This document shows positions 1-64,000 of a stretch of DNA of 64,000 nucleotides, in pieces; positions within the stretch are counted from its first letter, which is position 1; each line of letters begins with the position of its first letter. This DNA is from Protoeuglena noctilucae (Eukaryota). The notes beneath the pieces are model-generated. The model did not search any database and was not told where the DNA came from. It was given only the letters and a program-made list of their open reading frames with translations. The DNA lies in NCBI GenBank assembly GCA_958009085.1, contig OY253675.1:124001-188000 (forward strand), written 5' to 3'. A program made the translations under genes and the position numbers.

Positions 1-643
1 GTGGGGCCGTCCGGCCTCTGCCCTGACCGTGGCACTCCCACTGCGCTCCTCCTCCGTTTTGGCGCTACCTCTGCCGGCTCCGACCTCCTCCGGTCCCCCG
101 CTTGGCGTCTTCTGTGGTCTGAGACTCTCCATGCCATCATCACCGCGCGCCGCTACTGGCGCACGGGCCATCCACTCCCAGGTGCACCCCCCATGCTACT
201 CCTTGACCCTCCCGATGCTCTAGCGTTGGCAAGGGCCGCTCGCATCGTCTCCTACGCCAGCCACAGGATCTCGTCCGCCATGGCCTGCCACCACCGCCTC
301 TCCTCTCCAGCTGCGGCCTCTATGCTCCAAGACCTCCACGATCCTTCCCTCCCCCAGGGGGTCTTCTTCAAGGCCATCTCTGTCACTCAAGACCTTTTCT
401 CTTCTTTCCCACCTCTGCCTCCCCCGCAGCCGCCACCCCATCGCCGTGTTCCATTGGAGCCGGGATAGGGGGGCTAGGGGGGGTTGTCTGTTCTCCGAGT
501 ATGCTAGCTTGGCGGCTACTACTGACCTTTGTGCCATCACCTCTCTTCTCCTACTCCTTCTCTCTATTCGGGTTTCTAGCGGGTAGGGTTTTGAGGGTAC
601 CCTAGCCGTCATCTCTTTAAATCCTCATTGGCAAAAAAAAAAA
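1..643 (+). mobile_element. 3' end of a non-LTR retrotransposon (ORF C-terminus, 3' UTR, poly-A tail)
   Basis: ORF 1..468 is open from the window edge and has WRLLWSETLHAIITARR, resembling LINE ORF2 tails. A CT-rich UTR follows, then an A-run at ~633-644. Confidence 0.45.
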
Positions 644-746
644 ATGCTGCCGCCCGGCGCTCGCGGTCGTCCCTGTCCTCGCCCCGTCGCTCGTCCGCGA
701 GGGATTTCAGCTGCCCCGTGCCGGGAATGGTTGAAAGTGGGGAGCG

Positions 747-3739
747 ATGGCAACTAGCGGCAGTTCTTTCGATTTATCGCACCTCCTGGAGGCGCTGGCC
801 AAGCGCAGGCAGGTGCGAGCGCGCGGGATGGCGTGGCCTGGGGCGTGGGAGCGCATGGATGCGGCCCAGGCCCCAGCCCGCGCACATCGCGCTCTCGGTT
901 CGCATATACGCTCGACGGTGGCACGACATGCAAGCCATCCGGCCAGCGGCGGGCAGGACCGCGCACGATACTCGTCGCGCCGGATGTGCAACAGCCCTGC
1001 GACGCGCCTGCGCCCCCGCAGACGGGCGAGCCCCTCCGAGCGCTCCTTCCCTCGTCATCCGCATACTTGAAGTCCAATAAATCTGCCGCTGCGGCCAAGG
1101 CGGGGAAAGGTGCGCAGGGAGCGGGGGAGCACGTCCGTTTGGCGCACGCTTCGCGCATTCATCCGACAGCGTTGTCTTCCCGTCGCAGAGCGGGAGTATG
1201 AGTTCACGGCCGAAGAGGAGGCGTCGTTCCGGGAGCTTGTCTCCGCGATGGGCGTGGCGTCGTCGCGGTACATGGGCGTGGTTGTCGTGTGCGCTTTCTA
1301 CCTGGTGACTGGCGGATCGCAAGCGTCGAAACACATCGCAAATATAGTAGTTCAATTAGCATGGTCTCAGGTCTCGGTGCCACGCCTTGCCTCGCCTCGC
1401 TTCAGCTGTTTGACGTGTGCGCAATTCGGGCGCAGGTCCTGCTGGTGGTGAAGCGGACGTGGGGCTTCAGCGTCTGCCTGGGGCTGGTCACCGACATCCT
1501 CAACAACTACGCTGTCGCAGCGTTGATCCATGCCGGTGAGTCGATGCGTCACTTGCTGTGGTCCATCACTGCCCTGTGCTCCCCGCATGCGCACGCATCG
1601 CACCCACACCCTCGCTTGCCCTCCACCTTGCGTGACTTGCTGTTTCTCTCCCCGTCTCACATGCACACATACCGCAGTCGTCATCGCCACATCCCTCTCG
1701 CCCCTCACCCTCACCCCCAGGCGCGTCCCACTTCTCCGCGATCGTCAACACCACGGGCTCTGACATCGAGTGCCTCATGCTGGGACTGGCCCACATCGCC
1801 GACCTCTACCAGCAGCTGGCGGCCGTGTGGATCGGATCCGCCATCATCTCCTTCACCCAGAGCGCCGCCGCGTGGCCCTCCGCCTCCATCCTCATCACCG
1901 GTGAGACAGAGATCGACAAGCGGTGACGGAGTGCCCAGTGCATTCACCATGTCACCATGCCATTCGCTGTGTCATGCCGCGCACTGCTCTAGGATGGCGC
2001 ATGCGGCACGCACATGGCAACCCAGAGAGAGCGTGCCAAGCCCCCTGTGTTAGCCCTAAGCTTCTCTGTTAGATAGAAGTCAGTCAGTGGAGCCAGTCAT
2101 CATAACCAAGTCGTTGCTGTCGTGCCATCAAGCTGCCCACCCCTGCGCCCCGCCCGCAGGCTTCGCGGCTGCTGCGGCCATCATGCGTGTGTTGGACATC
2201 TATGCGGGCCCTGTGGAGGCGCACACTGCCCTGACCAAGGCAGCCGCGCTGCCGCTGACCATCCTGCGATCCAACTTCCAGCTCATGAGCGACGATTCGG
2301 TGGACATGTCGGCGCTGGCCTCGCGCATACGGCGCACCCAGGACCTGCAGGAGCAGAGGCAGGCGCTGCGGCAGGCGCCGTCCTTCCGACGAGGAGGGGC
2401 GGGGGCGGCGGAGCTGGATGAGTTTCAGGCAAGGGGGCATGGGTGGATGAGTAACGGTATGGGTGGGTGATGGCATGAGTGGATGTGGGCAATGGTGGGT
2501 GCGTGCTTGGGGCGGGTGCGTGCCTGTCTTACCAGTCTTGGTCCTCTTACTGCTTGCTAGCCGAGATCTGCCTCTGATCCTGTGCTCCACATGTGCGATG
2601 CTAGGCTTTACTTGCTGCCGTCCGTCTGTGGCTCTTAGGATGCGCAAGAGGAGGGAGTGGAGGAGTTGTCAGCGGAGGATGTGGGTGTGATCCGGGAGTG
2701 GATAACGCAGGCGAGACGCACGGCACGGCAGGCAGCGCGAGTGCACGAGCAAACACGCGGGGTCAGAGCGGCGCGTGGTGTTTGTGCCGCTGTCGCTCGC
2801 GACGAAGCAGACGCGTCCCCTGTGCCTCTCCCACTGCTGTGTCTCTCTCCAGCACTGTGCCTCTCCCCCACTGCTGTGTCTCTGTCCAGCACTGCGCCTG
2901 TCCACCGCCTGCCCGCTTCAGGGCACACGCAGGCGACGGCGGAGCAGGCCGAGTTCGAGTTCAGCAAGCAGCAGGAGCGCTTCTTCAAGGAGCTCAACAA
3001 CAGCATCCGGCGCGCCGAGTCGGCCGTGTCCCTGCTGTGCCTGGCCGCGATGCTCGACCTGACCGTCAAGGCGGTGACGAGCGACTGGGTCAACGCGGTG
3101 CCAGCGGCCTTGGACATCCGCGCCTGGTGGACGATGCGCAGCTCCTTGCACTCGCTCAACTCCAAGTTCGTCACCATCATCGAGACGGAGGGGTCGGACA
3201 TCTCCGTGCTGCTGCAGGCGGTGGGGAGGGACGGCAAGGTGAGGGGCAGGGTGCGGGGGTGCGGGGCGGGCGCGCAGCCGGCAGGCGGGGCTCGAGCCGA
3301 CGGCATGTGCGGAGCGAGGGATGACTCGCTTGGTGGCGCAGGGCAGCGGTGGAGTGGGATGGCGGTTGGTTGATTGGTCGCCTGACAGCGGGGAGCTTGC
3401 CAGCACTTGTGGGTGTGACATGGAGTGCCCCGTCCCTCGCCCTGGCCTCGACGCGCCCCTGCGCTCGCGTTCCGTCCGCAGGGCATGACTCTGACGCGCC
3501 AGTTCGTGGGACTGCGCAACGGCGCCCAGATCGTCACGGTGGGCAAGGTCATTGCGCTGTTGCCGAGCCTGGTGGCCGCACTGGGGCTGGGCGCGTTGGC
3601 GTGGGTGGCGGGGCCGGTCGCGGCGCCGCTGCGGCCGGTCGTGGCGGCGCTGCAGAGGGTGGGGATCTGGGACCGACTGGTCGACGTCATGCTGGTGGCA
3701 AAGCGCATCGCCAACACGTTTGGGGGACTGTCGTTCTAG
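747..3739 (+). CDS. Multi-exon host gene, internally duplicated membrane-protein domain (DUF5362-like, tentative)
   Basis: Spliceable exons MATSGSSFDL.., EREYEFTAEEEASFREL.., FSAIVNTTGSDIECLM.., EFEFSKQQERFFKEL.., FVTIIETEGSDISVLL.., ending ANTFGGLSF*. Exon boundaries are approximate. Confidence 0.6.
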
Positions 3740-4494
3740 GGTGGAAGACCGCGTGCGGAGGCGCGGCGACTCGCAGACGCCGCATTGGCGCCCCGGACGC
3801 ATCCCGTGGACATAGAGAGCGGATGCTGGCTCAGGGCGAGTGCGTGGAATGCGTGCCGATGCGGTGGCGGGGGCGATGCGGTTGTCGACGCTGAAGTGCG
3901 CGGGAGCGGCAGTGTTTCCGACACTCTGATGACCGCACAGCAGTATCGCTGCCACATCCTGTGCTAGCATCAGCTCATTGGGGCTACTGCAGACTCGGCG
4001 CATGCAGTGCGACAGTAGGCCGCGCTCGGTCGTCGAAAGGCGGATGTAGATGCCACTGCTCTGCCAACGAGAATGCGCACGTGAAGCAAGGCCTCGCGCA
4101 GGCTGCACATGGCGGTGCGCGGCTAGCCGGGACCTCTGGCGCAGGACATACCCGCCGGAGCCGCCGTCGCGCCCCGTCGCCGCTGCGCGCGACCGGGTGC
4201 ATGCAATACTGACCATATCCAGGCACAGGCGCTGGCGCTGAAAGAGGCCGACACTGCACAGCGGGCTTTGCACGTTTGGAGGCATAAATCGGGCCCTCTC
4301 CGGCGCGGACAGGACGCGCGAGGCGAGCGCGCGAGGCATCTGGGGGGTGAGAGTGCAATGGTGGATCGCGAAGGGTCTCTGTGCAGCTGGGGCGGATGCC
4401 GTGCGTGGTACAGCGCCCATGCATGCTTGGTACGTGCACACGCAGACGGGGCTCGGAGGCGGCGTGCGGAGGTCGATCGGTGGAGCGTGTGGAC

Positions 4495-6089
4495 ATGTCG
4501 GCGTCGTCGGGGGCGACTACCGTGGGTGAGTCGCAGCGGCGAGGCCGTCTGGCTTGGTGTCGCTTTGGCTGTGTTGTGACGGCATTCCGCGTGGGCCTGT
4601 CGCGTGCGCAGGGTGGGGCGACTTGCCCGGGGAGATGCATCGCGAGATCCTGCGGCTGGTGCCGCTGCGCGACGCGACGGCGGCGCGGGCGGTGTCGCGG
4701 GAGATGCGCGATGAGGTGGACGAGGTGTGGAGGGCGTGGGGCATCCGGGCCACGGCGGAGGACAGGCGGGAGGACATATGCATTCACTTGCGGTCCCGTA
4801 TGCAAGAAGGCACGCTCGACTACGGCCCGCTGGTGGTGTACGCGCATGACGGGTCCCATGCGCACCACCTGGCGAGCCTGGGGCTGTGGTGGCTGGCCCT
4901 GCTGGCGGAGGCGCCGGGCATCCACGGCATGTCGTGGACCGTGCGTGATGTTCGGGACGTCGACCAGTCGCCGCTGATGGTGGCGGTGCAGGCGCGGCGG
5001 CCAGTGGGGCGCGGGGCGGACGGCAGGGTGGAGTGCGCGTACGCGCTGGGGGACAAGGAGGTGGCGCGGGTGGTGCGGGCGGCGGTGGGGTTGGGGGCGG
5101 ACGTCAACCGGCGGCTGCAGGGAGCGTGGCCGCTGATGACGTACTGCGCGAAGCGGGGCTGCCTGGAGGCAGTGAAGGCGTGCCTGGCAGCGGGGGCGGA
5201 GGTGGACGCGGCAAGAGGGAATGAGCGTGGAGACTGGTGGACGGCGTTGGTGCATGCCGGTCATGAGGGTCACGAGGCGGTGGTGGAGGCGCTGCTGGAG
5301 GCGGGGGCGTCGGCCACGGTCGGGCGGCATGGCCGGGATCAGACGATGGCGACTGTATGCGGTGGTCAGCCGACGCCGGGCATCGTGAGGCGGCTGGCGG
5401 AGGCGGGGGCAGACGTCAACGCTTATCATGGCTTGTACTCTAAGGCCATCGACTGGGCAGCACGAAGGGGCAACGTGGCCGTGCTGGAGGCTTTGGTGGA
5501 TCTGGGGGCCAACGTGACTGCCACCGCAAATAATAATAGGTGCACCACGATGCATATTGCGGGGACAGGGGAGGTGGTGCGGTTGCTGGCAGCACATGGG
5601 CTGAGCGTCCAGGGCGATGGGGTCAACGACTCCCCACTCATGATGGCCTGCTCTTATGGCCACGTCGATGTTGTCTGCGCTCTAATGGAGCTGGGGGCGG
5701 ACGTCCATTACAAGGACAGGGAAGCGTACACGGCTCTCCATTGCGCGGTAGGATTCTACAAGCAAGAGGCTGTGGAGATGACGCAGCTGCTGCTGGGAGC
5801 AGGGGCGGACGTCAATGCTGCCAACGCATCCGGCAGGGCGCCCTTGCACATGGTCTGGCACGCCACGTGCGTCGACCTGCTGGTGGACGCCGGGGCAGAC
5901 CTGGAGGCGAGGGACAGGTTGGGCATGACGCCCATCTGTGTCGCTGCGAGGTACTTATCCGATGCCGAAGTGATGCTGCGGATGGCCGACCGCGGCGCGG
6001 ACCTGGTCAACACGGGTGGGGAGCCAGGGTTTGTGCAGCGTCGCGTGGCGGAGCTGTGGGCCGAGCGCAGCCGCGTCCACGCCATCTGA
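4495..6089 (+). CDS. F-box-like + ankyrin-repeat protein, copy 1 (exons 4495-4525, 4612-6089)
   Basis: WGDLPGEMHREILRLVPLRDATAARAVSREMR is F-box-like. Multiple ankyrin repeats (TALHCAV..LLLGAGADVN). GT-AG phase-1 intron conserved in the paralogues. Confidence 0.85.
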
Positions 6090-9000
6090 CCCACCCAGGT
6101 GAGGAGGGCGGCTGCGGCTCTGGTGTCGGTGGGTTTGGGTGCCGGCTTGTCATGCTGGGATGTGGGGCAGGTGGCGCGTGCAGCAGCGTTAGCAGCGGCT
6201 GATGGCGATGTGTGTGATGGCTGTGTGGCTGCTCTCATGCGCAGAGGGGTGGTGCATGGCGTGCATGGGCTCTGTGTGTGGGTCCGTGATACAGCTGAGG
6301 TGCGGCTGTGCATGGTGTCTGGAGTGACGTGCAGCCCTCCCGCACTTGCAGGGCTGGGGCGGTGGGTGGCCCAGGCGGCCCTGCACGCGTCCCGGCGGAG
6401 AGCCGCATGGCACTGGCAGGGTGGACGGCGGCGTGGTTGGCAGACGCCGGGCAGCGGGCCGGTGACGGCGGGGTGGGGTCCTGGTGGGGGGCTGTGGCAC
6501 GGCGTCATGACTGGTTGACGGAGCATCCCACAGCCAGCGCAGATGCCGGGCTTGTTGTGGCCCTGCGCGCATGCGTGCGAGCCGCGGTCGTCCCGATGGA
6601 CCACGTGGGTGCAGGTGGCGGGCACACAGAGGGGCGGTCGCTTGCTGTTGAAGCGGGCCTGGCTGTGTTGATCCCTGCTGCGTGCGAGGCGCAGAAGCAC
6701 GCACGCCCATCCAAGCGTGGCTAGCCGCGGCGTGGTGGCATGGGCACGGTATTGGCATAGCCACCCTCTGAACTGCTATCTGGATGTGCGAGCGCCCTCT
6801 CGGTCCTGGGCCGGCCATGGCCGGGTTCGGCAGTGTCGAGGCGCAGGTCTTGGTGTTGCAATGGTCGGTGGCCTGGCTAGCAAGTGGGGCGATACAAGTG
6901 CCAAGTGCTGGGGCAGGACTGTATAGAGTGCAGTGCGTGGCACCTGAGGACTTGACAAGCCGCAAGCAGGGATTCCTGCTCGGAGACGACAACCACTCGA
7001 TAGTCGGTCCGGCAAAAGCACTCACACCAGCATCGACGCAGGCGACTGCACAGGCGCCCGCCCACCGCTGGCCTGGCGCGCAACCGGCACGGGGCATAAC
7101 CCACGCTTGTCACGGTTCACGCTCCGAACGCGGGGCTCGGGACCGGCGCTGCGCACATCGCAATCGGGCAGCTGAGCATGTGCGAGTGCGAGACGCGCGA
7201 CGTTGCGAGCACGCGAGCGGAGTGCGAAAGGGCAGTCGCAAGCGTGGGTTTGAGTGCTACTGACTGCGCCGCTGAGTCCAGGCGGCCAAGGGACAAGCGC
7301 CGGCGCAGTGGTGGGCGGCAGCGGTGCGGGTGCTGGGGATGTGTGGCGCATGTGAAGGGGCCGTGCGGCCGTGCATGTGAGAGCGGGCCGGCGAGGGCGA
7401 GCAGCGGGCGGGCGGCGGGCAGCAAGCTTTCGACGAGCGCGGCGCTGGAGGGAGGAGGGTGCGGGTGCAGGTTGCGGGTGCTTGGCTGTAAACAGCAGCC
7501 GGCTATCGCGAGCCTTGCTGTGCGGTGCCTCGTTTGTGCAAATGCGCCCTTTGGTTGCGAGCGCTGAAAGTTGAGACACCCACGCCTGACTTGTCTCGAC
7601 TATCTGGCATGGCTTTGGCTATTCCCGCGGCCTTCTGAGATCATGTTGCCCGCGCCGGAGTCCCGGCGCCGTAGATAGGGGACCCCTGTTGCGCGGTGGT
7701 AGCGTGTTACATCCACACCACAGCATGCGTCTGCCACCGCCTGCACCCTGTGTGGCCTTGAAACCATGACAGCCATGACACATCCTCCACCCTGCTAGCT
7801 GTCCATGACGAGTGAGTGACTCGCACACCGACCCTGCAGGCCAAGTTGCTGTGGATGACGGTGCGCCATGGGAGCATGCGCCGTGGGATGCCGCTGCTGA
7901 GGGACTCCGGTGCCCTCTCAGCCGGCTCCGTTCCTCCACTGCTACTCAACTGCCAGCCAGCCCCTGACCCTGTGCGCAGGACCAGAGCGGCCTCTAGTTG
8001 AGCAGACCCACAAGGCCTGTGGGTTGAAAGGGGCCCACGTGCTCCATGCTAGACGGGGCAAGGCGAGGACGCCCCGCCTGGCCGCCAGTAGCCGAGCGGC
8101 ACAGGGGCTAAGCTTGCCAAGGGGCGGGCTGAGCCCCGGCCACCTCGCGTGCCACCACGGGAGCAAAACATACACGTCCTGGCTGCCAGCCACTCCATCG
8201 AGCTCTGTCTTTGGTGTTCTCGAAGCCCTGTGCTAGTTCTGGCCGGTTCTTGAAGTGGGCAGCGGCAGGAGAGCTGACCAAGGACTGCAGAAGGCGGTGT
8301 AAGGCCGATTGCTCGCTGCAGTCAGTCGACGGCTCCCGCCAGGTCGGTCAACGGCGGCGCGCAAGCTCAATGCATCTAAGGAGCTCCCAGGTGCTCCGCC
8401 ACAGATCCCCGCCTCGGTCGCTTGACGTCACTCCACCCGCAGCCCAGCGCAGCAATGCGACCAGGCGGATGGGGCGGCAAGCTGAGCAGATATGAAGGCC
8501 GCGGGGTCAAACGGCATGCACGGGCCGCGGCTGGGGACTGCACATCGTTATGTGGTCTGCTGGGCACCGCATGCATGGCCTGTCCCATGCAGACGCCCTC
8601 TCAACGGGTGGGAGGACGCGCATGCCGGGCGTGGAGGCGGCCATAGACGGGACTGCTGGTGCGGGACGCCGCTTCATGCGCAGGCCGGCGCTCCATCCAG
8701 CGGCGCGTGGAAGCAAAGGTCCATGCTTGTGGCCTCGCCAGCAGCCCCGCTCTGCGCCACGGGACCCCGCGAAAGCCAGGCACGGGCGGGGCTGCCCAAT
8801 AGCAACGCTGCTGACGACCGGCTGCGGATGCCCCGCACACCATCGCGGCCGCGCGGACCACCGGCCAGCCCATCGACGGCGCTCGGCTCGCAAGCAAGCA
8901 AGCGAGGATGCACGTGCTGTCGGCTGCCTGCGCGTGTCGCTTGCCGCTCGTCGGGTGCGGGGACGCGATCGGAGACCCTCGCTGACGGATGACCCGGCCG

Positions 9001-9415
9001 ACGCGCGCATCGACGCAGACGGCGGCGCAGCGGGGCAATCGCAGGCCTGGCGTGCAACCGACACGGGGCCTCCCCCGCGCGGCCCGGGCACCGATCGCGG
9101 GGCTCGGGCCCGGCGCAGCGCACATCTCGCGAGTCGTCGGATGCGAGCCTGAGCCATCGGTCGCAAACGCGCGAGCGGAGTGAGCCGGAACTGAGGCTGG
9201 TCACGCAGTGCAGAGCTAAGCCTTGTCTGCGTCCGCTCCGCATCGTTCCGGGGCCGAGGGGGCCTCGTGCAGGACGCGTGAGTGGAGCATGCAGCTGCTT
9301 AGCAGGACGGAGCCGGACGGGAGGCCTCCGACGCCGCGCCTGCGCTGGTTGGATGCAACGCATGCGTGGGCAGCCGTGACGGTGCGCAGCGGGCGTGCCC
9401 GCAGACGGGGTGGCG

Positions 9416-11037
9416 ATGCCGGGCGGTGCGGAGGCCAAGGTAGCGTCGGGGGCCAACCGCAGGGGTCCGTGCGTGGGTGAGGCGCTGCAGCGAGGCCACC
9501 CGCCGGTGCATGTGTTGGCTGGTCATGCTGCGCCACCCCGCGTGGTCCTGTCGCTTGTGCAGGGTGGGACGATCTGCCTGGAGAGCTGCATCGCAAGATC
9601 CTGTGGCTGATACCGCTGCGCGACGCGACGGCGGCGCGGGCGGTGTCGCGGGAGATGCGCGATGAGGTGGACGAGGTGTGGAGGGCGTGGGGCATCCGGG
9701 CCACGGCGGAGGACAGGCGGGAGGACATATGCATTCACTTGCGGTCCCGTATGCAAGAAGGCACGCTCGACTACGGCCCGCTGGTGGTGTACGCGCATGA
9801 CGGGTCCCATGCGCACCACCTGGCGAGCCTGGGGCTGTGGTGGCTGGCCCTGCTGGCGGAGGCGCCGGGCATCCACGGCATGTCGTGGACCGTGCGTGAT
9901 GTTCGGGACGTCGACCAGTCGCCGCTGATGGTGGCGGTGCAGGCGCGGCGGCCAGTGGGGCGCGGGGCGGACGGCAGGGTGGAGTGCGCGTACGCGCTGG
10001 GGGACAAGGAGGTGGCGCGGGTGGTGCGGGCGGCGGTGGGGTTGGGGGCGGACGTCAACCGGCGGCTGCAGGGAGCGTGGCCGCTGATGACGTACTGCGC
10101 GAAGCGGGGCTGCCTGGAGGCAGTGAAGGCGTGCCTGGCAGCGGGGGCGGAGGTGGACGCGGCAAGAGGGAATGAGCGTGGAGACTGGTGGACGGCGTTG
10201 GTGCATGCCGGTCATGAGGGTCACGAGGCGGTGGTGGAGGCGCTGCTGGAGGCGGGGGCGTCGGCCACGGTCGGGCGGCATGGCCGGGATCAGACGATGG
10301 CGACTGTATGCGGTGGTCAGCCGACGCCGGGCATCGTGAGGCGGCTGGCGGAGGCGGGGGCGGATGTGAACGGGGTGGGTAAAGACAGTGAATCAGCCCT
10401 TCACAAGGCAGCACAAAGGGGCAACCTGGCCATCATGGAGGCCCTGGTGGATCAGGGGGCCGAGCTGGAGACTCCCAGATATAACGCGATGCATTTTGCT
10501 GCAACGAGGGAGGTGGTGCGGTGGCTGGCGGCGCGTGGGCTGAGCATCCAGGGCGATGGGGTCAACGAGTCCCCACTCATGTGGACCTGCATTCGTGGCC
10601 GCATCGACGCCGTCCGCGCTCTGATGGAGCTGGGCGCGGATGTCCAGTACAGGGGCATGGAAGGTGAAACGGCTCTGCACTTCGCGGTGCATTGTGTTGA
10701 AGAGGGACCATCGATGGAGCTGACGCAGCTGCTGCTGGCGGCGGGGGCGGATGCCAATGCTGCCAACGCATACAGCAGGGCGCCCCTGCACCGGGTCAAG
10801 CACGCCGCGTGCGTGGACGTGCTGGTGCACGCCGGGGCAGACCTGGAGGCGCGGACGAGGGAGGGCAAGACGCCGATATGCGTTGTCGCTGAATGCGACT
10901 GGCCGCACAAACTCAAGGCGGTGCTGCGACTGGCCGACCGCGGCGCGGAGCTGGTTAACACGGGCGGGGAGCCAGGGCTGGTGGAGCGCATAGTGGCGGA
11001 GCTGCGGGCCCAGAACAGCAGCAGCCCGCCCGGCTGA
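9416..11037 (+). CDS. F-box-like + ankyrin-repeat protein, copy 2 (intron 9477-9562)
   Basis: WDDLPGELHRKILWLIPLRD followed by ankyrin repeats. ~9612-10361 appears identical to copy 1. Confidence 0.85.
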
Positions 11038-11879
11038 CCACGCATGCGAGGTGAGGGCGTGGGGCATTGTCGGCATGTGCTGCAGCGTGTGGACGGGATG
11101 CGAGAGGTGGCAATGGCAGGCATTGGCAGCCGTAAGCGTGGGTGTGAGTGCTACTGACTGCGCCGCTGAGCGCAGGCGGCCAGGGGACCGGCACCGGGCC
11201 AGGGCGGACGGCAGCGGTGCGGGTTCTGGGGTGTTGTGGCGCACGTGCGGGAGCGTGGCATGGGCGGCGCTTGGTTGCCTGGACGCGCCATCCAGCGGCG
11301 TCCCTACAACAGGCAGCGGTGCGATGGAGGACGGGCGGGGCAGTGTGGCGACGTATGGAGCTGCGTCAATAACAGGGTCGGTCCTTCACAGCGAGCAGCG
11401 GGCATGTGGCGGCCAGCGAGGGGGCGGCAGGCGCAGCGCTTGAAGGAGGAAGGCGCGAGTGCGGGTGCATATGTGCTGGGCTGCGAGGCGCGCTTTGAAA
11501 GGGAGGCGAGCCACGGGATGAGCTGTCTGCGCAAGGGCCCACCCACTCCCACAGTGCAGATGGCACGCCCTTCCGTGCAAGCCATCCTCTCTGTGCATTC
11601 CAGTCGTCACTCTCGTGCCAACAAGTCCACCTTTCAAACAAGGCTCGTCCACGGTATGTCAGACCCTGCAAGACTTGGGGCGCAGCCCTGCACATGTTTA
11701 TCAATCCTATGCATGCTCTCACGGCACCCGGATGCCCTGCCCACCCGCAGTCGCACCCACCCACCACTTCAGCACCCCAGCACCTACCCTCCCACTCTCT
11801 CCCGCACCCCTACCCCCCCTCCACCAGCACCCGCCCTCCCATGGTCACTCTCTCCCTCTGTCGCATGACATGACACGCC

Positions 11880-14223
11880 CTAACCCCCCTCCACCAAATC
11901 CAGCATCACGAACGCGGCCTTCCGGAACCCCTCGTGGTCCTCCAGCCTCGCCCTGACCAGCGCCTCGGCCCGGCTCACTGTGCACGCGTCCACGCACCCC
12001 ATCACGGTCTGCACGCCGCGGTCGGCCAGGGCAGCGACGACGCGGGGATCCGAGGCGACGCGGTCCAGGGCAACGCGCTGAAAGGGAGGGCGAGGGTGAG
12101 GGATTGGAGGGGTGAGGGTGTGAGGGAGGGCGATGAGATCTTTTGGCTTGCCAACCAGCGTGAGGGCGAGGGGATTGAGGAGTGAGGGCATGATGGATTG
12201 ACAGAGTGGAGAGGGTGATATGATTGGAAGGGACGGAGTGAATGGGTGAGTGCGACTGGGGAAGTCGAGGTCGTCAGTGGTGGGTGTGATGAGTGAGGGC
12301 AGGGACACCCAGTGTGTCCCACCTGCACCCGCTCCCACCCTTGCCCCACGCTACGACCGCCCCACTCGCCGGAAGGCGCAGATAGGCGTCCTCCTCGTTC
12401 CTGTCGTCCTCCCAGGGCCTCGACGGCTGCACCCGCGGGGCGTCAGCAGGAGGGGCCCCCGGGGGCGGTCGCGGGGGTGGCACCGCGATGCCCTCGCCCG
12501 CCACCACCCGCACCGTCACCGACTCGACCGGGCACCCGCGACGGCCCGGCAGAGACGCGGGCTGGAGCTCTGCCGATGCACCCGCAACCGCACCCACACC
12601 GCCACCCGCACCCACACCCGCACCGCCGCTGGGCCCCGCAGCATCCTCCGCCCCACCCGATCTCCCGCCATCTGCATCATTACCCTCCACTCCAGCCCCA
12701 ACCTCCCCCGCCTCCCCTCCCTCGCCCCTCCCGGTCCCACTGGTGCCACCATCGCCATCACCAGCCAGCCCCTCCACTCCACCTGACCCCGCTGCATCCC
12801 CTGCCCCAACCCCCGCCTCGCCAGCACCCCCGTCGCCCTCCACTCTCCGCCGCTTGACCTCGCGCCCCTCCTCCACTGCCGCCCCACTGTCCGCACCCCC
12901 CACTCCGTCCGCGGCCTTGGGTTGGCCCGCAGCTCCGTCCACCGCCCCATCCGCCACCTCGTCCGCACCCGCCGTCGCCGCCCACTTCACCGTCCGCACC
13001 TTGCCAGTGCGGAAGTGCCGGGGCACGTCTCTGCAACCACAAAAGATGAAAGGGGGTGGCATGAGAGAGGGCCTGGCATGATGTGCAGCGTGGCCATGGA
13101 CTATTGAACAGCCCGCTCCTACAGCGCATTCTCTTAGCATCCACCCTCGGCACCCATTCACTTTCTAGCACCACCCACGTCACGACCAGCCATGCACCCA
13201 CGACCACGTCCCAGCCAGGCATGCACCCACCCACCCCTCCTCATGGGCCCTCACCGGAACTGCTGCATCGTCAGAACGCCCATCAGCACGTGGTCAGCCG
13301 TAAAGACTCCCAGGTGACCCCGCTGCAGCGCCACCAGCGGGAGCGGCGGGGCGGGCGGCACCACCACGCCACTCTCCGGCGCACGCTCGCCCTCCCCCTT
13401 CGCCTCGCGAACTCCCGCGACCCCGCCACCCTCGCCCTCCGCCGCCGCAACGCTCGGATCCTCCGCCCCAGCCCCAGCCCCCGCCTGCTCGTCCCTCCTT
13501 CCCATCCCGGCCCCCGTCACAGTCGCACCGCCCGCCCCCGCCGCCTCGCCCCTGTCGCCCCGAGCAGCGAGCTGCTCCCCCAACGCCTTCACGTATGGAG
13601 CGTTTGCCCGATGGCCGTGAGGATGGGGCAGGTAATTGCCTGCGGGAGAAGGGCGACACAGGCAACACATGCAGCGCAATCGCGTGACCTGCACCGAACC
13701 AGCGGGGCTCCGCTGCGTAGAGCGGGTCGCTTTGACAGAGCAGCGCGCTTCGGGAACGAACGCCGGGATCGCCGGGCGGCGCAGCGCGCAGGAAGTCACG
13801 CACCGGCGGGGGTCTTGGCCGTGGGCGCCAGATAGACCGGCGCGCCGACCTTGACGCTGAAAGCCCATCGTTCGGCGAAGAAGAGATCGCGGATGGTAAC
13901 ATCGACCTTCTTTGGCGCGGAGCCTGCGCGCCGAGGGGGCGGAATCACACCCGGCTCTCCAGCTCCGCGGGCTGGCACGACCGGGCGCGCGCGAGGTCTC
14001 CAGGCGCGAGCGAGGTTACGAGGTACGAAACTCTACCAGAGAGCGCGGTTCACCTGCGGCGGGGACGCCGGGGCCGCGCCCACCAGGCATGCCGAACGGC
14101 GCAGGAGGAAAGAAGCCGGGCCCCCCTGGGAAGAAGCCGGGAGGCGGGCCATCACGGCCACGGAAGCCTCTCCCGCCTCGCTGCCCTCGGCCGCGCCTGT
14201 CTCGTCCATCCCTCGGCCGCATG
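11880..14223 (-). CDS. Multi-exon host gene, unknown function (RG/PG-rich N-terminus, acidic low-complexity middle)
   Basis: Joinable exons MRPRDGRDRRGRG.., KKVDVTIRDLFFAERWAF.., GHLGVFTADHVLMGVL.., EDAYLRLPASG.., RVALDRVASDPRVV..VEGG* with GT/AG boundaries. Confidence 0.55.
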
Positions 14224-14673
14224 GCCGCGTTTCTCCACCACAATGCACTCCCCGCGCAAACACGGCCGCGGGAATCAGGCCGCACACCCTCCGCAGACTT
14301 CAGTCAACGTTCTCAAAGCTTGCCACTTAATGTTAGGAGGGCTGGGTGGGTAGGTACCCTCAGAACCCTACCCGCTGGAGTCAGGCAAAGAAGGGCGGCT
14401 GTGGCGGGGCGAAAGACAGCTTCGGCCAGATAACGGCGTGGAGGGTCTCAGCGCACAAGGGCCGCAACTCCAGGGACCCAAGCAAGTTGGAGCTCGTGTG
14501 GGTGGCGCCGGTGTGGGTTTGCTGCAGTTGTGCCACGGGCTCGATGAAAGGCTTGGCAAGGCACCTGGTGAGGTGCTGTCAGAAGCTGGGGGGGAAAAGC
14601 TGGAAGAGTGTGTGCCCCACAACTTCCTGCCAGCTCCTGCACCCTCACTGAGCCGCCCCTCCCCACACCTGCA

Positions 14674-15420
14674 AGCTAGCTGTAAGCGACGCCTGGAACG
14701 GCGCGGCGTGACGGAGAAACGCATCAGCGGTTGTAATCTGTGCTAAGGATTACATATATCAGTAATGGTGCACGCACGGCGGCAGCACCTACGTGCGTTG
14801 TAAGTCAACGCTGGCAGTCAACGCTGGTAGTCAACGGTCAACGGCGGCGGTGGTCCAGTTTCGCCTATCGCCTCATGCGACGCCTGGAAGCCTTTAAGGA
14901 TGGGAGGCCGAAGGGGGCGTAGCCCCTACGGTCTTCAACCGCCTCCCCCCCTGTGCCCGTCAACAAGCCCGTAAACAAGCCATCACGCCCTGTGCCCGTC
15001 AACAAGCCCGTAAACAAGCCATCACGCCCTACGCCCTCATGCGACGCCTGGAAAGCTGTAAGCGACGCCTGGAACGCCGCAGAATCGAAGGCGGCGCGTC
15101 GGCGGTCGGATTCTTTACTAAGGATTACATATGACAGTAACGGCACGCGCACGGCGGCAGCACCTACGTGCGTTGTAAATCAACGCTGGCAGTCAACGCT
15201 GACGGTGGCCGAAGGCCGTATGGGGCATAGCCCCTCAACGGTCAACGGCGGCGGTCCGGCTTCGCCCTACGCCTCATGCGACGCCTGGAAGCCTTTTAGG
15301 AGGGGAGGCCGAAGGGGGCGTAGCCCCTACGGTCTTCAACCGCCTCCCCCCCTGTGCCCGTCAACAAGCCCGTTAACAAGCCATCACGCAGCGGCTTCGC
15401 CGTATGCTAAAAAAATATTT
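14674..15420 (+). repeat. Orphan, tandemly duplicated PLV terminal-repeat remnant
   Basis: Begins AGCTAGCTG. Shares CGACGCCTGGAACG, GGATTCTTTACTAAGGATTACATAT..AGTAA, GTCAACGG and GCTAAAAAA blocks with the TIR at 27670. Two ~370-bp units plus a 39-bp tandem duplication at ~14949-15027. Confidence 0.8.
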
Positions 15421-15483
15421 CCGCCGCTGCCCCCTTAGTCATATTCATCAGGATGGAGTGGGAACACAGGCTGAAGAATCTTC

Positions 15484-16580
15484 TTACCGGCGCGAGCAGC
15501 TTGGCACATCCCGCACCCATGTGGGCGCTGTGTAGGTGAAGGTGGACCTCGCCGGGTCTCTTGGGTGTAGAAGGGCGTCTTCAACAGGGCGCTTGCAGCG
15601 CGCGAGGACCCGCCCGCCCCGGTACGCCGCCAGAGCGACGAGCTCCTCGGCCATGATGCGCGTCATCTGCGCGAACAGCTGTGCCGGGGACGCGTCCGCC
15701 CCCGCGTCCTTCGTCAGCTGCTGCCGCCTGCGCCAGATGACCTGCACGGTCGCCCCCGCCACGACCGCCCACGTGAGCGGCCCCAACCGCGCGCCGTCCG
15801 GCACGCGCAGCAGGAAGAGGGCCGACGGGCGGAGGGGCGCCCCCTGCGCCCCCCCCCCCTGCCCACGCCACGATGCCCCTCGCCACGCGCCACACCTCCC
15901 GCGCGCGCGAGCACTCCCAGAACGCGTGGGCCGCACTGTTCTTGCCCATGCATGCCTCCCCTGCCTCGTTAGCAGCGGGCACTCGTCCCTCTCCGCCCAG
16001 TACCTACATCCTGTCCTGCGTGGCCCACCCGTCTGCCAGCGTCAGCCTCAGCCGCTCGCGCAGGGCGACCGACAGCGGCAGCCCGTTCATCGCTACCAGC
16101 GCGTGCCTCAACCCCTCTCCCGTGATGTCGTGTCCCTACCCCGGCGCCGGCGCCCACCCCTCCGCCTTCGCAGCTGCACCGGCTCGGGTTAGGCGCGCGG
16201 CGCCCAGCGGGACCTGCCACAGTGGGTTGCGACCCGCGGACCGGTCTGCCCGCCGCCGCAGCGATAGGACAAGCGCCTTGTGGTCCAGCCCGGGCACGAA
16301 GCGCGCCGCCAGCGTCGCCGGGTGCCGGGCCAGCCGGGCGCGCCAGGAAGCGGTCGATGCGTGCCGTTGGCGTCGCTGCCCCCTCCGCCCGCGCCCTGAA
16401 CCACATGGAGGTGTCCCGGCGCAGCCCCAGCTGCACGTGCACGTCCGCCAGCCCCTGCGGCCCCGTCACGTTGTCCGTCCAGTGGATGACCTTGGCCAGG
16501 TCGTCGTGGCAGCGCCGGGACGCCCGCTCGAGCGGGTGACCCGACGTAGAGTTGAAGTCTCCGACAACGATCGTCTCCAT
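15484..16580 (-). pseudogene. Internally deleted LINE (family B): APE fragment joined to C-terminal Zn-finger region
   Basis: IVVGDFNS..TARIDRFL (APE) runs directly into ..AHAFWECSRAREVW..IWRRRQ. No RT domain. ~15520-16170 matches ~26340-26990 inverted. Confidence 0.8.
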
Positions 16581-16734
16581 GTGCTGATGATGTGCAGTTC
16601 AGCAGTGAGAGGTACTGAGGCCTGTCAGGGCCCAGCCACCAGGTTAGCTCAGTGACAGTGCAGTGCATTGGGCAGAAGACCTGCCCCTGCTTAGCCTCCC
16701 CACCATCATTACAGAGCGATCCTTTTATTTCCGG

Positions 16735-19700
16735 ATGATGATGAGCGATTCAACAGTCGAGGGGTGCTATGACTCTCAGAGCCACGCCTGGCGGCAGAAG
16801 TGCCGTCCCCCGGGGCAGCTGACACCCCGGGGTTTCCATCGTTGCAGTGCATATGGCACGGGGCCCGCCCCCGCTAGGTTGCCCCACCCCAAGGCACAGG
16901 GGTCGCCCGCCCCGGGCTCTGGCACCCCTAGCCCCCTCGCTGCGCCCGAAGGCACGATCGCCACCCCAGAGTGGGACGATGCAGCCGCGGGGGCCCTCCG
17001 TGGAGACCCCCGGGCGTCTATTACAAAAGGTGAGGCCGAGGCTAATGACGATCTGTGTAGCTTATGTGCGCCCAATCATGACATCCCCCGCTCCCTACCC
17101 TCCTCCCATCCTCCTCAGGCGGCCCGGCTGGCTCGCCCACCCGGCCACGCTGGCCCGGACGCGAGGGCGGTGGGGGCGGTCCGAACGCAGACGGCGTTCC
17201 TTGGGGGGCGCAGCGTTGCCCCTGGGCGCCCCGCGTCGCCCGCGGTGCGCCCCGGAGGACCGGCCGCCTCTCATGTGGACCGCCCCAGACCGCCCCGCTC
17301 CGGGTGCGTGCGCCGGCACGACCCACTCGGCCGTGTGCCCAGAGACCCACGACGCGACCCCGCTCCTCGCTCCCGCACGTCGACCTTGGCCCTTGGCCCG
17401 TCCTCTCCCGCGTCCGTCGGCCTGGGCCCGTCCCTCAACTCCTCGCCCCCACACGCCCAGATGACCTTTGCCCATCACGCTGACGACCTTGGCCCATCGT
17501 TTTGACGACCTTGGCCTATCACGCTGACGACCTTGGCCGAATGCGCTGACGACCTTCAACCGACGCTGTGGCAACCCTGGCCCTCTAACGCTGACGACCT
17601 TGGCCCACCTCCCGCTCCGCGCACCCGCGCGCCCTGATAACCGTGGCCTGCCTCGCGCCCCCGTCGCCCCCCAAAACACCCGACACCCCTGTGTCGCCCA
17701 GCCCATGCCCACCCACACCATTCGATGCCCCTTGTGTTACTCTCGCCGCCGCCGCTCGCTCTTGTCGCGCTGCCATCGCGCCCGCCCCCAAAAGCCCGCT
17801 GCCCTGCTGTGTGTCGTGCGAGGGGTCGCCCCCGCCAGCGCCACCATGCCGGGCGCCAGCACCCCTCGCCTTCCGTTGCTCTCCTGCAGGGCCTCCTCAG
17901 CAGACTCCCAAAGACAGGCCCTCCGGCCCCGCTTGCGCTCCCACTCTCCCCGCCTCGTCGCAGCCACACCGCTCTCTGATCCTGTGGCGCCTGGTCCGTT
18001 CTGCGCCACTGCCGGGTGTTCCCACGACATCCCCGGCGTTCCACCCCACGGGCGCCACGTCTCTCTGCCACTGCCTGAGCCCCTCGACCCGTTGCTCCCA
18101 GCTCTGCCCCGACGTTTGTCCCCCGTCGCACCCTTTGCCAGCCCCCCCCGGCGGGGCTGGTCTCTCACGTTGGCTGGAGCACAGGCGACGCGCTGGCGAC
18201 CCCCGCGCGGACCCGCCCGACCAGCGCCAGAGCCCCTGAAGGACCACGGGCGGGGAGGCCACGCGGCACGCGCAGTACCGTGGGTGTGCGGGGCGCGCCG
18301 CGAGGGCGACGGAGCAGACGCCCCACGGGTGAGCGCTGGCGGCTGTGGGACACCAAGGGCCTGCGAGGCATGGCTGCAGAGGGCTGGGGGTGAGGCAAGG
18401 GTGCGTGTGCGCGTCCGTCCAGGTCTGCGGTCAGGAAGAGGTGACGGTGTGCGTGACGGAGGATGAGTGCTGGTGTGGGTCCAGACCTGCGGCTGGCAAA
18501 GAGGGTGGTCGTGGGAGGATGCGAGGAGGTCTGTGCGTGATTGGGGGAGGTCAGGAGGTGCAGATGCTGTGCTGGATCAGTGTGTGGTGCTTGGTGCGTG
18601 GGGAGTGATCCGCTGAGGGGTGCGTGTGCTCACCTGGGCATTAGCTGTGAGAGGGTGCTGAGCCTTACCTGTGCAGCTAGGGGGGGAGTGCGTGGGGCAG
18701 GAGGGCTTGCGGAATGGGCGAGTCTGGTTGGGCGTGTGAGGTGAGGTGTGTGGGGGGGCGTGGTCCGTGAGAAGGGTGTGGCGTGGGGCTGGCAGGAGGA
18801 GGGGTGGGAGATGATGCGTGCTGAGCAGGAAGGTGGTTTATGTGGGGGTCCATGTGGAAGAGGAGAGGGGATTGAGAGGTGAACGTGTGTATGTCAGTGG
18901 TGATGCGCGGTGAGTGGGCAAGAGTGGTGCTGAGCAGCGAGATCGTGACAGGAGTGACGAGGGTGCGTGCAGAGAGTTAGAGGGCGTGTGTGGTCTGGTT
19001 GGAAGAGGCATCTCCCTGTTAGCTGCGGGCATGGACGGGGAGGCGTGGCATGCAGAGTAGTGCTACTGGGGCAGGGTGCGTGTGCAGTGAGATGTGGGGG
19101 TTGGAAAGTGTGCGTCATAGGAAGGCAGTGGGCTGGCTTAGGGACCTGGTGGGAGCAATGCGGTCGGGTGGATGTGGGAGTAATGCGGATTGGGGTGGGG
19201 TGGCATGGCCGGCTGCGGGGCAGGTGAGGAGAAGGCGTGTGGGTAAAGCTGTCGAGTGTGCGTCCGAGAACCTGCGAAGCATGTGAAGGATGGAGTGTGT
19301 AAGCCAAGAAGCCCTTGGTGTCCCGCGCGCCGGCACCCTCCATGTGAGACGCCCACCCCTGCCACCACAGCGCACCCCTCGCCCCTGCGGCTGCGCGCGC
19401 ATCGCGTGGATCCCCCACCCGCGGCCCTCTCAGGCTCCGGCTTCGGCCAGGCAGCCAAGGGGGTCGCCGATGGCGTCGCCGCGCGGTGCGCCAGCCCATA
19501 TCATCCTGGGTGCAGGGGAGCTTGTTTAAGCCGGCAGTCGGGCTCTCCCATTAATGCTCAGTGTGGCCGTGGTCGCCCCAGAGGACCGGGCGCCGACGCC
19601 GGATCGAGCAGCCCGAAGGCCACCCGTCCGACGCCGCCGTCCCCGCCCAAATGTTGGTGGGGTGATGGCGTGCTGCGAATGATGAGGGCCCCTCAGGGCA

Positions 19701-19825
19701 GTAGCGGTTCGACGGCTGCCCATGTGGGCGCTGTGTAGGTGAAGGTGGACCTCGCCGGGTCCCTTGGGTGTAGAAGGGCGTCGTCTGGGTGCGTGCAGCG
19801 CGCGAGGGCCCGCCCGCCCCGGTAC
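16735..19825 (-). mobile_element. 5'-truncated LINE family B copy (ORF end + ~3-kb 3' region, (CAT)n tail); contains the empty PLV target site
   Basis: Near-identical inverted copy of 26886-27669 joined to 46952-49258. Confidence 0.8.
17460..17607. repeat. Short tandem repeats of GCTGACGACCTTGGCC-like units (inverted copy at ~48387-48533)
   Basis: About 6 degenerate TGACGACCTT units, irregularly spaced. Confidence 0.8.
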
Positions 19826-19949
19826 TTGCTGTTGAAGTGCCCGTCGTCGACTCCGTCTCCCTGGCTCCCCCAGCTTCCTGACACCGCCCTTACTGACCCC
19901 GACTAAAATTTTATATAGTTTATTTTCCCCGTAATGTAGGAAGAATATC

Positions 19950-20022
19950 GGGGAAATAGCTCATCCGGTAGAGCGCCCGCTTAGCATGCGGGAGGTGGGG
20001 GGTTCGAGTCCCTCTTTCTCCA
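19950..20022 (+). tRNA. tRNA-Ala (AGC)
   Basis: 73-nt cloverleaf, GGGGAAA/TTTCTCC acceptor stem with G3:U70, loop TTAGCAT, GGTTCGAGT T-arm, downstream T-run terminator. Confidence 0.95.
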
Positions 20023-20076
20023 ACCCTTTTTTACCCTGCTGGCGGGGGGTGAGTTGGGTAAGCGGGAGAAAAAGGG

Positions 20077-20149
20077 TGGACCCGAGGAGAATCGAACTCC
20101 TGACCTCCCGCATGCGAAGCGGGCGCTCTACCAATTGAGCTACGAGCCC
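20077..20149 (-). tRNA. tRNA-Ala (CGC)
   Basis: Reverse complement GGGCTCGTAGCTCAATTGGTAGAGCG..TTCGCAT..GTTCGATT..CGGGTCCA, G3:U70, T5 terminator. Convergent with the other tRNA. Confidence 0.95.
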
Positions 20150-20201
20150 CTTCTGATCCTGCTATATGTGAAAATTACAGTATATAAACCAAAACCAGAG
20201 T

Positions 20202-20432
20202 CGCCCCGAACATCCGTGTCAGAGTTTTGCGGCCCTCCCCTCCGCGCGCTCCCCTGCACGGCCCCCGAGCCCCCATCCTTTTCGAAGCAAACTGGCATCA
20301 CCCCCGAGGTCCAGGAGACCCCCCAGTGGCTCGGCGCTCTGGGCGCGCCTGCTGAAGAGGCCCTGCAGAAGAGCAACGGATGGCGAGGGGTGCTGGCGCC
20401 CGGCATGGTGGCGCTGGCGGGGGCGACCCCTC
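20202..20432 (+). repeat. ~230-bp dispersed repeat (inverted copy at ~52450-52686; 3' part also in the LINE-B 3' region at ~48093-48175)
   Basis: Direct sequence matches. Confidence 0.75.
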
Positions 20433-23400
20433 GTTTGCGCGCCGGCGGCTAGTTTGCGCCGGCTAGTTTGCGCGCCGGCGGCCTCCCCACCCAGAACAAA
20501 GCGAACAAAGCGATATACCTAGAGAACCAGCGCCCTCCCGGCCGTCGTCCGGCTCGTCCGGGCGGCCGATTCGGCGCGCTCTTCCCTCCGCATTTTTAAC
20601 CGCAGACCGACGCGCACGCGGACGCCGGAGCCCGGAGCAAGCTCGCCCAGCCCAAGACGGACTCGCCCCCCGCCCCGACGCCACAAGCCCCCCGGAGCCT
20701 CGCCCGAGCACACGAGCGGCCTCTTTGTGCCCTCGATCGAGTATAGCCGCTCCGCGCCGCGCTCCCGCGCCCCCAGCGGGCGCACCCCGGCCCCTTCCTG
20801 ACCGTTGTTAGCGCACCACGTCGCCCGGGCTGCGCGTCGTGACGCTCAACGTCCGCGGCCTGGGCGACGGAACCTCCTCCAAGACCCACTTGATCCACAG
20901 GTTCCTGGCCCGCAAGCGGGCGGACATCGCCGTCCTCACGGAGGTTCAGGGCCGCGACGCTGCCAAGCTTTCCGACGCCTTCTCGTCCTACAAGAGCTTC
21001 TGGAACCTCGGCGCCCACGCGGGCGTGGGTCTCCTCTTCCTCAAGAACGGCTCTGCGGCGAATCCCGTCGCCGTGCCGCCCAGGGAGTCCACCGCCCACG
21101 ATGACCAGCTGGCCGCCTTGTCTGGCCGCGCTCTGCGCGCCAATTTCGCTTGGAATGGCCTGCCGCTGAGCCTGATCGGTGTATATGCTCCTGCTTCTGC
21201 CTCTGTCGGCGACACGCAGCGCTTCGCGGCGGGGATCCGCCGCTTCCTCCTCCCTGCCAAGCTCGGTGCCCGCCAACTCCTCCTCGCAGGCGATTTCAAC
21301 ACGACGACGGGCCTGCCGGACGAGCGCCTGTCCAAGAGCTACAAGAAGGACCTCCAGCGCCACGAGGCGTGGGTCCACCACGTCCTCGGCCCCGCGGGCC
21401 TCGAGGACGTCCACCTCAAGATCTTCCCGGCCAGGCCGGCCGCCTTCACCTGGTTTGGTCCCCCGTGGCTGGCTCTGTTGCTGCTGCGCGCATTGACCGT
21501 GTGCACGCCAGCGCGCCCCTGCTCGCCAAGACGCACCCCGTGGTGCGCCACGTGGCGCCTGGGGTCCCCCGCCTGGACCACCTGGCCGTGGTCCTCACCC
21601 TCACGGCGGGTGACCCTGAGCGCGCCCGTGCGCGGCGCCGGCCGCACCCTGTAGCTCAAGCGCGCCCTGCCTTCCCGCTCACGGCTGCCAATGACGCCCC
21701 CTCCGCCCCCGTCGTTGCGCTGCGAGCCACTGCCGCGTCCCTCCGCCCCCTCTTCCTGCAGGACCCCATCCACGCTGGGCGCACCCTGGCCGCCAAAACC
21801 CGCTCCCTCTCCGCCGCCCACCGCAGGGAAGAGAACCGTGCTGTGGCACGGGCCCAATCCGCAGTGAAGGCGGCCCAGGGGCGCTTGGATGCGAGCCCCA
21901 CGGGCAGCAACGCTGACGCGGTGGTCCAGGCCTCCGCTGAACTGGCTGCTGCCCACGCCTCCCGGCTGCAGGCGGAGCAGCTGCAGCAGCGCCGCGCGGT
22001 TCGCCTGGAGGGCGAGCGCCCGTGCCGTGCCATCACAGAGCGCGTTCGCCCCCGTCAGCCTGCTGAAGCAATCGTGGTGCTCCGCTCCCCGCAGGGCAAG
22101 ACGCTCCACGGTCGCGAGGCCAAGGAGTTCATGCGGACGCAGTGGGCCGGCCTCTACAAGGCCGTGCCCCGCGACCCTGCATTTGTGGCAAAGTTCCTTT
22201 CTGAGTCGCAGGGTGCCCCCGCCCAGCTCCCTGACTCGGCCATCACCGCGCTCACGGCCCCTGTCCTGCCCGCAGAGGCCCGTGAGGCGATTATGGGCCT
22301 CCCGGCCCACAGCGTAGGCGGGCTTGATGGTGTCCCCCCCTCGCTCTTGCGTGCAGTCGCGGATGAGGCGGCGCTTGTCGTGGCTGATGTTGCCAACCGT
22401 CTTCTCGAGGGCCACCCTGTTCCCGCTGGGTTCTCGGACGCAGCCATCCGGCTGCTGCATAAGGGGGGGTCCAGAGCTGACTGGACTAACTACCGACCCA
22501 TCGCCCTCCTCACCTCCCTTCGCAGGGCGGTGGCCAAGGTCCTTGGCAATCGCCTCCTCCGCAAGGAGGGGGACGATGCCAGCGTCATGGAGCGCCTGGT
22601 CCACGGGGACCAGGCGGCCTCCGTCCCGGGCCGCGATATCATTGCTAATATCGCCACGCTGCAGCTCCTTGACGAGACCCTGACCCTCGAGAACCGTCCC
22701 GCCCACGCAGTGTTCCTCGACATCAAGAAGGCCTTCGATTCATTGGACCATGACTACCTCCAAGCCGTCCTCACCCATGCGGGCCTGCCCGCCCCCTTCG
22801 TGGGGGCGGCAATGGCCCTCCAGGTGGAGTCGAAGGCTGTACTTGCCTTCGAGAGCGGCTGCTCCCGGCCCTTTTCTATAGAGCGTGGGGTGAAACGGGG
22901 ATGCCCCTTAAGTCCCCTCCTGTTCGTCGTTGCCATAGAGCCGCTGGCTTGTCACCTTCGGTCCCTCGCCGCATCCGAGCCGCGGGCGCTCGGTGTTTCT
23001 CTTCCCCCGGGGTCGTTCGGCAGCCTTCCCCCGCAGGATCTGGCATCGCACTTCTTTGCAGACGACGCGGGTGCCCTGACCGCAGACCTGCCCGCAGCAT
23101 GGGAAGCGCTGTCGGCGACCCTGGAGGACTTTGCCGCGGCCTCTGGCCTCGAGGTCAATGCAGCCAAGACGGCAGTCTACCGGCTTGGCAGGGGCGACCA
23201 CGCCTCATTGGAGGCAGCAGCGGTGGCACGGGGCTGCCGCTGGTCCATGCCCACGGGGTTGGGCGTGGGCGTGCGTTACCTGGGTGCCCACACCCGCGAT
23301 GCCCTGCACCAGGCCTGGACACGCACGCAGGGCGTGATGATCCAGCGTGGCACCGCCATCGCAGGGTTGCATCTGTCCATCCAGGGGAGGGCGGGGGCGG

Positions 23401-26237
23401 CCAGTGCTTATGTGGCAAGCACGGCGAGTTATCTACTCGAGACGTCCCCCGCCCCCGCCTCTATGGACCAAGAGGCGGAGAAGCTTGTCAACACCCTGGT
23501 GCAGGGCAACCGCGCGGCTGGCTCCCTGTGGCGTCGCACGGCTGACTGCATGGTCTTTGGCCCGCGCGCTGAGGGTGGGCTGGGGGCGACCCGGCCCACC
23601 GTGCATGTCCCAGCGCGCCGCATGCGCACTTTGGCAAAGATCCTCACGGGCGCGCCGGGCTTTGGCCCGGCTCGCCACATGCTGGACCGGGCCCTGACGG
23701 TCCTGGGCGGCCCTGGCGTGGCATGGCTCGCCCGGGACTCCAGGTTGCCCAGCTCTGCGGGTGCTGCCTTGGCTGCTCGCGTCCCTGGTCCCTCCTACCT
23801 TGGGGCGCTTTTGGCGGCCCCTGCCGCGCTCGGCTCCCTTGTGGCCCTCGCCCCGGCTCGCTCCCCTGTCCCTGAGCCCCAACCTGCTGCCCAGTTGCCT
23901 TCCCTGGAGATCCCATTCTCCCTCCTTACCGACGCAGGCTCCTCGGACTTGCTGGTCGACGCTGCCACTGGGCTGCCTCTCCCTGATGGCTCGTTCCCGC
24001 CGCAGGCTCGGAAGATGGCCAAGGTTCGTCTGGGGTGTGTGGGTCACCTCCTTCGTGTGCGAACCGCGGCCGCAGGGCTCAAGATGGCCTGGGGCTCCCC
24101 GGGCGCCGTGGCCTCGGAGGTGCTGGAGGCGTCGTGGTGCGGGCGGCTGTGGGGCACGCGCTGGGAGCGGCTGCTGGACCTTCGCTTGGGCGACACGACG
24201 TCGGCCAAGGACCCCGTCAAGAAGGTTATAATCCAGGTTTGCAAGGCGCTTGAGGGGCTGGGCGTTGTGGGCGCGCCTGCGCCCCCCCGTGCCAATGCCA
24301 GCCGTGTGGTGCTCGAGGGCGTGGCTGAGCAGCTCGTGGGTATCCTGGTTGCGTGGGACCCTTGGCAGGGCCTGGTTCTGTCCCCTGCGGCCTGCGGCTC
24401 CCTTCCTGCTCACGTCCGCTCCCTTGCCGCAGGCCAGGTCCCCTCCCCCGCAGACCTGGCGAGGGCGGAGCACACGCTGGCGGCTTACTGCGCGCAGCAG
24501 GACTCTCAACTCCTCCCCCGTCCTTCCCGCCCCCAGGCTGCGCCGGTCGCTGTGCACTCCGCCCCCCGCCTGGCCCCCGAGCCCGCGTGGTGGGCGGAGC
24601 TCAACCTGCCCCGTGTCACCCCCTCCACGCAGTGGGTCCTCGAGCCTCATCGGCGCCCCCACGAAGTGCCCGTCCCCCTTCCGCTCCAGCAGTACACGGT
24701 TCGACATGCGGTGGGGGCGGCCTTCGACCGGGCCTCCATCACCTCGCGGCTCGCCCGCAAGGTGGAGCAGTGGTCCCGGGCTGGGGCGCTCGGGGAGGCC
24801 CAGGACGGGCCGGACGGGGTCACGGCGGCGGGCATGCATGCCGCTCTCAAGACCATCAACGCTCTCCCCCTGTCTCCGCAGATGCACGAGGCGCTGTGGC
24901 TGACGCTGGCCGACGCGCGTGCCACCGCATCGCACTGCTACTGGCTCGACCTCACCACGTGCCCCCTCCTCCGCAGGGATGGCGAGCAGTGCTCCCACGA
25001 CGACACGGTCGCCCACGCCTTCTGGGCCTGTGACAGGGCCCAGGAGGTGTGGGAGACGGTCAAGGCGGCCGCGCGAGCCCCGGCCCTCTCGGCGTGGGCG
25101 GTGTTCCACCTGGTCCCCCCTCCCTCCAGCCGTTTCACGCAGTACTCGTGGGCGGTCATCGTGGGCGCGGCTTTCAAGCTCATCTGGAGGCGCCGCCAAG
25201 AGCTTCGGGAGAACTGGCGCTCCCCGTCGACGCCCGCAGGCCTCTATGCCCAGCTTGGCGCCATCGTGGCAGCCGAGGTCCAAGACACTCTGGCTGTAAC
25301 TGGGGCAGGGCGCCTCGCTGCTCTGCTGGGGAAGCGGGGTGACAGGCTCGTCCTCGCCCACGCCGATGGCCGCAGGTTCTCGTGGCGCGGCTTCCCGGCT
25401 GCCGCGTGAGCGGCCGGGAAGGTCCGCATTGCAGGTCCGCGTGGGAGGGCGTCCCAGGGGCAGTGCCAGCAGCTGCAGGTAAGACCCAGGTGAGGCCGCA
25501 ACAGGTGGGGGCTCGCCAGCGTATTCCATGGCGCCATATGCATGCTTTGCTCTGTCCTGGCGCAGCTGTACACCTTCTGCTGGCGGGGGACGTGCTAGGC
25601 TGCCACGGCAAGGTGCGCCCCACCGGGTCTGCTAGATGGCACTCCTGTGATGGTGTGGGTAGCCTGCTCGCGCATGCGCGGGACGTGGTGAGTCTGCACA
25701 TGTTCTTTCGGTGCTTCTTGGACGTGCAGGAGTTCAAGGTCGCCGGTCCTCCAGGGCCCAAAGTCCGGGTTCGGTCTCTAGGGACAGTGGTTATTGCCCG
25801 TCGGCGCTCGTCTCGGGGTGCCCGCAAGGAAACCTCGGGCGGGCGCCGGCGGGCGGGAGCCTAGTAGAGTCGGGAGCAGTAGTCGAGGGTTTCACGTCAT
25901 GTTCGGAGTGCTGTAAAGGCTGCGGCGCCCCCCTCGTGGGACAGAACGGGGGACCCAGGTCCCCGAGATCCGGCTCCCCCAGTCCCTTGGGCGCGCCACT
26001 CCCCTAGCGCACGCGTTCAGGTGGCCTGATGACGCTTCCGCCCCCGGGCCGCTTTGCAAAGCTCCCTCGCACTCTCTGAGTGTGGATCCCTAGGGGCCAG
26101 TGGGGGGGTTCGCCCCCCTGTGCCCGGCACCCGCGGCGGGAAATGACGAGCTCGAGATCGTGGTCCCTCACGGGTCACGGTTGGTGTCCAGAGAAGTGAG
26201 AGGCACCCGCGTCTGGCACCAGGTGCTGACGTGTCGA
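20433..26237 (+). mobile_element. Non-LTR retrotransposon (LINE family A, APE-RT type, L1/Tx1-like)
   Basis: Long APE-RT-Zn-finger frame, followed by a 3' region repeated at 49772-50814. Ends are approximate. Confidence 0.9.
20812..25409 (+). pseudogene. LINE ORF2: AP endonuclease + reverse transcriptase + C-terminal Cys/His motif, frameshift at ~21460
   Basis: APE: TLNVRG, LTE, GVGLL, VYAP, AGDFN, RIDR, DH. RT: YRPIALL, DIKKAFDS, GVKRGCPLSPLLF (Q>R), FADD. C-terminus: CP..C..HAFWAC. No in-frame ATG after the TAG at 20809. Confidence 0.9.
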
Positions 26238-27669
26238 CCCCGGCGTCGCCTCCAAGGCGGCGCTGGACCTGGCCTCCTACACGGTGCGGGAGGCGGCGAG
26301 GACGACGTGTGACAGGGCGGCGGTCCGGCAGCGGCTGGAGCGCAAGGCGGAGGGCTGGGCGGCGGCGCTGGGGGAGGGGCACGGCGTCACGGGAGAGGGA
26401 TTGAGGCGCACGCTGGTGGCGCTCAACGGGCTGCCGCTGTCGGACGCCCTGCACGAGCGGCTGTTGCTGACGCTGGCAGACGGGTGGGCCACGCAGGACA
26501 GGATGTAGGTACTGGGCGGAGAGGGACGAGTGCCCGCTGCTAACGAGGCAGGGGAGGCATGCATGGGCAAGAACAGTGCGGCCCACGCGTTCTGGGAGTG
26601 CTCGCGCGCGCGGGAGGTGTGGCGCGTGGCGAGGGGCATCGTGGCGTGGGCAGGGGGGGGGGCACAGGGGGCGCCCCTCCGCCCGTCGGCCCTCTTCCTG
26701 CTGCGCGTGCCGGACGGCGCGCGGTTGGGGCCGCTCACGTGGGCGGTCGTGGCGGGGGCGACCGTGCAGGTCATCTGGCGCAGGCGGCAGCAGCTGACGA
26801 AGGACGCGGGGGCGGACGCGTCCCCGGCACAGCTGTTCGCGCAGATGACGCGCATCATGGCCGAGGAGCTCGTCGCTCTGGCGGCGTACCGGGGCGGGCG
26901 GGCCCTCGCGCGCTGCACGCACCCAGACGACGCCCTTCTACACCCAAGGGACCCGGCGAGGTCCACCTTCACCTACACAGCGCCCACATGGGCAGCCGTC
27001 GAACCGCTACTGCCCTGAGGGGCCCTCATCATTCGCAGCACGCCATCACCCCACCAACATTTGGGCGGGGACGGCGGCGTCGGACGGGTGGCCTTCGGGC
27101 TGCTCGATCCGGCGTCGGCGCCCGGTCCTCTGGGGCGACCACGGCCACACTGAGCATTAATGGGAGAGCCCGACTGCCGGCTTAAACAAGCTCCCCTGCA
27201 CCCAGGATGATATGGGCTGGCGCACCGCGCGGCGACGCCATCGGCGACCCCCTTGGCTGCCTGGCCGAAGCCGGAGCCTGAGAGGGCCACGGGTGGGGGA
27301 TCCACGCGATGCGCGCGCAGCCGCAGGGGCGAGGGGTGCGCTGTGGTGGCAGGGGTGGGCGTCTCACATGGAGGGTGCCGGCGCGCGGGACACCAAGGGC
27401 TTCTTGGCTTACACACTCCATCCTTCACATGCTTCGCAGGTTCTCGGACGCACACTCGACAGCTTTACCCACACGCCTTCTCCTCACCTGCCCCGCAGCC
27501 GGCCATGCCACCCCACCCCAATCCGCATTACTCCCACATCCACCCGACCGCATTGCTCCCACCAGGTCCCTAAGCCAGCCCACTGCCTTCCTATGACGCA
27601 CACTTTCCAACCCCCACATCTCACTGCACACGCACCCTGCCCCAGTAGCACTTCTCTGCATGCCACGCC
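26238..27669 (+). mobile_element. 5'-truncated LINE family B, part left of the PLV insertion
   Basis: ORF remnant ..RLERKAEGW..DRM*VLG..HAFWEC..IWRRRQ to 27018, homologous to the LINE-A C-terminus. Continues at 46948. Confidence 0.8.
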
Positions 27670-28230
27670 AGTTAGTGAAAGCCGACGCCTGGAACGGCAC
27701 GCCGCTGCCGCCGCCGCTCCGGCGGTTGGATTCTTTACTAAGGATTACATATACAGTAATGGCACGCGCACGCCGATATTACTGTAAAGTCAACGGTCAA
27801 CGGTCCGGCGGTCAACGAGCCTTCACGCAGCCATCAGCTTACGCTAAAAAATCTAACAATCGCGCGGCCGTAGGCCATCGGGCTTCGCCCTACGCCTTGA
27901 ACGACGCCTGGAAAAGCCCCTACCCGAGGTACGGAGGCTCCCAGCGCCAGAACACTGCACGCCCGAGTCGCTTGATTCTCCGCGCGATCTTCCGCTCGAC
28001 ATCCTTCAGGTCGTATAGATTGCGGTACATCGCCGTGAAGCCCTCTACTGAGGCCTCTGCGTCGGCCTCTGCCTCGCGCAGCATTTTGCTAATATCGTCT
28101 CTGGTGGACTGGAGCTGGTCGCAGAGAGCGACCCACTTCACCCACTCGCGCTCGTAGCCTGTGTTATCAATCGTCGTCATCACCATACCCCTACGTCGGC
28201 AACCCTTTACGGCGTTTTTCTCCCCCTCCT
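27670..28230 (+). repeat. Left terminal inverted repeat (~560 bp)
   Basis: Reverse complement of 46386-46947. One substitution (V/A codon) and one homopolymer indel were seen. Confidence 0.95.
27920..28186 (-). CDS. TIR-encoded 88-aa coiled-coil hypothetical protein
   Basis: ATG-started ORF preceded by the AAAACGCCGTAAAG motif; duplicated in the right TIR. Confidence 0.7.
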   Translation of the reverse strand: MVMTTIDNTGYEREWVKWVALCDQLQSTRDDISKMLREAEADAEASVEGFTAMYRNLYDLKDVERKIARRIKRLGRAVFWRWEPPYLG

Positions 28231-28386
28231 GTACCGTTCCTTCGAACGCTGGATCGTGGCTTCGCGGTACTTCTGGTTCTCAGCATACCGTTGCTTCGCT
28301 TTCGCGAGAATCAGCTCTCGATTGGCTTGATAATAGCGTTTATGCTGCGGTAGATAAGAAGACTTCTTAGGTTCTTCTTCGCTCAT
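28207..28386 (-). CDS. 59-aa basic helical protein (YYQANRELIL type)
   Basis: Translated by hand: MSEEEPKKSSYLPQHKRYYQANRELILAKAKQRY..KTP*. Homologues at 51748-51930 and 29444-29641. Confidence 0.75.
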   Translation of the reverse strand: MSEEEPKKSSYLPQHKRYYQANRELILAKAKQRYAENQKYREATIQRSKERYRRGRKTP

Positions 28387-28407
28387 ATAAAAAAAGATAT
28401 AAAAATG

Positions 28408-28650
28408 TTAGGACGGTCTGGATCCACGCGAACCGTTATGCCAGGGTAGCATTCTACCTGGCCTTCGGATGTCGTTCATCATGTCGTCGAATGACGTGTA
28501 GGTTACGTCCGACGTTTTAGCGGGTGTGCCTCCGAACCAATACTCAAACGTAGCTTTACTCTTGTCCCACTTCGCTTGCGTGTGGTTGATAAAGATCCCG
28601 AGCTCTTTATCGTTGGCGTCATAAAGCATCACGTATCGCGTCTTACCCAT
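28408..28650 (-). CDS. Viral hypothetical protein (80 aa)
   Basis: Conserved at protein level with 51952-52200. Confidence 0.8.
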   Translation of the reverse strand: MGKTRYVMLYDANDKELGIFINHTQAKWDKSKATFEYWFGGTPAKTSDVTYTSFDDMMNDIRRPGRMLPWHNGSRGSRPS

Positions 28651-28747
28651 GATAAAGAATGGAGAAAAGCTTTATGGTGTTTTCTCCTACCCTGGGCCTT
28701 CGGCCTGGGCATTCAGCCACGTCGTTAAAAAATATCGCGTGATAAAT

Positions 28748-29005
28748 ATGCAATACAAAATTAAGATATATCTTAAAGACGGATCTGCTGTATTGATGGA
28801 TAAGATATTCGACTTAGATATACCCAAAGACCTTGGAATTACATTGGAAGATGACCTCGCGTGGGACAAAGCAATGTGGCCAGTCTCTGAATTCTTCGTA
28901 AAACTCAGCGAAGTATTTGGTAAAAAAGGTGGAAATATTAATTACGAATTGATTAGCATAGGTAGTCCTCCTTGTAATCATCATCATCATCATCATGGTA
29001 TCTAG
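28748..29005 (+). CDS. Viral hypothetical protein
   Basis: MQYKIKIYLKDGS..DLAWDKAMWPVS, conserved with 52275-52440. Confidence 0.75.
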   Translation: MQYKIKIYLKDGSAVLMDKIFDLDIPKDLGITLEDDLAWDKAMWPVSEFFVKLSEVFGKKGGNINYELISIGSPPCNHHHHHHGI

Positions 29006-29432
29006 GTTGGATTACTTGCCTCCCTTCGCGCACTGACTTGCAATATTTGCATTTTTTAAAGTGATTTCGTTCGAAGTCTTGATCTTGCTCATGCATAACA
29101 TCCAAATCGTACGGTGTGCAAAAGTAAATACCTGGGAATGCGGCACGAGCCTTTTCGATAGCCATCATTTCGTTTCCATGGGTGATGATCACCCAGTCTA
29201 GCTTCTTATCTTTGTGCCAAATCACGGCATTATCGTAGGCAAACAACTCTACGACATCCTCGCGTGGTTTCGTGCACTCGATAAATTTCATTGTCAACGG
29301 ACACCATGCTTTCTGCACGACGGCCATACTGGCAACGAGTTCGCACATATCAGGACATAGAGGGGTCATGTCAGCGAGAAGCTGGTAAACTTGGTCCTTG
29401 GACACTGCCATGTTTTTCTCCATAATATACAT
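28953..29432 (-). CDS. Viral hypothetical protein, WCP family
   Basis: Shares TPLC..CE..WCP with 51098-51727, and WCPL..DWV..CxxC with 45938-46324. Start codon uncertain. Confidence 0.75.
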   Translation of the reverse strand: MYIMEKNMAVSKDQVYQLLADMTPLCPDMCELVASMAVVQKAWCPLTMKFIECTKPREDVVELFAYDNAVIWHKDKKLDWVIITHGNEMMAIEKARAAFPGIYFCTPYDLDVMHEQDQDFERNHFKKCKYCKSVREGRQVIQPRYHDDDDDDYKEDYLC

Positions 29433-29443
29433 ACATTATTTCT

Positions 29444-29641
29444 TTACGGCGTTTTTCTCCCCTTCCGCCTCGCCAAAGCGCGAGCCCGAAACTCAGGGTC
29501 TTCCGCGTACTTGCGTCTCATGTACTCCAATTTTTTCTCCCGATTCTTTTGATACGCTTCTCTTTTCTGCTGGAGTATACGTTCCTTGTTAGCTTCATAG
29601 TAGATCTTAAAGCGGTTAGCCGTAGCCGCAGAGTCTTCCAT
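29444..29641 (-). CDS. 65-aa basic helical protein
   Basis: YYEANKERILQQKREAYQKNREK repeats, typical of small viral DNA-binding proteins. Confidence 0.7.
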   Translation of the reverse strand: MEDSAATANRFKIYYEANKERILQQKREAYQKNREKKLEYMRRKYAEDPEFRARALARRKGRKTP

Positions 29642-29661
29642 ATAATGATGGCGAAAAGTCT

Positions 29662-30591
29662 TTACGCTTCCACCACGAGGTCTCTCTTGACAGTCTTTCG
29701 TCGTTTCGTTGTCGTATTAATGAGCTCGTAACTGCTTGGTAGTACGCGTACAATTTCAAAGACAGCTTTTGACACGTGTTCTGCACGCGACTTTTTGAGT
29801 CTCGGGTTTGCATCTATTACACGCACTCGGTCTCCCACATTAAAGAGCGCCCTGGCATTTGTCTCTCGTTTGAAATTTTGGTTTAGTTTGTTTTGGAGGT
29901 ATGTGATTTGATGGTAGTCCGTGGGACTTATCTCGTGGTCATCGACAAGCTTCATGACGTCATCCGGTTTCATTCCCGTTTGCTTCGAAACAGTGTCGTT
30001 ATGCGCATGGGCCACTGCTGCCAATTTTTGCCAATACGTCATGTCGTCTGGTAGTCTCGTGATACCTTCCCGTAATGTTCGAATCATTCGTTCGGCTGTC
30101 GGAGCATGCTCTACGAACTGTTGCTGAACCCCTTGCTCCAGAAGCCATGTCACGGTGTCCTTGGAATCTCCCATCGTCCACGCGGAGTCGCGGTCACACA
30201 CGATGGTCATCGGCTTCGGGCGTTGACGAGGCAACATGCTTAAGAGTCCCTTTTTTACAGACTCCTTCGTTTTGTTTTTCAGGGGATACAGGTAGACATA
30301 TTTAGAAAACACGTCGACCAAAACGAGGATATACTTCACGTCTTTCGTCTGATTCGGTTTCTCAACGTGCATGATGTCGAGCATAGCAACAGCCCAAGGG
30401 GACGTGGTCATGAAGTGACCCCCTTTCGGTTTCTCGTCTCGGGGCTTCATGACCATCCTGCGAACATTCTCTTGCCCGAGAAGGAATTCCTTTACTTGCG
30501 ACTTGCTGTATCCTTTCGAACGAACTTTGGCATACAACTTATCGATAGAAGTGTATCCCTGCTTAAAAAATGTATTGAACAACTCCTCCAT
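29662..30591 (-). CDS. Retroviral-like (rve, DDE) integrase, Polinton type
   Basis: LDIM, YILVLVDVFSKY, PLKNK, CDRD, AERMIRTL, HNDT..GMKP, FNVGDRVRV. Intact frame, no obvious chromodomain. Confidence 0.93.
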   Translation of the reverse strand: MEELFNTFFKQGYTSIDKLYAKVRSKGYSKSQVKEFLLGQENVRRMVMKPRDEKPKGGHFMTTSPWAVAMLDIMHVEKPNQTKDVKYILVLVDVFSKYVYLYPLKNKTKESVKKGLLSMLPRQRPKPMTIVCDRDSAWTMGDSKDTVTWLLEQGVQQQFVEHAPTAERMIRTLREGITRLPDDMTYWQKLAAVAHAHNDTVSKQTGMKPDDVMKLVDDHEISPTDYHQITYLQNKLNQNFKRETNARALFNVGDRVRVIDANPRLKKSRAEHVSKAVFEIVRVLPSSYELINTTTKRRKTVKRDLVVEA

Positions 30592-30667
30592 AGATGAGCT
30601 TTAAAAAACCTCAACCAAAAGGGGATACGCCCCTTGAGGACTCTTGTCCAACCGGCCTTGGCCACCC

Positions 30668-32008
30668 CTAACAAGGGGGTTTTAGGGGGCCACGCCCCCT
30701 ATTGCATGACAGGCAAGCAATCCCACAGTTTTCTTTCGTGTGACCGAGGTCGTCATCTGTGCGGTCCAGAGTCCACGTGCCCTCCTGATAGAAGTCAGCG
30801 CCGCAGTGCCTGCACCGGAATTTGTCAGCCTTCAAGAGAGCCCAGATATCTTCGGTCGTGATTGTGGTCTCTTGGTCGCGTGTCTTGTCTTGTCGCGTGT
30901 ACCCCAGAACCTTGTCCCGAATGTATGCCTTCAGGTTCAGGAGAACGGAGCTGATACCTTGGACAAGATAGACCTTATCGAAGTCTCTTGCTCGCGTGAT
31001 GGCCATGTAGAGTTCCTCGCATCCGACGAACGTAGTGCTCACACCATGGACATATAAGTTTCCGCTCGTGCGAGACCCTTGACAGCTGTGGATCGTTACC
31101 ATGTTGGACGATTCAAAGTTTTTATGAAATTCATCTACTTTAATTTTCTGGATCACGCCGTCTTGGCCTTGCAGTTCCACATAAGGGGTTTCACCCCTTT
31201 GAAACCCCGAACAATGGGGGCCTGAGGGGGCTCCGCCCCCCACCATCAAGTACTCTGCGTTGCGAATGAATTTCCCAGAAGACCTCCCAGAACTCGGTCG
31301 ATAGGTCCAAGTGTCTGGAGCAGCTATGTTCGTCCCCAACGATTGAATGCACTTGAACGGACATAGATGTAGTCCATCACGTGCGAGTGCCTCGTCCTCG
31401 GAAAGCAAGCGCTTTTGAGACAGGAACCATTCGATGCAAGCTCTCTTGTCCTTGCGTTCCACAAGCATTTCCCGTAGCTCTTTGAGTAATGGCTTCTGTG
31501 ATTCCGGTAGGGTTTTATTTTCATGCAGGTATACCCTATTTTTGAAAACGCTCTGCATGAGCATCCCGACTGCATCTCGGGAATATCGGGTGTCCTGGAC
31601 CGGCTTCAGCTGGTCGATATCGCCGGTCATGATTAGGGTGTAGTCCCGGTTCACCGCCTCCGTGGCCATTTCTCTTAATGCCGAGGTACAGAACATAAAC
31701 GCTTCCTCGAGGATAACCATATTTGCGTCAGGAGGTACGTTGCGAGTAGCCTTGCGGTTGATGACCGGGAGTTCCCACCACTTGTGCGATGTTGTGAAGT
31801 GAATGTCCAGGGGGGTTGTGTCCCCTCCAAAGTACCCCTGACAGTCCAGCTTGTTCTTATTGTTTGGACAGACGACCACGATACGCTTCTCTTGACAGTA
31901 CTTTTTGACGTAATCGACCCAGAGGCGTGTTTTTCCGGAACCGGCGTAGTGAGCTTGAATGCTCAGTCTGTTGTGTTGCTGAAGAATCTCATGGATTTGT
32001 CCCGTCAT
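30668..32008 (-). CDS. Superfamily 1 (RecD/Pif1-like) helicase with C-terminal HNH-type Zn-finger nuclease
   Basis: AGSGKT, ILEEAFM, GDIDQLKP, TIHSCQG, YMAITRAR; then CRHC..TLDRTDDDLGHTKENC..CLSCN. Confidence 0.88.
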   Translation of the reverse strand: MTGQIHEILQQHNRLSIQAHYAGSGKTRLWVDYVKKYCQEKRIVVVCPNNKNKLDCQGYFGGDTTPLDIHFTTSHKWWELPVINRKATRNVPPDANMVILEEAFMFCTSALREMATEAVNRDYTLIMTGDIDQLKPVQDTRYSRDAVGMLMQSVFKNRVYLHENKTLPESQKPLLKELREMLVERKDKRACIEWFLSQKRLLSEDEALARDGLHLCPFKCIQSLGTNIAAPDTWTYRPSSGRSSGKFIRNAEYLMVGGGAPSGPHCSGFQRGETPYVELQGQDGVIQKIKVDEFHKNFESSNMVTIHSCQGSRTSGNLYVHGVSTTFVGCEELYMAITRARDFDKVYLVQGISSVLLNLKAYIRDKVLGYTRQDKTRDQETTITTEDIWALLKADKFRCRHCGADFYQEGTWTLDRTDDDLGHTKENCGIACLSCNRGRGPLKPPC

Positions 32009-32032
32009 GAACTCCGTGTCATACTCTTGTTC

Positions 32033-34411
32033 CTAAGTGAACTCGTGGGTGATCCATTTGTTCTTCTCCTTGAATTCGGGAAGATTCGGGGGACTTATGT
32101 CCATCGGCTTTGCTTTGACTCTTCCTAACTCTGGTAGCTTGTATGAACCCAGTTTCCCGTCATACTTGATGTCTGGCCGTTCGCGGAAAAACACCGCATC
32201 TGTCTTAATGGCTACTGGTTTGTATATCAGATTGTGGATGAACGTAGCGACGTTCGCAGCTGCGAGTTCTTGAAGCACTGCCCAAACACTGTGTTTCCAT
32301 CCGTTGAGGCAAACCCTACTGTCTTCGTCATACACTATATTCAGGTCAGGGTCTCCGGCCAGTTTTAATTTCGGGTTATCCTCGATTACCTTGTATGCGC
32401 TCATGGCGTCCTTGAACAACACACCACGCTGCGCCATCGTCCTCGAACGTCCAGCCATACCTATCGCCATGTTAACGATCTTCTTGACGTCATTGACCGT
32501 CAGCGTGGTTTCCTTGATAGCATCGCCATACAGCCAATCGATGACCTCGGCGACTCCCTGAATGCGCGCTGTATACGCCGTTTTGAGTTCTCCGATGATT
32601 CTGATGGCAGGACCGTGGGCCCATGCGGCGTCGTCCCCCCTGTCGAATAATTTAGCCATTCTCTTCAGTACGCTACCGAGACATAGCGATAGTTCCTTTC
32701 GGTAATACACTTGCTCCGAGAACCAGAATAACTGAGTCTTATTGAGTTTCACAACGTACCAAGCAAGGTCATCCGCGTCTTCTATGCGCATGTCGACGCT
32801 ATAGAAGTGGTCACTCGAGCATGGCACTGGGATTTCCATTCCCTCCATCGACTTCAAGATGTATGTGTAGTGTTTTGTGGCGTCGCATTCCCAGAGGTTC
32901 TCGTCGATTCCATCACGGAGGGACTCCGAACATCGTACGATACCAAACTTTCGAAGGCGGTCGAAAGTATCAAACACGTCCTGATTCACCTCGCATCTCG
33001 TCGTAGTACAGTGTAGTCTCTTCATGAGCTTGTCCTGAGCGTTTTTGTAGTCAATTTCATGGTCGAGACTGTGTCTGGACTCGGTAATTTCACCACAGTC
33101 TACCATGGACCGCACTACTATTTTTTTGTTGTCGACATGGTGAAACATAAACTGATTCACTTGACCATTCTGTAGTCTGAGGTCATAAGGTACAGCAATA
33201 GTAGCGACATTTTTGAGGGCGCTCATTACGTCGTGAGTGTAATAGGCGCCAGGTTCAACGTTGTTCAGTTCCTGAAGACTTTCAACATGTTTCCAAGGAT
33301 TTACATGTTTTATCTTCGAAGGAGCCCATTCGATTTTCTCAGGTGCTTTTGCTCTTGGGAAGTCTATTTCAGGTACCAGGAAGTCCTCGATAGTCTTCGC
33401 GTCTATGCTCTCTGTCGCTCGTTTCGTGTGCCACACGGGACATATGTGACCATCGTGAACGATGAAAGTTAAGCGTCTGATTTCCTTGTTCTCCCTCTCT
33501 GCTTTCAGTTTGAGAACGACGTGACCAAAGATATTGAAAACCACCACATTGAACCTCTTGGCAAGTAGTTGACACCCCTCTAATAGTTTCACGGGTCCAT
33601 CAGGGAAATTCTCGTTTACCCACTTCAGATGACAGGTGATGTTTTGCTTAACCTTCTTCGAATTCGCATTCTCAATCGCACGTAGGATCTGATTTTGAAC
33701 CGAAGACTTAAAACAGCTTCCTTCCTTGAGGTCGAATACGTTGTCGGAGTCCTTGAACCCAAGGGGGTTCACGCGATTGATGTAAATGGACTTGTCCCTG
33801 GATACCGCTTGTTCGAACCATAGTTTATAATTCCGTTCATGTGGATTCACTTTATAGACAGAAACAACGTCAGTGACTACAGTGCGTGTTGGCGAGATGG
33901 TCTGCAACGTTTCAAAGAGGTCTGGGTTTGTCTTCTCGATGAGATTTTTAAACCTCTTAGCCGATTCCGTCCTGGGGTCTTTAAACTTGAATCTTTCTAT
34001 CTTGGGCGGCGGCTCCTTCACAAACATGCGATAAGGCGTATCGTTGTCCCGAATAAACCACGCATTTTCACCGCCGAGACCACGGCGAATCGTATTATTT
34101 TTCAGGTATGCCTCGAACTTTTCAAAGACATTTTTACCTCGCTTATTCTTAGACTCGACGTGCTTCTGCATCTTTCGGATAGTCGCTCGTAGGTCATCGT
34201 ATGTCTTGACTTCTTTGCCAGCTACCTTATCGATTACCATAAATTCCGCGTCAAGCTCCTCGGCAACCCATACATTATATCCGGTGTCATAAATAGTTCG
34301 TTTGCGCTGCTTCTCGTTCTTGCGTTGCCGACGTGTGTCTTTTTGTTGAGCAATTTTCTCAGCTCGCGCGACTTGCTGGCGGATCGTTCGTGGGGCATGG
34401 GCTTTGGGCAT
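32033..34411 (-). CDS. Derived family-B (protein-primed-like) DNA polymerase, in frame with the helicase
   Basis: Motif A-like CDATKHYT, motif B-like KKIVNMAIG, motif C-like AIKTDAV. Exonuclease motifs not recognised. Confidence 0.7.
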   Translation of the reverse strand: MPKAHAPRTIRQQVARAEKIAQQKDTRRQRKNEKQRKRTIYDTGYNVWVAEELDAEFMVIDKVAGKEVKTYDDLRATIRKMQKHVESKNKRGKNVFEKFEAYLKNNTIRRGLGGENAWFIRDNDTPYRMFVKEPPPKIERFKFKDPRTESAKRFKNLIEKTNPDLFETLQTISPTRTVVTDVVSVYKVNPHERNYKLWFEQAVSRDKSIYINRVNPLGFKDSDNVFDLKEGSCFKSSVQNQILRAIENANSKKVKQNITCHLKWVNENFPDGPVKLLEGCQLLAKRFNVVVFNIFGHVVLKLKAERENKEIRRLTFIVHDGHICPVWHTKRATESIDAKTIEDFLVPEIDFPRAKAPEKIEWAPSKIKHVNPWKHVESLQELNNVEPGAYYTHDVMSALKNVATIAVPYDLRLQNGQVNQFMFHHVDNKKIVVRSMVDCGEITESRHSLDHEIDYKNAQDKLMKRLHCTTTRCEVNQDVFDTFDRLRKFGIVRCSESLRDGIDENLWECDATKHYTYILKSMEGMEIPVPCSSDHFYSVDMRIEDADDLAWYVVKLNKTQLFWFSEQVYYRKELSLCLGSVLKRMAKLFDRGDDAAWAHGPAIRIIGELKTAYTARIQGVAEVIDWLYGDAIKETTLTVNDVKKIVNMAIGMAGRSRTMAQRGVLFKDAMSAYKVIEDNPKLKLAGDPDLNIVYDEDSRVCLNGWKHSVWAVLQELAAANVATFIHNLIYKPVAIKTDAVFFRERPDIKYDGKLGSYKLPELGRVKAKPMDISPPNLPEFKEKNKWITHEFT

Positions 34412-34508
34412 AATATGTTTGGAGAAAAATCTTACGGCGTTTTTGGCCGCGCCTGGAAGGGTGCCCTTTGGCCCCTATTTTTTGTCAAGCTTTTTTCTAA
34501 AAAGCTTT

Positions 34509-34832
34509 ATGGAGCTTAAGATAACCAAAGCGACAGCGAAAGGAAAGAAGTACAAAGCTGAGTTTTTACGTAGGGCGGAGCCCATCGGCCTTCGGCATGC
34601 GGCCACCTTAAAGACCGTCAACTTTGGTGCAGAAGGTTATCAGGACTATACCCAACATCATGATGTCAAACGTCGCGACGCATATCGCGCGAGACACAAA
34701 AATGACCATATTGACGACTTTATGACTCCAGGAGCACTATCCTGGTATATCCTTTGGGGTGATTCGACGAGCATGGAAAAGAATGCCAAAGCCTTTGCCA
34801 AGAAATTTAAGCTAAAACTCCTCCCCCTTTAA
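34509..34832 (+). CDS. Tlr6F-like (DUF5754) conserved PLV/virophage protein
   Basis: KKYKA..KTVNFGAEGYQDYT.HHD..RR.AY.ARH..PGALSWYILWG. Confidence 0.85.
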   Translation: MELKITKATAKGKKYKAEFLRRAEPIGLRHAATLKTVNFGAEGYQDYTQHHDVKRRDAYRARHKNDHIDDFMTPGALSWYILWGDSTSMEKNAKAFAKKFKLKLLPL

Positions 34833-35026
34833 TGCTTGGGTTTTGCGGAGCCCTTCTGTTTAGCGAGAACAGTGTTTACATAAAACTGTGCCTTCCGTCG
34901 CATGACGTCTGTATACTTGCTGTCTCTTGCCAGGACTGCTTTCGCAAATTTTTTGAGGTCAGCTTTCCCATCCTTGGTCTTAAACCCGTATTTTTTAGCA
35001 GCCGCGGTGAACGTGCCTTCCTTCAT
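34829..35026 (-). CDS. Small basic viral protein
   Basis: MKEGTFT..RRKAQFYVN, preceded by the TTTTCTAAAG motif. Confidence 0.7.
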   Translation of the reverse strand: MKEGTFTAAAKKYGFKTKDGKADLKKFAKAVLARDSKYTDVMRRKAQFYVNTVLAKQKGSAKPKH

Positions 35027-35068
35027 ATACGAATCTTTAGAAAAGATTCACCAAAGGGGCACAGCCCT

Positions 35069-38000
35069 TTAACAAAGGCGCATAATCGATATCTTCAGGC
35101 TGTTTGCTGTGTACGAGCTGTTGGTGTTTTGGAATGTTATCGTACTCCCGTACTCGACAGCCACAAATCCATCCCCACTTACTTGGTCAACTACCGCGTT
35201 TCCATTATTATTCACATACATGTATATGTAGCCGCATCCGCGACTATAAAAGTAGTTTCCTTGTACCGTCGTGAGCTCCGCACTTGCAGTAAACATGTAG
35301 TTTGCGCCTATTTCTAAGTACTGAGTAGCGGTAAAGCTATAACTGTTAGCATTCACGTTGATGTTAATCACTTGCAATGGTCCGTTTATGACTTGCATGG
35401 TGTTTGCTATGATTTGTCCCGAATTGTTGATGTGTAGATGAGTCGTCATATTCCCACTCGAGTCTTTCTTCCCGATATTAATAGCAGCAGGTGTATAAGT
35501 GCCCGACATGTACAAATTTAACTGTCCTCCTGAATCCTGACTCAACCCATATGTGTCGCCTGGACCATAGGACTTTTCCAGCATAGAAGGATTATTCGCA
35601 TAAAAGCTGACTGGCTGATGACACCCTATCCCAGACACATCCATGTTGCCACTGATAATCAAATTACCAGACCCTGTGATATTACCAGATACATCGAGAT
35701 TCCCATATACGGTAGCAAAAGACCTCACAATTAGGTCAGTGTTGCAAACTAACTCGCCTGTCAACTCCCCTCCGCTTAAAGGTAGATAACTGCCTGAACT
35801 GATTCTCGTTGACAACGAGTTCAGTTGAGATTGCACATCAGATGTGATGTTTTGACAGTATACGATATATTGCGGAACATTGATAAGGTTCGTCCATGAA
35901 ACGATGCCTGTGATGTTTCCCGATACAGACAGCGACCCTGTGATGGCGCAACCTCCTGCATTTACTCCTAAGATTTCCGAACCGCTGCTCTGGAAGCTCG
36001 CCACCTGATTACCAGCTGATTGATTATTGACCGTGAAGGCCCGGGTCGAAGACGCACACGTGATTCCTGATGCTGTATCGGAGCGCACGAATTGACTGGC
36101 GTTGAACCCGTTCAGTGTGGCTGCATCCGTGGTACTCGTAGTCGTTGTCTGGGTTGAGCTGTTGTATACTACCGTGTTTATGAGGTCAACTGTACTGTAA
36201 TCAGGAGTCCACCTATCGTTGACATAATAATAAGTGACTACAGTCAACCCAGACGATGCTGTGGGGATGGTCCGAGTGTTATTGCCTGCATTGTTCTCTT
36301 CGGTTATCACATAGGAGAACCCAGGCTGCATGATGAGCGTCTTTTGGAGGTAATTGTTAGTACTCGGCGTGGGCAACGGTAGGGTAGCAGCCATGGGAGT
36401 GCCATTGAAGGCGTATGTCAGCAAGAATGGTTGAAACGTGCTGGTTGAATACCCATTGGGGTCAGTTGACAGCGACACGGTAGACGTCTTGTCAGCGTTA
36501 TTGATTTGCACCGTCGACTGGTCCGTAGAAATATACCCGTTGATAATGAGCTTCCCTTGAGCGACCCGGAAGGTTAAAAACTGTGTGTTAATGTGTCCTG
36601 TACTCGGTATACTCACAGGTGTGAATGATGCATACCATTTGTCGGTGGAAGTATCCAGGACAAATACACTTGTGCCTCCATAAGACAAGCGGTCTTGACT
36701 CACCACGCTACCAGCTGTAGTAGCTCCCAGGTCAAAAAGCGACACACCGCTGACGACCGAACCATTCCAGGGCATGCACAAGTACATCAGCTTATTCGTC
36801 GAGTCGAACATCAATCGGCGGTTGAAACTGTACCATGTGTAGCTCAAACCGTAAGCATCGATACATGAAGTCAATTGGGAGACTGTGCCAGTCGGAGTGA
36901 ACTTTATCACCCAGCCCGATGGATATGGTGCGAAATTACTTGAGGCCGTCTTGCCTCCCACGGACACGCTTGTTTGCGATGTAGACCAGTAGCCATAAAT
37001 GTTGCCTTTGTCGTCGCACTCGATATCCATCATCGATAAATTGTTCAATGGGATTACCAGACACGTCTGCACGAATGCACCTGCAGAATTATACCAAAGC
37101 ACGACGTTGGTGTAGGGTGATGATAAATATACCGTGTGTCCCGAACTGGAATTAGTGCTGAGATTATTAATCGTATACGTCCCACCTGAGCCATTGTACA
37201 GGAGACTGACAAAGAGGTTCCCTGACGAATCTGTGGTCAGTCCGCCTATTAAGAGTCCCTCACTCGCGGCATTCAATTGAATAGGGTTAGCCATCATGGA
37301 CACTGACGACCCATTCAAGTACACAAGAGCAACATTATACCCGTACGTACCGGTATTGCTGCCATATAGTTGATTAGGGGAAGTTGTGTATTGCCCTGCA
37401 GTTGTGATGGGTATCAACACGTTTCCGTTCCATAGACATGTCTCCGCAAACCAATTGTTCTGATTGCTTACCGTCATTGTAGTGCTGACAATCTTGTTTT
37501 CCGACACGATAGCTCCGAGGTTGTTCACCGTGAGTTGGACGTAGCCATACTGCATGTCTGTGATGAATCCAGCTGTTCGAACCGAGCCGTCTTGGTTGAG
37601 TGCATCGATGTTGCCGTACTTCACGTAGAATATATACTGAATATTACCATTGGTGAGGACTTCTGCGCCGACGCAAGTGATGTAGTTATTTGTCCCCGAG
37701 CGCGTGACGAACGGCTTCCATGCCCATTGCAGAGCGCCTGCAGCGTCGAACTTGGCTATGTATGTGTCTGAATAATTCGATGTGTTGCTATTAATAGCCA
37801 CTTGGAGGCTAGTGCTTCCATTGAGCGACTGGATGTAGTTTGTTTGCGTCGAGCCTGCCGTGTTGGCGTCCAACGCGATGTACGTATTACCGCTGGAGTC
37901 GATTGCAGAACACACGATATGACCTCTGTCCCATTGGCTGCTTCCCGTGGGATACGTCATGAACAAGCCATACACCCCAGGACTAAGCACGGTGGGTACG

Positions 38001-38272
38001 GTAATGTTAGGTGAGAAATAGGAGTCTTGGGTCAAACTTAGCGTAGCTCCGTTGGTCGTTATTGTCTCCACGTCGAGCGATTGAACACCTGATAGAATCG
38101 TTCCAGTTGATAAATGTCGGATACTTGGAGCGGTCCCGTTGTCTTGGTAAGCTTGACTACTCGGAAGCCACCTGTCATACGCACTGTCGTATACCAACAC
38201 GTCTCCATTCTGTGCATTAGGATTACTTACGGTTTCTTTGAATGTCCTGTTAAAAGCACCGTTCCAACTCAT
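35069..38272 (-). CDS. Putative fibre/receptor-binding virion protein (beta-propeller + phage tail-fibre-like repeats)
   Basis: NGDVLVYD..W, DSSGNTY..IAKFD..G.LQW, DAATLNGFNASQFVRSD, YLPLSGGELTG. S/T/N-rich. Likely ATG at 38272, preceded by the upstream motif. Confidence 0.75.
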   Translation of the reverse strand: MSWNGAFNRTFKETVSNPNAQNGDVLVYDSAYDRWLPSSQAYQDNGTAPSIRHLSTGTILSGVQSLDVETITTNGATLSLTQDSYFSPNITVPTVLSPGVYGLFMTYPTGSSQWDRGHIVCSAIDSSGNTYIALDANTAGSTQTNYIQSLNGSTSLQVAINSNTSNYSDTYIAKFDAAGALQWAWKPFVTRSGTNNYITCVGAEVLTNGNIQYIFYVKYGNIDALNQDGSVRTAGFITDMQYGYVQLTVNNLGAIVSENKIVSTTMTVSNQNNWFAETCLWNGNVLIPITTAGQYTTSPNQLYGSNTGTYGYNVALVYLNGSSVSMMANPIQLNAASEGLLIGGLTTDSSGNLFVSLLYNGSGGTYTINNLSTNSSSGHTVYLSSPYTNVVLWYNSAGAFVQTCLVIPLNNLSMMDIECDDKGNIYGYWSTSQTSVSVGGKTASSNFAPYPSGWVIKFTPTGTVSQLTSCIDAYGLSYTWYSFNRRLMFDSTNKLMYLCMPWNGSVVSGVSLFDLGATTAGSVVSQDRLSYGGTSVFVLDTSTDKWYASFTPVSIPSTGHINTQFLTFRVAQGKLIINGYISTDQSTVQINNADKTSTVSLSTDPNGYSTSTFQPFLLTYAFNGTPMAATLPLPTPSTNNYLQKTLIMQPGFSYVITEENNAGNNTRTIPTASSGLTVVTYYYVNDRWTPDYSTVDLINTVVYNSSTQTTTTSTTDAATLNGFNASQFVRSDTASGITCASSTRAFTVNNQSAGNQVASFQSSGSEILGVNAGGCAITGSLSVSGNITGIVSWTNLINVPQYIVYCQNITSDVQSQLNSLSTRISSGSYLPLSGGELTGELVCNTDLIVRSFATVYGNLDVSGNITGSGNLIISGNMDVSGIGCHQPVSFYANNPSMLEKSYGPGDTYGLSQDSGGQLNLYMSGTYTPAAINIGKKDSSGNMTTHLHINNSGQIIANTMQVINGPLQVININVNANSYSFTATQYLEIGANYMFTASAELTTVQGNYFYSRGCGYIYMYVNNNGNAVVDQVSGDGFVAVEYGSTITFQNTNSSYTANSLKISIMRLC

Positions 38273-38338
38273 ACAAGCTTTTAGAAAAAGCTTAACCAAA
38301 AGTTTCAGAAAAGATGCAAACTTTTTTCTAAAAAGTTT

Positions 38339-38944
38339 ATGGAGAGTATACTCACAGACAATGTGCTACTTCAGTTCGCACAACTGAGTTATGAAAACGA
38401 CGTGCAGACCCGCGAATGGAATCGCGTTGCTGTTGATGAAGGTGGTAAGACTCAGGCATTCGTCCATCCCAAAATCCCAGACCTTGCCGTGGTGACGTTT
38501 CGAGGCACTTCAGACTTTATGGACATCGTTCTTGATATCCAGACGCTCATGGGAGTCGATTTCTCTGGGCGTTTCCAACGTAGTCTCAATTTCGCTTTTG
38601 ACATCGCCAGTAGATATAAATATGTCATCTTTGTCGGCCATAGTCTCGGAAGTCTGATAGCCGGTGTGTGTCAGTGGCAACTCTTTAAGCAAGGAAAGGC
38701 AGCGTACGCATGGATGGTCAATGCTTACGTGCCCCCAAGTATACCTGCCGATATGCTTACGTATAATAAGAATATCAAGGTCTTCTTGAATCTCATGGAC
38801 CCTGTAAGTCGTTTGACGTATTATGATGCCCAATTCCGTGCCGGTACACCAGATGCTCATTGGGTTATAAGGTCGGCAAGCCTTGCTGAGCTCATCCAAC
38901 ATGACCCCCAACGGTGGATCAATCAGGGGGCTGCGGGGCCGTAG
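38339..38944 (+). CDS. Class 3 lipase / alpha-beta hydrolase
   Basis: VVTFRGT, GHSLG nucleophile elbow, DPVS, C-terminal His. Confidence 0.88.
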   Translation: MESILTDNVLLQFAQLSYENDVQTREWNRVAVDEGGKTQAFVHPKIPDLAVVTFRGTSDFMDIVLDIQTLMGVDFSGRFQRSLNFAFDIASRYKYVIFVGHSLGSLIAGVCQWQLFKQGKAAYAWMVNAYVPPSIPADMLTYNKNIKVFLNLMDPVSRLTYYDAQFRAGTPDAHWVIRSASLAELIQHDPQRWINQGAAGP

Positions 38945-39042
38945 GCTGGTTGGACGTTCGTCCCCCCTTGAACCCCCGCCACTTTATCGCGCGTTAGGGG
39001 TAGAGGGGACAAAGTCCCTCTAGTTTTTTTAAAAGCTCATAT

Positions 39043-40319
39043 ATGTCGACGTCCGTCATGAGCACCGCGCCCCTGGCCTTCAAAGCCCGCAAGCTGATGG
39101 ACAACCTTGCTCGCAAGACCGTCCGTATTTACCCCGACACCTCTGGTACCAAGACTGGTGGCCAGCAGGTCGTCTTTACTCTTCCCGTGGACCACATCCT
39201 GGACCTCAAGACGCTCAAGGTTTGGTAAAATTTGACGAATGCAGACGTAACAGTAGATAATAATTACATTGGCCCCATGTCCAGTTATGCATACATAAAA
39301 AATATCTCTATTTCCGTGAATGGTCGTACGGTGACTCAGGCCGATAACTGGGGTGCCATTGAGGCTTATCTTGACCAGATGCGTCGAGGTGAAATCGAAC
39401 TTTCCTCCGATGGAGCAAGTTATGCTCCAGATATTAGCATAGGTACCTCACAGTACGTTGCGGTAAATGGATTCCCAGACACGTGGCTCTCTGGAGAGTT
39501 CATGAGGTACATGCCGACAAGTATGTTTAAAGACACAAAGATTACGCTGACTCTTGCTGACCCGATTTCTGTTGCTTTTACTGCGACTAATGGTATAGAA
39601 CCTGGTTATGCTGTTATGCCTACCCCTGCAAAAATAAAGCTAGTGCTGGTACCGTAAGTTACACGGGTCAGTGGATATCTTGTGATGCTCTGATGTTTAG
39701 CGACTCAAGTTACACAGAGGAAATCTTGGATGCCATTGAGCACGACGCGAATGGTCTGTCTATTCCATACTCCAACATCATTATCCAGCCTTCCGACACT
39801 GTCACCGGTGGGACGCTAACTTTCTCCAAGAGGTACACGTCTGATTCCGTTAACAAGCTTCTTGCGGTGATGAAAGCTGCGGATGGTTCTAACCCACTTT
39901 CCAACTCCGGACCTGGGAGTGTTACTGCGTTGCAGACATCCACTTAGTATTTTAAGATTGGTGGATACCGTCTCAATGACCAGGACATCAACGGTTTTGA
40001 GGCATTCACGACCTTTAAGAACACATTCGGCTGTAAGCGTCCTACGAACATGTTGGGTCAGTGGGATTCTCCTGCTTTCTGTATGTCCACGGACTTGTGT
40101 CTGCCTGGACTCGTCTCTGGATATAACACGTACCGCGCTGCTGCAGACATCAGTCTGTTTGCAAGTGGGCTGACAGTACCATCTGGTGGCGGAATCGTGT
40201 ATGTAGCCGCGTTCGTGACCTCCAGGTGTGTCGTCGACAAGAATACGGGTCTGAACCAAATCAATCAGGGACTCCGTCCCTATAACCCTGGAGGGGCCTT
40301 CGGCCCCATAGTTTGTTAG
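39043..40319 (+). pseudogene. Major capsid protein (PLV double jelly-roll type), disrupted
   Basis: One ~425-codon gene rebuilt across TAA 39226, a frameshift at ~39635 and TAG 39945. VVFTLP..LDLKTL, IKNISISVNG, LSIPY, YFKIGG, LVSGYNT resemble PLV MCPs. Confidence 0.78.
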
Positions 40320-40391
40320 GCGGCTGAAAGCCGTAGGGGCTACGCCCCCGTAGGCCGTCGCGGCGGCGCCGCTCTTTTTCTAAAGTTAATT

Positions 40392-40838
40392 ATGGGGATA
40401 GAGACAGGCCTGTTCACGAAAATACCGCTCGTATCCGAAAACAAACAAAACCAAGCTTACAGCCACTTTGGGTTTAATACTCCTGAACTCCAGGGAGTTC
40501 TCAACCGCAACCATGTCGAGTGGAAACAGCCGTTGCGAGGGCTTGCTGGGAGTGCTGCAGAGCGTGCGTGGCGCGTGTGTGATGGTATGCGTCCTTGGAA
40601 ACCCGCTCCTGGTGGCTGGCTGAACGACATTGTTATTAGAAGTGGCCCTAAGCGAGCGACGCGTGTTGTTCCCAACGCATCTGCCTTTGGCTTACAGCCT
40701 CCAAAGTATATCATTGCCCCTGCTCCAAACAACCCCCTGTATACGCAGACGCAAGCATCGGGTGCCATTTACCCAGCCCAATCGAAAACCGGAACTCCGT
40801 ATGTGCGCGAGAAGGCGGGTGGTGTAGAACCCTTCTAG
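40392..40838 (+). CDS. Viral hypothetical protein (148 aa)
   Basis: ATG preceded by TTTTCTAAAG. Confidence 0.7.
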   Translation: MGIETGLFTKIPLVSENKQNQAYSHFGFNTPELQGVLNRNHVEWKQPLRGLAGSAAERAWRVCDGMRPWKPAPGGWLNDIVIRSGPKRATRVVPNASAFGLQPPKYIIAPAPNNPLYTQTQASGAIYPAQSKTGTPYVREKAGGVEPF

Positions 40839-40933
40839 GGGACTAAGGGACCTACGTCCCGACGGCCGAAGGCCTCCCCTTACCCCTGACGGCGGCGCAG
40901 CTGCCCTTTGATGAAACTTTTCTAAAGTTTCTT

Positions 40934-41407
40934 ATGGATATAGACGCCAGTGCGCTGAGTCTCGAATGGGAGACTAAGCTTAAGTCGTCAGCACCTCAGA
41001 ATATCCAAGCTTTCTTGACGGAAGCAGAAAAGCTTTACAGAGCATCTACCGACCCATCCCGTGGGACTGCTCTGGCCCTGTGCATTCAGACCGCCCTTGA
41101 TGACGAAGATGGAATCGCTCACCCGGCACACGAAGACGCGATGAAAGTCGTCCAAGTTGCAAAAACCAAAATCGATTCCTTTTATGACCACATGGGCGTG
41201 ATTAAGGTGCTCGCCAAGCTCGTTCGAAAGTCTCTTCACCGCGATAGATGGCTCGACGTTTTGCAGCTTGCCATAAAGAAGCTCGTAGATTCCAACCCCG
41301 GTCTGACCAAGACCGTCTTGGACGCTCTGAAAAATATAGTGCTCACAGACCTCGAGAGCATCGCGTTATCTGCCCTAAAACGAGCCGGTACGTTTCTATG
41401 CCATTAA
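40934..41407 (+). CDS. Viral hypothetical helical protein (157 aa)
   Basis: ATG preceded by TTTTCTAAAG. Confidence 0.7.
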   Translation: MDIDASALSLEWETKLKSSAPQNIQAFLTEAEKLYRASTDPSRGTALALCIQTALDDEDGIAHPAHEDAMKVVQVAKTKIDSFYDHMGVIKVLAKLVRKSLHRDRWLDVLQLAIKKLVDSNPGLTKTVLDALKNIVLTDLESIALSALKRAGTFLCH

Positions 41408-41540
41408 GACTCACGGAACAAGAGTGACCGTTGAAATTATCCGCGGAGTAGTCATGATGATTCTGTTTAACGTTCACCCGTTAGGAGCATTGCATATATA
41501 GGGGGCCCTTTTTGCCGCTTCTTTTTTTAAAAGCTCATGT

Positions 41541-41837
41541 ATGGTGACACTCACGAGCGATGGCGATGTCGTTGCAAACCTCAAGGTCGTGAACGGTAAG
41601 CTGGTGGACACTGACACAGGGGGCAACGCCCCCTCAGACCCCCATGGCGGCGCCCTCGTTGTAGATGTTCTCGATGTGCTTGACCTCGTTATTGCAGAGC
41701 GTGAGCTCAATGGAGTCACGGAACCACCTGTGTTGAGTCTTGCAAAAGGGCACCGCTCTGTAGACTTTAAATATGTTCCCGGGATCAACGCTGAGAAACT
41801 TTTGAAGGTCGTGGAGTTGCTTGACAAACTCGCATAA
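41541..41837 (+). CDS. Viral hypothetical protein (98 aa)
   Basis: ATG preceded by TTTTTTAAAAG. Confidence 0.65.
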   Translation: MVTLTSDGDVVANLKVVNGKLVDTDTGGNAPSDPHGGALVVDVLDVLDLVIAERELNGVTEPPVLSLAKGHRSVDFKYVPGINAEKLLKVVELLDKLA

Positions 41838-41957
41838 GGGCTCCGAGGACGTACGTCCAACTGGCCTTCGGCCCCTTGTTTTTTTTATTTAATTAAATTG
41901 TTTATTGTTAATTTTATTGTTTTTTTAATTTAATTGTTTTTATTTATTTAATTTAAT

Positions 41958-42242
41958 TTGAATTGGACCCGTGATATCGTCGTTCATGCTAATTTTTGCA
42001 ATCGGAGTTATTCTTCTGTCCCAGGCGGCGGTGTGAATCGTGGAAACGTTCTTATAGAACTACCTATAAGCGACCAACAGGACGGACTCGTGTACAATGG
42101 AAGAGAGTCCGATGCTCACATTATCATCGATGAGGAAATTAACGGTCTTTTGGCACCACAGATATATATCACAGACGGAGACGGAAACATAATCACAGCA
42201 AAACTCCCTTGGACCCTGACGCTGAATGTTAGTACCTATTAG
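41958..42242 (+). pseudogene. C-terminal fragment of putative minor capsid (penton) protein
   Basis: NVLIELPI..LVY..IYITDGDG..PWTLTL matches the single jelly-roll penton C-terminal pattern. No ATG; abuts an A/T tract. Confidence 0.55.
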
Positions 42243-42367
42243 GGAAGGGGTTGCACCCCTTTGAAACCCCGCAGGCCTTCGGCCCCAATTTGGTTGAGGC
42301 GGCTGAAAGCCGTAGGGGCTACGCCCCCGTAGGCCAATCGCACTGCTTCTTTTTTAAAGGTCATAAT

Positions 42368-43135
42368 ATGCCACGTATAGCACCAAACATAGTAAGACCT
42401 GAAGCAGGAAGGGATGAGACTGAACGCGAACTTAACAGCCATGACAAAGCGGGATTACACCGACTTTATATCAAATTGAGAGACGAATATCATCACACAT
42501 TTGTACATTTAGAGTCAGCACAGTCTGCCACAACGGTCCTTACTGATTTAGCGGATGCGCGGCTTATATCGATGGGAGCTGAAGAAATACATAACGTAAA
42601 AGATAGATTTATGATACGAGTATCTCAACTAATACAGAGTGAGTATAATTACAACAACGGTCGAAAAGGAGCTCATAAAAGAATGTACCGGGACCCATGG
42701 ACGGGTGATGAACGAGAAGCACTTTACTGCATGGCTATTGACATAACTTCGAATAAGTTTGATAGAAGAGTACACACCCGAATCAATGCTGCTGAAGAAG
42801 CAGCATCAAACCGACTTCCTGACCCAGAACACGAAATCCCCGAACCAGACCGCAGACCGGAAGCGAGCGAGACTCAAGTACATGAGCCGGTAGACCCTAT
42901 ACCAAACGTTAGAGACCCAGCTCTCGAACCAATAGCCGAAGGCCAATCTGGGGCCTCGGGGCTTCGCTTGGTCTCAGATTCTTCCGCACAAACAGCAAGC
43001 CAACAAGCGAGGGTGATTGCTGTGAACGCATTGGCTGGAAACATTATGTTCGTAAACAATCCGCTTGCACAAATCCCAGCACTTCTGAGAAGCAGGCAGC
43101 GAATTCGATACGAAAATTTACTTGGTAACTATTAA
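42368..43135 (+). CDS. Viral hypothetical protein with C-terminal QIPALL..YENLLG motif (A)
   Basis: ATG at 42368 after the duplicated upstream cassette. Confidence 0.75.
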   Translation: MPRIAPNIVRPEAGRDETERELNSHDKAGLHRLYIKLRDEYHHTFVHLESAQSATTVLTDLADARLISMGAEEIHNVKDRFMIRVSQLIQSEYNYNNGRKGAHKRMYRDPWTGDEREALYCMAIDITSNKFDRRVHTRINAAEEAASNRLPDPEHEIPEPDRRPEASETQVHEPVDPIPNVRDPALEPIAEGQSGASGLRLVSDSSAQTASQQARVIAVNALAGNIMFVNNPLAQIPALLRSRQRIRYENLLGNY

Positions 43136-43317
43136 GGAAGGGGTAAGGGACGTACTTCCCGACGGCCTACGGCCACCCCTTTGAAACCCCCCAGAAGGGG
43201 CAGCACTACGTGCATCGCGGCTTCGCCGCTGCCCCATTTTTGGTTGAGGCGGCTGAAAGCCGTAGGGGCTACGCCCCCGTAGGCCAATCGCACTGCTTCA
43301 TTTTTAAAGGTCATCAT

Positions 43318-44127
43318 ATGTTAGGATACACAGTAGAAACGTCCCTTACTACGTCCGACGTAAAAGTGATACACCACTTTGTAAAAAACCTTGATTTACC
43401 TCTGGATCAGCCAGGAAAGTGGCTGATCATAGCATTGGATATCCGCAAAATGTTTTCTATTAACTTGGACCAGTTTGAATCTATTATGTTGAATCGCGAG
43501 ATTCAGCGACTGGGTCAACTTTTAGTATCTTCCAGAAATTCCAAAAACCCAAAAAAAATCGTAATTGATGTGATTTATTCGAATCCATTAAAGCCAGATG
43601 AAACGAGCTTGCAATCTAGGGTCATGACGCATTACTATGCGCTTGATCCAGACGCAAAGTTCTTTAGCGCTGATGTTGAGAGAGCCATTACGACATTCGA
43701 TGACGCAAATATTGATATCCATACCAATCCGCTATTCCAACCTCAGCCAGGAGATAATCCAGGTGATACGGCAAGTGAGTACATTGACAATTTGCTCCGA
43801 CAAGGCGAAACTTCGAAACCTGATGGAAGCCAACCGGATGAACCAAGTCCTGAACAACTCGCGGGGGGCGTTGCCCCCCAACCCCCAACAGGGGGCACAG
43901 GGCAAAGTGGCGATGCGGCTACAGGAGGCCCCGAAGGCCTCCCAACGACAGGTACAGGTACAGGGGGCCAGACGAATGGGGAGCTCGGGGGGGCGGCGCC
44001 CGGAGTTCAAGGGGGCTCTGCCCCTTTATACAATATTAATTTGCCGCCACCTGGTATGACTCAAATCCCCGCTCTTTTGATGAGTCGCCGTAAGATTCAT
44101 TATGAAAACCTGTTGGGGTTCTACTAA
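43318..44127 (+). CDS. Viral hypothetical protein with C-terminal QIPALL..YENLLG motif (B)
   Basis: ATG at 43318 after the duplicated upstream cassette. Confidence 0.75.
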   Translation: MLGYTVETSLTTSDVKVIHHFVKNLDLPLDQPGKWLIIALDIRKMFSINLDQFESIMLNREIQRLGQLLVSSRNSKNPKKIVIDVIYSNPLKPDETSLQSRVMTHYYALDPDAKFFSADVERAITTFDDANIDIHTNPLFQPQPGDNPGDTASEYIDNLLRQGETSKPDGSQPDEPSPEQLAGGVAPQPPTGGTGQSGDAATGGPEGLPTTGTGTGGQTNGELGGAAPGVQGGSAPLYNINLPPPGMTQIPALLMSRRKIHYENLLGFY

Positions 44128-44230
44128 GAAAGGGCGCTGCCCTTTCTAAACCTGACGGTATGGAGGTGGCCGAATTCCCCTTTTTATCGCCTTGATGTGA
44201 TTACGATTTTTGTTTTGTAGCATCTTGTAT

Positions 44231-44953
44231 ATGCACAAGATAACGGGAGACTTGGCCATTAAAAGAATCCCTGATGATGTCGAAGACGCTCGTAAAGCTC
44301 CCGAAGGACTGCCAGCCATTGCTAAGGACAACCAGCAGTTATTCGGGTACTTTGTGGCCGGCATTGGATGCGGTAAGACGACTTTTCTGCTACGATTGCT
44401 CGAGAAGTATTTAAAAACACACTCGTTCGATTATGTCTTTTGGTGTAGTCCTACGAGTACGCGCGATAAGAAAGTACGATCTGTCCTCGGAAAGGCGCCC
44501 GCGGGGGTTCAAATAGTCTACGATACCGATTTTCCATTCACCGAAATCGAACAGCTCATCGATGAGAAGCTGGAGGAATACGACCTCACGCTGAAGTACA
44601 TCCCCGTGTATAGGAAATATCTCCGTTTGTATAAGTCAGTAAAGCACGACTCCGAAGAAGAAGAAATCCTCGAACTCTTCAGCGATGACGAGCTTGAGCT
44701 TCTTAATCACTTCGAATTCGAACCTCCGACCAAGTAGAGGAGCATGGTTAATATTTTCGCGCTGTGGAGATGCGCGAATCCCAAAATCAAAAAGGCCATG
44801 GCTGAGACGATGTGTGGGCAGTACCTGACACCGGATAAATTCCTTGAACTATGGAACACCGCAACCAAGGATGATATTCATGACGCTTTTGTGGGAATCC
44901 TTCAGTCACCAGAAGGCGAACGATTCCGAAAAAACCTCAACGAAAGCTTTTGA
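44231..44953 (+). pseudogene. A32/FtsK-like packaging ATPase, disrupted
   Basis: Walker A AGIGCGKTT, FDYVFWCSPT, C-terminal ERFRKNL. In-frame TAG at 44735 where the Walker B/RH segment should be. Confidence 0.78.
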
Positions 44954-44973
44954 AAAAAGCTTGCAAAATGCCC

Positions 44974-45399
44974 TTAAAAGTAGTCTACGAGCTTCCTCGT
45001 GTTCCCAGTACGACGAGACTCCTGAATCGCCTCGCGCACCTCGGTCTCGCGCATCGTGCGTTCTTGGGGTGGAGCTTCTTGGACATATTTCGAGGATACC
45101 GTCTTGATATTGTAAAGACGTTCCAGCAAAGCTTTCTCTTTCAGCTCTAGCTCCTTTTGCTTGACTTCGAGTTCCAGGTTCTGGAGGTCTTTTTCTTTCT
45201 GCTTCACTGACTTCAGTACAGTCTCATGCTGAAGGCGCTCCTCCTTGCGTTGGGTTTGAACTTCACGGGCCTTTTTTAGGTTCTCCAATCGCTTAGAAAT
45301 CGCCACAGGGGGCGCAGGAGCCGTGGTTTCTTGCTCTTGTCCGGGGGTTGGGGTGGAAAGTTCAGGTTCAGGCTCCGAGACAGGTTTCTTGAGGACCAT
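44974..45399 (-). CDS. Coiled-coil viral protein (RLENLKKARE)
   Basis: 141-aa ATG-started ORF, K/E-rich. Confidence 0.7.
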   Translation of the reverse strand: MVLKKPVSEPEPELSTPTPGQEQETTAPAPPVAISKRLENLKKAREVQTQRKEERLQHETVLKSVKQKEKDLQNLELEVKQKELELKEKALLERLYNIKTVSSKYVQEAPPQERTMRETEVREAIQESRRTGNTRKLVDYF

Positions 45400-45423
45400 T
45401 TATATACATGCAAACAAAATAAT

Positions 45424-45840
45424 TCAGATGAGAACGCGGAGAATCACGGCAAAAGCGGCGTGCGTGGCAGAATACGACGCGCCTGTCATATCTGTAATCG
45501 TGAACGTCATGTTCTTGCTTGTGAACGGATATACGGGGATAGGTGCTGTGGGTTGAGAGGCAGCGCCGGAAATAACGTTAGACATATACCCGGTAAGAGG
45601 GTCGAAACTATGGTACAGCTGTAAATCATTTGTGGTAAGCAGGGCGTCGTTTGGCATATTGCAGGTGTTTTCAACCATAAGTCCAAACGGCTTGCCGCTC
45701 ACGGATTCCAGGTGAGGGATGTCGAGATGCACTACTGTACTACTCGAGTTTGCAGGGAATCGAACGATGATACGGAGGGTATGCGTGTGCCTGTCTACTG
45801 TAGGCGTGGGAGCTATCGGCTGTTGCTGAATTGCTGACAT
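45424..45840 (-). CDS. Small beta-rich viral protein, possibly a minor structural jelly-roll
   Basis: Alternating beta-strand pattern, MTFTITDMTG near the C-terminus, upstream TTTTCTAAAG. Confidence 0.6.
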   Translation of the reverse strand: MSAIQQQPIAPTPTVDRHTHTLRIIVRFPANSSSTVVHLDIPHLESVSGKPFGLMVENTCNMPNDALLTTNDLQLYHSFDPLTGYMSNVISGAASQPTAPIPVYPFTSKNMTFTITDMTGASYSATHAAFAVILRVLI

Positions 45841-45937
45841 ATATAACTTTAGAAAAGAAGCTGCGCGATTGGCCTAACAAACTAAGGGGCCGAAGGCCCC
45901 AGTGGGAGAGAAAAACGCTGTAAAGGATTGATGAACT

Positions 45938-46324
45938 ATGTTCATGGAGAAAAACATGACAGTCGTCGAAGCCTGGTGCCCTCTCATGAAGGAGTTCGTT
46001 TTGGTCCCTGCGACCGATACCGACAAGTTCGTGAAATTCAGGGACGATAAGTTATACCCCGTGGACTGGGTTCTATTGACCCGGGGTGATTACGATAAGG
46101 CGAGGGAAATCGCAAATAAGGAGCTACCTGACGTCTATATTTGTAGCGATTACCACATGAGTTGGGAGCACGACGCTGACCAGGCGATAGACCCGGGGCA
46201 CCACAGGCGAGCTGGGTGCGGAATGTGCCAAGCTGCTTACGCCGGTAAGAAGCTTCTCCAGCCCATATTCCCTCCCACTCGTGAGGAGCTTGAGGCGGCG
46301 GGAATTGAGGAGGGAGACATGTGA
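45938..46324 (+). CDS. Viral hypothetical protein, WCP family paralogue
   Basis: MEKNM..AWCPL..DWV..CGMC, similar to 28953-29432. Confidence 0.75.
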   Translation: MFMEKNMTVVEAWCPLMKEFVLVPATDTDKFVKFRDDKLYPVDWVLLTRGDYDKAREIANKELPDVYICSDYHMSWEHDADQAIDPGHHRRAGCGMCQAAYAGKKLLQPIFPPTREELEAAGIEEGDM

Positions 46325-46385
46325 AAGGGGGCTTTTTCCGTATTTTTTAGCGAGGGCTTGTTTACAGGCATCGCTTTTCTTCAAT

Positions 46386-46947
46386 AGGAGGGGGGAGAAA
46401 AACGCCGTAAAGGGTTGCCGACGTAGGGGTATGGTGATGACGACGATTGATAACACAGGCTACGAGCGCGAGTGGGTGAAGTGGGTCGCTCTCTGCGACC
46501 AGCTCCAGTCCACCAGAGACGATATTAGCAAAATGCTGCGCGAGGCAGAGGCCGACGCAGAGGCCTCAGTAGAGGGCTTCACGGCGATGTACCGCAATCT
46601 ATACGACCTGAAGGATGCCGAGCGGAAGATCGCGCGGAGAATCAAGCGACTCGGGCGTGCAGTGTTCTGGCGCTGGGAGCCTCCGTACCTCGGGTAGGGG
46701 CTTTTCCAGGCGTCGTTCAAGGCGTAGGGCGAAGCCCGATGGCCTACGGCCGCGCGATTGTTAGATTTTTTAGCGTAAGCTGATGGCTGCGTGAAGGCTC
46801 GTTGACCGCCGGACCGTTGACCGTTGACTTTACAGTAATATCGGCGTGCGCGTGCCATTACTGTATATGTAATCCTTAGTAAAGAATCCAACCGCCGGAG
46901 CGGCGGCGGCAGCGGCGTGCCGTTCCAGGCGTCGGCTTTCACTAACT
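46386..46947 (-). repeat. Right terminal inverted repeat
   Basis: Reverse complement of 27670-28230. Confidence 0.95.
46431..46697 (+). CDS. TIR-encoded 88-aa protein, second copy
   Basis: Identical to 27920-28186 except one V>A change. Confidence 0.7.
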   Translation: MVMTTIDNTGYEREWVKWVALCDQLQSTRDDISKMLREAEADAEASVEGFTAMYRNLYDLKDAERKIARRIKRLGRAVFWRWEPPYLG

Positions 46948-49260
46948 CGCCTCCCCGTCCATGCCCGCAGCTAACAGGTAGATGCCTCTTCCAACCAGAC
47001 CACACACGCCCTCTAACTCTCTGCACGCACCCTCGTCACTCCTCTCACGATCTCGCCGCTCAGCACCACTCTTGCCCACTCACCGCGCATCACCACTGAC
47101 ATACACACGTTCACCTCTCAATCCCCTCTTTTCTTCCACATGGACCCCCACATAAACCACCTTCCTGCTCAGCACGCATCATCTCCCACCCCTCCTCCTG
47201 CCAGCCCCACGCCACACCCTTCTCACGGACCACGCCCCCCCACACACCTCACCTCACACGCCCAACCAGACTCGCCCATTCCGCAAGCCCTCCTGCCCCA
47301 CGCACTCCCCCCCTAGCTGCACAGGTAAGGCTCAGCACCCTCTCACAGCTAATGCCCAGGTGAGCACACGCACCCCTCAGCGCATCACTCCCCACGCACC
47401 AAGCACCACACACTGATCCAGCACAGCATCTGCACCTCCTGACCTCCCCCAATCACGCACAGACCTCCTCGCATCCTCCCACGACCACCCTCTTTGCCAG
47501 CCGCAGGTCTGGACCCACACCAGCACTCATCCTCCGTCACGCACACCGTCACCTCTTCCTGACCGCAGACCTGGACGGACGCGCACACGCACCCTTGCCT
47601 CACCCCCAGCCCTCTGCAGCCATGCCTCGCAGGCCCTTGGTGTCCCACAGCCGCCAGCGCTCACCCGTGGGGCGTCTGCTCCGTCGCCCTCGCGGCGCGC
47701 CCCGCACACCCACGGTACTGCGCGTGCCGCGTGGCCTCCCCGCCCGTGGTCCTTCAGGGGCTCTGGCGCTGGTCGGGCGGGTCCGCGCGGGGGTCGCCAG
47801 CGCGTCGCCTGTGCTCCAGCCAACGTGAGAGACCAGCCCCGCCGGGGGGGGCTGGCAAAGGGTGCGACGGGGGACAAACGTCGGGGCAGAGCTGGGAGCA
47901 ACGGGTCGAGGGGCTCAGGCAGTGGCAGAGAGACGTGGCGCCCGTGGGGTGGAACGCCGGGGATGTCGTGGGAACACCCGGCAGTGGCGCAGAACGGACC
48001 AGGCGCCACAGGATCAGAGAGCGGTGTGGCTGCGACGAGGCGGGGAGAGTGGGAGCGCAAGCGGGGCCGGAGGGCCTGTCTTTGGGAGTCTGCTGAGGAG
48101 GCCCTGCAGGAGAGCAACGGAAGGCGAGGGGTGCTGGCGCCCGGCATGGTGGCGCTGGCGGGGGCGACCCCTCGCACGACACACAGCAGGGCAGCGGGCT
48201 TTTGGGGGCGGGCGCGATGGCAGCGCGACAAGAGCGAGCGGCGGCGGCGAGAGTAACACAAGGGGCATCGAATGGTGTGGGTGGGCATGGGCTGGGCGAC
48301 ACAGGGGTGTCGGGTGTTTTGGGGGGCGACGGGGGCGCGAGGCAGGCCACGGTTATCAGGGCGCGCGGGTGCGCGGAGCGGGAGGTGGGCCAAGGTCGTC
48401 AGCGTTAAAGGGCCAGGGTCGCCACAGCGTCGGTTGAAGGTCGTCAGCGCATTCGGCCAAGGTCGTCAGCGCGATAGGCCAAGGTCGTCAAAACGATGGG
48501 CCAAGGTCGTCAGCGTGATGGGCAAAGGTCATCTGGGCGTGTGGGGGCGAGGAGTTGAGGGACGGGCCCAGGCCGACGGACGCGGGAGAGGACGGGCCAA
48601 GGGCCAAGGTCGACGTGCGGGAGCGAGGAGCGGGGTCGCGTCGTGGGTCTCTGGGCACACGGCCGAGTGGGTCGTGCCGGCGCACGCACCCGGAGCGGGG
48701 CGGTCTGGGGCGGTCCACATGAGAGGCGGCCGGTCCTCCGGGGCGCAGCGCGGGCGACGCGGGGCGCCCAGGGGCAACGCTGCGCCCCCCAAGGAACGCC
48801 GTCTGCGTTCGGACCGCCCCCACCGCCCTCGCGTCCGGGCCAGCGTGGCCGGGTGGGCGAGCCAGCCGGGCCGCCTGAGGAGGATGGGAGGAGGGTAGGG
48901 AGCGGGGGATGTCATGATTGGGCGCACATAAGCTACACAGATCGTCATTAGCCTCGGCCTCACCTTTTGTAATAGACGCCCGGGGGTCTCCACGGAGGGC
49001 CCCCGCGGCTGCATCGTCCCACTCTGGGGTGGCGATTGTGCCTTCGGGCGCAGCGAGGGGGCTAGGGGTGCCAGAGCCCGGGGCGGGCGACCCCTGTGCC
49101 TTGGGGTGGGGCAACCTAGCGGGGGCGGGCCCCGTGCCATATGCACTGCACGATGGAAACCCCGGGGTGTCAGCTGCCCCGGGGGACAGCACTTCTGCCG
49201 CCAGGCGTGGCTCTGAGAGTCATAGCACCCCTCGACTGTTGAATCGCTCATCATCATCAT
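46948..49260 (+). mobile_element. LINE family B 3' region right of the PLV, ending in (CAT)n
   Basis: Inverted match to 16735-19044; ends CTCATCATCATCAT. Confidence 0.8.
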
Positions 49261-50814
49261 GGCTGACGCTGGCCGACGCGCGTGCCACCGCATCGCACTG
49301 CTACTGGCTCGACCTCACCACGTGCCCCCTCCTCCGCAGGGATGGCGAGCAGTGCTCCCACGACGACACGGTCGCCCACGCCTTCTGGGCCTGTGACAGG
49401 GCCCAGGAGGTGTGGGAGACGGTCAAGGCGGCCGCGCGAGCCCCGGCCCTCTCGGCGCGGGCGGTGTTCCACCTGGTCCCCCCTCCCTCCAGCCGTTTCA
49501 CGCAGTACTCGTGGGCGGTCATCGTGGGCGCGGCTTTCAAGCTCATCTGGAGGCGCCGCCAAGAGCTTCGGGAGAACTGGCGCTCCCCGTCGACGCCCGC
49601 AGGCCTCTATGCCCAGCTTGGCGCCATCGTGGCAGCCGAGGTCCAAGACACTCTGGCTGTCACTGGGGCAGGGCGCCTTGCTGCTCTGCTGGGGGAGCGG
49701 GGGGACCGGCTCGTCCCCGCCCACGCAGATGGCGGCAGGTTCGAGTGGGGAGGCTTCCCGGCTGCCGCGTGAGCGGCGGGGCAGGTCCGCGTTGCAGGGC
49801 CACGTGGGAGGGCGTCCCAGGGGCAGTGTCAGCCGCCGCGCAGGTAAGTCCCAGGTGAGGCCGCAACAGGTGGGGGCTCGCCAGCGTATTCCATGGCGCC
49901 ATATGCATGCTTTGCTCTGTCCTGGCGCAGCTGTACACCTTCTGCTGGCGGGGGACGTGCTAGGCTGCCACGGCAAGGTGCGCCCCACCGGGTCTGCTAG
50001 ATGGCACTCCTGTGATGGTGTGGGTAGCCTGCTCGCGCATGCGCGGGACGTGGTGAGTACTTCACATTGCGGTATCGCCTGGACGTGCAGGAGTTCAAGG
50101 TCGCCGGCCCTCCAGGGTTCTAAAGCCCGGGTTCGGCCCCGCGGGACAGCCGGCTGCCCGTCGGCGCTCGTCTCGGGGTGCCCGCAAGGAAACCTCGGGC
50201 GGGCGCCGGCGGGCGGGAGCCTAGTAGAGTCGGGAGCAGTAGTCGAGGGTTTCACGTCATGTTCGGAGTGCTGCAGAGGCTGCGGCGCCCCCCTCGTGGG
50301 ACAGAACGGGGGACCCAGGTCCCCGAGATCCGGTCCCCCCAGTCCCTTGGGGCTGCCTTCACCGCACGCGTTCAGGTGGCCTAACGACGCTGCCGCCCCC
50401 GGGACGCTTTGCAAAGCCCCCACGCACTCTGGGAGTGTGGTTCCCAAGGGGCCAGTGGGGGGGGTTCGCCCCCCTGTGCCCGGCGCTCTTGGCTGGTTAT
50501 GATGACCCCGAAGCCGTGCTCAGTGTTCACGAAGGGTGTGCGCACCCTCGTGCCGCGGTTGACCCACGCTCTGACCCTGCCGGTGTCAGACGTGTTCGGG
50601 CTGAACCATTACGCCTCGAGTCTTGGGGGGGTTACGCCTTGAGCAGCACTCTCTGAGTGTGGATCCCTAGGGGCCAGTGGGGGGGTTCGCCCCCCTGTGC
50701 CCGGCACCCGCGGCGGGAAATGACGAGCTCGAGATCGTGGTCCCTCACGGGTCACGGTTGGTGTCCAGAGAAGTGAGAGGCGCCCGCGTCTGGCACCAGG
50801 TGCTGACGTGTCGA
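49261..50814 (+). mobile_element. 5'-truncated LINE family A copy
   Basis: Near-identical to ~24898-26237, with an extra ~220-bp subunit at ~50425-50645. Confidence 0.85.
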
Positions 50815-51097
50815 GCTCCGATCCCGCCGCGGGTTTTTTTTTTTTTTCTTTTTTTTAAACCGGCCATGGCGGCAGCTAGCTGGATACGACGCCTGGAACG
50901 CGGCGGGGGGCGGCGAGCGCGGAGCGGCGAGTGGAGTCTTTTCTCCAAAGGTATTACTTGGATTAGTAATGGCGCCGCGCGGCGGCGCCAGCGTTGACCG
51001 TTGAAATTACGGCCTTTGGCCACCGTCAAATTTATTCCCACGCGCCCCATAAAATTATTCCAACGGCGCCTATCGCCTTGAACGACGCCTGGAACCC

Positions 51098-51727
51098 CTA
51101 CGGGCACCTCCGCCGCAGCTTCACCAGCAGCACGGCGATTTCCTCCTGAATTTCGTCCTCACGTTGGGGGTTGGGGGGCGTAGGGCATAGCCCACTGACC
51201 TTCGGTCCCCCAACCCTAAGGCCGTCGAGCTCTTCGCGGAGTTCCTTGAGGCGCCGAATACGTTCTGCGTGCTTCGCGCGCGCCTTGTCCGTGAGCCTCA
51301 CCACACGCTTCACGTGTGTGTCCCACGGTATCTCGGGCTGCAGGGGCGTAGGGCATAGCCCACTGACCTTCGGTCCCCCCATGGGCTGGCCGTCACATAC
51401 CCACCTGTCGGCGTCCAGGGCGATTACCTCCCACCGCCGCTTGTCGAAGGCGTCGGCGAAGGCGTTCCTGAGCCCCAGCTTATAGCCGCGTTGCATCAGC
51501 TGATAGTCGGAGTCGTCTACGACGACCCGGACGAGCTCGTCGTCGTGAGCGCCGTACACTACGATGTAGTGCTCGGGCTCGGTCGTCAGCCTAACTACCT
51601 GGTTCGTACGGGGACACCAGTACGTCTTGCTCGCTAAGTCAGCTATGCGCTCGCAGAGGTCGAAGCACAGAGGCGTCGAGCTCATGAGCACGTCGAGGGC
51701 TTGGTCGCGGGTAGTCATCACTGCCAC
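51098..51727 (-). CDS. WCP-family viral protein carrying a duplicated GGPKVSGLCPTP insert
   Basis: TPLCFDLCE..YWCP, homologous to 28953-29432. Confidence 0.7.
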   Translation of the reverse strand: MAVMTTRDQALDVLMSSTPLCFDLCERIADLASKTYWCPRTNQVVRLTTEPEHYIVVYGAHDDELVRVVVDDSDYQLMQRGYKLGLRNAFADAFDKRRWEVIALDADRWVCDGQPMGGPKVSGLCPTPLQPEIPWDTHVKRVVRLTDKARAKHAERIRRLKELREELDGLRVGGPKVSGLCPTPPNPQREDEIQEEIAVLLVKLRRRCP

Positions 51728-51747
51728 ACTCCTACTCCGGCAACCCT

Positions 51748-51930
51748 TTACGGCGTTTTTCTCCCACGTCTATACCGTTCCTTTGAACGCTGAATCGTGG
51801 CTTCACGGTACTCCTGGTTTTCCGAATATCGGGCCTTTGCTTTCGCGAGAATACGTTCTCGATTGGCTTGGTAACAGCGTTTGTGCTGGGGTAGATAAGA
51901 AGACTTCTTGGGTTCTTCTTCTTTGCTCAT
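51748..51930 (-). CDS. Small basic viral protein (homologue of 28207-28386)
   Basis: Near-identical protein sequence. Confidence 0.75.
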   Translation of the reverse strand: MSKEEEPKKSSYLPQHKRCYQANRERILAKAKARYSENQEYREATIQRSKERYRRGRKTP

Positions 51931-51951
51931 ATAAAAAAAGGGATAAAAATG

Positions 51952-52200
51952 TTATGACGGTCTGAATCCACGCGAACCGTTTGACCACGGTAGCATTCTA
52001 CCTGGCGTCCGGATGTCATTCGCCATGGCGTCGAAGGACGTATAGTTTACGTCCGACGTTCTCGCGGGCGTGCCTCCAAACCACTGTTCGAAATGAGCCC
52101 TGTTCTTGTCCCACTTCGCTTGGGTGTAGTTGATAAAGATTCCGAGCTCTTTATCGTTGGCGTCGTAAAGCATCGTGTACCGCGTCTTACCCATATACAT
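51952..52200 (-). CDS. Viral hypothetical protein (homologue of 28408-28650)
   Basis: MGKTRY.MLYDANDKELGIFIN conserved. Confidence 0.78.
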   Translation of the reverse strand: MYMGKTRYTMLYDANDKELGIFINYTQAKWDKNRAHFEQWFGGTPARTSDVNYTSFDAMANDIRTPGRMLPWSNGSRGFRPS

Positions 52201-52274
52201 GGATAACAAAAAAAGCTTTACGGTGTTTTTTCTCCCACCCTGAACACCCCGTTAAAAAATTTTTTACCATAAAT

Positions 52275-52445
52275 ATGCTAAACAAAATTAAGATGCATCT
52301 TAAAGATGGGTCTACAGTGCTCATGGATAGGGTATTTAACTTAGATATACCTGAGGACCTTGGTATAGAGTTGGAAAGTGACCTCGCATGGGATAAAGCA
52401 ATGTGGCCAGTCTCTGACTTCTTCGCAAAGCTCGGTGAAGGTAGC
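52275..52445 (+). pseudogene. Truncated homologue of 28748-29005
   Basis: Homology ends at FFAKLGE, where it joins the host repeat. Confidence 0.7.
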
Positions 52446-53675
52446 TTACGAGGGGTCGCCCAGGTCGCCCCGCCAGCGCCGCCGTCCCGGCGCCAGCACC
52501 CCTCGCCATCCGTTGCTCTTCTGCAGGGCCTCTTCAGCAGGCGCGCCCAGAGCGCCGAGCCACTGGGGGGTCTCCTGGACCTCGGGGGTGATGCCGGTTT
52601 GCTTCGAAAAGGATGGGGGCTCGGGGACCGTGCAGGGGAGCGCGCGGAGGGGAGGGCCGCGTAACTCTGACACGGATGTTCGGGGCGGCCCTTAGTGCGG
52701 TTTGTATTGAACAATTCACGTTCATTGTACTATTTAAGTGAGCTCGTCAATGGGGTGCATTCCCCTGCCCTCTCGGTGCGAACAGTGTTCCACCTGGCCC
52801 CCTGCCAGCCGGTTCTCGCCGTACACATGGGCGGTGGAGACGAGGAGGCATTCACATGCCGTGTGTTGGCAGTGTCGTTGGCCTGGGTGGGACGCCGCAA
52901 GGCAGGGATGGATCGCGGCTGAGCAGGCCACTCCAGGGGTGGCGAGATGGTGGTGGCACACTAGGACAGGGGGCACGCGCTGTCTGGCACATTGTTGGCA
53001 TCCCAGACCCTCCCTTGGTCGCGCCGATCCCGCCCGTACATGCAACCAAGGTTCATCGACACGTCCAGCTGAGTCAGGGACGCCGAGCACTTGGTGGAGC
53101 GCGCCAGGCCACGCGTACGGCCGCCCTCGGCGTGGATCAGGTTGTCCCTGGGGTGCAGGGCAGAGCACAGTTGAATGCAGCGCAATGAATGAATGCGTAT
53201 GACAAAGTCACATAGCGACATGCATCGACTGCCACCCAACGGCGGCCCCGTGTTCCATGGCGCACGCCCGACCCTCTCTCGTGACCAATCGCCCCCATCG
53301 CACCACCTGCCCACACGGCCCTCCGCGCGTGCACAGCTCCACTGCACTGTCGCTCACCCACGCCGGCCCGCCCCACCGGTCGGGCTGCCTCTTCAGGATG
53401 CCCGGCTTGTTCGGCGTGCTGCCGCTGAACCAGCCGCGCGCCCCTCTCTCATGCGCCAAACCTCCCCAGCACCCGCACCGCTGCCGCCCACCACTGCGCC
53501 GGCGCCGGTCCCTTGGCCGCCTGCACTCTGCAGCGCAGTCAGTAGCACTCAAACCCACGCTTGCGGCTGCCCGTGCCCGCCACTGCCACTGCCACCTCCC
53601 GCACCCATCCGCACGCTGCAGCACATGCCGACTCTGTTCCACGCCCCCACACCACGCCCTCACCTCGCAAGGGTG

Positions 53676-54665
53676 GTCAGCCGGGCTGGCTACCGCTCCG
53701 CTAGGCCCGCAGCTCCGCCACTATGCGCTCCACCAGCCCCGCCTCCCCGCCCGTGTTGACCAGGTCCGCGCCATAGTCGGCCATCCGCAGCACCGCCTCG
53801 GCTGCGTGCGGGAAGTCGCTTGCAGCAACGCCAACGGGTGTCATGCCCTCCCTCGTCCGCGCCTCCAGGTCTGCCCCGGCGTCCAGCAGCACGTCTACGC
53901 ATGCGGCGTGCCTGACCCAATGCAGGGTGTCCAGCCAGACGGGTCACAAGCGGTGGCGTCCGCCCCTGCCGCCAGCAGCAGCCGCGTCATCTCGACTGCC
54001 GCTTCCACTAGGTCAGCTTGCACCGGGCATGGAAGAGGAGCGTGCCACTCTGATTTGGCCATTAGCGCAGGCCGTGAGGAGTGGGAAGCTGTTGTCCCCA
54101 TCGCCCTGGATGCTTACCCCACACGCCATCAGCCACCGGACCGCCTCCCCATTCGCTGCAAAATGCATCGCGGTGCGTCTGTTTACGGCGATCATGTTGG
54201 CCCCCAGATCCACCAAAGCCTCCATTGCGGCCAGGTTGCCCCTATATGCTGCAAGATGGATGGCCGTCCAGCCCCCAGAACCAAGTGCGGTCACGTCCGC
54301 CTCCGCCTCCGCCAGTCGCCTCACGATGCCCGGCGTTGGTAGGCCATCGCACATCGCTACCATCGTCTGATCCCGGCCATCGCACCCAACCTTGGCCGAC
54401 GCCCCCGCCTCCAGCAGCGCCTCCACCACCGCCTCGTGACCCTCACGCCCGGCATGCACCACCGCCGTCCACCACTCCCTATCATCATCACCTATTGCCG
54501 CATCCACCTGCGCCCCCGCTGCCAGGCACGCCTTCACCGCCTCCAGGCAGCCCCCCCCCGCACAGTACGTCATCAGCGGCCACGCTTCCTGCAGCCGCCG
54601 GTTAACATCCGCCCCCATCCCCACCGCCACCCGCACCATCCGCGCCACCTCCTTGTCCCCCAGCG
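53676..54665 (-). pseudogene. Ankyrin paralogue, copy 3 (no F-box, frameshifted)
   Basis: ALGDKEVARMVR.. homology starts abruptly. ORF is split at ~54013 and ~53900. Confidence 0.8.
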
Positions 54666-55677
54666 CGGCCTGGGATTGCCAGTGCGCCGCCGTCTGCGTC
54701 GATGCGCGCGTCGGCCGGGCCATCCGTCAGCGAGTGTTTCCGATCGCGTCCCTGCAATAGACGATCGCCCTGGGATGCGCGCAGGCAGCCGACAGCACGC
54801 GCGTCTGTGATGTCTACCCAGCCCCTTCTGCCTGATGGGATGGCAGAGGCGCGGGTCTGTGACAGTGCAGCACTTCCGTCTTGTGTGACGGTGGCAAAGG
54901 CCGCCGTGTCGAAAGTCCACCCAACGTGCGCCCAGTCTCTGCGCCCGCCCTGGGCACCTCCACGCCCAGTGCCGCACTGCCCCATTCAGGCCCCGCGACA
55001 AAGCCCATTGGAGCACTTACTCAGCTGAGCTGACAGCGAAGGTGGCAAGACAACAGCCGTCGCGTTGCAGCTGGCCACGCTCTGATGGTGGCGCATGCGC
55101 CTCACAGGCAACAAGGTGAAGGCGGTCTGATTCATCCCGCTAATGCGCGTTGGCAGGTACAAGGAACGACGACGACAACGCCTGCCGCCCCACGACGCAC
55201 ACCGTCCCACGAGAGGCTGCGGGACACGTGCGTATGAGGACACACGCATAATGCTCACGCGCATTGCCATAACAAGACATGCACCTGGCACTCCCATGCC
55301 CGACGCTCAGGCTACACTTGCCCGCGCTCCAACCCCGGGACAGCAGGGGCCCGTCTGCACGCGTCAGTTGCGCGTCCACACCCACACCCCCGGCGACAAC
55401 CACGGCCCATGCTGGGGCGCTGACGGGGCCTGGGGGCGGCATGGGTCACTCGTTGTTGCGCACAGGCGGCGTTGTGAGGCATGGGCTGGGCCGACGGGGC
55501 TCGGTGACGGGGCTCGCCCCACAGTCAGGCACAGCAGGAGCAGTGACCGTGCTTAACCCATGGCACAACTGCTGCCCCTACCCTGGCGTCTCCAGCCCCC
55601 ACCTGCACGCTGCACCACGCACGATGCACCACGTGACGCACGCTGTGCCCACCACGCACCCCACCTGGCACCCGCAG

Positions 55678-57345
55678 TCACTCGGACTCGTCATCGCTGA
55701 AAGCAGCCCGCAGCTCCGCCACTACACGCTCTAGCAGCCCCGGCTCCTCGCCCGTGTTGACCAGGTCCGCGCCGCGATCGGCCATCCGAAGTACAGTTTC
55801 GGCTGTGTATAGCACCACCACCTCGGCTGTGCGCAGCAAGTTGCTGGCAACCGCACCAATGGGTGTCACGCCCTCCTCGTCCCGCACCTCTAGGTCTGCC
55901 CCCGCGTCCAGCAGCAGGTCCACGCATGCAGCATGCTTCACCATGTGCAGGGGCATCTCGCCATCGTCATCTGCAGCACTGGCGTCCGCCCCCGCGGCCA
56001 GCAGCAGCTGCGTGACCTCTACTGCCGCCTCCTCTTGGTCACCTTGCACCGCGCAGTGCAAAGCCGTGTCACCCCCCCAGTCCCTGTAATGGACGTCCGC
56101 GCCCAGCTCGATCAGAGCGCGGACGGCATCGACATGGCCATCAGCGCATGCGCTCTGGAGTGGGGAGTCGTTGACTCCGTCGCCCTCGATGCTCAGCCCA
56201 TGCGCCACCAGCCACCGCACCACCTCCCCGGTCGCCGCGTCGTGCATCGCGGTGCTCCCAACAACGCTGGTGGCAGTCACATCGGCCCCCAGACCCACCA
56301 GTGTCTCCATCACAGCCAGGTTGTCTGCACGTGCTGCCGCATGTATGGCTGAACAACCGTTCCTTTTCACTGCATTTACGTCCGACCCTGCCTCCACCAG
56401 CCGCCTCACGATGGCCGGCGTCGGTTGACCGAGGCACAACGGCACCAACGTTTCGTCCCGCCCATCAGGCCCGACCTTGGCAGACGCCCCCGCCTCCAGC
56501 AGCGCCTCCACCACCGCTTCGTGAGCCCCTTGTCCGGCATGCACCAGCGCCGTCCACCACCCCCCGTCGTCATTGCCGCTTCCCGCATCCACCTGTGCCC
56601 CCGCTGCCAGGCACGCCTTCACCGCCTCCAGGCAGCCCCGCATCGCACAGTACGTCATCAGCGGCCACGCTCCCTGCAGCCGCCGGTTGACGTCCGCCCC
56701 CAACCCCACCGCCGCCCGCACCACCCGCGCCACCTCCTTGTCCCCCAGCGCGTACGCGCACTCCACCCTGCCGTCCGCCCCGCGCCCCACTGGCCGCCGC
56801 GCCTGCACCGCCACCATCAGCGGCGACTGGTCGACGTCCCGAACATCACGCACGGTCCACGACATGCCGTGGATGCCCGGCGCCTCCGCCAGCAGGGCCA
56901 GCCACCACAGCCCCAGGCTCGCCAGGTGGTGCGCATGGGACCCGTCATGCGCGTACACCACCAGCGGGGCGGCGTAGAGCACACCATTCCGAAGACGAGA
57001 ACGGCATTGACCGCGTATATCTTCGCGTCTGTCCTTTGCAGTGGCCCGGATGCGCCACGCCCTCCACACCTCGTCCACCTCGTCACGCATCTCCCGCGAC
57101 ACCTGCCGCGCCGCCGTCGCGTCGCGCAGTGGCACCAGCCGCAGGATCTCGCGATGCAGCTCCCCGGGCAGGTCGCCCCACCCTGCGCGCGCGACCGGAC
57201 CAGGCGGGGTGGCGCAGCATGACCAGCCATAGCATGCACCGGCGGGTGGCGGGTGGCCTCGCTGCAGCGCCTCACCCACGCGCGGACCCCGCCGGCTGTC
57301 CCCCGACGCTCGCTCAGCATTATCATCGCCCGCCATCGCCACCAT
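55678..57345 (-). CDS. F-box-like + ankyrin-repeat protein, copy 4
   Basis: WGDLPGELHREILRLVPLRD plus ankyrin repeats; same predicted first intron. Confidence 0.85.
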   Translation of the reverse strand: MVAMAGDDNAERASGDSRRGPRVGEALQRGHPPPAGACYGWSCCATPPGPVARAGWGDLPGELHREILRLVPLRDATAARQVSREMRDEVDEVWRAWRIRATAKDRREDIRGQCRSRLRNGVLYAAPLVVYAHDGSHAHHLASLGLWWLALLAEAPGIHGMSWTVRDVRDVDQSPLMVAVQARRPVGRGADGRVECAYALGDKEVARVVRAAVGLGADVNRRLQGAWPLMTYCAMRGCLEAVKACLAAGAQVDAGSGNDDGGWWTALVHAGQGAHEAVVEALLEAGASAKVGPDGRDETLVPLCLGQPTPAIVRRLVEAGSDVNAVKRNGCSAIHAAARADNLAVMETLVGLGADVTATSVVGSTAMHDAATGEVVRWLVAHGLSIEGDGVNDSPLQSACADGHVDAVRALIELGADVHYRDWGGDTALHCAVQGDQEEAAVEVTQLLLAAGADASAADDDGEMPLHMVKHAACVDLLLDAGADLEVRDEEGVTPIGAVASNLLRTAEVVVLYTAETVLRMADRGADLVNTGEEPGLLERVVAELRAAFSDDESE

Positions 57346-58091
57346 GTCTGCGGACACGGCCTCCGCGCACCGTCACGACTGCCCAGGCACACGCCCTACT
57401 CAGCCAGCGCAGGCGCGGCGTCCGAGGCCTCCATGCCAACCCCGTCCTGCCAAGCAGCTCTAAGCAACTCACGCGTCCTACACACGGCCCCCTCGGCCCC
57501 GGAACGATGCGGCGCGGACGCAGACGAGGCCTCAAGCTTTGCACTGCGTGACCAGCCTCAGTTCCGGCTCACTCCGCTCCCGCGCTCGCGACCGATGGCT
57601 CGGGCTCGCATCCCACGACTCGCTAGATGTGCGCTGCGCCGGGCCCGAGCCCCGCGGTCGGTCCCCGGGCCGCGCGGGGGAGGCCCCCTGTCGGTTGCGC
57701 GCCAGGCCTGCGATTGCCCCGCTGCGGTCGCCGTCTGCGTCGATGCGCGCGTCGGCCGGGCCATCCGTCAGCGAGTGTCTCCGATCGCGTCCCCCCACCC
57801 AACGATCGCCCAGGGAAACACACACGCGAAAAATTAGTCATTTAGTCCGCGTTTGCGCGTCTAAGTTGCTGCGCACGCACCGCTGTGTACTGTAGACAGG
57901 TATGCAAGGGCAAAGATGCTGAGTATTGCCTCCAAGCGGCGACGGTCTGTCTGCGGCGGGGAGCGCGATGTTGCCGCGCGTGCGCGGTTTATGCCACGCA
58001 GTCTCGTGGCATTAAGTACACCGAATGCAGCTGTAGATCTTTTTGTATCCCAGGTCCGGGCCTGTGCATCAAAAGCGGTCCTGCGCGTCGG

Positions 58092-58468
58092 ATGCACAGC
58101 GTGCGACCGAGCGACACGGACCCTCGCGACCCTGGGGACGAGGCGGGCGACCCCGTCGTCGATCAATTGGCGGACTGCAAGTGACGAGTGGCTTCCCGCA
58201 CTGCGCCGCGTCTCGTGATTTCGTGTTTGGCTCCATCTGGATCCATTGTGGCCTTCGCAGGGCAGCGTATCTAAGGCTGGAGGAGTGCCTGGGGGAGCAC
58301 GACAGGGACTGGCGGCGCTGCCAGAACGAGGTGCAGGCGCTGCGGGCTTGCAACGCCCGACGGACCACGGCTGGGGCTGCGGGGGGACCGCAGAGGGCGA
58401 CGGGCGAGGGTGCTGGGGCGGGGGGCGATTCCGGAACCGTCGCGGGCACTCCCGGGCCTGGCGCGTGA
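58092..58468 (+). CDS. COA4: Twin CX9C protein, COA4-like (intron 58181-58260)
   Basis: Spliced CKAAYLRLEECLGEHDRDWRRCQNEVQALRAC has the CX9C..DWR.CX9C signature. Confidence 0.75.
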
Positions 58469-58798
58469 GGATCGACGATATGAGACCCCTCTGGAGGTGG
58501 TCATGGGACTGGGGGACGGCCCACCCGCGGCTGGGGTGGCGAGCGGTGGCGGGCGCGGCAGGTGCGTGGAGTGGGCGGCCCGTCGCCCAAGACTATTAGG
58601 GTCTCTCTATATCCGGGTGCGGCTTGATAAAACACGATGCTTGATGCTCCTGAGAGCACCGCATGTTGTGCATCAACGAGGGAGTACCCCAGTAACTCAC
58701 AGCCCCCTGGGCACCCCGCGTGACCCACAGCTACCCAGCACTGCTTCGCTGCAGGGCCGCGTTCGCCTGCCGAGGCCTGGCATCCCTCGTTGCACGAC

Positions 58799-59231
58799 AT
58801 GGACATGCGACTGGTCTACCTGCACACGCTGCGGGCGGCGCGGCGCTTCCCGAGCGTCAAGCGCGAGGGCATCCTGCAGGAGATCAAGAGGGAGTTCAGA
58901 GAGGTGAGGAGAGGGCTAGCACTGTGCAGGAGATGGGAGAGGGGGTTGATGTCAGGAGGTGAGGAGAGGGTCAGCAGGTGTGGCCAAGTCCCGTCACCAC
59001 ACAACGACAGACAGGGACGGAGCCGCTGCGTGGCGCGATGCTCCGCTGTCGATGCGCTGTGCTGTGCTGGGTGCGTCGCAGGGGCGGCTGGTGCGTGACG
59101 CGGCGGAGGTGGCCAAGAGGCGTCGGCTGGCGTTGGAGAGCCTGGGTCAGCTGCAGGAGTACGTGGGGGCTGCGCGGAGGGGGGTGGATGCGAGCGTGTA
59201 CCTCAGGGGCGGGCTGCAGAGCGGGGAGTGA
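58799..59231 (+). CDS. LYR-motif (Complex1_LYR-like) mitochondrial protein (intron 58904-59081)
   Basis: MRLVYLHTLRAARRFPS..IKREFRE. Confidence 0.8.
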
Positions 59232-59599
59232 GGGTGATGGCGGTGGGGCTGCGAGAGCGACTGTGGCGGGGCTGCAGAGCGGGCAGCAGTGATGGAGAGG
59301 CGTGGAGGCAGCAGCGCTGTCCATTGTCATGAATGAGGCTCGAGAAGTGCACTTGCCGTTTCTTCACCATAGTCTTGTTGTCTTCGTCGCATGCGCGCGT
59401 CCTTTGCCCCGTTCCAGTGCATCTACTTGTGAGCTCTTTCTTCGTCACGCAAAGCACGATTTGCGGTGGCGCACAGATCCGCTTCAAGATGCAACGATGC
59501 GTGCTTGACACAACACATGGCAGCCATCCCCTTGCTGGAAAGATGTTCAGCACATTCCTCACGCTCTTGCATCACCATTGTTTCTCGTTAACACCATTG

Positions 59600-62500
59600 C
59601 CTCACGCGTGGTCGCTCCTCACCCCGCCAGGCGCGGCCTGTGCCTGACCATGCGCCCGAACCACCCGCTGTCCGGCATGGTTCGGGCCAGGTCCACAAGC
59701 CGTGCGTAGCTGGGCTTGGACTCCTCTGCAAAAGGCAAAAGGAACGAGAACAGTGAATGCATTATGGCATCGACAAACACGCTTTGCTACCCTGCTTGCT
59801 TCTCCCTCACCCCGCTTTACAGCAGCAGAGGCCCTTTCCTCTCTACACCAACCCCATCCCTCACCCGTGCTCAGCAGCAGCGGCTCCTCTCCCGCCCCGC
59901 CCTCCACGAACCCAAAGACCATCCATGGCCCGGGGTAGCACCGGAACACCCGCAGCACCTGCCCCGCCACGCGCTTCTGGGCCAGGAAGTACGTCTCCTC
60001 GCCCAGGGAAGCCACGAAGCGCTCGTTCTCCTCCCTGCGAGGCAGATTGTGTCATGCTTATTGTATATTTACTCTATAATGTGGCTATTGTATATTTACT
60101 GTATACAGTGTTGGAATGAAAATGAGGCAGGATGAGGCAGAATGAGGCATACAAGAAGGGACTGGGATCAACGGATGGTGTTCAAGGACAGATGACAGAG
60201 AACAGTCGCAGGTGCCCATGCTTGCTTTGGTCGGTGCTACCTCCCGCATGCCCCCGACAGCCCTGCTCTGCGGCAGACCAAGGTCGGCAGTCCGACCACC
60301 GCCTTCGCTCTCCTCCACGCACCTGGCCTGCCCCACGCCCAGCTCGCTGATCAGATTGCCCTCGAGCACCCACTGCGGGTTGATGACCAGGCCCAGCTGA
60401 CGGTCCCTGAGGATGCCCCGCGTCTGAGGGAGCGCGTCGCCCGCGGGGAAGAGCACGGCGGCAAAGGAGGGGTTCGCCCAGGCAGCCACCGCGTCCCCTT
60501 CGTCGACCAAACTCGGCATCATGCGGCCCGACAGGTCCGGGTGGGTCTTGACCTGGGGATGGGAGAGCCCTAGGGATGATTGTCGCATCATGCGCTTTGA
60601 CAGGTTTGCGCAGGAAACGGCAAGCGTCATGGGGAGGGAGCCCGGTGTGTTACTTCCCATCTTCCCCCCACTCACGTTCTGCAGGAGCGCCTGCGCCATG
60701 GGCAGTGCCACTTTAAACTGCTCCTGCACCCCTCCGGCCCAGAAACCGGCGTCCTCTGACACGCGCCGCAGGGCCAGGCCGGGTGTGGGGAGGAGGAGCT
60801 CCACGGTCTGAAGGGAACGCCCGGCGCTGCAGGGGTGGGGGAGACAGAGGGTGAGAGAGGGTAAGAGGGTGAGGGAGAGAGGGTGAGGGAGAGGGTGACA
60901 GGGGGTGAGAAGGAGAGGGTGATGGTGAGAGAAGTATGACACTATGATCAGTTTATACAACAACAGCTATCAACCTCATCGACTCTGGGCCACACCCCAA
61001 CGATGCATCCCCCGGCAGTCACCGGTAGGCGCGTAACACGGCAGCCGTGGCGTTGGTGACTTGCTCCTCCACGGTGCGTGGGAGGGCAATGGGGCGGCCG
61101 AGAGAGTCCAAAGCACGATTCGACGCCGTCCAGGGGCTCGCGGGGCCCGCCAGGCAGGGGGGCGGGGGCACCGGGGACGAGGGCGGCGGTGTGGCGGGTA
61201 CCGCCGTGGGCTCGACCGGCTCAGGATCCGGGGGCGAGGCGAGGTCCCCGGGGTTGGCCAGGCGGGGTGAGGGCGAGCGCGGGAGGGGTGGCCAGGGCGA
61301 GGGGGTTGCAGAGGCCGAATCGCCGGTCGCGGTGCGAAGGAGCTGCGGGGGGGTGGGCAATGAGGGGGTGGGGTCTGCTTGGGATGGGCAGGTGTGAGTG
61401 GGTAAGTGGTTACTACCTGTGACATAAACAGCATTGGTGGCAGGTGTGATGCATGGCTGCAGTTCATGCTGGCCCTGAGATACAGACACCTCAGACAACC
61501 TTACCGTCGTTCCCGGCCACCTCCCTCCTCTCACCTCCGGGCACGCCCTTCGCTTGTGCCCCGCCCCGCCGCAGTGCGTGCACCTCCCCAGGTACTGCAC
61601 GCCCCTCTCCGCCAACACGGCGTCCATCTGCCAGGGCGCCATGCCCAGCGCCGCGGCCCTCGCAGCCTTGCGTTCCAGCGAACGGTGAAGCTTCCTGGGT
61701 GGCAACAAGAATGGTTATATGGGAGGGTAGGGTACGGGTGCGATGAGCAAAGAAAACGAGAAGGAAAGGTCCCTGCGCTGCAAGCATTGACCTCTCACTC
61801 CCTTCTGCTCACCTCAGGTCCCTCCACTCAAGCCCCAGCATCCTCTCCTTCTCCTCAACTCACCTCAGGTCCCTCCGCAGCACCTCCTGCGCCTTCACCG
61901 CCTCCGCCCGCTGCGCCCTCTGCCGCCGCCTCTCCCGCAACTCCACGGGGGCCTCCACGTTGCGAGGGCACTTGCGGCGGTTGTGGCCCCGCTGCCCGCA
62001 CAAACTGCAGTGCCGCGGCTCTTTGGCGCGGGCGGGGCTGGCCGGAGACGGCTGGGCCGCGGCCTGCGGGGTGGGAGCAGTGGGCGCTGTGGGAAGGCTG
62101 TGCCTTGCATTTGCTGCAAGGGATTCGACACACCGGAGCACGCCACTGGCCCAGCCAGTGCGGACGCGCCCCTCACCTCGGCCTTCTTCCTCTGGTGGTA
62201 CCGCCGCAGTGCCTCGGCTCTCTTCTTGCGCCACTCCTCGGACTGCGGGCCCCGCCGGACGCCCCTCTGCCCCATCTGCATGCGCTTGCGCCACTGCAGG
62301 AACAGCAGGCCAGCTAAGTGCATGATAAGAGGTGTTGCATACAAGGCACTCCCTGTAGGCCGGGTCAGCGCAACTGGCCAGCTGCAGAACGCTCGCTTCT
62401 CGCCTTGGCGTCTCGAGGGACCCCCGGGAGCCCCCGGCCGTCCCTCTCGTCCTCCCACGCGTCGTTCTCGTCTTGCATCGCCTGCACCAGGTCCCGCACC

Positions 62501-62600
62501 CTCGGGGAGTCCCGCTCTGCGGTTAGGCGCAAGCACGATGGCTCTTAGCGAAACAATCGCAGAGAGCTGCACCTGGGAGATGCAGTGCCTGTCGTCCAGC
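59600..62600 (-). CDS. Multi-exon gene: CCHC zinc knuckles followed by a DUF1995-like domain (possibly two genes)
   Basis: CSLCGQRGHNRRKC and CTHCGGAGHKRRAC; PRTVEEQV..A.AAV, LVINPQW, RVFRCYPGPW. Ends uncertain. Confidence 0.55.
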
Positions 62601-64000
62601 ACGCTCGGCCGGATGCACTACATGTATGCAAACCAAGGGACGACCATCGGCAGAGCTGCCGGGCGCCCGCTCACCTGCGCCTTGCCGCCGATGCCGGCCC
62701 GGCGCTGCATCCACCCCCGCGCAGACCGGGCACGGCGCGCTCGCGCCCTCGCGTCCCAGCGGGAAGATTACTCTCGTGCCTCCGCAGCGACTGCACGTCC
62801 TGCGAGGGAGGCAGGGGTGCGCGCGAGGTCGCGTGGCGGGAGGCCGCGTCAGCCAAGCGTTGGGGTCGCGTCGCGCGGGGCCTCCGCGGCGCGCACGCGG
62901 ACGACGACGTCACGAAATGATATTTACGACAGTTTGTGAACGAACAATGGAACCTCCAGCGCGGACGGCCCAGCGCCGGCCCCACGCTCACCGGCTCTCT
63001 GTGCGAGGCAAGGGTGGCTCGTCCAGCGGCCTCCGAGCACTTCGCGGCGAGACCTGGTCAGCAGCGACCTCACGATAGTCGGTAACGATCGCCTGCTCGC
63101 GGGTAGCCGTGACCGCGGCCCCTGGCGTCGGCGCGAGGCTCCGGTTCCCATGGCCTCCGCCCCCTGCCGCGGCGACGCACGCCCGCCGCGGAGGATGCGG
63201 GGGCGAAACCAGGCCACGACTTGCTAGAACTGGACCTCGTTGCCACCGATGGCGGCCCGCAAGCCAACGCGCGCGACCGACGGGCGGGACCGCAAAGCAC
63301 GCATGCGGAAACGACGACCCCTGGGCCCCCATCGTCTCAATCGCAAAGCGTCAACATGCCGAAGCGGATGCGACCACTAACGCAACGCACGCGAGCGTTC
63401 CCGTGACGCAAAAACGCCGGGCTGCGGCTGGGTCCTGCGACGCAAACCTCAGCCGCACCCTACGCAGTCCAGGAGAGTCAGGAGCTATGAAGCACGCACG
63501 AGGAGCCACAAAGATCAAGTCTGAGCCCGGCCGCGCAATCATTGATGCTGTTCTGCAGGCGCCTGGGGTGTAGACCCTTCTGACGCACTGGGGAAGCGCA
63601 GAAAGCAATGTGCGCGGCGGGTTCCGACAGATCATGCATGTATGCCTGTTGCTCATCAAGGCGTTTCACTGCTCGCCCATGCTCAACGTCAGGCAAAGCC
63701 CGTTTCTCTCACACGGCGTGCTGCGCGGCCCACGTGGCCGCGACTGGGCGCAGGGATGAGCGGACCGAGGGAGCAGGATACACGGGGGATGGCGAGCTTC
63801 CGCTACCGGACGAAGGAGCAGCTCATTGCCGACACGCCCAGCAGGCACGCGCGCACGCCCCTGTCTAGCGCCATCCTCCCCTCGTCGCCGCCGCCGCAAC
63901 TCGTGGTTGACGACACTGATGAGAAATCTTGCGGCTTGCGCAGACGGGACGGCATCTCCTGGTACGAGGAGCGGGTTTTGCGGCGGACCATGTGCGAGTT

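Follow-up and report, generated by a model that had tools for sequence, protein, structure and literature searches.

Does the GC-poor stretch of this contig hold a complete Polinton-like virus (PLV) whose 4-bp target-site duplication marks a new lineage, as a first-pass annotation had proposed? We addressed this question in a window of 64,000 nucleotides, the whole stretch of DNA analysed, to which all positions refer. The GC content is low inside the element (0.487) compared with the remaining window (0.672), and the features on which our analysis is based are collected in Table 1. The element is very probably an endogenous PLV with a Tlr1-like helicase and its own rve integrase which integrated with a 4-bp stagger and has since decayed, and whose family spread in a transposon-like manner or with help.

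Table 1. Positions of the element, its genes, its target site and related remnants in the window.
Feature	Position	Strand	Size, basis or remark
Remnant B, terminal repeat of a related element	14673–15410	+	Starts AGCTAGCTG; internal tandem duplication; gene-free; 77% identity to repeat terminus; common motifs
Empty (uninterrupted) paralogous target site	19042–19045	−	GGCG on + strand, inside inverted copy of both flanks (16734–19825)
Target-site duplication, left copy	27666–27669		CGCC; single CGCC in empty copy
PLV element	27670–46947		19,278 bp without CGCC copies
Left terminal inverted repeat	27670–28226	+	557 bp; begins AGTTAGTG
88-aa ORF	27920–28186	−	Within left inverted repeat
80-aa ORF	28408–28650	−	Homologue in remnant C
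118-aa ORF	28649–29005	+	Homologue in remnant C
159-aa ORF	28953–29432	−	Paralogue of 128-aa product at 45938–46324, E 1e-16
rve-type DDE integrase, intact	29662–30591	−	309 aa; Pfam rve; candidate triad D72, D133, E167
Tlr1-like helicase gene	30668–34411	−	N-terminal part of unassigned role, polymerase-B-like domain, SF1 helicase, HNH/endonuclease VII
DUF5754 protein	34509–34832	+	107 aa; Pfam DUF5754 E 2.4e-15, above cut-off
Putative fibre protein, intact ORF	35069–38272	−	1067 aa; S/T/N/G-rich
Lipase-like protein	38339–38944	+	201 aa; GHSLG motif; Lipase_3 E 0.0015 (below cut-off); PHROG esterase/lipase E 0.004
Major capsid protein gene, broken	39043–40319	+	Pieces align in order with intact 385–388-aa homologues
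148-aa ORF	40392–40838	+	Downstream of capsid gene
157-aa ORF	40934–41407	+	
98-aa ORF	41541–41837	+	Followed by AT-rich stretch
96-aa open frame without ATG	41952–42242	+	
Two paralogous genes	42368–44127	+	255 aa and 269 aa; BLASTP E 8e-10
A32-like packaging ATPase remnant	44231–44950	+	Walker A kept; 58 residues including Walker B deleted
141-aa ORF	44974–45399	−	K/E-rich
138-aa ORF	45424–45840	−	Looks beta-rich; penton candidate
128-aa ORF	45938–46324	+	Paralogue of 159-aa product
Right terminal inverted repeat	46391–46947	−	557 bp; final letters CACTAACT
Target-site duplication, right copy	46948–46951		CGCC
Remnant C, left end and three small genes of a related element	50871–52440	+	Left end AGCTAGCTG; truncated at about 52440; about 80% identity to 28173–28913; ORF homologues; terminus; motifs

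Ends of the element and target-site duplication

The element begins with AGTTAG and finishes with CTAACT, in agreement with the AG..CT ends described earlier. At the left junction, the flank finishes with GCATGCCACGCC and the element opens with AGTTAGTG at 27670; at the right junction, the element closes with CACTAACT at 46947 and the flank opens with CGCCTCCCCG. The boundaries drawn in the first-pass annotation (27666 to 46951) are real but comprise both CGCC copies in addition to the element itself. Similarly, the terminal inverted repeats are near-identical, as had been noted, with a single mismatch at 27999, but they are 557 bp long; the 560 bp given by the repeat finder takes in three bases of flank. 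The near-identity of the repeats in an element with several gene lesions could also result from gene conversion between them.

An uninterrupted copy of the target site is present in inverted orientation within the same window. Using BLAST and the repeat finder, 16734–19045 aligned to 49258–46948 of the right flank with 99.4% identity and 19042–19825 to 27669–26886 of the left flank with 99.7% identity, the two alignments overlapping by exactly four bases (19042–19045). Within 300 bp of the site, 299/300 and 295/300 positions are identical between the flanks and the empty copy. The reverse complement of 19036–19053, which corrects the earlier coordinates of the empty site (~19037–19054) by one base, reads GCATGCCACGCCTCCCCG and contains only one CGCC. 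Because a shift of the boundary by one base in either direction destroys the duplication, CGCC is the sole possible parse. Thus, the proposal that exactly CGCC was duplicated is borne out by both flanks and by the inverted empty copy, confirming that the ends of the element are clean and that the 4-bp duplication is real.

The empty form with a single CGCC was also found in read-derived contigs, which join 27652 to 46948 via 13 variant letters in all three public DNA runs. An ORF tag across the left junction was recorded from three contigs, and all six readable uninterrupted variants of the tag (seven cluster members aligned) run through the site. Among the read-derived contigs listed, none bridges the right junction. 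The empty copy lies in a repeat-rich region and represents a paralogue rather than a proven allele.

A plausible course of events would start from a linear dsDNA genome with 557-bp inverted ends (5'-AG...CT-3'), which the integrase linked to host DNA. The target strands would have been cut with a stagger of 4 bp, and repair of the gaps would then have duplicated CGCC. The target was presumably a repeated host sequence in a transposon-rich region, which would explain why uninterrupted paralogues survive. The surroundings are full of rearranged repeats and harbour, besides two truncated PLV remnants, a reverse-transcriptase element, a setting in which capture of the element by host end-joining or recombination might be envisaged, with the 4-bp repeat as microhomology. 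However, both termini are complete and symmetrical, and the target bases are duplicated rather than shared once. A variant of this explanation, in which the empty site is a product of excision, has to account for six readable uninterrupted variants, which are more easily reconciled with a state before insertion than with precise excision happening repeatedly. We consider either version extremely improbable.

The 4-bp length had been taken as the mark of a new lineage, with ~6 bp as the rule. This view could not be maintained, since the available excerpts of published work on related rve-integrase elements already report duplications of 3–5 bp (PMC8547959) and ~4–6 bp (PMC12220804). A duplication of 4 bp is, thus, not new for the endogenous mavirus-like/PLV class. 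The 4-bp stagger may be a property of the integrase; as the length was measured at a single insertion (n = 1), 4 bp may also be atypical for this integrase, and a lineage trait is therefore not definable.

Integrase and replication gene

As claimed in the first-pass annotation, the element encodes an integrase. The intact ORF matched Pfam rve above the cut-off over residues 68–159 (E 5e-11, 43.2 bits; cut-off 32.6). The candidate triad was placed by motif and would constitute the catalytic residues. The nearest solved chains were foamy-virus integrase cores, with weak matches (E 0.003–0.005).

The polymerase-like/helicase gene is likewise present, with significant matches for the helicase (Pfam AAA_30, E 5e-10; PHROG Dda-like helicase, 4.9e-8) and HNH domains (PHROG endonuclease VII, 1.8e-10). 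An in-frame TAG at 32033–32035 divides the gene into ORFs of 792 and 446 aa. In all five relatives fetched, this position is occupied by K within one ORF, and helicase and HNH domains are joined to the upstream part in the relatives P0060 (1,114 aa) and P0064 (1,155 aa). For the polymerase-like part, an Atlas lead to DNA_pol_B_2 was obtained (0.95, 205/256 features) along with a structure row (TM 0.67 by target), its own model having a pLDDT of 0.54. Neither the 792-aa product nor a fused relative gave a Pfam match to DNA_pol_B_2 up to E 5, and the PDB sequence search yielded no match for this part. The assignment as a polymerase-B-like domain draws its support from the Atlas lead and the gene architecture. 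The Tlr1-like helicase by which PLVs are recognized, combining polymerase-B-like, SF1 helicase and HNH domains in one protein of 1,000–1,400 aa, is found in this element.

Capsid and packaging ATPase genes

The capsid gene is interrupted by TAA at 39226–39228, by a frameshift near 39630–39660 and by TAG at 39945–39947. Its pieces share 40% (N-terminal) and 32% (C-terminal) identity with the homologue P0005, the model of which is a double jelly roll (pLDDT 81.7, pTM 0.84). The top fold matches of P0005 were capsid proteins of iridovirus, PBCV-1, PRD1 and STIV (E 1e-16 to 1e-12), and one BFVD entry matched at 1.4e-29; virophage capsid proteins were low among the matches (ranks 22 and 31). The double jelly roll expected earlier for 39043–40319 was, thus, found for the capsid family on the homologue, the gene in the window itself being broken.

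In the packaging ATPase remnant, the junction of the deletion carries TAG 44735–44737. The intact relative P0089 matched Pox_A32 just above the cut-off of 22.8 bits (23.4 bits, E 4.7e-5). Loose contig ends at 44735–44737 occurred in four runs, indicating that deleted and undeleted forms of the ATPase gene both exist.

These results do not agree with the description of the element as complete. Two in-frame stops and a frameshift in the capsid gene, the loss of 58 residues including Walker B and a TAG in the ATPase gene, and the TAG splitting the helicase gene add up to five or more disabling lesions spread over three core genes, while integrase, putative fibre gene and lipase-like gene are intact. 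As the capsid, packaging ATPase and helicase genes are all disabled, no virions are to be expected from the window copy alone. The same truncated products were recorded on 8–10 contigs (56-aa capsid N-terminus on 8, 126-aa capsid piece on 10, 792-aa piece on 8), with the ORF ends of relatives taken from protein records, some of which may be contig ends. The idea of a complete PLV with the potential to be active, belonging to a lineage in which a 4-bp stagger is characteristic of the integrase and novel for the class, would agree with the clean ends, the near-identical inverted repeats, the exact duplication and the intact integrase. Marine RNA library contigs also cover parts of the element, which does not by itself show transcription. 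Given the lesions, their recurrence in identical truncated products, the duplication lengths already published and the sample of a single insertion, this explanation appears unlikely.

Alternatively, the lesions might stem from mistakes in a single assembly, the provirus being intact in reality. The capsid frameshift sits at an A5 run near 39630–39634, where a sequencing error is possible. However, the exact truncated products come from several contigs, the substitutions creating the three stops are atypical of assembly errors, and the two ATPase forms coexist. In addition, contigs of run X1 match the window at capsid-gene positions 39429–39453 among the differences listed. We therefore judge an intact provirus to be very unlikely and regard the element as a decayed PLV.

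Other genes and upstream motifs

The lipase gene named earlier was recovered as a lipase-like gene, and the fibre gene as a long putative one. The 1067-aa product of the latter had no match in Pfam, PHROGs or PDB, and its composition suggests a role as a fibre. A single contig of 3,334 bases spans this gene with zero differences in three DNA runs. The 148-aa ORF gave a weak Atlas lead to Ulp1-type proteases (0.88, 132/256; unreliable fold model, pLDDT 29.6), and no relatives were found outside its own cluster. No Pfam match to an adenain/Ulp1-like cysteine protease occurred among 24 products scanned. For the 141-, 138- and 128-aa ORFs, no family or structure match was found, the penton candidate among them also having no PDB or phage match; neither a penton protein nor a protease was identified among the products of the element.

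The IPALL...YENLLG motif is common to the C-termini of the 255-aa and 269-aa paralogues, which also have the same motif upstream. The sequence TTTTCTAAA(A)G occurs at 6 of the 21 ORF starts of the element. The upstream motifs are confined to PLV-derived DNA, with 7 matches compared to 0.04 expected and 7 compared to 0.33 expected. Such short conserved motifs just 5' of start codons are suggestive of transcription of the genes from viral-type promoters.

Spread of the family

An internally deleted copy of the element was detected in all three DNA runs; its joint jumps 11,552 bases, from 32766 to 44319. The protein P0062 comprises the antisense of the ATPase region followed by the polymerase-like part. 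The recurrence of lesions in distinct copies, together with the internally deleted copy, suggests that the family kept spreading after the death of its capsid gene. Most likely, it would have multiplied like a transposon or with the help of intact relatives.

Comparison with known elements

The proposal of an integrated PLV is substantiated by the ends, the inverted repeats, the rve integrase, the helicase gene, the double-jelly-roll capsid gene and the A32-like ATPase. PLVs are recognized by a double-jelly-roll capsid gene and an A32/FtsK-type ATPase, both present though broken in the window copy, and by a size of 14–40 kb, inverted repeats and GC contrast, here 19,278 bp, 557 bp and 0.487 versus 0.672. 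Two other assignments were rejected: a Polinton/Maverick in the strict sense, given the 4-bp rather than 6-bp duplication and no DNA_pol_B_2 match up to E 5, and a mavirus-like virophage, given the low ranks (22 and 31) of virophages by capsid fold and no polymerase B or protease family match.

The following comparisons refer to excerpts of the cited papers. PLVs with Tlr1-like helicases comprise Tlr1 of Tetrahymena, PLVs of Bigelowiella natans, TVS1 and metagenomic PLVs (Krupovic, Yutin and Koonin 2016, PMC5499653). Their replication protein of 1,000–1,400 aa has an unassigned N-terminal part, followed by a polymerase-B-like domain of the protein-primed type and an SF1 helicase, to which an HNH nuclease is added at the C-terminus in PLVs. 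The element shares this architecture, the double-jelly-roll capsid gene and the A32-like ATPase. In contrast to most PLVs in that account, it possesses a retrovirus-like integrase, and a stop interrupts its helicase gene. Endogenous PLVs of cryptophytes and chrysophytes (PMC12220804) are 14–40 kb long and, like the element, display inverted repeats and a large GC contrast to the host, some clusters having an rve integrase; their direct border repeats are ~4–6 bp, mostly 6 bp in the rve-bearing clusters, compared to 4 bp here.

Endogenous mavirus-like elements (EMALEs) and mavirus in Cafeteria have duplications of mostly 3–5 bp, as determined from filled and empty sites (Hackl et al. 2021, PMC8547959). 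They resemble the element in the rve integrase, the inverted terminal repeats, short AT-flanked TCTA promoter motifs and decay by truncation and pseudogenization. However, EMALEs belong to the virophages and encode a protease as well as a full protein-primed polymerase B, whereas the replication gene of the element is of the PLV/Tlr1 type, and by fold ranking its capsid protein is predicted to be nearer to giant-virus/PLV-type capsid proteins than to the virophage type. Polintons/Mavericks in the strict sense (PMC8097293, PMC2836005, PMC12220804) share reiterated termini of the AG...CT type, which are (AGT)2...(ACT)2 in vertebrate Mavericks, inverted repeats of several hundred bp, an rve integrase and a virus-like capsid module. 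They differ in that their duplications measure 6 bp and that they encode both a complete protein-primed polymerase B and a protease of the adenain type, compared to 4 bp, no DNA_pol_B_2 match and no protease found in the element. Ginger1 DNA transposons (Bao, Kapitonov and Jurka 2010, PMC2836005) encode a transposase related to retroviral integrases and, like the element, produce GC-rich 4-bp duplications (CCGG, CCGT/ACGG), but they are cut-and-paste elements of 2.6–7 kb with TGT... termini and without viral genes. Thus, the element is a new member of an already known kind, its type and its duplication length both having precedents.

Insertion site and target-site duplication

The element spans 19,278 bp, from 27670 (AGTTAGTG...) to 46947 (...CACTAACT), with a GC content of 0.487 compared to 0.672 in the rest of the window. 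A copy of CGCC lies immediately outside each end. The terminal inverted repeats, which a first-pass annotation of this DNA had put at about 560 bp, are indeed near-identical, with position 27999 as the sole mismatch; their length is 557 bp, the larger value of the repeat finder taking in three flank bases.

An inverted, uninterrupted copy of both flanks is located 8.6 kb upstream of the element. The segment 16734-19045 matches 49258-46948 at 99.4%, and 19042-19825 matches 27669-26886 at 99.7%. Within 300 bp of the site, 299 of 300 and 295 of 300 positions are identical between the empty copy and the flanks. The overlap of the two alignments comprises exactly four bases, 19042-19045, and shifting the boundary by one base in either direction breaks the repeat, indicating that exactly CGCC was duplicated. 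The earlier proposal of a 4-bp duplication proven by an empty site within the window was borne out.

Read-derived contigs of four public runs were placed on 27300-47299. Three of these are DNA runs from two studies, one organism-labelled and two marine metagenomes, and in all three the empty form was present, a contig joining 27652 to 46948 via 13 letters and a single CGCC. These 13 letters make up a third flank variant. Three contigs are recorded as the source of a conceptual ORF that crosses the left junction (27212-27784); among the contigs listed for the four runs, none bridges the right junction. The ORF over the empty site falls in a seven-member cluster, which was aligned in full: six members run uninterrupted through the site and one is an unrelated fragment. 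The targeted host sequence is multi-copy or polymorphic, and the window's empty site is a paralogue rather than a proven allele, which leaves the inferred duplication unweakened. With filled and empty site in one window and the empty form backed by contigs, the locus provides a clean worked example of integrase-mediated insertion of a Polinton-like virus (PLV).

Coordinates and characteristics of features in and around the element
Feature	Position	Strand	Characteristics
Ankyrin-repeat gene	4530-6086	+	One of three paralogues, 80-86% DNA identity
Ankyrin-repeat gene	9481-11034	+	Paralogue
Remnant B	14673 to about 15410		Terminal repeat alone, with internal tandem duplication
Reverse-transcriptase ORF	21105-25406	+	1,434 aa; RVT_1, E 1.5e-21
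CGCC, left	27666-27669
Inverted repeat, left	27670-28226
Integrase	29662-30591	-	309 aa, intact; candidate catalytic residues D72, D133, E167
Helicase	30668-32008		446 aa; SF1 helicase domain and C-terminal HNH/endonuclease VII domain
792-aa ORF	32033-34411		Directly upstream of helicase ORF
Capsid gene	39043-40319		In pieces: TAA at 39226, frame change near 39630-39660, TAG at 39945
ATPase	44231-44950		Walker A kept; 58 residues including Walker B stretch missing; TAG at junction 44735
Inverted repeat, right	46391-46947
CGCC, right	46948-46951
Remnant C	50871 to about 52440		Left end and three small genes; about 80% identical to 28173-28913
Ankyrin-repeat gene	55681-57372	-	Paralogue
DUF5754 protein			Pfam match above curated cut-off
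1,067-aa protein			Rich in S, T, N and G; putative fibre
Lipase-like protein			GHSLG motif; weak family matches
Orphan ORFs			Several in element

Genomic surroundings and remnants of related elements

The region around the element is rich in repeats. The segment 24897-26237, which lies partly past the reverse-transcriptase ORF, recurs directly at 49260-50814. The target sequence of the PLV and its neighbours represent rearranged repeats around this retroelement, and the PLV may sit inside or adjoining another mobile element. The ankyrin-repeat genes bracket the whole repeat-rich block in inverted orientation, and one of them also encodes an F-box.

Two further pieces of PLV-derived DNA, remnants B and C, belong to a related subfamily with 77-80% identity. 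Both begin with AGCTAGCTG and have termini reading AGCTAGCT, a perfect 4-base reiteration, compared to AGTTAGTG in the complete element. Reiteration at the termini is a typical feature of protein-primed replication. Within the window, GACGCCTGGAA is found 11 times (0.06 expected), always in the element or in the two remnants.

Replication and integration genes

The products of 24 ORFs were compared with Pfam, yielding matches at E up to 0.01 for five, three of which (rve, AAA_30 and DUF5754) exceeded the curated cut-off. The solved structures nearest to the integrase were foamy-virus integrase cores, with a weak match (E 0.003-0.005). No Pfam match to the 792-aa ORF was obtained even at E up to 5. 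In the protein Atlas this ORF adjoins clusters of protein-primed polymerase B (score 0.95, 205 of 256 features), and in the Atlas's own model residues 449-786 align to one of these clusters, a lead suggesting that the product may be polymerase-B-like. In all five relatives fetched, the 792-aa and 446-aa ORFs form one protein, with K at the position of the window's TAG (32033-32035). The two longest fused relatives comprise 1,114 and 1,155 aa. An N-terminal part of unknown function is followed by a polymerase-like domain, and this in turn by an SF1 helicase and HNH. The domain order is the one given by Krupovic et al. for the Tlr1-like helicase of PLVs (PMC5499653, section 8). Short GC-rich insertions that keep the frame occur at differing places in some copies of the helicase gene, a pattern that small hairpin elements moving about the family would leave.

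Other genes of the element

Of the gene set first assigned (integrase, PolB-helicase, lipase and fibre), the integrase and the SF1 helicase were recovered, the polymerase is a lead and the lipase assignment is weak; the fibre role of the 1,067-aa protein is putative, its composition suggesting it, and no match to this protein was found anywhere searched, including a PDB sequence search. The element holds two paralogous gene pairs. Neither a penton protein nor a protease could be named among its products. A 148-aa ORF 3' of the capsid gene gave a weak Ulp1 lead (0.88) with a low-confidence fold (pLDDT 29.6) and had no relatives beyond its own cluster. An AT-rich low-complexity stretch at 41874-41971, at which the run contigs break, separates a 98-aa ORF from a 96-aa open frame without ATG. 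This open frame may represent a gene that was disrupted, possibly the one for the missing penton.

Several searches yielded no or only close relatives. Protein-based scans of IMG/VR with the C-terminal capsid piece, the 792-aa product, the integrase and P0005, an intact capsid homologue, gave no relative; the terminal-repeat DNA pattern had no match in IMG/VR or the JGI metagenomes, and the integrase had none in the latter. Word-based protein searches returned close relatives only, or none, and a phage collection contained no match to the capsid piece or a 138-aa ORF. PDB sequence searches with the 792-aa product, the lipase-like protein and a profile of the 138-aa ORF were empty or insignificant.

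Capsid and ATPase genes

Intact homologues of 385-388 aa were among the 20 proteins (E up to 0.001) identified by an exhaustive profile search with the N-terminal capsid piece. One member of the capsid cluster, P0034 (426 aa, named CoA ligase), proved unrelated to the capsid and was discarded. The two capsid pieces of the window align in order with the intact homologues over the whole length, and both stops fall on conserved columns (F/Y and Y, respectively). P0005, the intact homologue closest to the window copy, shares 40% identity with the N-terminal and 32% with the C-terminal piece. Its fold, predicted from an 18-sequence alignment (pLDDT 81.7, pTM 0.84), matched best in the PDB the capsid proteins of Singapore grouper iridovirus, PBCV-1, EhV, faustovirus, PRD1 and STIV (E 1e-16 to 1e-12), and its best BFVD match had an E of 1.4e-29 and a TM of 0.83. 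Based on these matches of the modelled fold, we concluded that the gene belongs to a double-jelly-roll capsid protein family, as the first-pass annotation had supposed.

The ATPase deletion was judged against four relatives of 257-280 aa; P0089, an intact relative, lies above the Pox_A32 cut-off. Loose contig ends occur at 44735-44737 in all four runs, indicating that deleted and undeleted forms of the gene both exist.

Coding decay and its age

The element had been called complete. This holds from inverted repeat to inverted repeat but not for its coding capacity, as at least five lesions affect three core genes. Records from 8 to 10 contigs contain exactly these truncated products, and the lesions are therefore unlikely to be errors of one assembly. 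Short introns do not account for the capsid stops, since no GT...AG interval around 39220-39256 restores the frame, nor does a changed genetic code, as TAA, TAG and TGA all terminate other genes.

Other versions of the capsid gene carry the lesions in different combinations. P0027 has F at the TAA site, stays in frame across the frameshift region, reads Y where the window has TAG and terminates three codons further on. P0030 also has F at the TAA site and ends at the same frameshift as the window copy. P0032 and P0004 are in frame across the frameshift region and begin just after the TAA site, implying a stop there. As read from protein records, in which some ORFs may stop where their contig does, a full-length product is absent from all four distinct versions, and each lesion is common to at least two of them, forming a mosaic.

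A joint connecting 32766 to 44319 occurs in each of the three DNA runs (X1, X3 and X7); it skips 11,552 bases and has six other letters in their place. The deletion begins within the polymerase-like part and extends up to where the ATPase starts, and the protein P0062 reads across it. Together, these data indicate a deletion derivative without any capsid-module gene. P0036, a capsid protein about 41% identical to that of the window, and P0060, a helicase that shares a 90%-identity cluster with the window's helicase, each have 20,097 bases given as their longest contig; if they share one contig, lineages have exchanged replication and capsid modules.

The single mismatch in the 557-bp inverted repeat corresponds to about 17 substitutions expected across the element since insertion. 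Three new stops among so few would be surprising, and most lesions probably predate this insertion. Gene conversion between the inverted repeats offers an alternative account of their identity beside the lesions.

Upstream motifs and hairpins

Upstream motifs were scored at 21 ORF starts. At eleven of them a T-run leads into (C)TAAA(A)G, the end of which lies 8-12 bases 5' of the ATG, namely at those of the integrase, DUF5754, putative fibre, lipase-like and capsid genes and of the 148-, 157-, 98-, 255-, 269- and 138-aa ORFs. A GAAAAACGCCGTAAAG-like motif precedes six (the two inverted-repeat ORFs, the 80-, 159- and 128-aa ORFs and the 792-aa gene), and the remaining four have neither. Both classes occur only in PLV-derived DNA (7 matches versus 0.04 expected and 7 versus 0.33), at 28205-46412 in the element and 51746-52231 in remnant C. 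In six members of the (C)TAAA(A)G class, TCTA lies between T and A runs, the form given for the late promoter of mavirus and CroV in part of PMC8547959.

A GC-rich palindromic hairpin, GGGCNWNGCCC within GCCGTAGG...CCGTAGGC, occurs 13 times (1.9 expected), always in PLV-derived DNA. The hairpins are mostly located 3' of genes (40337, 42316, 43266) and sometimes within ORFs (30687, 41621, 43866), with further ones at 14915-15326 and 51183-51361. Contigs of the marine RNA run X9 covered parts of the element at low word depth, which by itself does not indicate transcription.

Possible spread after capsid loss

It is conceivable, if less likely than not, that with its capsid gene dead this PLV family still spreads within a marine protist, as a transposon driven by its integrase. 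The capsid versions lack a full-length product and have mosaic lesions common to several, and a derivative lacking 11.5 kb, all capsid-module genes included, is present in three DNA runs. The present copy still bears the signature of a fresh insertion, with its 4-bp duplication and single mismatch in the 557-bp inverted repeat. On this reading, the two virus-type classes of upstream motif, one with TCTA, would mean mobilisation or expression upon giant-virus infection. Near-perfect inverted repeats and a perfect duplication are no proof of a functional provirus, as three core genes are dead here. With its common lesions and deletion derivative, the family is a candidate system for the question of whether PLVs can persist as plain transposons without capsid genes.

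Comparison with known elements

Protist genomes hold thousands of such elements, according to part of PMC10120064. The assignment as an endogenous PLV was upheld by the Tlr1-like helicase, the rve integrase, the double-jelly-roll capsid family and the remnant of an A32-like ATPase. The termini (AGTT-AGTG, and AGCT-AGCT in the remnants) are similar to the reiterated AGT/ACT termini described for vertebrate Mavericks in part of PMC8097293. With regard to target sites, passages of PMC8547959 give 5-6 bp for mavirus and Maverick/Polinton duplications and mostly 3-5 bp (range 1-9) for endogenous mavirus-like elements, the latter from filled versus empty sites. Cryptophyte PLVs are bordered by repeats of about 4-6 bp, rve integrases typically producing 6 bp (part of PMC12220804), and Ginger1 transposases, kin of retroviral-type integrases, produce 4-bp GC-rich duplications (part of PMC2836005). 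A literature search for Polintons with a 4-bp target-site duplication and an integrase brought up no paper on a PLV. Based on a single insertion whose 4 bp fall inside the published range, the suggested 4-bp stagger as a lineage trait was not retained. We concluded that the element is a coding-defective PLV with a Tlr1-like helicase, an rve integrase and a 4-bp duplication. Its kind is already known and current views are not overturned; it adds one more data point indicating that rve integrases of the PLV class do not always yield 6-bp duplications.

Follow-up and report, generated by a model that had tools for sequence, protein, structure and literature searches.

The window analysed here, a stretch of 64,000 nucleotides from Protoeuglena noctilucae in which position 1 is the first letter, harbours at 27667–46950 an integrated polinton-like or virophage-like element of 19.3 kb, with 47% GC as compared to 68% GC in the flanks and with terminal inverted repeats of 560 nt each (27667–28226 and 46391–46950). 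The element encodes an rve integrase, an SF1 helicase with an HNH-like end, a DUF5754/Tlr6F protein and a weak lipase match. In a scan of 22 ORFs, the rve integrase was the only transposase recognised. This copy is decayed: the MCP gene (39043–40319) contains one frameshift and two in-frame stops, the ATPase is missing about 61 aa present in relatives, and an in-frame stop (32033–32035) separates primase from helicase, which are fused in relatives. The flanks contain diverged element fragments at 50.9–52.4 kb and 14.7–15.4 kb, with a virus-derived terminal-repeat remnant at 14.9–15.3 kb.

The element is the carrier of a family of GC-rich hairpins, the basic unit of which is a perfect G/C stem of 4–9 bp closed by a 3-nt loop, for which G-N-A, or T-N-C when read from the opposite strand, is the usual sequence. 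Linkers of 1–4 nt connect such units into recurrent modules:

M1: AAGGGGT-N3-ACCCCTTTGAAACCCC
M2: GGAC-N4-GTCC-AAC-N-GGCC-N3-GGCC-CCCC
M3: GGCTGAAAGCCGTAGGGGCTACGCCCCCGTAGGC, a 34-nt unit
Paired module: GGCC-N3-GGCC/ATC/GGGC-N3-GCCC

Modules and single hairpins are found at the following sites:

27862–27895, mirrored at 46722–46755: two-hairpin unit of the terminal inverted repeats, GGCC-GTA-GGCC, ATC, GGGC-TTC-GCCC
28686–28710: GGCCTTCGGCC in the divergent region o80/o85, beyond the range of the earlier note
30620–30701: cluster at the 3' end of the helicase gene and ahead of the integrase promoter, with GGGGATACGCCCC, M2 (30636–30668), CCCCTAACAAGGGG and TAGGGGGCCACGCCCCCTA (stem 8)
31183–31240, gene on the minus strand: helicase module of 58 nt, in frame, encoding GGGAPSGPHCSGFQRGETPY
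31808–31832: GGGG-N6-CCCC in the helicase, encoding FGGDTTPLD
32605–32645: GC-rich palindromic segment of the primase-like gene, containing TGGGCCCA and encoding GDDAAWAHGPA
34572–34604, plus strand: two-hairpin segment of Tlr6F, GGGC-GGA-GCCC, ATC, GGCCTTCGGC, encoding roughly R21–A32
35050–35068: hairpin AAAGGGGCACAGCCCTTT, following the stop codon of a 1067-aa minus-strand gene at a distance of 2 nt
38922–39022: cluster at the lipase stop, before the MCP promoter, with M2 in reverse orientation (38935–38965) and GGGAC-AAA-GTCCC
40262–40378: cluster at the MCP 3' end and in the next intergenic region, with AGGGAC-TCC-GTCCCT, GGGGCC-TTC-GGCCCC, M3 and GCGGCGGCGCCGC
40839–40908: cluster directly behind the o148 stop, with M2 (40846–40879) between GGGGA and TCCCC arms
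41617–41662, plus strand: hairpin AGGGGGC-AAC-GCCCCCT inside o98 (stem 7), encoding GGNAPSDP
41838–41876: M2 directly behind the o98 stop codon
42243–42340: cluster behind the o94 stop, with M1 (AAGGGGT-TGC-ACCCCTTTGAAACCCC), GGCCTTCGGCC and M3
43136–43290: cluster behind the o255 stop, with M1 carrying M2 (43146–43178) as its loop, GGGGCAGC..GCTGCCCC with inner hairpins, and M3
43854–44025, plus strand: G/P/A/T-rich coding stretch of o269 with five hairpins, GGGGGGC-GTT-GCCCCCC, CCCCCAACAGGGGG, GGAGGCCCCGAAGGCCTCC, GGGCGGCGCCC and GGGGC-TCT-GCCCC
44127–44147: hairpin AGAAAGGGC-GCT-GCCCTTTCT (stem 9), starting on the final base of the stop codon of o269
45841–45906: GGGGCC-GAA-GGCCCC in the divergent promoter region o138/o128

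Hairpins at gene ends and inside ORFs between 30620 and 45900 had been described in the earlier note as one repeated family, and both statements hold: GC-rich hairpins are present at every site it named, 35057–35067 and 45886–45900 included, the weakest being 42935–42973 (stem 5, loop 7), and M1 recurs in coding and non-coding DNA and M2 at five sites, so that by their sequence these palindromes form one dispersed family between and inside genes. M1 of the helicase module (AAGGGGT-TTC-ACCCCTTTGAAACCCC, accompanied by GGGGGC-TCC-GCCCCC) shares its architecture with the M1 units that follow the o94 and o255 stop codons and lies on the same genome strand as these, although the helicase gene is on the minus strand and the intergenic regions belong to the plus strand; GGCC-TTC-GGCC and GGCC-GAA-GGCC are likewise both present. 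Hairpin orientation is thus independent of the direction of transcription. The five M2 units keep their stems and linker but vary in their loops, and a covariance model built from them retrieved all five at 37–42 bits, while the next-best matches, at about 16–20 bits, were only other modules or virus-derived remnants (15205, 51182, 51350); weak matches at 27864 and 46726 fall into the two-hairpin unit of the terminal repeats. In the whole window, GGCCTTCGGCC or its complement has six sites within the element and one outside, GGGGC-N3-GCCCC eight and three, and CCCCTTTGAAACCCC three and none, all outside matches lying inside the remnant at 14.9–15.3 kb.

Modules also insert into the loops of one another. 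At o255, M2 sits in place of the 3-nt loop of M1 (43149–43178), with 30 nt replacing the loop when 42240–42270 is compared with 43133–43192. Of four homologous cassettes in upstream regions, one is devoid of M3: on the reverse strand, 45841–45906 reads as the empty site of the cassette that o148, o255 and o269 carry upstream, with the identical frame TTAGGC|CAATCGC but without the 34-nt unit. Where it is present, the unit is flanked by TAGGC on both sides (by AGGC at two of the sites), possibly a target duplication, although a direct repeat of 4–5 nt at this one site could also be explained by chance or microhomology.

The signal consists of many short perfect hairpins and not of a single large fold, as folding energies of whole stretches are only weakly better than those of shuffles (z −0.6 to −2.7). 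All-G/C stems of at least 5 bp with a 3-nt loop number 12 in the element core (28230–46380) versus 0.32 ± 0.56 (maximum 2) in 100 dinucleotide shuffles, an approximately 37-fold excess, and stems of at least 4 bp number 22 versus 3.1; the observed density is thus not reached in composition-matched sequence. Shuffling the GC-rich modules alone (1074 nt, 66% GC) gave 2.5 triloop stems of at least 5 bp versus 23 observed, a count reached in 0 of 500 shuffles, while 4-nt loops in the same shuffles were not enriched (10 versus 8.2, with 152 of 500 reaching the observed count). Loop sequence is biased as well: GNA or TNC accounts for 29 of the 52 triloops of the element and for 12 of the 166 triloops of the cellular flanks, with 1/8 expected by chance; GNA triloops are stable in DNA. 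The 45 kb of flanks show no hairpin enrichment (13 seen, 19.3 expected). Within the element, density is 8.87 hairpins per kb in intergenic and 0.48 per kb in coding DNA, an 18-fold difference.

Other copies of the element, on contigs from three DNA runs (X1, X3, X5) of two studies, differ from the window copy at such modules. Absent from them are 77 nt at 30621–30697 (joint 30620>30698), 108 nt of the lipase/MCP cluster are skipped in one metagenome copy, and the 57 nt at 40319–40375 correspond to 'AC'. Conversely, at 31381 and 32631, where the window has none, other copies carry in-frame inserts of M2-type and GGCC/GGGGC-pair modules which translate exactly to the GGRSPDGLRP and RPTGLRPP of relatives, the former being of the same type as the two-hairpin unit of the terminal repeats. 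One insert (ALGGRSPDGLRPRDG versus ALARDG) is present in five cluster members and absent in four, and two helicase sites show all four combinations of presence and absence among members. At the protein level, the same is true for two indels of o148, possibly hairpins, among five members 97–99% identical. Sequence comparison therefore shows that virus copies otherwise 85–99% identical have gained, lost and replaced modules with high frequency, and have probably also flipped them. As the copies compared are all endogenous and apparently from one organism, some of these differences could reflect deletion of ancestral hairpins, gene conversion or post-integration events. Insertion is read from the comparison of copies; no event was caught directly.

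Inside genes, the earlier proposal of in-frame insertions is borne out: compared with close relatives, the copies within ORFs are genuine insertions, and homologues do not possess the peptide segments. In the helicase, SNDGS[H/F] replaces the 20-residue segment GGGAPSGPHCSGFQRGETPY in nine of the ten cluster members covering the site. At the DNA level, the 58 nt of 31183–31240 correspond to 16 nt encoding SNDGS in other copies (net +42 nt, joint coordinates possibly off by one), which identifies the event as a replacement and not a clean insertion with target duplication. The Tlr6F segment is consistent with insertion only: the closest of 27 aligned homologues are about 8 aa shorter, loop length varies across the family, the Pfam DUF5754 match spreads 60 residues over 48 profile positions, and a search for a near-identical copy without the segment found none. 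The earlier interpretation as a whole is partly supported. Relatives differ at other coding segments as well. At the FGGDTTPLD site, relatives have FEDDSID or FKDESID, 2 aa shorter, with small DNA gaps at 31815–31831 in other copies; at GDDAAWAHGPA, relatives have a form 5 aa shorter or an M2 module encoding ERPTGLRPP; and the TAGGGGGCCACGCCCCCTA hairpin encodes the helicase C-terminus ..GRGPLKPPC where relatives end ..ACNRKGTKSP. In o269, the QGGSAPL of the last hairpin (7 residues) is missing in relative P0290 (86% identical by BLASTP, 89% in the alignment), in which GGVAP reads GGNAP; an inverted loop, AAC versus GTT, would fit this single amino acid at the protein level. The o98 hairpin is also found in the sole other cluster member, so the site offers no presence/absence contrast.

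How did these palindromes arise? That there is no element, but ordinary low-complexity Gly/Pro-rich linkers and compositional chance in GC-rich spacers, has next to no probability: GC-rich sequence does fold well unaided, in line with the weak z-scores of whole stretches, but this reading is contradicted by the within-module shuffles, the covariance model matches and the bias of both loop length and loop sequence, and coding and non-coding DNA share identical modules. It is also improbable, though less extremely so, that the segments are endogenisation scars added by the GC-rich cell after integration through end-joining filler or GC-biased repair. Modules (66% GC) do resemble the flanks (68%) more than the element (47%), all copies seen are integrated or of unknown state, with the window copy decaying, and the helicase replacement has a filler-like character. 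However, about 42 kb of cellular flank show neither the enrichment nor the loop bias, and specific modules outside the element occur only in other virus-derived remnants, the diverged fragments sharing the module types. The modules follow a defined grammar recurring at non-homologous sites, and those inside ORFs preserve the frame, unlike the true decay lesions.

A more serious contender, though still unlikely, is that the hairpins function in marking the 3' ends of transcripts according to the 'hairpin rule' of giant viruses, at which helper machinery cleaves and polyadenylates, the virus having copied them behind each gene with in-ORF and promoter-side copies as by-products. As precedents, two reports describe virophage and transpoviron genes as having terminator hairpins and late promoters of the helper virus on either side (PMC7031253) and hairpin-dependent mRNA maturation (PMC4402537). 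In the plus-strand block, hairpins begin 0–35 nt from the stop in seven of eight tandem junctions, as would equally be expected of a terminator; two of six minus-strand tandem junctions have hairpins, the remaining four measuring at most 24 nt. The 18-fold intergenic excess and a homologous hairpin-plus-promoter cassette common to four genes fit as well, and a TTTTYTAAA motif follows the hairpins with its first base 16–19 nt (motif end about 7–10 nt) upstream of the next ATG in 11 of 13 matches, o269 having a one-base variant. Yet the tandem junction o157 to o98 and all three convergent gene ends are devoid of hairpins, while two of four divergent promoter regions hold them though no transcript ends there, and up to six are stacked behind one gene. 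Otherwise near-identical copies do without entire modules of 77 and 57 nt, both orientations are present with M1 antisense in the helicase gene, and the loop bias keeps its strand regardless of gene orientation, albeit in small numbers. Furthermore, a count over 80 further viral contigs that encode Tlr6F (1.28 Mb) gave six such hairpins in total, with no contig having at least three, so the family was not found there; nor was a report of it in Tlr6F-encoding viruses found in the literature searched.

Both orientations, hairpins in promoter regions and modules missing from some copies are more readily understood as features of selfish DNA than of an obligatory signal. We regard as the probable explanation a family of very short selfish palindromes in a small integrating dsDNA virus, specific to its lineage and mobile or unstable at the DNA level, akin to the Rickettsia RPEs and the GC clusters of organelles, both known short selfish palindromes. 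We infer that spread would take place at the DNA level, with single-stranded hairpins arising during replication or repair and being copied to new sites by template switching or a transposition-like nick-and-copy step. Selection would then decide where they persist, which would let them build up in the few dispensable nucleotides that separate a stop codon from the following promoter-like TTTTYTAAA, and within genes only at surface loops and with a net length that is a multiple of three. Such a filter is suggested by the intergenic excess, by the decay lesions of the window copy (stops, frameshift, deletion), none of which is located at a hairpin, and by the position of the Tlr6F segment. In the AlphaFold2 model of Tlr6F (mean pLDDT 93.2), the sole low block, residues 21–30 (mean 67), falls between strands 13–20 and 33–41. 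A secondary role of the selfish palindromes as transcript-end or insulator hairpins would be plausible by analogy to giant viruses and their virophages. Being composed of G and C only, the hairpins contain no stop codons and are read as Gly/Pro/Ala/Arg-rich sequence; inside genes, they add short glycine/proline-rich loops to viral proteins.

The GC-rich mini-hairpins are carried by an integrated 19.3-kb element (27667-46950), which stands out in the composition scan of the window as a sharp island of 47% GC within DNA of 64-72% GC and is delimited by inverted repeats of 560 nt (27667-28226 and 46391-46950), reported as 100% complementary. Its main features are:

29665-30591, minus strand: rve integrase
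30671-32008, minus strand: SF1 helicase with a weak endonuclease-VII/HNH-like tail
32036-34411, minus strand: primase-like ORF of 792 aa, fused to the helicase in relatives
34509-34829, plus strand: DUF5754/Tlr6F protein
39043-40319: capsid-like gene (MCP), disrupted by two in-frame stops and one frameshift
44231-44953: packaging-ATPase-like gene, without about 61 residues found in relatives, including a VVDD stretch
within the element: an ORF of 1067 aa
within the element: a class-3 lipase (weak match)
within the element: several small ORFs

An in-frame stop at 32033-32035 splits the primase-like and helicase parts, which form a single ORF in relatives. The element represents a polinton-like or virophage-like virus in integrated and decaying form, and hairpins are found at none of the decay lesions (capsid stops and frameshift, ATPase gap, primase/helicase stop). 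With its terminal inverted repeats (TIRs), rve integrase, capsid gene, packaging ATPase and integration in 68% GC DNA, the carrier is not organellar. Searches for DNA of relatives gave no match in IMG/VR for the helicase or the MCP fragment, 51 pattern matches but 0 confirmed for the lipase in JGI metagenome contigs, and no match by megablast of 38300-46400 against phage records.

In the repeated unit, a perfectly paired G/C stem (4-9 bp) closes a loop of 3 nt, and units of 11-19 nt are combined into modules of 25-60 nt. The earlier note had claimed GC-rich mini-palindromes at many gene ends and in frame inside ORFs, and GC-rich hairpin sequence is indeed present at all the sites it listed. 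In the core of the element (28230-46380), all-G/C stems of at least 5 bp with a 3-nt loop number 12, compared with 0.32 +/- 0.56 (maximum 2) in 100 dinucleotide shuffles, and those of at least 4 bp number 22, compared with 3.1; the flanks (about 45 kb) hold 13 stems of at least 5 bp with a 3-nt loop, compared with 19.3 after shuffling. Because GC-rich patches alone might yield such stems, the GC-rich modules (1074 nt) were also shuffled on their own, upon which stems of at least 5 bp with a 3-nt loop amounted to 23 versus 2.5 (0 of 500 shuffles reach 23), whereas stems of at least 4 bp with a 4-nt loop amounted to 10 versus 8.2 (152 of 500 reach 10). The signal is thus specifically one of hairpins with 3-nt loops. 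Folding energy of the whole stretch was set aside as evidence, z being only -0.6 to -2.7, and Rfam covariance models gave 0 matches at the gathering score in 27600-47000.

Among the element's 52 triloop hairpins, 29 have loops of the type G-N-A or T-N-C (22 of the 45 distinct stem-plus-loop types), compared with 12 of 166 in the flanks and 1 in 8 by chance. C-GNA-G mini-hairpins are unusually stable as DNA. On the plus strand of the element (27667-46950), T-N-C triloops number 20 and G-N-A triloops 9, small numbers in which some stems are probably due to chance; as the T-N-C excess is seen in both minus- and plus-strand gene blocks, the loop bias tracks the genome strand and not transcription. 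The tetranucleotide GTAG is also recurrent in element modules (CCGTAGGGGCTACGCCCCCGTAGG), which may simply result from GTA loops adjoining G stems.

Several modules recur. M1, AAGGGGT-N3-ACCCCTTTGAAACCCC, is located behind the stop codons of the ORFs o94 and o255 and also within the helicase gene. M2, GGAC-N4-GTCC-AAC-N-GGCC-N3-GGCC-CCCC, is present in five copies (30636, 38965 in reverse, 40846, 41845 and 43146), with stems and linker conserved and loops variable; a covariance model of M2 gives its five training copies 37-42 bits, by construction, and the next-best scores of about 16-20 bits belong to other element modules, the TIRs or the sites 15205, 51182 and 51350. M3 is a 34-nt unit within a homologous hairpin-plus-promoter cassette of 70-110 nt common to o148, o255, o269 and o138. 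The unit is present in three of the four cassettes (upstream of o148, o255 and o269), where it sits between TAGGC...TAGGC (AGGC in two); the fourth, upstream of o138, is without M3, and the frame there reads TTAGGC|CAATCGC. Modules are also nested: at 43149-43178 M1 has M2 instead of its 3-nt loop, and at 40846-40879 M2 is enclosed by a GGGGA arm and a TCCCC arm. Loop orientation is mixed, with GGCC-TTC-GGCC as well as GGCC-GAA-GGCC in otherwise co-oriented M2 units.

Hairpin density is 8.87 per kb in intergenic DNA (1579 nt) versus 0.48 per kb in coding DNA (16572 nt), and among gene junctions the modules are distributed as follows.

Modules at gene junctions of the element
Tandem junctions, plus-strand block: module in 7 of 8, starting 0-35 nt past the stop codon; o157 to o98 empty
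Tandem junctions, minus strand: module in 2 of 6; the remaining four intergenic regions measure at most 24 nt
Divergent promoter regions: module in 2 of 4 (28695 and 45886)
Convergent gene ends: module in 0 of 3

Hairpins overlap the last codons of the lipase, MCP and helicase and thus supply these C-termini. The motif TTTTYTAAA occurs at 13 sites between 29052 and 45856 on both strands (e.g. 34493, 38324, 40376 and 40918), its first base lying 16-19 nt upstream of an ATG (about 7-10 nt from the motif end) in 11 of the 13 matches, and o269 has a one-base variant. We take the motif to resemble the TCTA-type late promoters of giant viruses borrowed by virophages; late promoters are used by Sputnik and mavirus. 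Short metatranscriptome contigs of one run match the element (e.g. 38607-38809, 44348-44675 and 45147-45508); these contigs carry no end or strand information and may be DNA.

Presence and absence of modules was compared in clusters of near-identical proteins on other contigs and in DNA contigs of public runs aligned to the element; the DNA runs comprise one organism and marine metagenomes of another study and, as the same contig sizes recur across runs, are not independent genomes. At helicase positions 31183-31240, covered by 10 of the 12 primase-helicase cluster members, GGGAPSGPHCSGFQRGETPY occurs in the protein of the window only. The in-frame segment proposed here is absent from the 9 of 10 covering members that have SNDGS(H/F); a clean insertion, on the other hand, is not borne out, as 58 nt in the window replace the 16 nt (SNDGS) of other copies, a net gain of 42 nt, so that the event is a replacement. 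At the ALARDG site of the helicase, GGRSPDGLRP (reads ALGGRSPDGLRPRDG) is present in five members and absent from four, including that of the window. In the primase-like part, five of six members have an extra MGEG(S/G) at the RCSESL site, and 32605-32645 exists in three forms, a short one, ERPTGLRPP and, in the window, GDDAAWAHGPA. The extra DNA of other copies at 31381 and 32631 consists of family modules that translate exactly to GGRSPDGLRP and RPTGLRPP. In the opposite direction, 77 nt at 30621-30697 are missing from other copies, and 'AC' takes the place of the 57 nt of the window at 40319-40375. The ALARDG and FGGDTTPLD sites of the helicase are found in all four combinations of presence and absence, indicating recombination or recurrent change, and two small indels in o148 likewise show all four combinations among five members 97-99% identical (protein level only). 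P0290, a relative of the o269 protein (86% identity by BLASTP, 89% in the alignment), is without 7 residues holding the hairpin 44012-44024 (protein level) and has GGNAP for GGVAP of the window, a one-residue difference that inversion of the loop (AAC for GTT) would produce. In-frame segments absent from relatives thus occur at helicase, primase-like, o148 (as indels at the protein level) and o269 sites; among cluster members of o98 (GGNAPSDP) and o128 no indels were found. The comparison of the paralogues o255 and o269 was dropped for calling insertions, as these are too diverged (25% identity).

Other copies of the same runs also contain an internal deletion of 11.5 kb that joins the primase-like gene to the ATPase region (32766/44319) with AGTTTG between, and the protein P0009 begins in this junction. 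Between o98 and o94 (41845-42110), other copies have 801 other letters versus 264 nt in the window, the latter including an AT-rich low-complexity run (41880-41960).

The Pfam match of the Tlr6F protein spans 60 residues over 48 profile positions. Homologues amounted to 797 at E <= 0.001 (1.84 billion representatives searched), and 27 of the best 150, mostly near-full-length, were aligned; the 90% cluster of the protein has no other member. A palindromic segment had been proposed within this gene as well, and the protein is in fact about 8 residues longer between strands 2 and 3 than the nearest of the 27 relatives, but the length of this loop is variable across the aligned family. The segment consists of family-type units (GGGC-GGA-GCCC, ATC, GGCCTTCGGC), and in an AlphaFold2 model based on that alignment (mean pLDDT 93.2) the sole weak block, residues 21-30 (mean 67), is the module-coded loop. 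Insertion into a surface loop that tolerates it is likely for this segment, but not proven.

Module density in cellular DNA was judged from the flanks of the element in the window, where family modules are confined to two places. At 14680-15440, two tandem terminal-repeat-like copies related to the element TIR (common strings include GACGCCTGGAAC and CTAAGGATTACATAT) hold the family hairpins GGCCGAAGG and GGGGCGTAGCCCC and resemble what solo TIRs of a related element would leave in cellular DNA. The second place, 50880-52440, has homology to 28200-28900 and holds a truncated 5' portion of a related element of higher GC content, with an ORF of 206 aa (51101-51718, minus strand) that contains the peptide GGPKVSGLCPTP twice, each copy encoded in frame by a repeated module of 36-37 nt (51176-51212 and 51344-51380); the 90% cluster of this ORF has no other member and thus offers no presence/absence comparison. 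By comparison, 80 IMG/VR contigs with a Tlr6F relative (1.28 Mb; found from one Tlr6F homologue; 23-56% GC among those listed) hold 6 all-G/C triloop stems of at least 5 bp in total, and none holds three. The hairpin family characterises this virus lineage and not Tlr6F-bearing viruses generally. The exact M3 pattern has 0 matches in IMG/VR. The two-hairpin pattern GGCCTTCGGCC-N(0-30)-GGGGCNNNGCCCC has 7 loci there, which are not hairpin-rich and show no tblastn relation to 26 translated pieces of the element and were therefore treated as chance or phage terminators.

We consider it probable that the family behaves like the selfish palindromes of organelles or the Rickettsia palindromic elements (RPEs), by a DNA-level process such as template switching or nick-and-copy. 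The likeness is based on the multitude of similar copies, their nesting, their rapid gain and loss, the absence of a fixed gene orientation and survival only where harmless, which would be in the gap from a stop codon to the following promoter or, in frame, in surface loops; survival in frame is helped by the fact that G/C-only sequence has no stop codons. Specificity for 3-nt loops, the GNA/TNC bias and the signs of flipping (TTC versus GAA loops between the GGCC arms of M2 units; GTT versus AAC) point to a process at the DNA level. That the hairpins are in the main transcript terminators, as their position relative to genes and a virophage precedent (PMC7031253) would suggest, appears unlikely, since they are dispensable between copies, occur also on the promoter side and inside ORFs and are oriented in a way that speaks against it. 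Both readings may even be true if gene-end hairpins turned unstable and proliferated, as is proposed for a giant virus in the Sissivirus preprint.

Very little credence can be given to a host origin with modules added after integration: all known copies are endogenous, but the flanks are clean of such hairpins and in-ORF modules preserve the reading frame. Decidedly improbable, if less so, is a single-stranded DNA mini-transposon system of a eukaryotic virus, similar to REP/RAYT, in which a virus nuclease nicks and copies the hairpins. In that case, replication of the element would expose G-N-A triloop hairpins on one strand, and the candidate nuclease would be the HNH/endonuclease-VII-like tail of the SF1 helicase. 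Copies would favour the loops of other hairpins and the DNA past stop codons as insertion sites and would also invert where they stand; as a by-product, the virus would be equipped to diversify the loops of its proteins and to generate terminator-promoter cassettes.

Among known systems, RPEs are palindromes of about 100-150 bp in bacterial chromosomes, with their own sequence families and presence/absence polymorphism between relatives. The palindromes of the element are similarly found in frame in ORFs, absent from orthologues and polymorphic, but are set apart by description (units of 11-19 nt, modules of 25-60 nt, G/C-only, 3-nt loops) and by their carrier, a eukaryote-type integrating virus in a GC-rich cellular genome. 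Closest in size, nesting and behaviour are the palindromes and GC clusters of organelles (Volvox mtDNA and ptDNA, yeast mitochondria, sponge, fungi). In-frame GC clusters exist in yeast (var1). Organelle palindromes are hairpins of 10-100 nt with loops of 3-5 nt; the family falls within these ranges, has many highly similar copies, and its copies are nested (M2 in M1, M2 between arms, M3 in the cassette). However, it resides in a 19-kb virus and not in an organelle genome, its stems consist solely of G and C in an element of 47% GC, its loops are GNA/TNC, and several copies are in frame in genes, whereas the short palindromic repeats of Volvox avoid ORFs.

Pandoravirus MITEs, of about 140 nt or longer in large genomes, pithovirus M1/M2 arrays and Sissivirus hairpin arrays also proliferate within viral genomes and are partly hairpin-based. 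The pithovirus and Sissivirus repeats are about 140 nt or longer or arranged in tandem, and their genomes range from hundreds of kb to Mb, unlike the dispersed mini-hairpins here, in frame in genes of a 19-kb genome. Palindromes that follow stop codons and precede a promoter of helper type are described for virophages and transpovirons (PMC7031253), terminators following a 'hairpin rule' for giant viruses (PMC4402537), and a capacity of such hairpins to proliferate is proposed in the Sissivirus preprint. The element resembles these in having palindromes directly past stop codons and before a helper-type promoter in a small polinton-like/virophage-type virus, but its hairpins are short, G/C-only, multiple per gene end and dispensable between copies, and are also located on the promoter side and inside ORFs. 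Bacterial REP/BIME sequences, mobilised by RAYT, are GC-rich imperfect palindromes of 20-40 nt behind genes in both orientations, forming single-stranded DNA hairpins, with GTAG as the REP tag (PMC3733652). Clustered GC-rich palindromes behind genes in both orientations and GTAG are shared by the element; host and carrier here are eukaryote-type, and no RAYT (IS200/IS605-type Y1) transposase was recognised in the 22 element ORFs scanned (Pfam, E <= 0.01). With respect to MITEs, the units here are palindromic in their own right, TAGGC/TAGGC flanks one unit of 34 nt, and the helicase event is a replacement with no duplication; as for an autonomous transposon, only the rve integrase and the HNH-like nuclease tail could be identified in these 22 ORFs, and these two have no ends in common with the modules. 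Already described are palindromes at the termini of endogenous virophages, hairpins of giant viruses and palindromes of organelles; the Halocafeteria preprint has only terminal palindromes at TIRs. Searches of the openly accessible literature found neither a dispersed mini-hairpin family in a polinton-like virus or virophage nor in-frame mini-hairpin copies in genes of such viruses.

Bacteria and organelles harbour short selfish palindromes, and to our knowledge how these spread has yet to be explained. Such behaviour is seen here in an integrating virus of 19 kb, of polinton-like/virophage type, with nesting, rapid gain and loss and in-frame residence. Little spare DNA and many near-identical copies that record single events make the mechanism tractable, as sites with and without a module can be compared at single-base level. 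The modules provide a route for small viruses to gain Gly/Pro-rich surface loops and C-terminal extensions, and the origin and movement of terminator-plus-promoter cassettes may be visible here. As the modules disrupt alignments and vary the length of hallmark genes (helicase, Tlr6F), such effects are to be expected when endogenous viruses of this kind are classified.

At the ends of the carrier, CGCC adjoins both sides of the element (AGTTAGTGAAAGCC... and its complement; 27660-27667 and 46950-46958), which may be a 4-bp target duplication made by the rve integrase. Near the left end, opposite strands of a CAT/ATG-rich run (28953-29005) give the C-terminal HHHHHH of o85 and DDDDDD of o159, cluster members of the latter ranging in length from 132 to 159 aa. 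Equally spaced motif matches on either side of the element (25950/50310 and 26104/50460, in the segments 25938-26105 and 50298-50461) indicate a repeated segment in the cellular flanks.
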